Below are positions 1-64,000 of a stretch of 64,000 nt of DNA, piece by piece. This stretch comes from Eledone cirrhosa (taxonomy: Eukaryota). The notes below the pieces were generated by a model that was not told the origin of the DNA, did not search any database, and was given only the letters and a program-made list of their open reading frames with translations. The stretch spans positions 27,218,001 through 27,282,000 of the forward strand of contig OZ024764.1 in assembly GCA_964016885.1 (NCBI GenBank). Reading direction: 5' to 3'. The translations under genes and the position numbers were made by a program. How positions within the stretch are numbered: the stretch's first letter is position 1; each line of letters starts with the position of its first letter.

Positions 1-3000
1 TGAAATGACAGAGAGAGAGCGAGATGAAATGAGAGAGAGAGAGAGCGAGATGAAACGAGACAGAGAGAGCGGGATGAAACGAGACAGAGAGATCGAGATG
101 AAATGAGAGAGAGAGAGCGAGATGAAATGAGAGAGAGAGAGAGCGAGATGAAACGAGAGAGTGAGAGCGAGATGGAACGAGTCAGAGAGAGCGAGATGAA
201 ACGAGAGAGTGAGAGCTAGATGAAACGAGAGAGAGAGGAAACGAGAGAGGAAACGAGAGAGAGGAAACGAGAGAGAGGAAACGAGAGTAGAGAGCAAGAT
301 GAAACAGGAGAGAGAGAGCGAGAGAGAGATAGAGGGAGATGAAACGAGAGAGTGATAGCTAGATGAAACGAGAGAGAGAGGAATAGAGAGATGGAACGAG
401 AGAGAGGAAGACAGATATGAAACGAGAGAGAGAGAGAGCGAGATGAAACGAGAGAGAGGAAGAGAGCGCGAGATGAAACGAGAGAGAGAGAGCGAGATGA
501 AACGAGAGAGAGCGAGATGAAACGAGAGAGAGGAAGAGAGAGAGCGCGAGATGAAAGTCTGTCATGTAATGTTATGGACATATCTGCCCTTGGGGCTAAT
601 AATTGTCATGTAATGTTATGGACATATCTACCCTTGGGGCTAATAATTGTCATGTAATGTTATGTACATCTCTGCCCCTGTGGCAAATAATTCTGTCATG
701 TAATGTTATGGACACCTCTGTCCCTGTGGCTAATAATTATGTCATGTAATGTTATGGACATCTCTGCCCCTGTGGCTAATAATTCTGTCATGTAATGTTA
801 TGGACATCTCTGCCCCTGTGGCTAATAAATTCGTCATGTAATGTTATGGACATCTCTGCCCCTGTGGCTAATAAATCTGTCATGTAATGTTTTGGACATC
901 TCTTCCCCTGTGGCCAATAATTCTGACATGTAATGTTATGGATATCTCTGCCCCTGTGGCTAATAATTCTGAGAGAGATGAAACAAGTGAGGGATAAGAG
1001 AGAGATGAAACAAGTGAGGGATTAGAGTGTTGAAACAAGAGAGAGAGAGGAAGAGAGAGTGAGAGCGAGATCAAACGAGAGAGAGAGAGCGAGATGAAAT
1101 GAGAGAGTGAGAGCGAGATGAAACGAGAGAGAGAGAGCGAGATGAAATGAGAGAGAGAGAGCGAGATGAAATGAGAGAGAGAGAGCGAGATGAAACGAGA
1201 CAGAGAGAGCGAGGTGAAACGAGAGAGAGAGAGAGCGAAATGAAACGAGACAGATTAGAGCGAGATGAAACGAGAGAGAGAGAGAGCAAGATGAAATGAG
1301 AGAGAGAGAGCGAGATGAAACGAGAGAGTGAGAGCTAGAGGAAACGATAGAGAGAGGAAACGAGAGAGAGAGGAAACGAGAGAGAGGATACGAGAGAGAG
1401 GAAACGAGAGTAGAGAGCGAGATGAAACAGGAGAGAGAGAGCGAGATGAAACAGGAGAGAGAGAGCGAGATGAAACGAGAGGGAGAGTGAGATGAAACGA
1501 GAGAGCGAGAGAGAGATAGAGGGAGATGAAACGACAGAGAGAGAGACAGATGAAACGAGGGAGATAGAGATGAAACGAGAGAGAGAGATGAAACGAGAGA
1601 GAGGAAGCGAGAGATGGAACGAGAGAGAGGAAGAGAGAGATGGAACGAGAGAGAGGAAGACATAGATGAAACGAGAGAGAGAGAGAGCTAGATGAAACGA
1701 GAGAGAGGAAGAGAGAGAACGCGAGATGAAACGAGAGAGAGAGCAAGATGAAACGAGAGAGAGGAAGAGAGAGAGCGCAAGATGAAACGAGAGAGAGAGA
1801 GCGCGAGATGGAAGTCTGTCATGTAATGTTATGGACATATCTGCCCTTGGGGCTAATAATTGTCATGTAATGTTATGGAAATCTCTGCCCCTGTGGCTAA
1901 TAATTCTGTCATGTAATGTTATGGACATCTCTGCCCCTGTGGCTAATAATTCTGTCATGTAATGTTATGGACATCTCTGCCCCTGTGGCTAATAAATCTG
2001 TCATGTAATGTCATGGACATCTCTGCCCCTGTGGCTAATAATTCTGACATGTAATGTTATGGACATCTCTGCCCCTGTGGCTAATAAATATGACATGTAA
2101 TGTTATGGACATCTCTGCCCCTGTGGCTAATAAATCTGTCATGTAATGTTATGGACATCTCTGCCCCTGTGGCTAATAATTCTGACATGTAATGTTATGG
2201 ACATCTCTGCCCCTGTGGCTAATAAATCTGTCATGTAATGTTATGGACATCTCTGCCCCTGTGGCTAATAATTCTGACATGTAATGTTATGGATATCTCT
2301 GCCCCTGTGGCTAATAATTCTGAGAGAGATGAAACAAGTGAGGGATAAGAGAGAGATGAAACAAATGAGGGATTAGAGTGTTGAAACAAGAGAGAGAGAG
2401 GAAGAGAGAGTGAGAGCGAGATCAAACGAGAGAGAGAGAGCGAGATGAAATGAGAGAGTGAGAGCGAGATCAAACGAGAGAGAGAGAGCGAGATGAAATG
2501 AGAGAGCGAGAGCGAGATGAAATGAGAGAGAGAGAGCGAGATGAAACGAGACAGAGAGAGCGAGATGAAACGAGAGAGAGAGAGAGAGCGAAATGAAACG
2601 AGACAGATTAGAGCGAGATGAAACGAGAGAGAGAGAGCGAGATGAAATGAGAGAGAGAGAGCGAGATGAAACGAGAGAGTGAGAGCTAGAGGAAACGAGA
2701 GAGAGAGGAAACGAGAGAGAGGATACGAGAGAGAGGAAACGAGAGTAGAGAGCGAGATGAAACAGGAGAGAGAGAGCGAGATGAAACAGGAGAGAGAGAG
2801 CGAGATGAAACGAGAGGGAGAGAGAGATGAAACGAGAGAGCGAGAGAGAGATAGAGGGAGATGAAACGACAGAGAGAGAGACAGATGAAACGAGGGAGAT
2901 AGAGATGAAACGAGAGAGAGAGATGAAACGAGAGAGAGGAAGAGAGAGATGGAACGAGAGAGAGGAAGAGAGAGATGGAACGAGAGAGAGGAAGACAGAG

Positions 3001-6000
3001 ATGAAACGAGAGGGAGATAGAGCGAGATGAAACGAGAGAGAGGAAGAGAGAACGCGAGATGAAACGAGAGAGAGAGAGAGCAAGATGAAACGAGAGAGAG
3101 GAAGAGAGAGAGCGCAAGATGAAACGAGAGAGAGAGCGCGAGATGAAAGTCTGTCATGTAATGTTATGGACATATCTGCCCTTGGGGCTAATAATTGTCA
3201 TGTAATGTTATGGAAATCTCTGCCTCTGTGGCTAACAATTCTTTCATGTAATGTTATGGACATCTCTGCCCCTGTGGCTAATAATTCTGTCATGTAATGT
3301 TATGGACATCTCTGCCCCTGTGGCTAATAAATCTGTCATGTAATGTTATGGACATCTCTGCCCCTGTGGCTAATAATTCTGACATGTAATGTTATGGACA
3401 TCTCTGCCCCTGTGGCTAATAAATATGACATGTAATGTTATGGACATCTCTGCCCCTGTGGCTAATAAATCTGTCATGTAATGTTATGGACATCTCTGCC
3501 CCTGTGGCTAATAATTCTGACATGTAATGTTATGGACATCTCTGCCCCTGTGGCTAATAATTCTGAGAGAGATGAAACAAGTGAGGGATTAGAGAGAGAT
3601 GAAACAAGTGAGGGATTAGAGTGTTGAAACAAGAGAGAGAGAGAGGAAGAGAGAGTGAGAGCGAAATCAAACGAGAGAGAGCGAGATGAAATGAGAGAGT
3701 GAGAGCGAGATGAAACGAGAGAGAGAGAGAGAGCGAGATGAAATGAGAGAGAGAGAGCGAGATGAAATGAGAGAGAGAGAGCGAGATGAAACGAGACAGA
3801 GAGAGCGGGATGAAACGAGACAGAGAGAGCGAGAGCGAGATGAAACGAGACAGAGAGAGCGAGATGAAACGAGAGAGAGAGAGCGAGATGAAATGAGAGA
3901 GAGAGAGAGAGATGAAATGAGAGAGAGAGAGCGAGATGAAACGAGAGAGTGAGAGCGAGATGGAACGAGACAGAGAGAGCGAGATGAAACGAGAGTGGGA
4001 GAGCTAGATGAAACGAGAGAGATAGGAAACGAGAGAGACGAAACGAGAGAGAGGAAACGAGAGTAGAGAGCGAGATGAAACAGGAGAGAGAGAGCGAGAT
4101 GAAACAGGAGAGAGAGAGCGAGATGAAACGAGAGGGAGAGAGAGATGAAACGAGAGAGCGAGAGAGAGATAGAGGGAGATGAAACGACAGAGAGAGAGAC
4201 AGATGAAACGAGGGAGATAGAGATGAAACGAGAGAGAGAGATGAAACGAGAGAGAGGAAGAGAGAGATGGAACGAGAGAGAGGAAGGGAGAGATGGAACG
4301 AGAGAGAGGAAGACAGAGATGAAACGAGAGAGAGAGAGAGCAAGATGAAACGAGAGAGAGAGATGAAACGAGAGAGAGGAAGAGAGAGATGGAACGAGAG
4401 AGAGGAAGAGAGAGATGGAACGAGCGAGAGGAAGACAGAGATGAAACGAGACAGAGAGAGATCGAGATGAAACGAGAGAGAGGAAGAGAGAGAGCGCAAG
4501 ATGAAACGAGAGAGAGAGAGAGAGCGAGATGAAACGAGAGAGAGGAAGAGAGAGAGCGCGAGATGAAACGAGAGAGAGGAAGAGAGAGAGCGCGAGATGA
4601 AATGAGAGAGAGAGAGCGAGATGAAATGAGAGATTGAGAGTGAGATGAAACGAGAGAGTGAGAGAGAGCGAGATGAAATGACAGAGAGAGAGCGAGATGA
4701 AATGAGAGAGAGAGAGAGCGAGATGAAACGAGACAGAGAGAGCGGGATGAAACGAGACAGAGAGATCGAGATGAAATGAGAGAGAGAGAGCGAGATGAAA
4801 TGAGAGAGAGAGAGCGAGATGAAACGAGAGAGTGAGAGCGAGATGGAACGAGTCAGAGAGAGCGAGATGAAACGAGAGAGTGAGAGCTAGATGAAACGAG
4901 AGAGAGAGGAAACGAGAGAGAGGAAACGAGAGAGAGGAAACGAGAGTAGAGAGCAAGATGAAACAGGAGAGAGAGAGCGAGAGAGAGATAGAGGGAGATG
5001 AAACGAGAGAGTGATAGCTAGATGAAACGAGAGAGAGAGGAATAGAGAGATGGAACGAGAGAGAGGAAGACAGATATGAAACGAGAGAGAGAGAGAGCGA
5101 GATGAAACGAGAGAGAGGAAGAGAGCGCGAGATGAAACGAGAGAGAGAGAGCGAGATGAAACGAGAGAGAGCGAGATGAAACGAGAGAGAGGAAGAGAGA
5201 GAGCGCGAGATGAAAGTCTGTCATGTAATGTTATGGACATATCTGCCCTTGGGGCTAATAATTGTCATGTAATGTTATGGACATATCTACCCTTGGGGCT
5301 AATAATTGTCATGTAATGTTATGTACATCTCTGCCCCTGTGGCAAATAATTCTGTCATGTAATGTTATGGACACCTCTGTCCCTGTGGCTAATAATTATG
5401 TCATGTAATGTTATGGACATCTCTGCCCCTGTGGCTAATAATTCTGTCATGTAATGTTATGGACATCTCTGCCCCTGTGGCTAATAAATTCGTCATGTAA
5501 TGTTATGGACATCTCTGCCCCTGTGGCTAATAAATCTGTCATGTAATGTTTTGGACATCTCTTCCCCTGTGGCTAATAATTCTGACATGTAATGTTATGG
5601 ATATCTCTGCCCCTGTGGCTAATAATTCTGAGAGAGATGAAACAAGTGAGGGATAAGAGAGAGATGAAACAAGTGAGGGATTAGAGTGTTGAAACAAGAG
5701 AGAGAGAGGAAGAGAGAGTGAGAGCGAGATCAAACGAGAGAGAGAGAGCGAGATGAAATGAGAGAGTGAGAGCGAGATGAAACGAGAGAGAGAGAGCGAG
5801 ATGAAATGAGAGAGAGAGAGCGAGATGAAATGAGAGAGAGAGAGCGAGATGAAACGAGACAGAGAGAGCGAGGTGAAACGAGAGAGAGAGAGAGCGAAAT
5901 GAAACGAGACAGATTAGAGCGAGATGAAACGAGAGAGAGAGAGAGCAAGATGAAATGAGAGAGAGAGAGCGAGATGAAACGAGAGAGTGAGAGCTAGAGG

Positions 6001-6980
6001 AAACGATAGAGAGAGGAAACGAGAGAGAGAGGAAACGAGAGAGAGGATACGAGAGAGAGGAAACGAGAGTAGAGAGCGAGATGAAACAGGAGAGAGAGAG
6101 CGAGATGAAACAGGAGAGAGAGAGCGAGATGAAACGAGAGGGAGAGTGAGATGAAACGAGAGAGCGAGAGAGAGATAGAGGGAGATGAAACGACAGAGAG
6201 AGAGACAGATGAAACGAGGGAGATAGAGATGAAACGAGAGAGAGAGATGAAACGAGAGAGAGGAAGCGAGAGATGGAACGAGAGAGAGGAAGAGAGAGAT
6301 GGAACGAGAGAGAGGAAGACAGAGATGAAACGAGAGAGAGAGAGAGCTAGATGAAACGAGAGAGAGGAAGAGAGAGAACGCGAGATGAAACGAGAGAGAG
6401 AGCAAGATGAAACGAGAGAGAGGAAGAGAGAGAGCGCAAGATGAAACGAGAGAGAGAGAGCGCGAGATGGAAGTCTGTCATGTAATGTTATGGACATATC
6501 TGCCCTTGGGGCTAATAATTGTCATGTAATGTTATGGAAATCTCTGCCCCTGTGGCTAATAATTCTGTCATGTAATGTTATGGACATCTCTGCCCCTGTG
6601 GCTAATAATTCTGTCATGTAATGTTATGGACATCTCTGCCCCTGTGGCTAATAAATCTGTCATGTAATGTTATGGACATCTCTGCCCCTGTGGCTAATAA
6701 TTCTGACATGTAATGTTATGGACATCTCTGCCCCTGTGGCTAATAAATATGACATGTAATGTTATGGACATCTCTGCCCCTGTGGCTAATAAATCTGTCA
6801 TGTAATGTTATGGACATCTCTGCCCCTGTGGCTAATAATTCTGACATGTAATGTTATGGACATCTCTGCCCCTGTGGCTAATAAATCTGTCATGTAATGT
6901 TATGGACATCTCTGCCCCTGTGGCTAATAATTCTGACATGTAATGTTATGGACATCTCTGCCCCTGTGGCTAATAATTCT
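1..6980 (+). repeat. Composite satellite array, purine-rich orientation (46-bp clusters alternating with GA-rich blocks); runs off the left edge
   Basis: 46-bp period seen directly (gtcatgtaat at 741 and 787). Clusters at about 560-970, 1817-2321, 3152-3565, 5219-5630 and 6476-6980 are separated by gagatgaaac(ga)n blocks. Confidence 0.97.
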
Positions 6981-9900
6981 GATTTATTAGCCACAGGGGC
7001 AGAGATGTCCATAACATTACATGACAGAATTATTAGCCACAGGGGCAGAGATTTCCATAACATTACATGTCAGAATTATTAGCCACAGGGGCAGATATGT
7101 CAATAACATTACATGACAGAGTTTCATCTTGCGCTCTCTCTCTCGTTTCATCTCGCTCTCCCTCTCTCTCGTTTCAACTCTGTCTTCCTCTCTCTCGTTT
7201 CATCTCGCTCTCTCTCTCTCTCGTTTCATCTCTGTCTTCCTCTCTCTCGTTCCATCTCTCTCTTCCTCTCTCTCGTTCCATCTCTCTCTTCCTCTCTTTC
7301 GTTTCATCTCTATCTCCCTTCTTTCATCTGTCTCTCTCTCTGTCGTTTCATCTCGCGCTCTCTCTCTCTCGTTTCATCTTGCGCTCTCTCTCTCTCGTTT
7401 CGTCTTGCTCTCTCTCTCTCTCGTTTCATCACTGTCTTCCTCTCTCTCGTTCCATCTCTCTATTCCTCTCTCTCGTTCCATCTCTCTCATCCTCTCTCTC
7501 GTTTCATCTCTATCTCCCTCCTTTCATCTGTCTCTCTCTCTGTCGTTTCATCTCGCGCTCTCTCTCTCTCGTTTCATCTTGCGCTCTCTCTCTCGTTTCA
7601 TCTCGTTCTCTCTCTCGTTTCATCTCTGTCTTCCTCTCTCTCGTTCCATCTCTCTCTTCCTCTCTCTCGTTCCATCTCTCTCTTCCTCTCTCTCGTTTCA
7701 TCTCTATCTCCCTTCTTTCATCTGTCTCGCTCTCTGTCGTTTCATCTCGCGCTCTCTCTCTCTCGTTTCATGTCGCGCTCTCTCTCTCTCGTTTCATCTC
7801 GCTCTCTCTCTCTCGTTTCATCTCTGTCTTCCTCTCTCTCGTGCCATCTCTCTCTTCCTCTCTCTCGTTTCATCTCTATCTCCCTTGTTTCATCTCTCTC
7901 TCGCTCTCTCGTTTCATCTCTCTCTCCCTCTCGTTTCATCTCGCTCTCTCTCTCCTGTTTCATCTCGCTCTCTCTCTCTCGTTTCATCTCTGTCTTCCTC
8001 TCTCTCGTTCCATCTCTGTCTTCCTCTCTCTGGTTCCATCTCTCGCTTCCTCTCTCTCGTTTCATCTCGCTCTCCCTCGTTTCATCTCTCTCTCGCTCTC
8101 TCGTTTCATCTCTCTCTCCCTCTCATTTCATCTCGCTCTCTCTCTCCTGTTTCATCTGGCTCTCTCTCTCTCCTGTTTCATCTCGCTCTCTACTCTCGTT
8201 TCCTCTCTCTCTCTCGTTTCATCTCTCTCTCCCTCCCGTTTCATCTCGCTCTCTCTCTCTCATTTCATCTCGCTCTCTCTCTCTCGTTTCATCTCGCTCT
8301 CCCTCTCTCGTTTCATCCCGCTCTCACTCTCTCATTTCTTCTCGCTCTCTCTCTCTTGTTTCAACACTCTAATCCCTCACTTGTTTACTATCTCTCAGAA
8401 TTATTAGCCACAGGGGCAGAGATGACCATAACATTACATGTCAGAAATATTAGCCACAAGGGCAGAGATGTCCATAACATTACATGACAGAATTATTAGC
8501 CACAGGGGCAGAGATGACCATAACATTACATGACAATTATTAGCCACAGGGGCAGATATGTCAATAACATTACATGACAGAGTTTCATCTCGCGCTCTCT
8601 CTCTCTCGTTTCATCTTGCGCTCTCTCTCTCTCTCGTTTCATCTTGCTCTCTCTCTCGTTTCATCTCTGTCTTCCTCTCTCTCGTTCCATCTCTCTCTTC
8701 CTCTCTCTCGTTCCATCTCTCTCATCCTCTCTCTCGTTTCATCTCTATCTCCCTCCTTTCATCTGTCTCTCTCTCTGTCGTTTCATCTCGCGCTCTCTCT
8801 CTCTCGTTTCATCTCGCGCTCTCTCTGTCTCGTTTCATCTCGCTCTCTCTCTCTCTCGTTTCATCTCTGTCTTCCTCTCTCTCGTTCCATCTCTCTCTTC
8901 CTCTCTCTCGTTCCATCTCTCTCTTCCTCTCTCTCGTTTCATCTCTATCTCCCTCGTTTCATCTCTCTCTCGCTCTCTCGTTTCATCTCTCTCTCCCGCT
9001 CGTTTCTTTTCGCTCTCTCTCTCCTGTTTCATCTCGCTCTCTACTCTCGTTTCCTCTCTCTCATTTCCTCTCTCTCTCGTTTCCTCTCTGTCTCGTTTCA
9101 TCTCGCTCTCTCTCTTTCTCGTTTGATCTCGCTCTCACTCTCTCGTTTCATCTCGCTTCTCTCACTCTCTTGTTTCATCTCGCTCTCTCTCTCTCTTCCT
9201 CTCTCTCTCTTGTTTCAACACTCTAATCCCTCACTTGTTTTATCTCTCTCTAATCCCTCACTTGGTTCATCTCTCTCAGAATTATTAGCCACAGGGGCAG
9301 AGATGTCCATAACATTACATGTCAGAATTATTAGCCACAGGGCAGAGATGTCCATAACATTACATGTCAGAATTATTAGCCACTGGGGCAGAGATGTCCA
9401 TAACATTACATGTCAGAATTATTAGCCACAGGGGTAGAGATGTCCATAACATTACATGACAGAATTATTAGCCACAGGGGCAGTGATGTCCATAACATTA
9501 CATGACAATTATTAGCCCCAAGGGCAGATATGTCCATAACATTACATGACAGAGTTCCATCTCGCGCTCTCTCTCTTCCTCTCTCTCGTTTCATCTCGCT
9601 CTCTCTCTCTCTCGTTTCATCTCGCTCTCTCGTTTCATCTCGCTCTCTCTCGTTTCATCTCTGTCTTCCTCTCTCTCGTTCCATCTCTCTCTTCCTCTCT
9701 CTCGTTTCATTTCTATCTCCCTCCTTTCATCTGTCTCTCTCTCTGTCGTTTCATCTCGCGCTCTCTCTCTCTCGATTCATCTCGCGCTCTCTCTCTCTCG
9801 TTTCATCTCGCTCTCTCTCTCTCTCGTTTCATCTCTGTCTTCCTCTCTCGCGTTCCATCTCTCTCTTCCTCCCTCTCTTCCTCTCTCTCGTTTCATCTCT

Positions 9901-12900
9901 ATCTCCCTCGTTTCATCTCTCTCTCCCTCTCGTTTCATCTCGCTCTCTCTCTCCTGTTTCATCTCGCTCTCTACTCTCGTTTCCTCTCTCTCGTTTCCTC
10001 TCTGTCTCGTTCCATCCCGCTCTCTCTCTCTCTCATTACATCTCGCTCTCTCTGTCTCGTTTCATCTCGCTCTCTCTCTCTCTCGTTTCATCTCGCTCTC
10101 ACTCTCTCGTTTCATCTCGCGTTTCATCTCACTCTCCCTGTCTCATTTCACCTCGCTCTCTCTCTCTCTTCCTCTCTCTCTCTTGTTTCAACACTCTAAT
10201 CCCTCACTTGTTTTATCTCTCTCTAATCCCTCACTTGTTTCATCTCTCTCAGAATTATTAGCCACAGGGGCAGAGATGTCCATAACATTACATGTCAGAA
10301 TTATTAGCCACAGGGCAGAGATGTCCATAACATTACATGTCAGAGTTATTAGCCACAGGGGCAGAGATGTCCATAACATTACATGTCAGAATTATTAGCC
10401 ACGGGGGCGGAGACGTCCATAACATTACATGACAGAATTATTAGCCACAGGGGCAGAGATGACCATAACATTACATGACAATTATTAGCCACAGGGGCAG
10501 ATATATCAATAACATTACATGATAGAGTTTCATCTCGCGCTCTCTCTCTCTCGTTTCATCTTGCTCTCTCTCTCTCTCGTTTCATCTCTGTCTTCCTCTC
10601 TCTCGTTCCATCTCTCTCTTCCTCTCTCCCGTTCCATCTCTCTCATCCTCTCTCTCGTTTCATCTCTATCTCCCTCCTTTCATCTGTCTCTCTCTGTCGT
10701 TTCATCTCGTGCTCTCTCTCTCTCGTTTCATCTCGCGCTCTCTCTGTCTCGTTTCATCTCGCTCTCTCTCTCTCTCGTTTCATCTCTGTCTTCCTCTCTC
10801 ACGTTCCATCTCTCTCTTCCTCTCTCTCGTTCCCTCTCTCTCTTCCTCTCTCTCGTTTCATCTCTATCTCCCTCGTTTCATCTCTCTCTCGCTCTCTCGT
10901 TTCATCTCTCTCTCCCTCTCGTTTCATCTCGCTCTCTACTCTCGTTTCCTCTCTCTCGTTTCCTCTCTGTCTCGTTCCATCCCGCTCTCTCTCTCTCACA
11001 TTACATCTCGCTCTCTCTGTCTCGTTTCATCTCGCTCTCTCTCTCTCTCGTTTCATCTCGCTCTCACTCTCTCGTTTCATCTCGCTTCTCTCACTATTGC
11101 GTTTCATCTCGCTCTCCCTGTCTCATTTCATCTCGCTCTCTCTCTCTCTCTTCCTCTCTCTCTCTTGTTTCAACACTCTAATCCCTCACTTGTTTTATCT
11201 CTCTCTAATCCCTCCCTTGTTTCATCTCTCTCAGAATTATTAGCCACTGGGGCAGAGATGTCCATAACATTACATGTCAGAGTTATTAGCCACAGGGGCA
11301 GAGATGTCCATAACATTACATGACAGAGTTTCATCTCGCGCTCTCTCTCTCTCGTTTCATCTCGCGCTCTCTCTCTTCCTCTCTCTCGTTTCATCTCGCT
11401 CTCTCTCTCTCTCGTTTCACCTCTGTCTTTCATCTCTCTCTTCCTCTCTCTCGTTCCATCTCTCTCTTCCTCTCTCTCGTTTCATCTCTATCTCCCTCCT
11501 TTCATCTGTCTCTCTCTCTGTCGTTTCATCTCGCGCTCTCTCTCTCTCGTTTCATCTCGCGCTCTCTCTCTCTCGTTTCATCTCGCTCTCTCTCTCTCTC
11601 GTTACATCTCTGTCTTCCTCTCTCTCGTTCCATCTCTCTCTTCCTCTCTCTCTTCCTCTCTCTCGTTTCATCTCTATCTCCCTCGTTTCATCTCTCTCTC
11701 CCTCTCGTTTCATCTCGCTCTCTCTCTCCTGTTTCATCTCGCTCTCTACTCTCGTTTCCTCTCTCTCGTTTCCTCTCTGTCTCGTTCCATCCCGCTCTCT
11801 TTCTCTCATTACATCTCGCTCTCTCTGTCTCGTTTCATCTCGCTCTCTCTCTCTCTCGTTTCATCTCGCTCTCACTCTCTCGTTTCATCTCGCGTTTCAT
11901 CTCACTCTCCCTGTCTCATTTCATCTCGCTCTCTCTCTCTCTTCCTCTCTCTCTCTTGTTTCAACACTCTAATCCCTCACTTGTTTTATCTCTCTCTAAT
12001 CCCTCACTTGTTTCATCTCTCTCAGAATTATTAGCCACAGGGGCAGAGATGTCCATAACATTACATGTCAGAATTATTAGCCACAGGGCAGAGATGTCCA
12101 TAACATTACATGTCAGAATTATTAGCCACAGGGGCAGAGATGTCCATAACATTACATGTCAGAATTATTAGCCACAGGGGCGGAGACGTCCATAACATTA
12201 CATGACAGAATTATTAGCCACAGGGGCAGAGATGACCATAACATTACATGACAATTATTAGCCACAGGGGCAGATATATCAATAACATTACATGATAGAG
12301 TTTCATCTCGCGCTCTCTCTCTCTCGTTTCATCTTGCGCTCTCTCTCTCTCGTTTCATCTTGCTATCTCTCTCTCTCGTTTCATCTCTGTATTCCTCTCT
12401 CTCGTTCCATCTCTCTATTCCTCTCTCTCGTTCCATCTCTCTCATCCTCTCTCTCGTTTTATCTGTATCTCCCTCCTTCAATCTGTCTCTCTCTCTGTCG
12501 TTTCATCTCGTGCTCTCTCTGTCTCGTTTCATCTCGCGCTCTCTCTGTCTCGTTTCATCTCGCTCTCTCTCTCTCTCTCGTTTCATCTCTGTCTTCCTCT
12601 CTCTCGTTCCATCTCTCTCTTCCTCTTTCTCGTTCCATCTCTCTCTTCCTCTCTCTCGTTTCATCTCTGTCTCCCTCGTTTCATCTCTCTCTCGCTCTCT
12701 CGTTTCATCTCTCTCTCCCTCTCGTTTCATCTCGCTCTCTACTCTCGTTTCCTCTCTCTCGTTTCCTCTCTGTCTCGTTCCATCCCGCTCTCTCTCTCTC
12801 TCATTACATCTCGCTCTCTCTGTCTCGTTTCATCTCGCTCTCTCTCGCTCTCGTTTCATCTCGCTCTCACTCTCTCGTTTCATCTCGCTTCTCTCACTAT

Positions 12901-15900
12901 TGCGTTTCATCTCGCTCTCCCTGTCTCATTTCATCTCGCTCTCTCTCTCTCTTCCTCTCTCTTGTTTCAACACCCTAATCCCTCACTTGTTTTATCTCTC
13001 TCTAATCCCTCACTTGTTTCATCTCTCTCAGAATTATTAGCCACAGGGGCAGAGATGTCCATAACATTACATGTCAGAGTTATTAGCCACAGGGGCAGAG
13101 ATGTCCATAACGTTACATGACAATTATTAGCCCCAAGGGCAGATATGTCCATAACATTACATGACAGAGTTTCATCTCGCGCTCTCTCTCTCTCGTTTCA
13201 TCTCGCGCTCTCTCTCTTCCTCTCTCTCGTTTCATCTCGCTCTCTCTCTCTCTCGTTTCACCTCTGTCTTCCATCTCTCTCTTCCTCTCTCTCGTTCCAT
13301 CTCACTCTTCCTCTCTCTCATTTCATCTCTCTCTCTCGTTTCATCTCTATCTCTCTCTCTCGTTTCATCTGTCTCTCTCTCTGTCGTTTCATCTCCCTCT
13401 ATCTCTCTCTCCCTCTCGTTTCATCTCGCTCTCTCTCTCCTGTTTCATCTCGCTCTCTCTCTCCTGTTTCATCTCGCTCTCTACTCTCGTTTCCTCTCTC
13501 TCTCCCTCCTGTTTCATCTCGCTCTCTCTCTCTCGTTTCATCTCGCTCTCACTCTCTCGTTTCATCTCGCTCTCTCTCTGTCTCGTTTCATCTCGCTCTC
13601 TCTCTCTCATTTCATCTCGCTCTCTCTCTCTCATTTCATCTCGCTCTCTCTCTCTCGTTTCATCTCGCTCTCACTCTCTCGTTTCATCTCGCTCTCACTC
13701 TCTCGTTTCATCTCGCTCTCCCTGTCTCGTTTCATCTCGCTCACACTCTCTCATTTCATCTCGCTCTCTCTCTCTTCTTTCAACACTCTAATCCCTCACT
13801 TGTTTCATCTCTCTCAGAATTATTAGCCACAGGGGCAGAGATGACCATAACATTACATGTCAGAATTATTAGCCACAGGGGCAGAGATGTCCATAACATT
13901 ACATGTCAGAATCATTAGCCACAGGGGCAGAGATGTCCATAACATTACATGACAGAATTATTAGCCACAGGGGCAGAGATGACCATAACATTACATGACA
14001 ATTATTAGCCACAGGGGCAGATATGTCAATAACATTACATGACAGAGTTTCATCTCGCGCTCTCTCTCTCTCTCGTGTCATCTTGCGCTCTCTCTCTGTC
14101 GTTTCCTCTCGCTCTCTCTCTCTCTCGTTTCATCTCTGTCTTCCTCTCTCTCGTTCCATCTCTCTCTTCCTCTCTCTCGTTCCATCTCTCTCTTCCTCTC
14201 TCTCGTTTCATCTGTCTCTCTCTCTCGGTCGTTTCATCTCGCGCTCTCTCTCTCTCGTTTCATCTCGCGCTCTCTCTCTCTCATTTCATCTCGCTCTCTC
14301 TCTCTCTCGTTTCATCTCTGTCTTCCTCTCTCTCTTCCTCTCTCTCGTTCCATCTCTCTCTTCCTCTCTCTCGTTTCATCTCTATCTCCCTCGTTTCATC
14401 TCTCTCTCGCTCTCTCGTTTCATCTCTCTCTCCCTCTCGTTTCATCTCGCTCTCTCTCTTCTGTTTCATCTCGCTCTCTACTCCCGTCTCCTCTCTGTCG
14501 TTTCCTCTCTGTCTCGTTTCATCTCGCTCTCCCTGTCTCATTTCATCTCGCTCTCTCTCTCTCTCTTCCTCTCTCTCTCTTGTTTCAACACTCTAATCCC
14601 TCACTTGTTTTATCTCTCTCTAATCCCTCACTTGTTTCATCTCTCTTAGAATTATTAGCCACAGGGGCAGAGATGTCCATAACATTACATGTCAGAATTA
14701 TTAGCCACAGGGCAGAGATGTCCATAACATTACATGTCAGAATTATTAGCCACAGGGGCAGAGATGTCCATAACATTACATGACAGAGTTTCATCTCGCT
14801 CTCTCTCTCTCTCGTTTCATCAGTGTCTTCCTCTCTCTCGTTCCATCTCTCTCTTGCTCTCTCTCGTTCCATCTCTATCTTCATCTCTCTCGTTTCATCT
14901 CTATCTCCCTCCTTTCATCTGTCTCTCTCTCTGTCGTTTCATCTCGCGCTCTCTCTCTCTCGTTTCATCTCGCGCTCTCTCTCTCTTTCTCTCTCTCGTT
15001 TCATCTCTATCTCCCTCGTTTCATCTGTCTCTCGCTCTCTCGTTTCATCTCTCTCTCCCTCTCGTTTCATCTCGCTCTCTACTCTCGTTTCCTCTCTCTC
15101 GCGTTCCATCCCGCTCTCTCTCTCTCTCATTACATCTCGCTCTCTCTGTCTCGTTTCATCTCGCTCTCTCTCTCTCTCGTTTCATCTCGCTCTCACTCTC
15201 TCGTTTCATCTCGCTTCTCTCACTCTCGTGTTTCATCTCGCTCTCCCTGTCTCATTTCATCTCGCTCTCTCTCTCTCTTCCTCTCTCTCTCTTGTTTCAA
15301 CACTCTAATCCCTCACTTGTTTTATCTCTCTCTAATCCCTCACTTGTTTCATCTCTCTCAGAATTATTAGCCACAGGGGCAGAGATGTCCATAACTTTAC
15401 ATGTCAGAATTATTAGCCACAGGGCAGAGATGTCCATAACATTACATGTCAGAATTATTAGCCACAGGGGCAGAGATGTCCATAACATTACATGACAGAA
15501 TTATTAGCCACAGGGGCAGAGATGTCCATAACATTACATGTCAGAATTATTAGACACAGGGCAGAGATGTCCATAACATTACATGTCAGAATTATTAGCC
15601 ACAGGGGCAGAGATGTCCATAACATTACATGTCAGAATTATTAGCCACAGGGGCCGAGATGTCCATAACATTACATGAAAGAATTATTAGCCACAGGGGC
15701 AGAGATGTCCATAACATTACATGACAGAATTATTAGCCACAGGGGCAGAGATGTCCATAACATTACATGACAATTATTAGCCCCAAGGGCAGATATGTCC
15801 ATAACATTACATGACAGAGTTTCATCTGGCGCTCTCTCTCTTCCTCTCTCTCGTTTCATCTCTGTCTTCCTCTCTCTCGTTCCATCTCTCTCTTCCTCTC

Positions 15901-16350
15901 GCTCGTTCCATCTCTCTCTTCCTCTCTCTCGTTTCATCTCGCTCTCACTCTCTCGTTTCATCTCGCTTCTCTCACTCTCGCGTTTCATCTCGCTCTCCCT
16001 GTCTCATTTCATCTCGCTCTCTCTCTCTCTTCCTCTCTCTCTCTTGTTTCAACACTCTAATCCCTCACTTGTTTTATCTCTCTCTAATCCCCCACGTGTT
16101 TCATCTCTCTCAGAATTATTAGCCACAGGGGCAGAGATGTCCATAACATTACATGTCAGAATTATTAGCCACAGGGCAGAGATGTCCATAACATTACATG
16201 TCAGAATTATTAACCACAGGGGCAGAGATGTCCATAACATAACATGACAGAATTATTAGCCACAGGGGCAGAGATGTCCATAACATTACATGACAGAATT
16301 ATTAGCCACAGGGGCAGATATGTCCATAACATTACATGACAGAGTTTCAT
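6981..16350 (-). repeat. Same composite satellite, inverted (pyrimidine-rich on +); left arm of macro-unit 1
   Basis: Reverse-complement monomers gaattattagccacaggggcagagatgtccataacattacatgaca alternate with (tc)n-gtttcatctcgc blocks. The array ends at ...agagtttcat|ctggttgg. Confidence 0.97.
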
Positions 16351-16391
16351 CTGGTTGGAGTAATAACAGTCTTGTTTATGTATATACACAC

Positions 16392-16423
<32 letters not shown>

Positions 16424-16527
16424 GTTTGTTCTTGTATTTCTATAGAAAAGGTAAAGAAAAGAAGAATGCTCTATGTATTGTACAGAGCTATTTAATTACA
16501 TAATAAACAACAGAATATAATTATTCC

Positions 16528-16965
16528 ATGCAAATAGACTTAGAATGGAAAACATTCAGACAGAGAAGAATGGATAATGAGCGTCGTAAGAGAAATTGGC
16601 CAACAATTAATATTAATGGAAATCTAGAAGAATTTCATATTAGTGATATGAATGTTTCGTGTGATCACTGTGAAGCTTTGAAATTTAGAAATGAAAATTG
16701 TAACTGTTGTAATAAAGGAAAGGTTGTGTTGCCTCCATTGCAAATATACCCCGAGAGACTGAGAAATCTCTTTGAAAGAGGCCAGGAAGCAGTTGATTTC
16801 ACAGAAACGTCTGCAATTAAAACTACATTTATTTCACTTCATTTGGTGTTACCACCCGGCAGAGGCCCGTATAGCTTTCATATTCAGGGTCAAACATATC
16901 ACTACACCCCCATCTCTGTAACCTGCAGAAAATACACCACAATATGGCCAGTTATATATTATTGA
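16528..16965 (+). pseudogene. Helitron RepHel N-terminal zinc-finger region (frameshifted)
   Basis: CDHCEALKFRNENCNCCNKGKVVLPPLQIYPERL and FHIQGQTYH match the CxxC..A.kF..E..CC..GKV.LP and RI.GQ.YH motifs typical of Helitron RepHel N-termini. Confidence 0.85.
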
Positions 16966-17011
16966 TGGGAACGAAGGTGTGTAGCACAGATTGGAAGTAC
17001 GACCAAATAAT

Positions 17012-17180
17012 TGTTTCTGGCACAAGGCCAGCAATTACTGGTACTTTATTCTATCGACCTCATAAGGATGAAAACAAAGTCAACCTTGGAGGGATTTGAA
17101 CCCAGAACGTAAAGGGCCATAACCCTATGCTGCAAAGCATGGTGTCTGACGCTCTACCGATACTGCCAATCCACCGCCCT
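17012..17180 (-). mobile_element. tRNA-derived SINE inserted in the Helitron
   Basis: The minus strand has an A-box-like tggcagtatcgg and a B-box gggttcaaatcc. Flanks are a degenerate 16-bp TSD: agtacgaccaaataat (16996-17011) and agtaccaacaaataat (17181-17196). Helitron-like peptide resumes after the insertion. Confidence 0.8.
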
Positions 17181-18480
17181 AGTACCAACAAATAATGAGT
17201 GCTCACCACAAAAAATGGCTATGATAAGAGAGGTGTTGCGTGATGTAATCCATATGTCGAAGTGTACAATACAATGCATGGCATCAAACAGCAAAGTGCA
17301 AGAAGAGAAAATTGTTGTGTACAGAACTGTAAATTAAGATTTAGAAGAGGATCAGATATGAGCTGCTATAATTTACCAACTAGTAATGATAGCTGTTGTT
17401 TTGTGGGGGATTGAGGGCAGACCACCTGTACAAAGAGATATTATCATCTTTCCTAAAGACCATCCTCCTCAGAATATATCACATAATTCATGCCACTTGG
17501 ACCTCATGACCAACCCATAATGGTGAATTTTGGTGGCATAGTGACATGGAGAGGAATGCAGGACCTGTGTTTGCAATAGACTGACAATGCAGGAGTATTA
17601 CATATACAGTATAGCATATAGAGGAGGATTTAGTGCGATATATAGGGCAGGTAAATTATTTTAGCAGTATTTAGTGGAAGCCTATATGAAAGTAGGGGGA
17701 TGCAGGCTTCAATATTTGAGGAACAATCAAGCCCAATTGTGAGTGGATGAGTATAATGGTTTAATGAATTATCTAAACAGATGATAACACTGAGCCTTAA
17801 GAAATGAAGACAAGATAAGAAACAGAGAAGACATTGACAGAATCGTGTCAGCAGAAATACCTGCATTGGAAGATGATCAAGTACTACATGAGCAGGTTTA
17901 AAAGTTTATGATACACGGGCCATGTGGTTCTGGAAACCCTTTTCCCCCATTTATACAAAATGGATTTTTCCAAAAGAACTATCCAAAAACCTACAGAAGG
18001 GAAACATTATTGAACCTAAATGGATACCCAGAGTACAGGAGGTGCAAGACAGGAACTGCAGTGTAAATTGGATGACATTCAGTAGATAACAGGAATGTTG
18101 TGCCATTTAATGCCTTTTTGCTTAAGAAATATTGTGCATATATTAATGTTGAAGTTTGTGCTTCTGTAAAAAGTGTCAAGTACCTCTTTAAATATGTTAC
18201 ATGGGGCATGATTGTACATCTATAGAAGTAACGAATAATGCATTACCTAATGAGGCTCAGAACCAACACAACCATGATGAAATAAGAACCTATCTTTGTT
18301 GCAGGTATGTGTCTCAGCCAGAAGCAGTGTCGTGTCTGTCCGAATTTAAGCTTCATGGTACATCACATACATTATACAGCCTAGCCACACACCTGGAGAA
18401 CAAACAGAGTTTACTTTCAAAGAGGCAATGCTCAGGTTGTGGTAGAAATGCAGGGACCCTTGCTGCCTGGTTCAAGCTAA
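17181..18480 (+). pseudogene. Helitron Rep domain remnants with stops, frameshifts and an internal deletion
   Basis: Hand translation gives YNLPT, RDIIIFPK, RLQYLRNNQAQL, DIDRIVSAEIP, MIHGPCG, NGYPEYRR, VDNRNVVPFN..LLKKY.AYINVEVCASVKSVKYLFKYV (Rep motif 3, YxxKY), DEIRTYL..RYVS.PEA and TLAAWFKLN. Confidence 0.9.
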
Positions 18481-18872
18481 ATGAACTTGCTTACACCTTC
18501 TGGGATGCCGCCTCACAAACTCCAATTAAAAGCAGGATCAATAATAATGCTTCTATGGAATATTTCAATCCAGAACAGATTATGTAATGGCACAAGCTTA
18601 GAAGTAGTAGAACTGCATAAACATTTTATCAAAGCTTCTCATATCTATGGTCCTTTGATGGGCAGGTGTGTTTTGATCCCAAGACTGAAGTTAGCCCCCA
18701 GTGGTGCCAACATCCTTTTTACTTTGGAAAGACCCCAGTTTCCATTAAGACTGTCATATGCCATGACAATCAACAAGAACCATGGTCAAATACATGGTAA
18801 AGTGGGTCTGTTCCTCCCTGAGCAAGTATTTAACCCTGGACAATTGTATGTTGCTTTTTCAAGAGTTCACAG
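18481..18872 (+). pseudogene. Helitron PIF1-family helicase, C-terminal part only
   Basis: PSGMPPHKLQLKAG, LCNGT, IPRLKL, RPQFPLRLSYAMTINKNHGQ and VFNPGQLYVAFSRV are PIF1 C-terminal motifs. No Walker A/B is present upstream. Confidence 0.92.
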
Positions 18873-19452
18873 ACATGTAAAAATTAATCCTAGCAAACCC
18901 CCACCACTCCTACAACTGTTAGCTGTTAGCCCACCCCCAGCATCACCCAACCTCCGTTCTAGTCCCACCGTTAGAACCAATGCTGCTTACCCTGCCTCTT
19001 TTACTAGTTCACTCCGTCGCTCGAATTTCAAAGCTGGCCCTCTACACTTGGTCGTTGCCAGCTCACCACCTGGTTGTGCTCTCTGTGTCCGCACTAGCCG
19101 GTACCTAAACACAATAAAATGTCACCTGTGCTACCAAAACTACCACAGGAACTCTGTCGGCATCAGCAAGGCTCAAGCCGAAAGGCTTCAATACTAGACC
19201 TGTAATCAGAGCCACTTTACCTCCGACGACCAGCTTTCTACCGAGTGTGTGTTGATGGAGGGGACATGAGACCAGCAAAGTCCTAGGAGTAGAGACTAGT
19301 AAATAATAAACGGTCCTAGCTATGTTAAGAATATATATAATAAAAATGTTCTATACATTTAAGAAGACAAGAGAAATAAATATTTACCTCTTTCATGTAG
19401 GTAATATAGCGGTGTTATAAAAGTATAATAACTGATGCGGGTAGTTTGTTTC

Positions 19453-20095
19453 AAACTATAACACATATAACTCTATCAGTGAAGCCCTTTAGTATAGGTC
19501 AACTGGGAAACTATAACACATATAACCCTATCAGTGAAGTCCTTTAGTATAGGTCAACTGGGAAACTATAACACATATAACCCTATCAGTGAAGTCCTTT
19601 AGTATAGGTCAACTGGGAAACTATAACACATATAACCCTATCAGTGAAGTCCTTTAGTATAGGTCAACTGGGAAACTATAACACATATAACCCTATCAGT
19701 GAAGTCCTTTAGTATAGGTCAACTGGGAAACTATAACACATATAACCCTATCAGTGAAGCCCTCTGGGAAACTATAACACATATAACTCTATCAGTGAAG
19801 CCCTTTAGTATAGGTCAACTGGGAAACTATAACACATATAACCCTATCAGTGAAGTCCTTTAGTATAGGTCAACTGGGAAACTATAACACATATAACCCT
19901 ATCAGTGAAGTCCTTTAGTATAGGTCAACTGGGAAATTATAACACATATAACCCTATCAGTGAAGTCCTTTAGTATAGGTCAACTGGGAAACTATAACAC
20001 ATATAACCCTATCAGTGAAGTCCTTTAGTATAGGTCAACTGGGAAACTATAACACATATAACCCTATCAGTGAAGTCCTTTAGTATAGGTCAACT
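19453..20095 (+). repeat. 55-bp minisatellite, 12 units (one truncated to 41 bp)
   Basis: Unit aaactataacacatataaccctatcagtgaagtcctttagtataggtcaactggg starts at 19453, 19508, 19563, 19618, 19673, 19728 (short), 19769, and so on to 20044. Confidence 0.97.
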
Positions 20096-20149
20096 AACAG
20101 AAGTATTACGGGTATGGAAAAAATTCTAAATAAGCCTACAACAGTCATT

Positions 20150-20215
20150 GCGGGCCACTCTGACTGGTCAGGTGGGCTCGATTGTGGCCCGCGGGCCGCC
20201 TGTTGTACGCCCCTC
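20150..20215 (+). mobile_element. hAT (Charlie-like) right-terminal fragment
   Basis: gcgggcc...tggcccgcgggccgcctgttgtacgcccctc followed by ctttagac resembles the Charlie-type subterminal ggcccgcgggccg...cccctg end and NTCTAGAN-like target site. Recognised from memory only. Confidence 0.5.
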
Positions 20216-20250
20216 CTTTAGACAGAATATCTATCACTGTTAAGTAATAA

Positions 20251-20457
20251 TGTGATCTGTCGGCCAACTACATTTTCCAGCCTGTGGCGTTTGGGGGAGT
20301 CGGGATACTGACTGCGAGATTCCTATCTTCACTGGCGGCTAGCCTGACGAAGGTGACTGGTGAAGCTCGTGAGGGCACTTGGTTGTTCCAGCTCCTCAGC
20401 CTCGCCATCGCCCGAGGTAACGCTGCAGACGTGCTGGCTTGCCTAAAAAATCATTAG
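20251..20457 (+). pseudogene. CRE-like non-LTR retrotransposon, C-terminal restriction-like endonuclease fragment
   Basis: The frame from 20269 reads YIFQPVAFGGVGILTARFLSSLAASLTKVTGEAREGTWLFQLLSLAIARGNAADVLACLKNH*. This matches the CRE-clade pattern F.PvAfEt.G..G..a..FL..L...TGd.RE..fL.QrLSlAiqRGNA. Not in the ORF track. Confidence 0.75.
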
Positions 20458-20540
20458 AGAGGTTTCCCAGTGCTCCTCGCGATACTGTTAACTTTTGATC
20501 TAGTAGCAGCTCGTTTGTCCACCCCTTTCGCCTGCCTTTG

Positions 20541-20721
20541 GTTGTATGTCGTCCTAGATGTGTGTATTACTTGCTTGTGTGTTGTATGTGGTCCTAGATG
20601 TGTTATTACCTGCTTATGTGGTCCTAGATGTATGTATTACCTGCTGGTGTGTTGTATGTGGTCCCAGATGTGTGGATTACCTGTTTTTGTGTTGGATGTG
20701 GTCCCAAATGTGTGTGCTACC
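20541..20721 (+). repeat. Degenerate ~40-bp minisatellite, about 5 units
   Basis: gttgtatgtggtcctagatgtgtgtattacctgc-like units at 20541, 20581, a short unit, 20651 and 20691. Confidence 0.85.
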
Positions 20722-21310
20722 CGCTTCTGTGATTTGTTTCTTCTTCCTCTCTTCCGAGAAACAATCGTGTATTTTTTAAATCTATTCCATGCGTTAAGTA
20801 ATTAGCAGCAACAACAAACTGATTTTCAGTTGTAAAAAGAATCTTTAAACCTTCACCATTTACATTAACACATACCATACGTTGTCCCAGCCACAAATAA
20901 ACAGTAAAAAAAACTTACTTTGCGGTTAAATTCGTCACAATTAAAAGAAAAATATTTCTAACACGTTTCTAGACAACACCAAGTTTACACCTTCAATATC
21001 CGGTAAAAGTAAAAACAAATTCTGGAGACATTTAACGAAACGAAACTATGTAAAGAAAAACGAAAATTAAACGAAGACAAATAGTAAATTTTAATTTTTA
21101 TTAAATAAAATACCAGTAATTCACTGCAGTAGATTTAATCAACTTTACTCTCTCTGCACAAAAGAAGAAAAAAATTCCTGACTTAGTGCTTAATATATAG
21201 AGAGGGGGAGAGTTTGGTGTTTCTTCATATAGAGAGGTGTATTGGAAGAGAGTGCCGTGTAGTAGATATAGAGAGGGAGAGAGTTAGTGCTAATTGATAT
21301 AAAGAGGGGG

Positions 21311-22240
21311 ATATTCAAATTATCCCCTGTGGGGCGTGCACCCCACGTTGAGAATACCTCATAAATAAATATATGTGAGTGTGTTTCTATGACTGCTATT
21401 TCTAGCAGGTTTACTGCAGTCCTGTAGACGCACAACAAAAACCGGAAGTGGCAGCCATTAAAAAACTTTGGCTTAAAATCAGGCAAAAGTTTTTTAACAA
21501 TTTGCCAAGAAAGATAACTCTTGTCTTACTTAATCGCAAAAATCGAGGCAAAAATTTTGCGGGTGTGCAGTTTGTTTGGTGTATTTGACTGCTATTTCTA
21601 GCATGTATGGACACTTTAGAAATAGCAGCGAAAAACGGAAAACAGCAGAAAGAAGGACACACACCTATATATATATATATATATATACCAGCTATACACT
21701 CACCCATACATATATATATATATATACCAGCTATACACACACCCATATCTACGTATAGGTGTGTGTGCGCGCGTGTATGTATATATAAATATATATATTT
21801 AAATGTATATATCTGTGCATATATATATGTATATATGTATATATATATATATATATACAGATACATAATTATATATATATATATACGTGTGTGACCTTCT
21901 TTCTTATGTTTCCCGTGTTTTGCTGCTATTTCTAAAGTGTCCATATATGCTAGAAATAGCAGTCAAATACACCAAACAAACTGCACACCCGCAACATTTT
22001 TGCCTCGATTTTTGCGATTAAGTAAGACAAGAGTTATCTTTCTTGGCAAATTGTAAAAAAACTTTTGCCTGATTTTAAGCCAAAGTTTTTTAATGGCTGC
22101 CACTTCCGGTTTTTGTTGTGCGTCTACAGGACTGCAGTAAACCTGCTAGAAATAGCAGTCATAGCAACACACTCACATATATTTATTTATGAGGGATTCT
22201 CAACGTGGGGTGCACGCCCCACAGGGGATAATTTGAATAT
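21311..22240. repeat. Long palindrome 1: ~350-bp inverted arms around a (TA)/(CA) microsatellite spacer
   Basis: Arm 21311-~21663 (atattcaaattatcccctgtgg...) is the reverse complement of ~21887-22240 (...ccacaggggataatttgaatat). ORFs 21190(-) and 22065(+) give almost the same translation. Confidence 0.93.
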
Positions 22241-22373
22241 AATAGGGGTCAATTTGAAAGTCATATAATACGACCCAACTCCCTGTTACACTTCGTATAC
22301 ACATGTTATCGTGTATCTGGCAGCACCTGCGAGAAGTTTGTTTACATTAATAAAAACGATGATTCGTTGTCTT

Positions 22374-22415
22374 CAGTAGTTCCAAACCTTTTTTGCTCCA
22401 TGCCCCACCTCAACG
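22374..22415 (+). mobile_element. Possible hAT-like left terminus fragment
   Basis: cagtagttccaaacctttttt..gccccac resembles CAGTGGTTCCCAAACTTTTT Charlie-type ends. Short match, no TSD seen. Confidence 0.3.
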
Positions 22416-22431
22416 TTTAAAAATTAGGTTT

Positions 22432-23424
22432 ATGTTCCCCTTTAATATAGAAATAAACCGAGTCTTGTAAAAGTGTTACTACTGTAATATAAAGTAGAAA
22501 TGCTTTAATTAAACAAAGCTACGATGCCGCGATGATCAAAACAAACTTCAAAATATAAACAAACTTCTCGTAGCTGCTGCCAGATACACGATAACATGTG
22601 AACAAAGTGTAACTGGAAGTTTGGTCGTATTATATCACTTTCTAATTGGCCCCTATTAAATTCAAATTGCCCCCTGTGGGGCGTGTACCCTTCGTTGAGA
22701 ATCCCTGATATATAAATATACATAAGTGTGTTGTTATGACTGCTATTTCTAGTAGGTTTCTGGCTGTCCTGTAGACGCACAACAAAAACCGGAAGTGGCA
22801 GCCATTAAAAAACTTCGGCTTAAAATCAGCCAAAAGATTTTCAATAATAGTAAAATTTTATTTTTGACAAGGACGATAACTTTTGTCTTACTTAATCGCA
22901 AAAATCGAGGCAAAAATTTTGCGGGTGTCCAGTTAACACGCTAAAATAAACCTGCTAGAAATAGCAGTCATAGCCACTCACATATATTTATATATCATAT
23001 ATATATATATATATATATATATCAGCCAAACACACACACTTATATATGTACGTGTGTGTGTGTTGACCGCTATATATATATATAGCAGCCAAACACATAC
23101 ACAGACACACATATATATATATATACATGTGTGTGTCCTCCTCTCGTCTATGGCTGTTATTTTTACATTGTCCTTTTTGTTATTTTTCTCGGGATTTGCC
23201 CGGATTCGAACATGCGACCACCTATTTACAATATAGAATCTTTACAGCTTTACTGACTTTTAAGTAATCCAAGTTGTAACCCCGGATTTAGGGGTGTTTA
23301 ATTTATTTTGAAGTATTTTATTATTGGTCTTAGTTAGACGATCGTCCAAGACCATGCTGGGGCATATATATATATATGTATATATATGTGTGTGTGTGTG
23401 TGTATGCTGGGGCATATATATATA

Positions 23425-23482
<58 letters not shown>

Positions 23483-24174
23483 CTGGGGCATATATATATA
23501 TGTGTGTGTGTGTATATATATATATGTGTGTGTGTGTGTGTCCTTTCTGTTATTCGCTGCTATTTCTAAAGTGTCCATATATATATCATATATATATATA
23601 TATGATATATAAATATATGTAAGTGAGTTGCTATGACTGCTATTTCTAGCAGGTTTATTTTTAGCGTGTAAACTGCACACCCTCAAAATTTTTGCCTCGA
23701 TTTTTGCGATTAAGTAAGACAAAAGTTATCGTCCTTGTCAAAAATAAAATTTTACTATTATTGAAAATCTTTTGGCTGATTTTAAGCCAAAGTTTTTTAA
23801 TGGCTGCCACTTCCGGTTTTTGTTGTGCGTCTACAGGACTGCAGTAAACCTGCTAGAAATAGCAGTCATAGCAACACACTCACATATATTTATTTATGAG
23901 GGATTCTCAACGTGGGGTGCACGCCCCACAGGGGATAATTTGAATATAATAGGGGTCAATTTGAAAGTCATATAATACGACCCAACTCCCTGTTACACTT
24001 CGTATACACATGTTATCGTGTATCTGGCAGCACCTGCGAGAAGTTTGTTTACATTTTGGGGTTTGCTTTGATGATCGCTGCATCGCAGCTTTGTTTAAAT
24101 AAAGGGTTTCTACTTTATATTACAGTAATAACACTTTTACAAGACTCGGATTGTTTTTATATTAAAGGGGACAT
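22432..24174. repeat. Long palindrome 2: ~560-bp inverted arms of the same family, ~600-bp spacer
   Basis: atgttcccctttaatatagaaataaaccgagtc (22432 onward) pairs with gactcggattgtttttatattaaaggggacat (to 24174). ORFs 22642(-) and 23772(+) are homologous. Confidence 0.9.
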
Positions 24175-24817
24175 GTTTTTTAAACTCTGAACTCAGCATC
24201 TTTCTGTTGTTCTCCGGGATTCTAGCAAAGTATAAAAATATATATATATATATATAGATATATATATATATATCTGGCAGTCAACCTCAGACTCGAAAAA
24301 GCCGCCGCTAATCGTGATCGTTGGGGTTACAATTAGACTAAAGTGCTTCCACTGGGCACCATTAGCTGGTTGTGATCATTGGAGATTTCTTTCTGCGCTG
24401 AAAGAGCCTAGGACAAAAATATATATATATAGATGTCGAAACGGCAGTAGCACAGCCGTTGGGGTCCTGAATATTTTCACATCTATATATGTGTGTGTAT
24501 TCTGCGACATTTATAATTACATAAGCAAGCATATTTGAATAACAAAATTTGAGGTTTAAATACTTTATTTTTTACCAATAACATAGAGAAAGGCATGAAC
24601 AACACCACATGTTAATTACTTTAATATTGAAAGTAGGCTTATAAATATTAAAAAAGCAGATTTTTGTATCTTTCATGGTGGTCTGGTGGGTGATACCAGA
24701 GATGGTGGTAGTCCTGGTTTCGGTTTCAATCCTGGTCATGGGTTACATATAAGGTCTCATTTTTTTTTTCTTTCTTTCAGTTTTCTTCTTATCTCTAGAT
24801 ATAAATATATATACATA

Positions 24818-24924
24818 AGGTAATTTGGTAGAATTGTTAGAATATCAGATAGAATTCTTTGCAGTATTTTTCCTGTTCTTTACTCTGAGTTCAACTTTAC
24901 CTTTCTTCCATTCGGTGTCGATAA
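24818..24924 (+). mobile_element. Old, diverged copy of the tRNA-derived SINE
   Basis: tggtagaattgttag ... ctgagttcaa ... ctttacctttcttccattcggtgtcgataa aligns by eye with the reverse complement of 17040-17180. Confidence 0.55.
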
Positions 24925-25042
24925 GTCTTGAATATGTCTAACGTAGCAATAACTGCAGCTACTTAACCAAGTTTTCCCAACCTAGTCGATGTCACCTACT
25001 GGTTGGCGATTTAAACTGTTGGCTGGGACAATGACCAACTAA

Positions 25043-25290
25043 TCAGTCAGATTCGAACTCACTATGTCTGGCATATATTTTATATTTTATATTTGAATGA
25101 AGTTCTGTAAGTAACCTGGTGGCTTAGATGGCAATACTGCTCGAATAGATGGCTTCTATTATGAAGTTATAAGTTCATTCCCTATCCAGGATTGTAGAAT
25201 TAATTTTATTTAGTTATTATTTAATCAATTGTTTTAACAAACAAATTCTGTCTATAAAACGCCAAATATAGTGAGTTCAAATCTGACTGA
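25043..25290. mobile_element. MITE-like element, 248 bp, 30-bp terminal inverted repeats
   Basis: tcagtcagattcgaactcactatgtctggc (25043-25072) and gccaaatatagtgagttcaaatctgactga (25261-25290) are 27/30 complementary. No clear TSD. Confidence 0.6.
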
Positions 25291-25622
25291 CATGCATGGT
25301 ATATATTTATGTTTCATTATACAGCGACACAATACACAGGAACTTATAAAGATATGTATATATTGTCCAGGAGTTTCGAGTTTAGTGGGAATTGGTACAA
25401 CTCTCAATTGGAGCTAGTCCCTGCAAGACCAGCATAAATAATGTTATACCTTTTCATGAATTCTTGCACACCCGATATTTTATACATGATTATCTAAAGG
25501 TGAACAAAAACCAAAGAACATTGTGCAGCATTTCTCAACCTTTCTACCCATGTCGATCTCTTGAAATAGTTTTTATGTCTCAGGGAAGCCCTGCATAAAA
25601 TATACTTTTTCTATCTCTAGAG

Positions 25623-25675
25623 CAGTGGTTCCCAAATCGTGTGCTGCGAGATGAAACAAGATGAGCTGCAAAAGA
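25623..25675 (+). mobile_element. hAT (Charlie-like) left-terminal fragment
   Basis: ctctagag|cagtggttcccaaa: an NTCTAGAN target-type octamer directly before a CAGTGGTTCCCAAA terminus. Confidence 0.55.
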
Positions 25676-25736
25676 CTAAGATTAAGTTTTATGATGTGAA
25701 AAATATAAAACTGAAATTTCATATAAAAGTTCAAAT

Positions 25737-25975
25737 ATAGCTACAGCCACAAACCTAGGCTCCACACCCCGCAATGCAGAGGATAGTAAGATAGTAAGTA
25801 CCAAGGCCTGACTCACCTCTTCCACTCCATTGAGACCTCTGCCATACTTGGTCGCTGTACTGCTGATTTCCTCCATAAAGTCGGGAGGAAAGATGACAGG
25901 AGCCTCATGAGGAGGGGCGACTATTGTGGCAGGTGTCTCTGGCCTTGCTCCGAGGTAACGCTTTTACGTTTCTTC
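25737..25975 (+). pseudogene. Second, more decayed CRE-like endonuclease fragment
   Basis: Across frameshifts it reads AEDSK..KYQGLTHLFHSIETSAILGRCTADFLHKVGRK and EEGRLLWQVSLALLRGNAF. It shares ccgaggtaacgct (RGNA) with the 20251 fragment. Confidence 0.65.
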
Positions 25976-26179
25976 CACAGGTTGCGGCTGAGCGACCACT
26001 TAGACTGGGGTGAAGTGTTTGTCCCTCCCCCGACTTCTTACTTCTTTTTTTTTCTCCTTTTCATTTTCTTTTCTCTTCTTGCTTATCTCTGCTATACCAC
26101 GGCATCAAAAACATATATGATATATGTATGTATGGTATAGGTGTATTTATATTTAGGATAGTTATCAAAGGTAAATAGA

Positions 26180-27070
26180 CTGGTTGGAGCAATAACAGTC
26201 TTGTTTATGTATATACATATATATATATATTTACATGTTTGTTCTTGTATTTCCATAGAAAAGGTAAAGAAAAGAAGAGTGCTCTATGTATTGTACAGAG
26301 CTATTTAATTACATAATAAACAACAGAATGGAAAACATTCAGACAGAGAAGAATGGATAATGAGCGTTGTAAGAGAAATTGGCCAACAATTAATATTAAT
26401 GGAAATGTAGAAGAATTTCATATTAGTGATATGAATGTTTCGTGTGATCACTGTGGAGCTTTGAAATTTAGAAATGAAAATTGTAACTGTTGTAATAAAG
26501 GAAAGGTTGTGTTGCCACCATTGCAAATATACCCTGAGAGACTGAGAAATCTCTTTGAAAGAGGCCAGGAAGCAGTTGATTTCACAGAAACATCTGCAAT
26601 TAAAACTACATTTATTTCACTTCATTTGGTGTTACCACCCGGCAGAGGCCCGTATAGCTTTCATATTCAGGGTCAAACATATCACTACACCCCCATCTCT
26701 GTAACCTGCAGAAAATACACCACAATATGACCAGTTATATATTATTGATGGGAACGAAGGTGTGTAGCACAGATTGGAAGTACAACCAAATAATTGTTTC
26801 TGGCACAAGGCCAGCAATTACTGGTACTTTATTCTATCGACCTCATAAGGATGAAAACAAAGTCAACCTTGGAGGGATTTGAACCCAGAACGTAAATGGC
26901 CATAACCCTATGCTGTAAAGCATGGTGTCTGGCGCTCTACCGATACTGCCAATTCACTGCCCTAGTACCAACAAATAATGACTGCTCACCATAAAAAATG
27001 GCTATGATAAGAGAAGTGTTGCATGAACGTAATTCATATGTCGAAGTGTACAATACAATGCATGGCATCA
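26180..27070 (+). mobile_element. Partial direct duplicate of the Helitron 5' region (Zn-finger ORF 26353-26730 plus the same SINE)
   Basis: Matches 16351-17286 with scattered substitutions and a 30-bp deletion between two agaat repeats. Confidence 0.92.
26795..26963 (-). mobile_element. tRNA-derived SINE, same insertion site as 17012-17180
   Basis: Same sequence and same TSD (agtacaaccaaataat / agtaccaacaaataat). Confidence 0.8.
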
Positions 27071-27649
27071 CAAATGAATATATATATATATATATATATA
27101 TACTACTAAAGTGTATGTAAAATTTTAAAATAAATACTTAAATTCAATTTGTATAATTACACATACAATATGTTTTGTTGTAAAACCCTAAATAATGATT
27201 TAAGAAATGATGTCAATCTCTTTGTACAGAGAAAAACAATTTATATATATGCATTGTGTGCGCGTGTATACTCCATTTAAGACATTGAAAAACCTAGTAC
27301 CTCCTTCAAAGAATGTCAAATAGTTTATGCCTAAGGTGTAACACTAATTAAGTTACCGGTGTAGATATTTCAGTTGAACCCTGCTTCAAACATGCATATT
27401 ATTATTATATATTTTCAAACACACTTACATACATTATATTTATACACATAGAAATAATAAGTTAAAACTAAAGTATAATGATATAACAACAGCATATAAT
27501 AGTTTTCTTCACTTTATTGAAATGCAATCGTTTTAAAGAAAAAACATGACAGTATAAGAAATATTTAATATGATAACATAATATTTCAGGTAGGATGGTG
27601 GTTTCTCTATGATGGTGGTTTCTCTTTGAACTAATAATTGTTTCTATTT

Positions 27650-27780
27650 TAGGCACAAGGTCAGTAATTAACCAGTACATTACTAGTACTTTATTTTATC
27701 GACCCCGTAAGGATGAAAGGCAAAGTTGATCTCGGATCGTAAAGGGACGTAACTATGCTGGAAAGCATGGCGTCAGACCC
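27650..27780 (-). mobile_element. SINE copy whose tRNA head is truncated by the satellite
   Basis: ggcacaagg..tactttattttatcgaccccgtaaggatgaaaggcaaagttgatctcgg..aaagcatggcgtc is homologous to 17019-17150, then switches abruptly to the GA satellite. Confidence 0.75.
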
Positions 27781-30700
27781 GAGAGACAGAGAGAGCGAGA
27801 TTACACGAGACAGAGAGCGAGATGAAATGAGAGAGAGAGAGAGAGAGATGAAACGAGAGAGAGAGTGCGAGATGAAACGAGAGTGAGAGAGCGAGATGAA
27901 ACGAGAGAGTGAGAGCGAGATGAAATGAGAGAGAGAGAGAACGAGATGAAATGAGAGAGAGAGAGAGCGAGATGAAATGAGACATAGAGAGATGAAACGA
28001 GAGAGAGATGAAACGAGAAAGAGAGGAAACGAGAGAGAGGAAACGTGAGTAGAGAGCGAGATGAAACAGGAGAGAGAGAGCGAGATGAAAGGAGAGGGAG
28101 AGAGAGATGAAACGAGAGAGAGAGAGAGAGATAGAGGGAAATGAAACGACAGAGAGAGAGACAGATGAAACGAGGGATATAGAGATGAAACGAGAGAGAG
28201 AGATGAAACGAGAGAGAGGAAGAGAGAGATAGAACGAGAGAGAGGAAGAGAGAGATGAAACGAGAGAGAAGAAGACAGAGGTGAAACGAGAGAGAGAGAG
28301 AGCGAGATGAAACGAGAGAGAGAGCGAGATGAAACGAGAGAGAGGAAGAGAGAGAGCGAGAGATGAAACTCTGTCATGGACATATCTGACCCTGGGGCTA
28401 ATAATTGTCATGTAATGTTATGGACATCTCTGCCCCTGTGGCTAATAATTCTGTCATGTAATGTTATGGACATCTCTGCCCCTGTGGCTAATAATTCTGT
28501 CATGTAATGTTATGGAAATCTCTGCCCCTGTGGCTAATAATTCTGACATGGAATGTTATGGAATCTCTGCCCCTGTGGCTAATAAATCTGTCATTTAATG
28601 TTACGGACATCTCTGCCACTGTGGCTAATAAATCTGTCATGTAATGTTATGGACATCTCTGCCCCTGTGGCTAATAATTCTGACATGTAATGTTATGGAC
28701 ATCTCTGCCCCTGTAGCTAATAATTCTGACATGTAATGTTATGGACATCTCTGCCCCTGTGGCTAATAAATTCGTCATGTAATGTTATGGACATCTCTGC
28801 CCCTGTGGCTAATAAATCTGTCATGTAATGTTATGGACATCTCTGCCCCTGTGGCTAATAATTCTGACATGTAATGTTATGGACATCTCTGCCCCTGTGG
28901 CTAATAATTCTGACATGTAATGTTATGGACATCTCTGCCCCTGTGGCTAATAATTCTGAGAGAGATGAAACAAGTGAGGGATTAGAGAGAGATGAAACAA
29001 GTGAGGGATTAGAGTGTTGAAACAAGAGAGAGAGAGGAAGAGAGAGTGAGAGCGAGATGAAACGAGAGAGAGAGAGAGAGCGAGATGAAATGAGAGAGAG
29101 AGAGCGAGATGAAATGAGAGAGAGAGAGCGAGATGAAACGAGACAGAGAGAGCGGGATGAAACGTGACAGAGAGAGCAAGAGCGAGATGAAACGAGACAG
29201 AGAGAGCGAGATGAAACGAGAGAGAGAGAGCGAGATGAAATGAGAGAGAGAGAGCGAGATGAAATGAGAGAGAGAGAGCGAGATGAAACGAGAGAGTGAG
29301 AGCGAGATGGAACGAGACAGAGAGAGCGAGATGAAACGAGAGTAAGGGAGCTAGATGAAACGAGAGAGAGAGGAAACGAGAGATACGAAACGAGAGAGAG
29401 GAAACGAGAGTAGAGAGCGAGATGAAACAGGAGAGAGAGAGCGAGATGAAACAGGAGAGAGAAAGCGAGATGAAACGAGAGGGAGAGAGAGATGAAACGA
29501 GAGAGCGAGAGAGAGATAGAGGGAGATGAAACGACAGAGAGAGAGACAGATGAAACGAGGGAGATAGAGATGAAACGAGAGAGAGAGATGAAACGAGAGA
29601 GAGGAAGAGAGAGATGGAACGAGAGAGAGGAAGAGAGAGATGGAACGAGAGAGAGGAAGACAGAGATGAAACGAGAGAGAGAGAGAGCAAGATGAAACGA
29701 GAGAGAGGAAGAGAGAGATGGAACGAGAGAGAGGAAGAGAGAGATGGAACGAGCGAGAGGAAGACAGAGATGAAACGAGACAGAGAGAGATCGAGATGAA
29801 ACGAGAGAGAGGAAGAGAGAGAGCGCAAGATGAAACGAGAGAGAGAGAGAGAGCGAGATGAAACGAGAGAGAGGAAGAGAGAGAGCGCGAGATGAAACGA
29901 GAGAGAGGAAGAGAGAGAGCGCGAGATGAAGTGAGAGAGAGAGAGCGAGATGAAATGAGAGATTGAGAGTGAGATGAAACGAGAGAGTGAGAGAGAGCGA
30001 GATGAAATGAGAGAGAGAGAGCGAGATGAAATGAGAGAGAGAGAGCGAGATGAAATGAGAGAGAGAGAGCGAGATGAAACGAGACAGAGAGAGCGGGATG
30101 AAACGAGACAGAGAGATCGAGATGAAATGAGAGAGAGAGAGCGAGATGAAATGAGAGAGAGAGAGCGAGATGAAACGAGAGAGTGAGAGCGAGATGGAAC
30201 GAGTCAGAGAGAGCGAGATGATACGAGAGAGTGAGAGCTAGATGAAACGAGAGAGAGAGGAAACGAGAGAGAGAGGAAACTAGAGAGAGGAAACAAGAGA
30301 GAGGAAACGAGAGTAGAGAGCAAGATGAAACAGGAGAGAGAGAGAGCGAGATGAAACCGGAGAGAGAGAGCGAGATGAAACGAGAGGGAGGGAGAGATGA
30401 AACGAGAGAGCGAGAGAGAGATAGAGGGAGATGAAACGAGAGAGTGATAGCTAGATGAAACGAGAGAGAGAGGAATAGAGAGATGGAACGAGAGAGAGGA
30501 AGACAGATATGAAACGAGAGAGAGAGAGAGCGAGATGAAACGAGAGAGAGGAAGAGAGAGAGCGCGAGATGAAACGAGAGAGAGAGAGCGAGATGAAACG
30601 AGAGAGAGAGAGCGAGATGAAACGAGAGAGAGAGAGCGAGATGAAACGAGAGAGAGGAAGAGAGAGAGCGCGAGATGAAAGTCTGTCATGTAATGTTATG

Positions 30701-33700
30701 GACATATCTGCCCTTGGGGCTAATAATTGTCATGTAATGTTATGGACATATCTACCCTTGGGGCTAATAATTGTCATGTAATGTTATGTACATCTCTGCC
30801 CCTGTGGCAAATAATTCTGTCATGTAATGTTATAGACATCTCTGTCCCTGTGGCTAATAATTATGTCATGTAATGTTATGGACATCTCTGCCCCTGTGGC
30901 TAATAATTCTGTCATGTAATGTTATGGACATCTCTGCCCCTGTGGCTAATAAATTTGTCATGTAATGTTATGGACATCTCTGCCCCTGTGGCTAATAAAT
31001 CTGTCATGTAATGTTATGGACATCTCTGCCCCTGTGGCTAATAATTCTGACATGTAATGTTATGGATATCTCTGCCCCTGTGGCTAATAATTCTGAGAGA
31101 GATGAAACAAGTGAGGGATAAGAGAGAGATGAAACAAGTGAGGGATTAGAGTGTTGAAACAAGAGAGAGAGAGGAAGAGAGAGTGAGAGCGAGATCAAAC
31201 GAGAGAGAGAGAGAGAGCGAGATGAAATGAGAGAGAGAGAACGAGATGAAATGAGAGAGAGAGAGCGAGATGAAACGAGACAGAGAGAGCGGGATGAAAC
31301 GTGACAGAGAGAGCAAGAGCGAGATGAAACGAGACAGAGAGAGCGAGATGAAACGAGAGAGAGAGAGCGAGATGAAATGAGAGAGAGAGAGCGAGATGAA
31401 ATGAGAGAGAGAGAGCGAGATGAAACGAGAGAGTGAGAGCGAGATGGAACGAGACAGAGAGAGCGACATGAAACGAGAGTAGGAGAGCTAGATGAAACGA
31501 GAGAGAGAGGAAACGAGAGATACGAAACGAGAGAGAGGAAACGAGAGTAGAGAGCGAGATGAAACAGGAGAGAGAGAGCGAGATGAAACAGGAGAGAGAA
31601 AGCGAGATGAAACGAGAGGGAGAGAGAGATGAAACGAGAGAGCGAGAGAGAGATAGAGGGAGATGAAACGACAGAGAGAGAGACAGATGAAACGAGGGAG
31701 ATAGAGATGAAACGAGAGAGAGAGATGAAACGAGAGAGAGGAAGAGAGAGATGGAACGAGAGAGAGGAAGAGAGAGATGGAACGAGAGAGAGGAAGACAG
31801 AGATGAAACGAGAGAGAGAGAGAGCAAGATGAAACGAGAGAGAGGAAGAGAGAGATGGAACGAGAGAGAGGAAGAGAGAGATGGAACGAGCGAGAGGAGG
31901 ACAGAGATGAAACGAGACAGAGAGAGATCGAGATGAAACGAGAGAGAGGAAGAGAGAGAGCGCAAGATGAAACGAGAGAGAGAGAGAGAGCGAGATGAAA
32001 CGAGAGAGAGGAAGAGAGAGAGCGCGAGATGAAACGAGAGAGAGGAAGAGAGAGAGCGCGAGATGAAGTGAGAGAGAGAGAGCGAGAGGAAATGAGAGAT
32101 TGAGAGTGAGATGAAACGAGAGAGTGAGAGAGAGCGAGATGAAATGAGAGAGAGAGAGCGAGATGAAATGAGAGAGAGAGAGCGAGATGAAATGAGAGAG
32201 AGAGAGCGAGATGAAACGAGACAGAGAGAGCGGGATGAAACGAGACAGAGAGATCGAGATGAAATGAGAGAGAGAGAGCGAGATGAAATGAGAGAGAGAG
32301 AGCGAGATGAAACGAGAGAGTGAGAGCGAGATGGAACGAGTCAGAGAGAGCGAGATGAAACGAGAGAGTGAGAGCTAGATGAAACGAGAGAGAGAGGAAA
32401 CGAGAGAGAGAGGAAACTAGAGAGAGGAAACAAGAGAGAGGAAACGAGAGTAGAGAGCAAGATGAAACAGGAGAGAGAGAGAGCGAGATGAAACCGGAGA
32501 GAGAGAGCGAGATGAAACGAGAGGGAGGGAGAGATGAAACGAGAGAGCGAGAGAGAGATAGAGGGAGATGAAACGAGAGAGTGATAGCTAGATGAAACGA
32601 GAGAGAGAGGAATAGAGAGATGGAACGAGAGAGAGGAAGACAGATATGAAACGAGAGAGAGAGAGAGCGAGATGAAACGAGAGAGAGGAAGAGAGAGAGC
32701 GCGAGATGAAACGAGAGAGAGAGAGCGAGATGTAACGAGAGAGAGAGAGCGAGATGAAACGAGAGAGAGGAAGAGAGAGAGCGCGAGATGAAAGTCTGTC
32801 ATGTAATGTTATGGACATATCTGCCCTTGGGGCTAATAATTGTCATGTAATGTTATGGACATATCTACCCTTGGGGCTAATAATTGTCATGTAATGTTAT
32901 GTACATCTCTGCCCCTGTGGCAAATAATTCTGTCATGTAATGTTATGGACATCTCTGTCCCTGTGGCTAATAATTATGTCATGTAATGTTATGGACATCT
33001 CTGCCCCTGTGGCTAATAATTCTGTCATGTAATGTTATGGACATCTCTGCCCCTGTGGCTAATAAATTTGTCATGTAATGTTATGGACATCTCTGCCCCT
33101 GTGGCTAATAAATCTGTCATGTAATGTTATGGACATCTCTGCCCCTGTGGCTAATAATTCTGACATGTAATGTTATGGATATCTCTGCCCCTGTGGCTAA
33201 TAATTCTGAGAGAGATGAAACAAGTGAGGGATAAGAGAGAGATGAAACAAGTGAGGGATTAGAGTGTTGAAACAAGAGAGAGAGAGGAAAAGAGAGTGAG
33301 AGCGAGATCAAACGAGAGAGAGAGAGCAAGATGAAATGAGAGAGTGAGAGCGAGATGAAACGAGAGAGAGAGAGCGAGATGAAATGAGAGAGAGAGAGCG
33401 AGATGAAATGAGAGAGAGAGAGCGAGATGAAACGAGACAGAGAGAGCGAGGTGAAACGAGAGAGAGAGAGAGCGAAATGAAACGAGACAGATTAGAGCGA
33501 GATGAAACGAGAGAGAGAGAGCGAGATGAAATGAGAGAGAGAGAGCGAGATGAAACGAGAGAGTGAGAGCTAGAGGAAACGATAGAGAGAGGAAACGAGA
33601 GAGAGAGGAAACGAGAGAGAGGATACGAGAGTGAGGAAACGAGAGTAGAGAGCGAGATGAAACAGGAGAGAGAGAGCGAGATGAAACAGGAGAGAGAGAG

Positions 33701-36700
33701 AGCGAGATGAAACGAAAGGGAGAGAGAGATGAAACGAGAGAGCGAGAGAGAGATAGAGGGAGATGAAACGACAGAGAGAGAGACAGATGAAACAAGTGAG
33801 GGATAAGAGAGAGATGAAACAAGTGAGGGATTAGAGTGTTGAAACAAGAGAGAGAGAGGAAGAGAGAGTGAGAGCGAGATCAAACGAGAGAGAGAGAGCG
33901 AGATGAAATGAGAGAGTGAGAGCGAGATGAAACGAGAGAGAGAGAGCGAGATGAAATGAGAGAGCGAGAGCGAGATGAAATGAGAGAGAGAGAGCGAGAT
34001 GAAACGAGACAGAGAGAGCGAGATGAAACGAGAGAGAGAGAGAGCGAAATGAAACGAGACAGATTAGAGCGAGATGAAACGAGAGAGAGAGAGCGAGATG
34101 AAATGAGAGAGAGAGAGCGAGATGAAACGAGAGAGTGAGAGCTAGAGGAAACGAGAGAGAGAGGAAACGAGAGTAGAGAGCGAGATGAAACAGGAGAGAG
34201 AGAGCGAGATGAAACAGGAGAGAGAGAGCGAGATGAAACAGGAGAGAGAGAGCGAGATGAAACAGGAGAGAGAGAGCGAGATGAAACGAGAGGGAGAGAG
34301 AGATGAAACGAGAGAGCGAGAGAGAGATAGAGGGAGATGAAACGACAGAGAGAGAGACAGATGAAACGAGGGAGATAGAGATGAAACGAGAGAGAGAGAT
34401 GAAACGAGAGAGAGGAAGAGAGAGATGGAACGAGAGAGAGGAAGAGAGAGCTGGAACGAGAGAGAGGAAGACAGAGATGAAACGAGAGAGAGAGAGAGCG
34501 AGATGAAACGAGAGAGAGGAAGAGAGAGAACGCGAGATGAAACGAGAGAGAGAGAGAGCAAGATGAAACGAGAGAGAGGAAGAGAGAGAGCGCAAGATGA
34601 AACGAGAGAGAGAGAGCGCGAGATGAAAGTCTGTCATGTAATGTTATGGACACATCTGCCCTTGGGGCTAATAATTGTCATGTAATGTTATGGAAATCTC
34701 TGCCCCTGTGGCTAATAATTCTGTCATGTAATGTTATGGACATCTCTGCCCCTGTGGCTAATAATTCTGTCATGTAATGTTATGGACATCTCTGCCCCTG
34801 GGGCTAATAAATCTGTCATGTAATGTTATGGACATCTCTGCCCCTGTGGCTAATAATTCTGACATGTAATGTTATGGACATCTCTGCCCCTGTGGCTAAT
34901 AAATATGACATGTAATGTTATGGACATCTCTGCCCCTGTGGCTAATAAATCTGTCATGTAATGTTATGGACATCTCTGCCCCTGTGGCTAATAATTCTGA
35001 CATGTAATGTTATGGACATCTCTGCCCCTGTGGCTAATAATTCTGAGATAGATGAAACAAGTGAGGGATTAGATAGAGATGAAACAAGTGAGGGATTAGA
35101 GTGTTGAAACAAGAGAGAGAGAGGAAGAGAGAGTGAAAGCGAAATCAAACGAGAGAGAGCGAGATGAAATGAGAGAGTGAGAGCGAGATGAAACGAGAGA
35201 GAGAGAGAGAGAGCGAGATGAAATGAGAGAGAGAGAGCGAGATGAAATGAGAGAGAGAGAGCGAGATGAAACGAGACAGAGAGAGCGGGATGAAACGAGA
35301 CAGAGAGAGCGAGAGCGAGATGAAACGAGACAGAGAGAGCGAGATGAAACGAGAGAGAGAGAGCGAGATGAAATGAGAGAGAGAGAGCGAGATGAAATGA
35401 GAGAGAGAGAGCGAGATGAAACGAGAGAGTGAGAGCGAGATGGAACGAGACAGAGAGAGCGAGATGAAACGAGAGTGGGAGAGCTAGATGAAACGAGAGA
35501 GAGAGGAAACGAGAGAGACGAAACGAGAGAGAGGAAACGAGAGTAGAGAGCGAGATGAAACAGGAGAGAGAGAGCGAGATGAAACAGGAGAGAGAGAGCG
35601 AGATGAAACGAGAGGGAGAGAGAGATGAAACGAGAGAGCGAGAGAGAGATAGAGGGAGATGAAACGACAGAGAGAGATACAGATGAAACGAGGGAGATAG
35701 AGATGAAACGAGAGAGAGAGATGAAACGAGAGAGAGGAAGAGAGAGATGGAACGAGAGAGAGGAAGAGAGAGATGGAACGAGAGAGAGGAAGACAGAGAT
35801 GAAACGAGAGAGAGAGAGAGCAAGATGAAACGAGAGAGAGAGATGTAACGAGAGAGAGGAAGAGAGAGATGGAACGAGAGAGAGGAAGAGAGAGATGGAA
35901 CGAGCGAGAGGAAGACAGAGATGAAACGAGACAGAGAGAGATCGAGATGAAACGAGAGAGAGGAAGAGAGAGAGCGCAAGATGAAACGAGAGAGAGAGAG
36001 AGAGCGAGATGAAACGAGAGAGAGGAAGAGAGAGAGCGCGAGATGAAACGAGAGAGAGGAAGAGAGAGAGCGCGAGATGAAATGAGAGAGAGAGAGCGAG
36101 ATGAAATGAGAGATTGAGAGTGAGATGAAACGAGAGAGTGAGAGAGAGCGAGATGAAATGAGAGAGAGAGAGCGAGATGAAATGAGAGAGAGAGAGCGAG
36201 ATGAAACGAGACAGAGAGAGCGGGATGAAACGAGACAGAGAGATCGAGATGAAATGAGAGAGAGAGAGCGAGATGAAATGAGAGAGAGAGAGCGAGATGA
36301 AACGAGAGAGTGAGAGCGAGATGGAACGAGTCAGAGAGAGCGAGATGAAACGAGAGAGTGAGAGCTAGATGAAACGAGAGAGAGAGGAAACGAGAGAGAG
36401 AGGAAACGAGAGAGAGGAAACGAGAGAGAGGAAACGAGAGTAGAGAGCAAGATGAAACAGGAGAGAGAGAGAGCGAGATGAAACCGGAGAGAGAGAGCGA
36501 GATGAAACGAGTGGGAGGGAGAGATGAAACGAGAGAGCGAGAGAGAGATAGAGGGAGATGAAACGAGAGAGTGATAGCTAGATGAAACGAGAGAGAGAGG
36601 AATAGAGAGATGGAACGAGAGAGAGGACGACAGATATGAAACGAGAGAGAGAGAGCGAGATGAAACGAGAGAGAGGAAGAGAGAGAGCGCGAGATGAAAC

Positions 36701-38566
36701 GAGAGAGAGAGCGAGATGAAACGAGAGAGAGAGAGAGCGAGATGAAACGAGAGAGAGGAAGAGAGAGAGCGCGAGATGAAAGTCTGTCATGTAATGTTAT
36801 GGACATATCTGCCCCTGGGGCTAATAATTGTCATGTAATGTTATGGACATATCTGCCCTTGGGGCTAATAATTGTCATGTAATGTTATGTACATCTCTGC
36901 CCCTGTGGCAAATAATTCTGTCATGTAATGTTATGGACATCTCTGTCCCTGTGGCTAATAATTATGTCATGTAATGTTATGGACATCTCTGCCCCTGTGG
37001 CTAATAATTCTGTCATGTAATCTTATGGACATCTCTGCCCCTGTGGCTAATAAATTCGTCATGTAATGTTATGGACATCTCTGCCCCTGTGGCTAATAAA
37101 TCTGTCATGTAATGTTATGGACATCTCTGCCCCTGTGGCTAATAATTCTGACATGTAATGTTATGGATATCTCTGCCCCTGTGGCTAATAATTCTGAGAG
37201 AGATGAAACAAGTGAGGGATAAGAGAGAGATGAAACAAGTGAGGGATTAGAGTGTTGAAACAAGAGAGAGAGAGGAAGAGAGAGTGAGAGCGAGATCAAA
37301 CGAGAGAGAGAGAGCGAGATGAAATGAGAGAGTGAGACCGAGATGAAACGAGAGAGAGAGAGCGAGATGAAATGAGAGAGAGAGAGCGAGATGAAATGAG
37401 AGAGAGAGAGCGAGATGAAACGAGACAGAGAGAGCGAGATGAAACGAGAGAGAGAGAGAGCGAAATGAAACGAGACAGATTAGAGCGAGATGAAACGAGA
37501 GAGAGAGAGCGAGATGAAACGAGAGAGTGAGAGCTAGAGGAAACGAGAGCTAGAGGAAACGAGAGAGAGAGGAAACGAGAGAGAGGATACGAGAGAGAGG
37601 AAACGAGAGTAGAGAGCGAGATGAAACAGGAGAGAGAGAGCGAGATGAAACAGGAGAGAGAGAGCGAGATGAAACGAGAGGGAGAGAGAGATGAAACGAG
37701 AGAGCGAGAGAGAGATAGAGGGAGATGAAACGACAGAGAGAGAGACAGATGAAACGAGGGAGATAGAGATGAAACGAGAGAGAGAGATGAAACGAGAGAG
37801 AGGAAGAGAGAGATGGAACGAGAGAGAGGAAGAGAGAGATGGAACGAGAGAGAGGAAGACAGAGATGAAACGAGAGAGAGAGAGAGCGAGATGAAACGAG
37901 AGAGAGGAAGAGAGAGAACGCGAGATGAAACGAGAGAGAGAGCAAGATGAAACGAGAGAGAGGAAGAGAGAGAGCGCAAGATGAAACGAGACAGAGAGAG
38001 CGCGAGATGAAAGTCTGTCATGTAATGTTATGGACATATCTGCCCTTGGGGCTAATAATTGTCATGTAATGTTATGGAAATCTCTGCCCCTGTGGCTAAT
38101 AATTCTGTCATGTAATGTTATGGACATCTCTGCCCCTGTGGCTAATAATTCTGTCATGTAATGTTATGAACATCTCTGCCCCTGTGGCTAATAAATCTGT
38201 CATGTAATGTTATGGACATCTCTGCCCCTGTGGCTAATAATTCTGACATGTAATGTTATGGACATCTCTGCCCCTGTGGCTAATAAATATGACATGTAAT
38301 GTTATGGACATCTCTGCCCCTGTGGCTAATAAATCTGTCATGTAATGTTATGGACATCTCTGCCCCTGTGGCTAATAATTCTGACATGTAATGTTATGGA
38401 CATCTCTGCCCCTGTGGCTAATAAATCTGTCATGTAATGTTATGGACATCTCTGCCCCTGTGGCTAATAATTCTGACATGTAATGTTATGGACATCTCTG
38501 CCCCTGTGGCTAATAATTCTGACATGTAATGTTATGGACATCTCTGCCCCTGTGGCTAATAATTCT
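27781..38566 (+). repeat. Composite satellite, purine-rich orientation; right arm of macro-unit 1
   Basis: Same 46-bp/GA grammar. Includes a ~2.1-kb internal duplication (ORFs 29492/31629 and 30705/32818). Confidence 0.97.
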
Positions 38567-41500
38567 GATTTATTAGCCACAGGGGCAGAGATGTCCATAA
38601 CATTACATGAGAGAATTATTAGCCACAGGGGCATAGATTTCCATAACATTACATGTCAGAATTATTAGCCACAGGGGCAGAGATGTCCATAACATTACAT
38701 GTCAGAATTATTAGCCACAGGGGCAGAGATGTCCATAACATTACATGACAGAATTATTAGCCACAGGGGCAGAGATGACCATAACATTACATGACAATTA
38801 TTAGCCACAGGGTCAGATATGTCAATAACATTACATGACAGAGTTTCATCTTGCGCGCTCTCTCTCTCGTTTCATCTCGCTCTCCCTCTCTCTCGTTTCA
38901 TCTCTGTCTTCCTCTCTCTCGTTTCATCTCGCTCTCTCTCTCTCTCGTTTCATCTCTGTCTTCCTCTCTCTCGTTCCATCTCTCACTTCCTCTCTCTCAT
39001 TCCATCTCTCTCTTCCTCTCTCTCGTTTCATCTCTATCTCCCTTCTTTCATCTGTCTCTCTCTCTGTCGTTTCATCTCGCGCTCTCTCTCTCTCTCGTTT
39101 CATCTTGCGCTCTCTCTCTCTCTCGTTTCGTCTTGCTCTCTCTCTCTCTCGTTTCATCCCTGTCTTCCTCTCTCTCGTTCCATCTCTCTCTTCCTCTCTC
39201 TCGTTCCATCTCTCTCATCCTCTCTCTCGTTTCATCTCTATCTCCCTCCTTTCATCTGTCTCTCTCTCTGTCGTTTCATCTCGCGCTCTCTCTCTCTCGT
39301 TTCATCTTGCGCTCTCTCTCTCTCGTTTCATCTCGCTCTCTCTCTCGTTTCATCTCTGTCTTCCTCTCTCTCGTTCCATCTCTCTCTTCCTCTCTCTCGT
39401 TCCATCTCTCTCTTCCTCTCTCTCGTTTCATCTCTATCTCCCTTCTTTCATCTGTCTCGCTCTCTGTAGTTTCATCTCGCGCTCTCTCTCTCTCGTTTCA
39501 TGTCGCGCTCTCTCTCTCTCGTTTCATCTCGCTCTCTCTCTCTCGTTTCATCTCTGTCTTCCTCTCTCTCGTGCCATCTCTCTCTTCCTCTCTCTCGTTC
39601 CATCTCTCTCTTCCTCTCTCTCGTTTCATCTCTATCTCCCTTGTTTCATCTCTCTCTCGCTCTCTCGTTTCATCTCTCTCTCCCTCTCGTTTCATCTCGC
39701 TCTCTCTCTCATGTTTCATCTCGCTCTCTCTCTCTCGTTTCATCTCTGTCTTCCTCTCTCTCGTTCCATCTCTGTCTTCCTCTCTCTCGTTCCATCTCTC
39801 TCTTCCTCTCCCTCGTTTCATCTCTCTCTCGCTCTCTCGTTTCATCTCTCTCTCCCTCTCATTTCATCTCGCTCTCTCTCTCCTGTTTCATCTCGCTCTC
39901 TACTCTCGTTTCCTCTCTCTCTCTCGTTTCATCTCTCTCTCCCTCCCGTTTCATCTCGCTCTCTCTCTCTCATTTCATCTCGCTCTCGCTCTCTCGTTTC
40001 ATCTCGCTCTCCCTCTCTCGTTTCATCCCGCTCTCACTCTCTCATTTCTTCTCGCTCTCTCTCTCTTGTTTCAACACTCTAATCCCTCACTTGTTTACTA
40101 TCTCTCAGAATTATTAGCCACAGGGACAGAGATGACCATAACATTACATGTCAGAATTATTAGCCACAAGGGCAGAGATGTCCATAACATTACATGACAG
40201 AATTATTAGCCACAGGGGCAGAGATGACCATAACATTACATGAAAATTATTAGCCACAGGGGCAGATATGTCAATAACATTACATGACAGAGTTTCATCT
40301 CGCGCTCTCTCTCTCTCGTTTCATCTTGCGCTCTCTCTCTCTCTCGTTTCATCTTGCTCTCTCTCTCGTTTCATCTCTGTCTTCCTCTCTCTCGTTCCAT
40401 CTCTCTCTTCCTCTCCCTCGTTCCATCTCTCTCATCCTCTCTCTCGTTTCATCTCTATCTCCCTCCTTTCATCTGTCTCTCTCTCTGTCGTTTCATCTCG
40501 CGCTCTCTCTCTCTCGTTTCATCTCGCGCTCTCTCTGTCTCGTTTCATCTCGCTCTCTCTCGTTTCATCTCTGTCTTCCTCTCTCTCGTTCCATCTCTCT
40601 CTTCCTCTCTCTCGTTCCATCTCTCTCTTCCTCTCTCTCGTTTCATCTCTATCTCCCTCGTTTCATCTCTCTCTCGCTCTCTCGTTTCATCTCTCTCTCC
40701 CGCTCGTTTCTTGTCGCTCTCTCTCTCCTGTTTCATCTCGCTCTCTACTCTCGTTTCCTCTCTCTCATTTCCTCTCTCTCTCGTTTAATCTCTGTCTCGT
40801 TTCATCTCGCTCTCTCTCTTTCTCGTTTGATCTCGCTCTCACTCTCTCGTTTCATCTCGCTTCTCTCACTCTCTTGTTTCATCTCGCTCTCTCTCTCTCT
40901 TCCTCTCTCTCTCTTGTTTCAACACTCTAATCCCTCACTTGTTCTATCTCTCTCTAATCCCTCACTTGGTTCATCTCTCTCAGAATTATTAGCCACAGGG
41001 GCAGAGATGTCCATAACATTGCATGTCAGAATTATTAGCCACAGGGAAGAGATGTCCATAACATTACGTCAGAATTATTAGCCACAGGGGCAGAGATGTC
41101 CATAACATTACATGTCAGAATTATTAGCCACAGGGGCAGAGATGTCCATAACATTACATGACAGAATTATTAGCCACAGGGGCAGAGATGTCCATAACAT
41201 TACATGTCAGAATTATTAGCCATAGGGGCAGAGATGTCCATAACATTACATGACAATTATTAGCCCCAAGGGCAGATATGTCGATAACATTACATGAGAG
41301 AGTTTCATCTCGCGCTCTCTCTCTTCCTCTCTCTCGTTTCATCTCTGTCTTCCTCTCTCTCGTTCCATCTCCCTCTTCCTCTCTCTCGTTCCATCTCTCT
41401 CTCCCTCCTTTCATCTGTCTCTCTCTCTGTCGTTTCATCTCGCGCTCTCTCTCTCTCGTTTCATCTTGCGCTCTCTCTCTCTCGTTTCATCTCGCTCTCT

Positions 41501-44027
41501 CTCTCTCTCGTTTCATCTCTGTCTTCCTCTCTCTCGTTCCATCTCTCTCTTCCTCTCTCTCGTTTCATCTCTATCTCCCTCGTTTCATCTCTCTCTCGCT
41601 CTCTCGTTTCATCTCTCTCTCCCTCTCGTTTCATCTCGCTCTCTACTCTCGTTTCCTCTCTGTCTCGTTCCATCCCGCTCTCTCTCTCTCTCATTACATC
41701 TCGCTCTCTCTGTCTCGTTTCATCTCGCTCTCACTCTCTCGTTTCAACACTCTAATCCCTCACTTGTTTTATCTCTCTCTAATCCCCCACTTGTTTCATC
41801 TCTCTCAGAATTATTAGCCACAGGGGGAGAGATGTCCATAACATTACATGTAAGAATTATTAGCCACAGGGGCAGAGATGTCCATAACATTACATGACAG
41901 AATTATTAGCCACAGGGCCAGTGATGTCCATAACATTACATGACAATTATTAGCCCGAAGGGCAGATATGTCCATAACATTACATGTCAGAGTTATTAGC
42001 CACAGGGGCAGAGATGTCCATAACATTACATGTCAGAATTATTAGCCACAGGGGCAGAGAGGTCCATAACATTACATGACAGAGTTTCATCTCGCTCTCT
42101 CTCTCTCTCGTTTCATCAGTGTCTTCCTCTCTCTCGTTCCATCTCTCTCTTGCTCTCTCTCGTTCCATCTCTATCTTCATCTCTCTCGTTTCATCTCTAT
42201 CTCCCTCCTTTCATCTGTCTCTCTCTCTGTCGTTTCATCTCGCGCTCTCTCTCTCTCGTTTCATCTCGCGCTCTCTCTCTCTTTCTCTCTCTCGTTTCAT
42301 CTCTATCTCCCTCGTTTCATCTGTCTCTCGCTCTCTCGTTTCATCTCTCTCTCCCTCTCGTTTCATCTCGCTCTCTACTCTCGTTTCCTCTCTCTCGCGT
42401 TCCATCCCGCTCTCTCTCTCTCTCATTACATCTCGCTCTCTCTGTCTCGTTTCATCTCGCTCTCTCTCTCTCTCGTTTCATCTCGCTCTCACTCTCTCGT
42501 TTCATCTCGCTTCTCTCACTCTCGTGTTTCATCTCGCTCTCCCTGTCTCATTTCATCTCGCTCTCTCTCTCTCTTCCTCTCTCTCTCTTGTTTCAACACT
42601 CTAATCCCTCACTTGTTTTATCTCTCTCTAATCCCTCACTTGTTTCATCTCTCTCAGAATTATTAGCCACAGGGGCAGAGATGTCCATAACATTACATGT
42701 CAGAATTATTAGCCACAGGGCAGAGATGTCCATAACATTACATGTCAGAATTATTAGCCACAGGGGCAGAGATGTCCATAACATTACATGACAGAATTAT
42801 TAGCCACAGGGGCAGAGATGTCCATAACATTACATGTCAGAATTATTAGACACAGGGCAGAGATGTCCATAACATTACATGTCAGAATTATTAGCCACAG
42901 GGGCAGAGATGTCCATAACATTACATGTCAGAATTATTAGCCACAGGGGCCGAGATGTCCATAACATTACATGAAAGAATTATTAGCCACAGGGGCAGAG
43001 ATGTCCATAACATTACATGACAGAATTATTAGCCACAGGGGCAGAGATGTCCATAACATTACATGACAATTATTAGCCCCAAGGGCAGATATGTCCATAA
43101 CATTACATGACAGAGTTTCATCTGGCGCTCTCTCTCTTCCTCTCTCTCGTTTCATCTCTGTCTTCCTCTCTCTCGTTCCATCTCTCTCTTCCTCTCGCTC
43201 GTTCCATCTCTCTCTTCCTCTCTCTCGTTTCATCTCTATCTCCCTCCTTTCATCTGTCTCTCTCTCTGTCGTTTCATCTCGCGCTCTCTCTCTCTCGTTT
43301 CATCTCGCGCTCTCTCTCTCTCGTTTCATCTCTCTCTCTCTCTCGTTTCATCTCTGTCTTCCTCTCTCTCGTTCCATCTCTCTCTTCCTCTCTCTCGTTT
43401 CATCTCTATCTCCCTCGTTTCATCTCTCTCTCCCTCTCGTTTCATCTCGCTCTCTCTCTCCTGTTTCATCTCGCTCTCTACTCTCGTTTCCTCACTCTCG
43501 TTTCCTCTCTCTCTCGTTTCCTCTCTGTCTCGTTCCATCCCGCTCTCTCTCTCTCTCATTACATCTCGCTCTCTCTGTCTCGTTTCATCTCGCTCTCTCT
43601 CTCTCTCGTTTCATCTCGCTCTCACTCTCTCGTTTCATCTCGCTTCTCTCACTCTCGCGTTTCATCTCGCTCTCCCTGTCTCATTTCATCTCGCTCTCTC
43701 TCTCTCTTCCTCTCTCTCTCTTGTTTCAACACTCTAATCCCTCACTTGTTTTATCTCTCTCTAATCCCCCACGTGTTTCATCTCTCTCAGAATTATTAGC
43801 CACAGGGGCAGAGATGTCCATAACATTACATGTCAGAATTATTAGCCACAGGGCAGAGATGTCCATAACATTACATGTCAGAATTATTAACCACAGGGGC
43901 AGAGATGTCCATAACATAACATGACAGAATTATTAGCCACAGGGGCAGAGATGTCCATAACATTACATGACAGAATTATTAGCCACAGGGGCAGATATGT
44001 CCATAACATTACATGACAGAGTTTCAT
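38567..44027 (-). repeat. Composite satellite, inverted; left arm of macro-unit 2
   Basis: Homologous to 6981-16350 but 3909 bp shorter overall. Confidence 0.97.
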
Positions 44028-44068
44028 CTGGTTGGAGTAATAACAGTCTTGTTTATGTATATACACAC

Positions 44069-44100
<32 letters not shown>

Positions 44101-44204
44101 GTTTGTTCTTGTATTTCTATAGAAAAGGTAAAGAAAAGAAGAATGCTCTATGTATTGTACAGAGCTATTTAATTACATAATAAACAACAGAATATAATTA
44201 TTCC

Positions 44205-44642
44205 ATGCAAATAGACTTAGAATGGAAAACATTCAGACAGAGAAGAATGGATAATGAGCGTCGTAAGAGAAATTGGCCAACAATTAATATTAATGGAAAT
44301 CTAGAAGAATTTCATATTAGTGATATGAATGTTTCGTGTGATCACTGTGAAGCTTTGAAATTTAGAAATGAAAATTGTAACTGTTGTAATAAAGGAAAGG
44401 TTGTGTTGCCTCCATTGCAAATATACCCCGAGAGACTGAGAAATCTCTTTGAAAGAGGCCAGGAAGCAGTTGATTTCACAGAAACGTCTGCAATTAAAAC
44501 TACATTTATTTCACTTCATTTGGTGTTACCACCCGGCAGAGGCCCGTATAGCTTTCATATTCAGGGTCAAACATATCACTACACCCCCATCTCTGTAACC
44601 TGCAGAAAATACACCACAATATGGCCAGTTATATATTATTGA
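44205..44642 (+). pseudogene. Helitron RepHel N-terminal zinc-finger region, copy 2
   Basis: Translation identical to ORF 16528-16965. Confidence 0.85.
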
Positions 44643-44688
44643 TGGGAACGAAGGTGTGTAGCACAGATTGGAAGTACGACCAAATAAT

Positions 44689-44857
44689 TGTTTCTGGCAC
44701 AAGGCCAGCAATTACTGGTACTTTATTCTATCGACCTCATAAGGATGAAAACAAAGTCAACCTTGGAGGGATTTGAACCCAGAACGTAAAGGGCCATAAC
44801 CCTATGCTGCAAAGCATGGTGTCTGACGCTCTACCGATACTGCCAATCCACCGCCCT
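44689..44857 (-). mobile_element. tRNA-derived SINE in Helitron copy 2
   Basis: Copy of 17012-17180. Confidence 0.8.
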
Positions 44858-46157
44858 AGTACCAACAAATAATGAGTGCTCACCACAAAAAATGGCTATG
44901 ATAAGAGAGGTGTTGCGTGATGTAATCCATATGTCGAAGTGTACAATACAATGCATGGCATCAAACAGCAAAGTGCAAGAAGAGAAAATTGTTGTGTACA
45001 GAACTGTAAATTAAGATTTAGAAGAGGATCAGATATGAGCTGCTCTAATTTACCAACTAGTAATGATAGCTGTTGTTTTGTGGGGGATTGAGGGCAGACC
45101 ACCTGTACAAAGAGATATTATCATCTTTCCTAAAGACCATCCTCCTCAGAATATATCACATAATTCATGCCACTTGGACCTCATGACCAACCCATAATGG
45201 TGAATTTTGGTGGCATAGTGACATGGAGAGGAATGCAGGACCTGTGTTTGCAATAGACTGACAATGCAGGAGTATTACATATACAGTATAGCATATAGAG
45301 GAGGATTTAGTGCGATATATAGGGCAGGTAAATTATTTTAGCAGTATTTAGTGGAAGCCTATATGAAAGTAGGGGGATGCAGGCTTCAATATTTGAGGAA
45401 CAATCAAGCCCAATTGTGAGTGGATGAGTATAATGGTTTAATGAATTATCTAAACAGATGATAACACTGAGCCTTAAGAAATGAAGACAAGATAAGAAAC
45501 AGAGAAGACATTGACAGAATCGTGTCAGCAGAAATACCTGCATTGGAAGATGATCAAGTACTACATGAGCAGGTTTAAAAGTTTATGATACACGGGCCAT
45601 GTGGTTCTGGAAACCCTTTTCCCCCATTTATACAAAATGGATTTTTCCAAAAGAACTATCCAAAAACCTACAGAAGGGAAACATTATTGAACCTAAATGG
45701 ATACCCAGAGTACAGGAGGTGCAAGACAGGAACTGCAGTGTAAATTGGATGACATTCAGTAGATAACAGGAATGTTGTGCCATTTAATGCCTTTTTGCTT
45801 AAGAAATATTGTGCATATATTAATGTTGAAGTTTGCGCTTCTGTAAAAAGTGTCAAGTACCTCTTTAAATATGTTACATGGGGCATGATTGTACATCTAT
45901 AGAAGTAACGAATAATGCATTACCTAATGAGGCTCAGAACCAACACAACCATGATGAAATAAGAACCTATCTTTGTTGCAGGTATGTGTCTCAGCCAGAA
46001 GCAGTGTCGTGTCTGTCCGAATTTAAGCTTCATGGTACATCACATACATTATACAGCCTAGCCACACACCTGGAGAACAAACAGAGTTTACTTTCAAAGA
46101 GGCAATGCTCAGGTTGTGGTAGAAATGCAGGGACCCTTGCTGCCTGGTTCAAGCTAA
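44858..46157 (+). pseudogene. Helitron Rep remnants, copy 2
   Basis: Copy of 17181-18480. Confidence 0.9.
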
Positions 46158-46559
46158 ATGAACTTGCTTACACCTTCTGGGATGCCGCCTCACAAACTCC
46201 AATTAAAAGCAGGATCAATAATAATGCTTCTATGGAATATTTCAATCCAGAACAGATTATGTAATGGCACAAGATTAGAAGTAGTAGAACTGCATAAACA
46301 TTTTATCAAAGCTTCTCATATCTATGGTCCTTTGATGGGCAGGTGTGTTTTGATCCCAAGACTGAAGTTAGCCCCCAGTGGTGCCAACATCCTTTTTACT
46401 TTGGAAAGACCCCAGTTTCCATTAAGACTGTCATATGCCATGACAATCAACAAGAACCATGGTCAAATACATGATAAAGTGGGTCTGTTCCTCCCTGAGC
46501 AAGTATTTAACCCTGGACAATTGTATGTTGCTTTTTCAAGAGTTCACAGACAGATGTAA
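46158..46559 (+). pseudogene. PIF1-family helicase C-terminal fragment, copy 2
   Basis: LCNGTRL, QFPLRLSYAMTINK and GQLYVAFSRV motifs. Confidence 0.92.
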
Positions 46560-47131
46560 AAATTAATCCTAGCAAACCCCCACCACTCCTACAACTGTTA
46601 GCTGTTAGCCCACCCCCAGCATCACCCAACCTCCGTTCTAGTCCCACCGTTAGAACCAATGCTGCTTACCCTGCCTCTTTTACTAGTTCACTCCGTCGCT
46701 CGAATTTCAAAGCTGGCCCTCTACACTTGGTCGTTGCCAGCTCACCACCTGGTTGTGCTCTCTGTGTCCGCACTAGCCGGTACCTAAACACAATAAAATG
46801 TCACCTGTGCTACCAAAACTACCACAGGAACTCTGTCGGCATCAGCAAGGCTCAAGCCGAAAGGCTTCAATACTAGACCTGTAATCAGGGCCACTTTACC
46901 TCCGACGACCAGCTTTCTACCGAGTGTGTGTTGATGGAGGGGACATGAGACCAGCAAAGTCCTAGGAGTAGAGACTAGTAAATAATAAACGGTCCTAGCT
47001 ATGTTAAGAATATATATAATAAAAATGTTCTATACATTTAAGAAGACAAGAGAAATAAATATTTACCTCTTTCATGTAGGTAATATAGCGGTGTTATAAA
47101 AGTATAATAACTGATGCGGGTAGTTTGTTTC

Positions 47132-47774
47132 AAACTATAACACATATAACTCTATCAGTGAAGCCCTTTAGTATAGGTCAACTGGGAAACTATAACACAT
47201 ATAACCCTATCAGTGAAGTCCTTTAGTATAGGTCAACTGGGAAACTATAACACATATAACCCTATCAGTGAAGTCCTTTAGTATAGGTCAACTGGGAAAC
47301 TATAACACATATAACCCTATCAGTGAAGTCCTTTAGTATAGGTCAACTGGGAAACTATAACACATATAACCCTATCAGTGAAGTCCTTTAGTATAGGTCA
47401 ACTGGGAAACTATAACACATATAACCCTATCAGTGAAGCCCTCTGGGAAACTATAACACATATAACTCTATCAGTGAAGCCCTTTAGTATAGGTCAACTG
47501 GGAAACTATAACACATATAACCCTATCAGTGAAGTCCTTTAGTATAGGTCAACTGGGAAACTATAACACATATAACCCTATCAGTGAAGTCCTTTAGTAT
47601 AGGTCAACTGGGAAATTATAACACATATAACCCTATCAGTGAAGTCCTTTAGTATAGGTCAACTGGGAAACTATAACACATATAACCCTATCAGTGAAGT
47701 CCTTTAGTATAGGTCAACTGGGAAACTATAACACATATAACCCTATCAGTGAAGTCCTTTAGTATAGGTCAACT
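47132..47774 (+). repeat. 55-bp minisatellite, copy 2
   Basis: Same 12-unit structure as 19453-20095. Confidence 0.97.
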
Positions 47775-47929
47775 AACAGAAGTATTACGGGTATGGAAAA
47801 AATTCTAAATAAGCCTACAACAGTCATTGCGGGCCACTCTGACTGGTCAGGTGGGCTCGATTGTGGCCCGCGGGCCGCCTGTTGTACGCCCCTCCTTTAG
47901 ACAGAATATCTATCACTGTTAAGTAATAC

Positions 47930-48136
47930 TGTGATCTGTCGGCTAACTACATTTTCCAGCCTGTGGCGTTTGGGGGAGTCGGGATACTGACTGCGAGATT
48001 CCTATCTTCACTGGCGGCTAGCCTGACGAAGGTGACTGGTGAAGCTCGTGAGGGCACTTGGTTGTTCCAGCTCCTCAGCCTCGCCATCGCCCGAGGTAAC
48101 GCTGCAGACGTGCTGGCTTGCCTAAAAAATCATTAG
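47930..48136 (+). pseudogene. CRE-like endonuclease fragment, copy 2
   Basis: Copy of 20251-20457. Confidence 0.75.
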
Positions 48137-48989
48137 AGAGGTTTCCCAGTGCTCCTCGCGATACTGTTAACTTTTGATCTAGTAGCAGCTCGTTTGTCCA
48201 CCCCTTTCGCCTGCCTTTGGTTGTATGTCGTCCTAGATGTGTGTATTACCTGCTTGTGTGTTGTATGTGGTCCTAGATGTGTTATTACCTGCTTATGTGG
48301 TCCTAGATGTATGTATTACCTGCTGGTGTGTTGTATGTGGTCCCAGATGTGTGGATTACCTGTTTTTGTGTTGTATGTGGTCCCAAATGTGTGTGCTACC
48401 CGCTTCTGTGATTTGTTTCTTCTTCCTCTCTTCCGAGAAACAATCGTGTATTTTTTAAATCTATTCCATGCGTTAAGTAATTAGCAGCAACAACAAACTG
48501 ATTTTCAGTTGTAAAAAGAATCTTTAAACCTTCACCATTTACATTAACACATACCATACGTTGTCCCAGCCACAAATAAACAGTAAAAAAAACTTACTTT
48601 GCGGTTAAATTCGTCACAATTAAAAGAAAAATATTTCTAACACGTTTCTAGACAACACCAAGTTTACACCTTCAATATCCGGTAAAAGTAAAAACAAATT
48701 CTGGAGACATTTAACGAAACGAAACTATGTAAAGAAAAACGAAAATTAAACGAAGACAAATAGTAAATTTTAATTTTTATTAAATAAAATACCAGTAATT
48801 CACTGCAGTAGATTTAATCAACTTTACTCTCTCTGCACAAAAGAAGAAAAAAATTCCTGACTTAGTGCTTAATATATAGAGAGGGGGAGAGTTTGGTGTT
48901 TCTTCATATAGAGAGGTGTATTGGAAGAGAGTGCCGTGTAGTAGATATAGAGAGGGAGAGAGTTAGTGCTAATTGATATAAAGAGGGGG

Positions 48990-49919
48990 ATATTCAAATT
49001 ATCCCCTGTGGGGCGTGCACCCCACGTTGAGAATACCTCATAAATAAATATATGTGAGTGTGTTTCTATGACTGCTATTTCTAGCAGGTTTACTGCAGTC
49101 CTGTAGACGCACAACAAAAACCGGAAGTGGCAGCCATTAAAAAACTTTGGCTTAAAATCAGGCAAAAGTTTTTTAACAATTTGCCAAGAAAGATAACTCT
49201 TGTCTTACTTAATCGCAAAAATCGAGGCAAAAATTTTGCGGGTGTGCAGTTTGTTTGGTGTATTTGACTGCTATTTCTAGCATGTATGGACACTTTAGAA
49301 ATAGCAGCGAAAAACGGAAAACAGCAGAAAGAAGGACACACACCTATATATATATATATATATATACCAGCTATACACTCACCCATACATATATATATAT
49401 ATATACCAGCTATACACACACCCATATCTACGTATAGGTGTGTGTGCGCGCGTGTATGTATATATAAATATATATATTTAAATGTATATATCTGTGCATA
49501 TATATATGTATATATGTATATATATATATATATATACAGATACATAATTATATATATATATATACGTGTGTGACCTTCTTTCTTATGTTTCCCGTGTTTT
49601 GCTGCTATTTCTAAAGTGTCCATATATGCTAGAAATAGCAGTCAAATACACCAAACAAACTGCACACCCGCAACATTTTTGCCTCGATTTTTGCGATTAA
49701 GTAAGACAAGAGTTATCTTTCTTGGCAAATTGTAAAAAAACTTTTGCCTGATTTTAAGCCAAAGTTTTTTAATGGCTGCCACTTCCGGTTTTTGTTGTGC
49801 GTCTACAGGACTGCAGTAAACCTGCTAGAAATAGCAGTCATAGCAACACACTCACATATATTTATTTATGAGGGATTCTCAACGTGGGGTGCACGCCCCA
49901 CAGGGGATAATTTGAATAT
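48990..49919. repeat. Long palindrome 1, copy 2
   Basis: Copy of 21311-22240 (ORFs 48869- and 49744+). Confidence 0.93.
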
Positions 49920-51599
49920 AATAGGGGTCAATTTGAAAGTCATATAATACGACCCAACTCCCTGTTACACTTCGTATACACATGTTATCGTGTATCTGGC
50001 AGCACCTGCGAGAAGTTTGTTTACATTAATAAAAACGATGATTCGTTGTCTTCAGTAGTTCCAAACCTTTTTTGCTCCATGCCCCACCTCAACGTTTAAA
50101 AATTAGGTTTATGTTCCCCTTTAATATAGAAATAAACCGAGTCTTGTAAAAGTGTTACTACTGTAATATAAAGTAGAAATGCTTTAATTAAACAAAGCTA
50201 CGATGCCGCGATGATCAAAACAAACTTCAAAATATAAACAAACTTCTCGTAGCTGCTGCCAGATACACGATAACATGTGAACAAAGTGTAACTGGAAGTT
50301 TGGTCGTATTATATCACTTTCTAATTGGCCCCTATTAAATTCAAATTGCCCCCTGTGGGGCGTGTACCCTTCGTTGAGAATCCCTGATATATAAATATAC
50401 ATAAGTGTGTTGTTATGACTGCTATTTCTAGTAGGTTTCTGGCTGTCCTGTAGACGCACAACAAAAACCGGAAGTGGCAGCCATTAAAAAACTTCGGCTT
50501 AAAATCAGCCAAAAGATTTTCAATAATAGTAAAATTTTATTTTTGACAAGGACGATAACTTTTGTCTTACTTAATCGCAAAAATCGAGGCAAAAATTTTG
50601 CGGGTGTCCAGTTAACACGCTAAAATAAACCTGCTAGAAATAGCAGTCATAGCCACTCACATATATTTATATATCATATATATATATATATATATATATA
50701 TCAGCCAAACACACACACTTATATATGTACGTGTGTGTGTGTTGACCGCTATATATATATATAGCAGCCAAACACATACACAGACACACATATATATATA
50801 TATACATGTGTGTGTCCTCCTCTCGTCTATGGCTGTTATTTTTACATTGTCCTTTTTGTTATTTTTCTCGGGATTTGCCCGGATTCGAACATGCGACCAC
50901 CTATTTACAATATAGAATCTTTACAGCTTTACTGACTTTTAAGTAATCCAAGTTGTAACCCCGGATTTAGGGGTGTTTAATTTATTTTGAAGTATTTTAT
51001 TATTGGTCTTAGTTAGACGATCGTCCAAGACCATGCTGGGGCATATATATATATATGTATATATATGTGTGTGTGTGTGTGTATGCTGGGGCATATATAT
51101 ATAATTTGAGGTTTAAATACTTTATTTTTTACCAATAACATAGAGAAAGGCATGAACAACACCACATGTTAATTACTTTAATATTGAAAGTAGGCTTATA
51201 AATATTAAAAAAGCAGATTTTTGTATCTTTCATGGTGGTCTGGTGGGTGATACCAAAGATGGTGGTAGTCCTGGTTTCGGTTTCAATCCTGGTCATGGGT
51301 TACATATAAGGTCTCATTTTTTTTTTCTTTCTTTCAGTTTTCTTCTTATCTCTAGATATAAATATATATACATAAGGTAATTTGGTAGAATTGTTAGAAT
51401 ATCAGATAGAATTCTTTGCAGTATTTTTCCTGTTCTTTACTCTGAGTTCAACTTTACCTTTCTTCCATTCGGTGTCGATAAGTCTTGAATATGTCTAACG
51501 TAGCAATAACTGGAGCTACTTAACCAAGTTTTCCCAACCTAGTCGATGTCACCTACTGGTTGGCGATTTAAACTGTTGGCTGGGACAATGACCAACTAA

Positions 51600-51847
51600 T
51601 CAGTCAGATTCCAACTCACTATGTCTGGCATATATTTTATATTTTATATTTGAATGAAGTTCTGTAAGTAACCTGGTGGCTTAGATGGCAATACTGCTCG
51701 AATAGATGGCTTCTATTATGAAGTTATAAGTTCATTCCCTATCCAGCATTGTAGAATTAATTTTATTTAGTTATTATTTAATCAATTGTTTTAACAAACA
51801 AATTCTGTCTATAAAACGCCAAATATAGTGAGTTCAAATCTGACTGA
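51600..51847. mobile_element. MITE-like element, copy 2
   Basis: Copy of 25043-25290 with one extra TIR mismatch (gattccaact). Confidence 0.6.
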
Positions 51848-52293
51848 CATGCATGGTATATATTTATGTTTCATTATACAGCGACACAATACACAGGAAC
51901 TTATAAAGATATGTATATATTGTCCAGGAGTTTCGAGTTTAGTGGGAATTGGTACAACTCTCAATTGGAGCTAGTCCCTGCAAGACCAGCATAAATAATG
52001 TTATACCTTTTCATGAATTCTTGCACACCCGATATTTTATACATGATTATCTAAAGGTGAACAAAAACCAAAGAACATTGTGCAGCATTTCTCAACCTTT
52101 CTACCCATGTCGATCTCTTGAAATAGTTTTTATGTCTCAGGGAAGCCCTGCATAAAATATACTTTTTCTATCTCTAGAGCAGTGGTTCCCAAATCGTGTG
52201 CTGCGAGATGAAACAAGATGAGCTGCAAAAGACTAAGATTAAGTTTTATGATGTGAAAAATATAAAACTGAAATTTCATATAAAAGTTCAAAT

Positions 52294-52532
52294 ATAGCTA
52301 CAGCCACAAACCTAGGCTCCACACCCCGCAATGCAGAGGATAGTAAGATAGTAAGTACCAAGGCCTGACTCACCTCTTCCACTCCATTGAGACCTCTGCC
52401 ATACTTGGTCCCTGTACTGCTGATTTCCTCCATAAAGTCGGGAGGAAAGATGACAGGAGCCTCATGAGGAGGGGCGACTATTGTGGCAGGTGTCTCTGGC
52501 CTTGCTCCGAGGTAACGCTTTTACGTTTCTTC
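52294..52532 (+). pseudogene. Second CRE-like fragment, copy 2
   Basis: Copy of 25737-25975. Confidence 0.65.
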
Positions 52533-52736
52533 CACAGGTTGCGGCTGAGCGACCACTTAGACTGGGGTGAAGTGTCTGTCCCTCCCCCGACTTCTTACTT
52601 CTTTTTTTTTCTCCTTTTCATTTTCTTTTCTCTTCTTGCTTATCTCTGCTATACCACGGCATCAAAAACATATATGATATATGTATGTATGGTATAGGTG
52701 TATTTATATTTAGGATAGTTATCAAAGGTAAATAGA

Positions 52737-53627
52737 CTGGTTGGAGCAATAACAGTCTTGTTTATGTATATACATATATATATATATTTACATGTTTGTT
52801 CTTGTATTTCCATAGAAAAGGTAAAGAAAAGAAGAGTGCTCTATGTATTGTACAGAGCTATTTAATTACATAATAAACAACAGAATGGAAAACATTCAGA
52901 CAGAGAAGAATGGATAATGAGCGTTGTAAGAGAAATTGGCCAACAATTAATATTAATGGAAATGTAGAAGAATTTCATATTAGTGATATGAATGTTTCGT
53001 GTGATCACTGTGGAGCTTTGAAATTTAGAAATGAAAATTGTAACTGTTGTAATAAAGGAAAGGTTGTGTTGCCACCATTGCAAATATACCCTGAGAGACT
53101 GAGAAATCTCTTTGAAAGAGGCCAGGAAGCAGTTGATTTCACAGAAACATCTGCAATTAAAACTACATTTATTTCACTTCATTTGGTGTTACCACCCGGC
53201 AGAGGCCCGTATAGCTTTCATATTCAGGGTCAAACATATCACTACACCCCCATCTCTGTAACCTGCAGAAAATACACCACAATATGACCAGTTATATATT
53301 ATTGATGGGAACGAAGGTGTGTAGCACAGATTGGAAGTACAACCAAATAATTGTTTCTGGCACAAGGCCAGCAATTACTGGTACTTTATTCTATCGACCT
53401 CATAAGGATGAAAACAAAGTCAACCTTGGAGGGATTTGAACCCAGAACGTAAATGGCCATAACCCTATGCTGTAAAGCATGGTGTCTGGCGCTCTACCGA
53501 TACTGCCAATCCACTGCCCTAGTACCAACAAATAATGACTGCTCACCATAAAAAATGGCTATGATAAGAGAAGTGTTGCATGAACGTAATTCATATGTCG
53601 AAGTGTACAATACAATGCATGGCATCA
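52737..53627 (+). mobile_element. Partial Helitron duplicate with SINE (53352-53520), copy 2
   Basis: Copy of 26180-27070; ORF 52910-53287. Confidence 0.92.
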
Positions 53628-54206
53628 CAAATGAATATATATATATATATATATATATACTACTAAAGTGTATGTAAAATTTTAAAATAAATACTTAAAT
53701 TCAATTTGTATAATTACACATACAATATGTTTTGTTGTAAAACCCTAAATAATGATTTAAGAAATGATGTCAATCTCTTTGTACAGAGAAAAACAATTTA
53801 TATATATGCATTGTGTGCGCGTGTATACTCCATTTAAGACATTGAAAAACCTAGTACCTCCTTCAAAGAATGCCAAATAGTTTATGCCTAAGGTGTAACA
53901 CTAATTAAGTTACCGGTGTAGATATTTCAGTTGAACCCTGCTTCAAACATGCATATTATTATTATATATTTTCAAACACACTTACATACATTATATTTAT
54001 ACACATAGAAATAATAAGTTAAAACTAAAGTATAATGATATAACAACAGTATATAATAGTTTTCTTCACTTTATTGAAATGCAATCGTTTTAAAGAAAAA
54101 ACATGACAGTATAAGAAATATTTAATATGATAACATAATATTTCAGGTAGGATGGTGGTTTCTCTATGATGGTGGTTTCTCTTTGAACTAATAATTGTTT
54201 GTATTT

Positions 54207-54337
54207 TAGGCACAAGGTCAGTAATTAACCAGTACATTACTAGTACTTTATTTTATCGACCCCGTAAGGATGAAAGGCAAAGTTGATCTCGGATCGTAAA
54301 GGGACGTAACTATGCTGGAAAGCATGGCGTCAGACCC
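54207..54337 (-). mobile_element. Satellite-truncated SINE, copy 2
   Basis: Copy of 27650-27780 with the same junction. Confidence 0.75.
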
Positions 54338-57300
54338 GAGAGACAGAGAGAGCGAGATGACACGAGACAGAGAGCGAGATGAAATGAGAGAGAGAGAGAG
54401 AGAGATGAAACGAGAGAGAGAGTGCGAGATGAAACGAGAGTGAGAGAGCGAGATGAAACGAGAGAGTGAGAGCGAGATGAAATGAGAGAGAGAGAGAACG
54501 AGATGAAATGAGAGAGAGAGAGAGCGAGATGAAATGAGACATAGAGAGATGAAACGAGAGAGAGATGAAACGAGAAAGAGAGGAAACGAGAGAGAGGAAA
54601 CGTGAGTAGAGAGCGAGATGAAACAGGAGAGAGAGAGCGAGATGAAAGGAGAGGGAGAGAGAGATGAAACGAGAGAGCGAGAGAGAGATAGAGGGAAATG
54701 AAACGACAGAGAGAGAGACAGATGAAACGAGGGATATAGAGATGAAACGAGAGAGAGAGATGAAACGAGAGAGAGGAAGAGAGAGATAGAACGAGAGAGA
54801 GGAAGAGAGAGATGAAACGAGAGAGAAGAAGACAGAGGTGAAACGAGAGAGAGAGAGAGCGAGATGAAACGAGAGAGAGAGCGAGATGAAACGAGAGAGA
54901 GGAAGAGAGAGAGCGAGAGATGAAACTCTGTCATGGACATATCTGACCCTGGGGCTAATAATTGTCATGTAATGTTATGGACATCTCTGCCCCTGTGGCT
55001 AATAATTCTGTCATGTAATGTTATGGACATCTCTGCCCCTGTGGCTAATAATTCTGTCATGTAATGTTATGGAAATCTCTGCCCCTGTGGCTAATAATTC
55101 TGACATGTAATGTTATGGAATCTCTGCCCCTGTGGCTAATAAATCTGTCATTTAATGTTACGGACATCTCTGCCACTGTGGCTAATAAATGTCATGTAAT
55201 GTTATGGACATCTCTGCCCCTGTGGCTAATAATTCTGACATGTAATGTTATGGACATCTCTGCCCCTGTAGCTAATAATTCTGACATGTAATGTTATGGA
55301 CATCTCTGCCCCTGTGGCTAATAAATTCGTCATGTAATGTTATGGACATCTCTGCCCCTGTGGCTAATAAATCTGTCATGTAATGTTATGGACATCTCTG
55401 CCCCTGTGGCTAATAATTCTGACATGTAATGTTATGGACATCTCTGCCCCTGTGGCTAATAATTCTGACATGTAATGTTATGGACATCTCTGCCCCTGTG
55501 GCTAATAATTCTGAGAGAGATGAAACAAGTGAGGGATTAGAGAGAGATGAAACAAGTGAGGGATTAGAGTGTTGAAACAAGAGAGAGAGAGGAAGAGAGA
55601 GTGAGAGCGAGATGAAACGAGAGAGAGAGAGAGAGCGAGATGAAATGAGAGAGAGAGAGCGAGATGAAATGAGAGAGAGAGAGCGAGATGAAACGAGACA
55701 GAGAGAGCGGGATGAAACGTGACAGAGAGAGCAAGAGCGAGATGAAACGAGACAGAGAGAGCGAGATGAAACGAGAGAGAGAGAGAGCGAGATGAAATGA
55801 GAGAGAGAGAGCGAGATGAAATGAGAGAGAGAGAGCGAGATGAAACGAGAGAGTGAGAGCGAGATGGAACGAGACAGAGAGAGCGAGATGAAACGAGAGT
55901 AGGAGAGCTAGATGAAACGAGAGAGAGAGGAAACGAGAGATACGAAACGAGAGAGAGGAAACGAGAGTAGAGAGCGAGATGAAACAGGAGAGAGAGAGCG
56001 AGATGAAACAGGAGAGAGAAAGCGAGATGAAACGAGAGGGAGAGAGAGATGAAACGAGAGAGCGAGAGAGAGATAGAGGGAGATGAAACGACAGAGAGAG
56101 AGACAGATGAAACGAGGGAGATAGAGATGAAACGAGAGAGAGAGATGAAACGAGAGAGAGGAAGAGAGAGATGGAACGAGAGAGAGGAAGAGAGAGATGG
56201 AACGAGAGAGAGGAAGACAGAGATGAAACGAGAGAGAGAGAGAGCAAGATGAAACGAGAGAGAGGAAGAGAGAGATGGAATGAGAGAGAGGAAGAGAGAG
56301 ATGGAACGAGCGAGAGAAAGACAGAGATGAAACGAGACAGAGAGAGATCGAGATGAAACGAGAGAGAGGAAGAGAGAGAGCGCAAGATGAAACGAGAGAG
56401 AGAGAGAGAGCGAGATGAAACGAGAGAGAGGAAGAGAGAGAGCGCGAGATGAAACGAGAGAGAGGAAGAGAGAGAGCGCGAGATGAAGTGAGAGAGAGAG
56501 AGCGAGATGAAATGAGAGATTGAGAGTGAGATGAAACGAGAGAGTGAGAGAGAGCGAGATGAAATGAGAGAGAGAGAGCGAGATGAAATGAGAGAGAGAG
56601 AGCGAGATGAAATGAGAGAGAGAGAGCGAGATGAAACGAGACAGAGAGAGCGGGATGAAACGAGACAGAGAGATCGAGATGAAATGAGAGAGAGAGAGCG
56701 AGATGAAATGAGAGAGAGAGAGCGAGATGAAACGAGAGAGTGAGAGCGAGATGGAACGAGTCAGAGAGAGCGAGATGATACGAGAGAGAGAGGAAACGAG
56801 AGAGAGAGGAAACTAGAGAGAGGAAACAAGAGAGAGGAAACGAGAGTAGAGAGCAAGATGAAACAGGAGAGAGAGAGAGCGAGATGAAACCGGAGAGAGA
56901 GAGCGAGATGAAACGAGAGGGAGGGAGAGATGAAACGAGAGAGCGAGAGAGAGATAGAGGGAGATGAAACGAGAGAGTGATAGCTAGATGAAACGAGAGA
57001 GAGAGGAATAGAGAGATGGAACGAGAGAGAGGAAGACAGATATGAAACGAGAGAGAGAGAGAGCGAGATGAAACGAGAGAGAGGAAGAGAGAGAGCGCGA
57101 GATGAAACGAGAGAGAGAGAGCGAGATGAAACGAGAGAGAGAGAGCGAGATGAAACGAGAGAGAGAGAGCGAGATGAAACGAGAGAGAGGAAGAGAGAGA
57201 GCGCGAGATGAAAGTCTGTCATGTAATGTTATGGACATATCTGCCCTTGGGGCTAATAATTGTCATGTAATGTTATGGACATATCTACCCTTGGGGCTAA

Positions 57301-60300
57301 TAATTGTCATGTAATGTTATGTACATCTCTGCCCCTGTGGCAAATAATTCTGTCATGTAATGTTATGGACATCTCTGTCCCTGTGGCTAATAATTATGTC
57401 ATGTAATGTTATGGACATCTCTGCCCCTGTGGCTAATAATTCTGTCATGTAATGTTATGGACATCTCTGCCCCTGTGGCTAATAAATTTGTCATGTAATG
57501 TTATGGACATCTCTGCCCCTGTGGCTAATAAATCTGTCATGTAATGTTATGGACATCTCTGCCCCTGTGGCTAATAATTCTGACATGTAATGTTATGGAT
57601 ATCTCTGCCCCTGTGGCTAATAATTCTGAGAGAGATGAACCAAGTGAGGGATAAGAGAGAGATGAAACAAGTGAGGGATTAGAGTGTTGAAACAAGAGAG
57701 AGAGAGGAAGAGAGAGTGAGAGCGAGATCAAACGAGAGAGAGAGAGAGAGAGCGAGATGAAATGAGAGAGAGAGAGCGAGATGAAATGAGAGAGAGAGAG
57801 CGAGATGAAACGAGACAGAGAGAGCGGGATGAAACGTGACAGAGAGAGCAAGAGCGAGATGAAACGAGACAGAGAGAGCGAGATGAAACGAGAGAGAGAG
57901 AGCGAGATGAAATGAGAGAGAGAGAGCGAGATGAAATGAGAGAGAGAGAGCGAGATGAAACGAGAGAGTGAGAGCGAGATGGAACGAGACAGAGAGAGCG
58001 AGATGAAACGAGAGTAGGAGAGCTAGATGAAACGAGAGAGAGAGGAAACGAGAGATACGAAACGAGAGAGAGGAAACGAGAGTAGAGAGCGAGATGAAAC
58101 AGGAGAGAGAGAGCGAGATGAAACAGGAGAGAGAAAGCGAGATGAAACGAGAGGGAGAGAGAGATGAAACGAGAGAGCGAGAGAGAGATAGAGGGAGATG
58201 AAACGACAGAGAGAGAGACAGATGAAACGAGGGAGATAGAGATGAAACGAGAGAGAGAGATGAAACGAGAGAGAGGAAGAGAGAGATGGAACGAGAGAGA
58301 GGAAGAGAGAGATGGAACGAGAGAGAGGAAGACAGAGATGAAACGAGAGAGAGAGAGAGCAAGATGAAACGAGAGAGAGGAAGAGAGAGATGGAACGAGA
58401 GAGAGGAAGAGAGAGATGGAACGAGCGAGAGGAGGACAGAGATGAAACGAGACAGAGAGAGATCGAGATGAAACGAGAGAGAGGAAGAGAGAGAGCGCAA
58501 GATGAAACGAGAGAGAGAGAGAGAGCGAGATGAAACGAGAGAGAGGAAGAGAGAGAGCGCGAGATGAAACGAGAGAGAGGAAGAGAGAGAGCGCGAGATG
58601 AAGTGAGAGAGAGAGAGCGAGATGAAATGAGAGATTGAGAGTGAGATGAAACGAGAGAGTGAGAGAGAGCGAGATGAAATGAGAGAGAGAGAGCGAGATG
58701 AAATGAGAGAGAGAGAGCGAGATGAAATGAGAGAGAGAGAGCGAGATGAAACGAGACAGAGAGAGCGGGATGAAACGAGACAGAGAGATCGAGATGAAAT
58801 GAGAGAGAGAGAGCGAGATGAAATGAGAGAGAGAGAGCGAGATGAAACGAGAGAGTGAGAGCGAGATGGAACGAGTCAGAGAGAGCGAGATGAAACGAGA
58901 GAGTGAGAGCTAGATGAAACGAGAGAGAGAGGAAACGAGAGATAGAGGAAACTAGAGAGAGGAAACAAGAGAGAGGAAACGAGAGTAGAGAGCAAGATGA
59001 AACAGGAGAGAGAGAGAGCGAGATGAAACCGGAGAGAGAGAGCGAGATGAAACGAGAGGGAGGGAGAGATGAAACGAGAGAGCGAGAGAGAGATAGAGGG
59101 AGATGAAACGAGAGAGTGATAGCTAGATGAAACGAGAGAGAGAGGAATAGAGAGATGGAACGAGAGAGAGGAAGACAGATATGAAACGAGAGAGAGAGAG
59201 AGCGAGATTAAACGAGAGAGAGGAAGAGAGAGAGCGCGAGATGAAACGAGAGAGAGAGAGCGAGATGAAACGAGAGAGAGAGAGCGAGATGAAACGAGAG
59301 AGAGAGAGCGAGATGAAACGAGAGAGAGGAAGAGAGAGAGCGCGAGATGAAAGTCTGTCATGTAATGTTATGGACATATCTGCCCTTGGGGCTAATAATT
59401 GTCATGTAATGTTATGGACATATCTACCCTTGGGGCTAATAATTGTCATGTAATGTTATGTACATCTCTGCCCCTGTGGCAAATAATTCTGTCATGTAAT
59501 GTTATGGACATCTCTGTCCCTGTGGCTAATAATTATGTCATGTAATGTTATGGACATCTCTGCCCCTGTGGCTAATAATTCTGTCATGTAATGTTATGGA
59601 CATCTCTGCCCCTGTGGCTAATAAATTTGTCATGTAATGTTATGGACATCTCTGCCCCTGTGGCTAATAAATCTGTCATGTAATGTTATGGACATCTCTG
59701 CCCCTGTGGCTAATAATTCTGACATGTAATGTTATGGATATCTCTGCCCCTGTGGCTAATAATTCTGAGAGAGATGAAACAAGTGAGGGATAAGAGAGAG
59801 ATGAAACAAGTGAGGGATTAGAGTGTTGAAACAAGAGAGAGAGAGGAAGAGAGAGTGAGAGCGAGATCAAACGAGAGAGAGAGAGCGAGATGAAATGAGA
59901 GAGTGAGAGCGAGATGAAACGAGAGAGAGAGAGCGAGATGAAATGAGAGAGAGAGAGCGAGATGAAATGAGAGAGAGAGAGCGAGATGAAACGAGACAGA
60001 GAGAGCGAGGTGAAACGAGAGAGAGAGAGAGCGAAATGAAACGAGACAGATTAGAGCGAGATGAAACGAGAGAGAGAGAGCGAGATGAAATGAGAGAGAG
60101 AGAGCGAGATGAAACGAGAGAGTGAGAGCTAGAGGAAACGATAGAGAGAGGAAACGAGAGAGAGAGGAAACGAGAGAGAGGATACGAGAGAGAGGAAACG
60201 AGAGTAGAGAGCGAGATTAAACAGGAGAGAGAGAGCGAGATGAAACAGGAGAGAGAGAGCGAGATGAAACGAGAGGGAGAGAGAGATGAAACGAGAGAGC

Positions 60301-63300
60301 GAGAGAGAGATAGAGGGAGATGAAACGACAGAGAGAGAGACAGATGAAACAAGTGAGGGATAAGAGAGAGATGAAACAAGTGAGGGATTAGAGTGTTGAA
60401 ACAAGAGAGAGAGAGGAAGAGAGAGTGAGAGCGAGATCAAACGAGAGAGAGAGAGCGAGATGAAATGAGAGAGTGAGAGCGAGATGAAACGAGAGAGAGA
60501 GAGCGAGATGAAATGAGAGAGCGAGAGCGAGATGAAACGAGACAGAGAGAGCGAGATGAAACGAGAGAGAGAGAGAGCGAAATGAAACGAGACAGATTAG
60601 AGCGAGATGAAACGAGAGAGAGAGAGCGAGATGAAATGAGAGAGAGAGAGCTAGAGGAAACGAGAGAGAGAGGAAACGAGAGTAGAGAGCGAGATGAAAC
60701 AGGAGAGAGAGAGCGAGATGAAACAGGAGAGAGAGAGCGAGATGAAACAGGAGAGAGAGAGCGAGATGAAACAGGAGAGAGAGAGCGAGATGAAACGAGA
60801 GGGAGAGAGAGATGAAACGAGAGAGCGAGAGAGAGATAGAGGGAGATGAAACGACAGAGAGAGAGACAGATGAAACGAGGGAGATAGAGATGAAACGAGA
60901 GAGAGAGATGAAACGAGAGAGAGGAAGAGAGAGATGGAACGAGAGAGAGGAAGAGAGAGATGGAACGAGAGAGAGGAAGACAGAGATGAAACGAGAGAGA
61001 GAGAGAGCGAGATGAAACGAGAGAGAGGAAGAGAGAGAACGCGAGATGAAACGAGAGAGAGAGAGAGCAAGATGAAACGAGAGAGAGGAAGAGAGAGAGT
61101 GCAAGATGAAACGAGAGAGAGAGAGCGCGAGATGAAAGTCTGTCATGTAATGTTATGGACACATCTGCCCTTGGGGCTAATAATTGTCATGTAATGTTAT
61201 GGAAATCTCTGCCCCTGTGGCTAATAAATCTGTCATGTAATGTTATGGACATCTCTGCCCCTGTGGCTAATAATTCTGACATGTAATGTTATGGACATCT
61301 CTGCCCCTGTGGCTAATAAATATGACATGTAATGTTATGGACATCTCTGCCCCTGTGGCTAATAATTCTGTCATGTAATGTTATGGACATCTCTGCCCCT
61401 GTGGCTAATAATTCTGTCATGTAATGTTATGGACATCTCTGCCCCTGTGGCTAATAAATCTGTCATGTAATGTTATGGACATCTCTGCCCCTGTGGCTAA
61501 TAATTCTGACATGTAATGTTATGGACATCTCTGCCCCTGTGGCTAATAAATATGACATGTAATGTTATGGACATCTCTGCCCCTGTGGCTAATAAATCTG
61601 TCATGTAATGTTATGGACATCTCTGCCCCTGTGGCTAATAATTCTGACATGTAATGTTATGGACATCTCTGCCCCTGTGGCTAATAATTCTGAGATAGAT
61701 GAAACAAGTGAGGGATTAGATAGAGATGAAACAAGTGAGGGATTAGAGTGTTGAAACAAGAGAGAGAGAGGAAGAGAGAGTGAAAGCGAAATCAAACGAG
61801 AGAGAGCGAGATGAAATGAGAGAGTGAGAGCGAGATGAAACGAGAGAGAGAGAGAGAGAGCGAGATGAAATGAGAGAGAGAGAGCGAGATGAAATGAGAG
61901 AGAGAGAGCGGGATGAAACGAGACAGAGAGAGCGAGAGCGAGATGAAACGAGACAGAGAGAGCGAGATGAAACGAGAGAGAGAGAGCGAGATGAAATGAG
62001 AGAGAGAGAGCGAGATGAAATGAGAGAGAGAGAGCGAGATGAAACGAGAGAGTGAGAGCGAGATGGAACGAGACAGAGAGAGCGAGATGAAACGAGAGTG
62101 GGAGAGCTAGATGAAACGAGAGAGAGAGGAAACGAGAGAGACGAAACGAGAGAGAGGAAACGAGAGTAGAGAGCGAGATGAAACAGGAGAGAGAGAGCGA
62201 GATGAAACAGGAGAGAGAGAGCGAGATGAAACGAGAGGGAGAGAGAGATGAAACGAGAGAGCGAGAGAGAGATAGAGGGAGATGAAACGACAGAGAGAGA
62301 TACAGATGAAACGAGAGAGATAGAGATGAAACGAGAGAGAGAGATGAAACGAGAGAGAGGAAGAGAGAGATGGAACGAGAGAGAGGAAGAGAGAGATGGA
62401 ACGAGAGAGAGGAAGACAGAGATGAAACGAGAGAGAGAGAGAGCAAGATGAAACGAGAGAGAGAGATGTAACGAGAGAGAGGAAGAGAGAGATGGAACGA
62501 GAGAGAGGAAGAGAGAGATGGAACGAGCGAGAGGAAGAGAGAGAGCGCAAGATGAAACGAGAGAGAGAGAGAGAGCGAGATGAAACGAGAGAGAGGAAGA
62601 GAGAGAGCGCGAGATGAAACGAGAGAGAGGAAGAGAGAGAGCGCGAGATGAAATGAGAGAGAGAGAGCGAGATGAAATGAGAGATTGAGAGTGAGATGAA
62701 ACGAGAGAGTGAGAGAGAGCGAGATGAAATGAGAGAGAGAGAGCGAGATGAAATGAGAGAGAGAGAGCGAGATGAAACGAGACAGAGAGAGCGGGATGAA
62801 ACGAGACAGAGAGATCGAGATGAAATGAGAGAGAGAGAGCGAGATGAAATGAGAGAGAGAGAGCGAGATGAAACGAGAGAGTGAGAGCGAGATGGAACGA
62901 GTGAGAGAGAGCGAGATGAAACGAGAGAGTGAGAGCTAGATGAAACGAGAGAGAGAGGAAACGAGAGAGAGAGGAAACGAGAGAGAGGAAACGAGAGAGA
63001 GGAAACGAGAGTAGAGAGCAAGATGAAACAGGAGAGAGAGAGAGCGAGATGAAACCGGAGAGAGAGAGCGAGATGAAACGAGTGGGAGGGAGAGATAAAA
63101 CGAGAGAGCGAGAGAGAGATAGAGGAAGATGAAACGAGAGAGTGATAGCTAGACGAAACGAGAGAGAGAGGAATAGAGAGATGGAACGAGAGAGAGGAAG
63201 ACAGATATGAAACGAGAGAGAGAGAGCGAGATGAAACGAGAGAGAGGAAGAGAGAGAGCGCGAGATGAAACGAGAGAGAGAGCGAGATGAAACGAGAGAG

Positions 63301-64000
63301 AGAGAGAGCGAGATGAAACGAGAGAGAGGAAGAGAGAGAGCGCGAGATGAAAGTCTGTCATGTAATGTTATGGACATATCTGCCCCTGGGGCTAATAATT
63401 GTCATGTAATGTTATGGACATATCTGCCCTTGGGGCTAATAATTGTCATGTAATGTTATGTACATCTCTGCCCCTGTGGCAAATAATTCTGTCATGTAAT
63501 GTTATGGACATCTCTGTCCCTGTGGCTAATAATTATGTCATGTAATGTTATGGACATCTCTGCCCCTGTGGCTAATAATTCTGTCATGTAATGTTATGGA
63601 CATCTCTGCCCCTGTGGCTAATAAATTCGTCATGTAATGTTATGGACATCTCTGCCCCTGTGGCTAATAAATCTGTCATGTAATGTTATGGACATCTCTG
63701 CCCCTGTGGCTAATAATTCTGACATGTAATGTTATGGATATCTCTGCCCCTGTGGCTAATAATTCTGAGAGAGATGAAACAAGTGAGGGATAAGAGAGAG
63801 ATGAAACAAGTGAGGGATTAGAGTGTTGAAACAAGAGAGAGAGAGGAAGAGAGAGTGAGAGCGAGATCAAACGAGAGAGAGAGAGCGAGATGAAATGAGA
63901 GAGTGAGAGCGAGATGAAACGAGAGAGAGAGAGCGAGATGAAATGAGAGAGAGAGAGCGAGATGAAATGAGAGAGAGAGAGCGAGATGAAACGAGACAGA
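54338..64000 (+). repeat. Composite satellite, purine-rich orientation; right arm of macro-unit 2, runs off the right edge
   Basis: Collinear with 27781-~37430 (for example ORFs 37105/63676). Confidence 0.97.

Follow-up and report, generated by a model that had tools for sequence, protein, structure and literature searches.

Multi-kb satellite arrays composed of two opposite subarrays, the macro-dyads, have been documented only in Tribolium according to PMC13081366. In the available portions of the two accounts, TfSat01/TfSat03 (PMC12581902) and TmSat1/TmSat2 (PMC13081366) have arms of unequal length that meet at a conserved inversion site, made of two cut monomers and a short loop without foreign DNA, and the arrays alternate with a conserved spacer. 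The human composites ACRO, LSAU-BSAT and TELO are tandem repeats with at least three repeat types, transposon scraps and satellite arrays of variable length, attributed to unequal crossing over in the part of bioRxiv 10.1101/2021.07.12.451456 consulted. DUP-TRP/INV-DUP rearrangements place an inverted segment between direct repeats through two joins, one of them inverted and the other with 0-4 bp of microhomology (PMC10766186). Long, internally repetitive flanks also face each other about a middle domain in FB-NOF, Galileo and Tetris; the sections of PMC4079207 on foldback elements give terminal inverted repeats up to ~1.7 kb and target site duplications (TSDs) of 8-10 bp.

The window, the whole stretch of 64,000 nucleotides analysed, contains a unit with a left (L) arm of 9.4 kb, a core of 11.4 kb and a right (R) arm of 10.8 kb. 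This organisation, repeating from ~38567 after the tail of a preceding unit, was proposed in a sequence-only reading, and composition, self-BLAST and repeat scans agree with it; the direct repeat begins at 38569 and the macro-unit is 27-32 kb long. The tandem arm-core-arm structure is confirmed as real, with the following segments:

1..6982, + strand: R0, distal portion of the purine-strand arm that belongs to the unit before; 1-2323 repeats 4674-6982 in direct orientation at 99.2%.
6983..16350, - strand: L1, left pyrimidine-strand arm; 11 arrays of a 46-bp monomer (53 copies) alternate with blocks, 0.3-1.3 kb long, built from 24/26-bp GA-rich units.
16351-27780: core 1, delimited by composition, self-BLAST and repeat scans.
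27781..38568, + strand: R1, right purine-strand arm; 6 arrays (60 monomers) and GA blocks of 0.8-1.7 kb.
38569..44027, - strand: L2, left arm of 5.5 kb, shorter than L1; 6 arrays (38 monomers).
44028..54337, + strand: core 2, 99.8% identical to core 1, deletion aside.
54338..64000, + strand: R2, right arm colinear with R1, truncated where the window stops; 51 monomers fall inside.

The window shows no more than two full units. Unit 1 totals 113 monomers per core, and satellite makes up about two thirds of the unit. At least three repeat types are present (compound satellite, Helitron remnant, SINE-like inserts, minisatellite and inverted elements), and from its sequence the unit is predicted to have no coding function.

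The L and R arms belong to one satellite family in opposite orientation. The GA-unit word is strand-exclusive, found on the + strand only in R arms (459 matches) and on the - strand only in L arms (256 matches), with one additional match per core; the purine-rich strand indeed runs outward on both sides, as first read. Such polarity is one of the two possible results when a strand-asymmetric satellite inverts. The arms were also described as inverted, which holds for their orientation but not in the sense of inverted copies of each other: among the long inverted matches the best are at 80-88% (self-BLAST), and mirror identity is 0.86-0.92 across the monomer block and 0.53-0.71 (53-71%) outside it. 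In a tree of 28 arm blocks a single branch (97/94) separates L from R without mixing, blocks at corresponding positions pair between units, and L-arm blocks show higher diversity than R-arm blocks. The block grammar is common to both arms and shows that L and R share an ancestor, but the arms have diverged. Blocks were gained and lost within arms, as illustrated by the 2.3-kb internal copy at 99.2%, and these changes, together with the in-register pairing, would fit unequal crossing over. R2 matches R1 block for block, which is consistent with the next junction predicted near 65,100, beyond the window. An element at 25648-25665 was considered as the source of the GA unit and rejected, 11 of 200 shuffles scoring equally high (not significant).

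The arms meet each other and the core at these joins:

6970..6995, unstranded: head-to-head inversion site in the 46-bp monomer, with a 7-nt spacer, a 2-bp overlap (6981-6982) and foreign DNA absent.
38556..38581, unstranded: the inversion site again, in an identical copy.
16351..16354, unstranded: L arm-Helitron join with 4-bp microhomology, common to the satellite continuation 15818-15836 and the Helitron copy 26166-26191.
27679..27780, + strand: truncated SINE-like copy at the core-R arm join, from sequence comparison.

The 60 bases spanning the inversion junctions (6981 and 38567) are identical in both sites, and two identical junctions imply three units or more. A hairpin of -48 kcal/mol across 92 nt is predicted at the first site. 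R and L together form two-armed arrays of 16-20 kb. Read in this phase, two-armed satellite arrays take turns with a conserved cassette, the arrangement of Tribolium pericentromeres, though here the cassette is a transposon mosaic and the unit very large. At both visible junctions arm abuts arm directly, with neither target DNA nor a TSD. Many reads of public run X9 end or diverge at AATT, position 6978.

Long, internally repetitive and oppositely oriented arms are what a giant foldback-like transposon whose terminal repeats are satellite, present in concatenated copies, would display. This idea, raised in the sequence-only reading, is scarcely credible in view of the mirror identity of 65-71% outside the monomer block and the separate L and R lineages. 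No TSD, transposase or non-repetitive outer terminal domain was found in the window, where the unit ends are cuts within the 46-bp monomer. The supposedly terminal 2.3 kb of R0 recurs internally, there continuing into ordinary satellite, and the stoichiometry and junction reads described below indicate tandem copies.

The purine-outward strand on both sides and the purine-then-pyrimidine junction would also be expected of a chromosome-end fusion or breakage-fusion-bridge relic in which the satellite acted as a telomere-like or subtelomeric cap. TTAGGG is the sole motif determined in a cephalopod according to the relevant part of PMC13218726, and the 64 kb hold only single hexamers (2 TTAGGG and 3 CCCTAA) and no dimer. 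Fusion-bridge cycles would give inverted cores, while the two cores are direct repeats, 99.8% identical and not inverted relative to each other. The telomeric reading is very improbable; a subtelomeric position in itself may still apply.

Over the 10,278 bases compared, core 1 and core 2 are separated by 19 substitutions and a single 2-bp indel, and (TA)n lengths are unchanged. The core content is as follows:

16351..18880, + strand: remnant of a dead Helitron (RepHel), interrupted at ~17034-17180 by a SINE-like insert.
18881..19450, + strand: unrelated fragment in which a PHD finger is matched weakly, at E 0.029, short of the cut-off.
19453..20095, + strand: 55-bp minisatellite, ~12 copies.
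21311..24171, unstranded: non-coding inverted pairs about (TA)n/(TG)n tracts; 21311-22240 is inverted on itself, and 22436-23022 pairs with 23577-24171.
23425..24546, unstranded: 1,122 bp in unit 1, absent from unit 2; the deletion takes one of the two arms from an internal inverted pair.
26180..27070, + strand: the Helitron 5' part a second time, again with the SINE-like insert; 890 bases compared with 16351-17286 show 24 substitutions.

Pif1_2B is the only Pfam family above its cut-off in the core, and none was found in the 95 further stop-free pieces (95/95); these searches and other domain searches revealed no cut-and-paste transposase in the core. All 41 Rfam matches in 16000-28500 lie under the gathering score and within TA/TG tracts, and a tRNA/tmRNA search found none. 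The inverted pairs at 21311..24171 look MITE-like. The fragment at 18881..19450 is presumably a retroelement ORF1 scrap, and those at 20251-20454 and ~25830-25970 may resemble the ends of CRE-type retrotransposons; a homolog search for 20251-20454 gave 0 of 234 candidates, and the atlas search gave unnamed clusters of low recognition only. A 238-residue frame at 18481-19194 was discarded as a gene, two extra bases at 18874 splitting it in unit 2 and in the public runs X4, X7 and X1.

The Helitron remnant matches Helraiser (7lcc) residues 115-222, 637-683, 694-735 and 1330-1460. Its reading frame carries many stops and shifts, its 5' side is truncated by satellite, and ~595 Helraiser residues are absent between 18207 and 18481 (residues 736-1329, including the Walker A motif). 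The ends of Helitrons are defined by a 5' TC and a 3' hairpin plus CTRR. No such 3' hairpin-CTRR end was found downstream of the helicase, and the CTRR-T sites with a hairpin (4 of 82) all lie within the SINE-like insert or TA/TG tracts. The depth of this insert exceeds 1 million in public-run data. Rolling-circle amplification by the core Helitron, or by an activity acting in trans, draws on a genuine remnant in the core and on the recently active Helitrons of O. vulgaris described in part of PMC13282606. Such propagation, the second lead of the sequence-only reading, is nevertheless extremely unlikely given a broken, internally deleted and satellite-cut element, and the arm blocks of adjacent units show kilobases of difference, in contrast to the products of a single copying round.

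Abundance was assessed in public runs, X3 (share 0.06) and X8 (0.00) being left aside. Depth over the core was taken on 16310-19440 without a single-copy control and is not equivalent to copy number; in X4 it is 665-1,447 in 7 of the 8 listed core contigs, with stray contigs at 6-20. The monomer-to-core depth ratio is 81-134 in X4, 83-119 in X1 and 52 in X9, the last a reduced-representation library of uneven depth (2-246 over 25 core bins). The proximity of these ratios to the 113 monomers of unit 1 indicates that core and arms travel together; central X4 monomer bins reach 308,958, a ratio of ~345 unless contig overlap is the cause. The idea that X1 comes from a species whose core is single-copy was dismissed: the comparison covered only 587 of its contigs, and its ratio matches that of X4, which fits shallow coverage. 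About 11 of 1,138 X9 reads, from 3 starts, span the inversion junction. Their origin as ligation chimeras was likewise rejected: a chimera at 6978 would lose the 7-nt spacer, and neither a deletion nor a joint of this sort is listed.

The core depth in other individuals, the monomer ratio and the junction reads together point to a multi-copy unit and not to an assembly echo. Read depth had been put forward in the sequence-only reading as a check for a single-copy core; it is high in the public runs, contrary to the single-copy outcome. Duplication of a single or collapsed locus, through assembly or as a second haplotype, would account for the junction being crossed by no contig of X4, X1 or X2 (X4 expectation ~900x), although graph cleaning or hairpin drop-out may be responsible. 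That the observed order is such a duplication is hard to believe: the core differences are substitutions, not homopolymer errors; two identical junctions require at least three units; and the arms are not the mirror images that a read fold-back chimera would give. High core depth and junction reads occur, moreover, in individuals with letters unlike those of the window. The letters at 17420, 17679, 17696, 17879, 17913 and 18338 are common to both window cores and absent from X4, X7 and X1 at full depth, as expected under array-wide homogenisation. The inferred copy number is 33-175 (tens to low hundreds), and the genome share is estimated at 0.04-0.2%, taking a size of 2.8 Gb borrowed from the O. 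vulgaris figure in PMC13282606, a source seen in part.

The locus is quite probably a tandem composite macrosatellite, likely founded by one old inversion within a compound satellite and likely expanded later by unequal recombination of the host. This was the fallback of the sequence-only reading and fits all tests, while its mobile-element, Helitron and telomere leads did not stand. Against it weigh the lack of the junction in contigs of X4, X1 and X2 and the small number of full units, two, in the window. A single rearrangement with two joins would have set an inverted satellite segment between two direct core copies, the layout of DUP-TRP/INV-DUP. One join would be near-same-phase and head-to-head in the 46-bp monomer and the other would enter the Helitron through the 4-bp microhomology; two such joins are found, at 6981 and 16351-16354. 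In a product of this kind the inverted segment would be a copy of the direct one beside it, with a 1-2-3-2-1 copy profile. The chance of same-phase joining is ~1 in 18, and this phase would give weak support to a fold-back origin. Exchange among directly oriented copies would then raise the unit to tens or low hundreds and keep neighbours similar, out-of-register exchange gaining or losing blocks within each arm. The L and R arms would have drifted apart because opposite-facing arms do not exchange.

By analogy with Tribolium, the unit might instead be an octopus-lineage (peri)centromeric module in which two-armed satellite arrays, their inversion site conserved, alternate with a conserved cassette. 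It would be spread by circles or ectopic exchange in short runs over many chromosomes, with ~100 monomers per core fixed across related species. Its layout equals that of the T. freemani TfSat01 arrays with 4-kb cassettes, as far as described in the part of PMC12581902 at hand. The inversion site is identical in both copies and was seen in another individual too, stoichiometry is alike under two organism labels, and 33-175 copies, as estimated, could be enough for 30 chromosome pairs (three octopods have 2n=60 in the portion of PMC5646656 consulted). This interpretation is unlikely, since the estimated genome share, against 38% in T. madens, speaks against dominance, the arms are not kept alike, and a conserved junction is equally expected by descent from a single founder. 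If it were true, a Tribolium-like macro-dyad with a transposon-mosaic core would have been reached independently in molluscs, and the unit would be a first candidate for cephalopod centromeric DNA.

The likely macrosatellite extends to a mollusc the macro-dyad architecture so far reported only from Tribolium. It illustrates that a conserved inversion site can stem from one founder join in arms without mutual correction, and such founder descent provides a null model for claims of functional inversion sites. A new mobile element or telomere system is not indicated. Literature searches retrieved no account of such satellite or centromeric DNA in octopus; a multi-copy unit shared across organism labels offers a ready probe for FISH and CENP-A studies.

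Among the known systems, the Amaranthus EPSPS replicon was rejected as an inverted-array parallel because its arrays are direct in the part of bioRxiv 2020.04.09.032896 consulted. Relative to FB-NOF, Galileo and Tetris, as covered in the available sections of PMC4079207, the arms here are several times longer, abut the next unit and lack matched inverted termini. DUP-TRP/INV-DUP are single recent events (PMC10766186), while here the product would be amplified and its arms diverged. A transposon mosaic copied by host recombination recurs also in Linaria, Misopates and Harmonia satellites (bioRxiv 10.64898/2026.09.17.752431, section 9, a text in which a word search found no mention of octopus, cephalopod or mollusc); those mosaics keep the strand of the surrounding satellite, whereas here the satellite reverses across every core. 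Inverted arms were not found in the consulted part of the account of human composites, in contrast to the two opposite satellite arms of this unit. The likeness to Tribolium covers the opposite subarrays, their unequal lengths, the conserved inversion site and the alternating spacer. The differences, as far as the Tribolium sources at hand describe, are that the spacer there is a 4-kb second satellite and copies number thousands, while in this different phylum a transposon mosaic of 10-11 kb, non-palindromic and itself no dyad, takes that place in an estimated tens to hundreds of copies, flanked by arms that are distinct higher-order subfamilies.

The window switches from purine-rich to pyrimidine-rich sequence at 6981 and 38567, while both cores, the blocks of transposon scraps lying between a left and a right satellite arm, are neutral in base composition. 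All features have exact borders:

6983-16350, pyrimidine strand, left arm of unit 1 (L1)
16351-27780, direct orientation, core of unit 1
27781-38568, purine strand, right arm of unit 1 (R1)
38569-44027, pyrimidine strand, left arm of unit 2 (L2)
44028-54337, direct orientation, core of unit 2
from 54338, purine strand, right arm of unit 2 (R2)

Over the 10,278 bases compared, 19 substitutions and a single 2-bp indel separate the two cores, whose (TA)n lengths are equal. Both inversion sites of the window, where a right arm meets the next left arm, share the same 60 bases across the joint. The composition switches, exact borders, near-identical direct cores and identical junctions confirm the arm-core-arm unit, directly repeated, proposed in the sequence-only reading. 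Segment 23425-24546 of unit 1 is missing from unit 2; with it goes one of the two arms of an internal inverted pair of 600 bp, like palindrome erosion. Telomere-like end fusion is rejected, as the window has no TTAGGG dimers and its cores are in direct orientation.

Both arms are built of one compound satellite in which 46-bp monomer arrays and blocks of GA-rich 24/26-bp units alternate. The window holds 251 monomers: 49 in R0, the right arm of the preceding unit, 53 in L1, 60 in R1, 38 in L2 and 51 in R2. The same block grammar in left and right arms shows their descent from a common ancestor. Blocks are mostly ~0.7 kb in left arms and 0.8, 1.4 or 1.7 kb in right arms. Of 72 monomer types, left and right arms have 4 in common. 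Self-comparison gives inverted long matches between arms of 80-88% at most; mirror identity at the junction is 0.86-0.92 across the monomer block and 0.53-0.71 past it. In the unrooted tree of all 28 block starts a single branch splits left from right arms (support 97/94, bootstrap not fully settled), blocks at equivalent positions pair across units, and left blocks are more diverse than right ones. This topology implies that the whole unit was duplicated, that blocks were gained or lost inside arms and that opposite arms evolved without mutual correction. Judged by their sequence, the arms are not inverted termini: mirror identity is weak outside the monomer block and the two kinds of arm lie on separate sides of the tree. 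The final 2.3 kb of R0 recurs at 1-2323 (99.2%) and continues there into ordinary satellite, so the R0 end is no special terminus. FB-NOF elements are of the foldback type. Set against the foldback features given in PMC4079207, a giant foldback-like element is very unlikely: the arms are unmatched as termini, and the window shows no TSD at its junctions and no transposase in its core.

Four core pieces match residues 115-222, 637-683, 694-735 and 1330-1460 of the Helitron transposase Helraiser (7lcc). The core Helitron retains merely 274 bases in place of ~595 expected residues, its reading frame is disrupted throughout, and a search 3' of its helicase found no hairpin-CTRR end. Rolling-circle amplification driven by this Helitron is therefore discarded: the gene is dead, broken and internally deleted, and the unit borders are not Helitron ends. 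The 5' part of the Helitron exists in two copies, each with the same insert, that differ by 24 substitutions over 890 bases and may reflect an older tandem duplication within the core. These copies, 16351-17286 and 26180-27070, lie 9.8 kb apart and have diverged by 2.7%, with many C>T and G>A changes. Doubled depth suggests that both are also present in X1, a public run of another individual. A 4-bp microhomology marks the point where the satellite truncates the Helitron copy at 16351; the right arm begins within a cut SINE-like copy. No further protein family was found in any of the 95 stop-free core pieces (small exons could escape), and Rfam and tRNA scans gave nothing real. Fragments 20251-20454 and ~25830-25970 resemble, by a motif, the C-terminal ends of CRE-type retrotransposons; the former has no Pfam or homolog match. 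On its sequence the core is debris. Its sole GA-unit word (25648-25665) lies in R-arm orientation inside a MITE-like element and equals the 27-bp linker of the satellite in 17 of 18 columns; this element is a possible seed of the satellite, but the match is not significant, as 11 of 200 shuffles reach that score.

The structure is real, multi-copy and unusual in scale. Parts of 16430-21300 are present in seven of the 11 runs listed, under four organism codes. The stretch 16310-19440 was compared with four runs. In run X4 its depth does not look like that of a single-copy core, the outcome that would have spoken for an assembly or haplotype duplication: seven of the eight listed pieces are ~99% identical at depth 665-1,447, against 6-20 for stray contigs, and the eighth has 12 differences and depth 6.8. 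This would correspond to 33-175 core copies, or 1-5 Mb, assuming that depth 6-20 is single-copy, depth itself being no copy number. Run X7, which totals 88 million letters with contigs of up to 24 kb, carries the same 16310-19440 stretch at depth 6-60; should X7 derive from RNA, low-level transcription of the core would follow. At six listed sites the letter common to both window cores is absent at full depth from X4, X7 and X1, showing that these are not the source of the window and that the window copies were homogenised together. The monomer-to-core depth ratio is 81-134 in X4 (edge bins; central bins, probably inflated by contig overlap, would yield ~345), 83-119 in X1 (with core depth from five of eight pieces, those for the duplicated part, the insert and one partial match being excluded) and 52 in the reduced-representation run X9 (25 of 30 bins); unit 1 has 113 monomers per core. 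With a probe of one monomer plus 20 bases beyond the junction, ~11 of 1,138 X9 reads cross it, from three starts and with 8-9 strand-switch joints. Counting against the junction in other individuals, no contig of X4, X1 or X2 spans it, although such a gap by itself proves nothing.

The left arm has two joins, one near-same-phase, head-to-head and free of foreign DNA, the other the 4-bp microhomology join. Together they leave an inverted segment flanked by direct repeats, as in the DUP-TRP/INV-DUP layout (PMC10766186). The chance of same-phase joining is ~0.055, which weakly favours a fold-back origin. The variant closing the last monomer of each left arm (6975-6982), found once per left arm versus 15-17 times per right arm, could be left over from the founding join. 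Unequal exchange multiplies units in tandem arrays, and once two direct copies were present it could have multiplied this unit. It cannot mix opposite arms, in agreement with the left/right split of the block tree. A macrosatellite expanded by unequal exchange after a single inversion, the fallback of the sequence-only reading, fits this tree, the direct near-identical cores and the multi-copy depth. Neighbouring units diverged, as a rough estimate, ~0.26 million years ago at a borrowed octopus rate implied in PMC13282606.

The structure is a composite macrosatellite with macro-dyad layout, made of known parts and probably by known processes, and a composite repeat by the definition in bioRxiv 2021.07.12.451456. 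No published description was found in the non-subscription literature covered; the main text of the O. vulgaris repeat paper PMC13282606 has no word beginning with "satellite" or "centromer", and its supplements may contain such repeats. A pericentromeric position on many chromosomes is improbable; if true, it would add to the importance of the finding. Transposon mosaics shared within satellites occur in plants and insects and stay there on one strand (bioRxiv 2026.09.17.752431), whereas the Eledone satellite reverses across cores. Macro-dyads are documented in Tribolium only, according to PMC13081366. Re-phased, the Eledone array reads as a two-armed satellite array (16-20 kb), a conserved cassette and another two-armed array. 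In T. freemani, too, two-armed satellite arrays alternate with a cassette, there 4 kb long, and inversion sites are conserved (PMC12581902).
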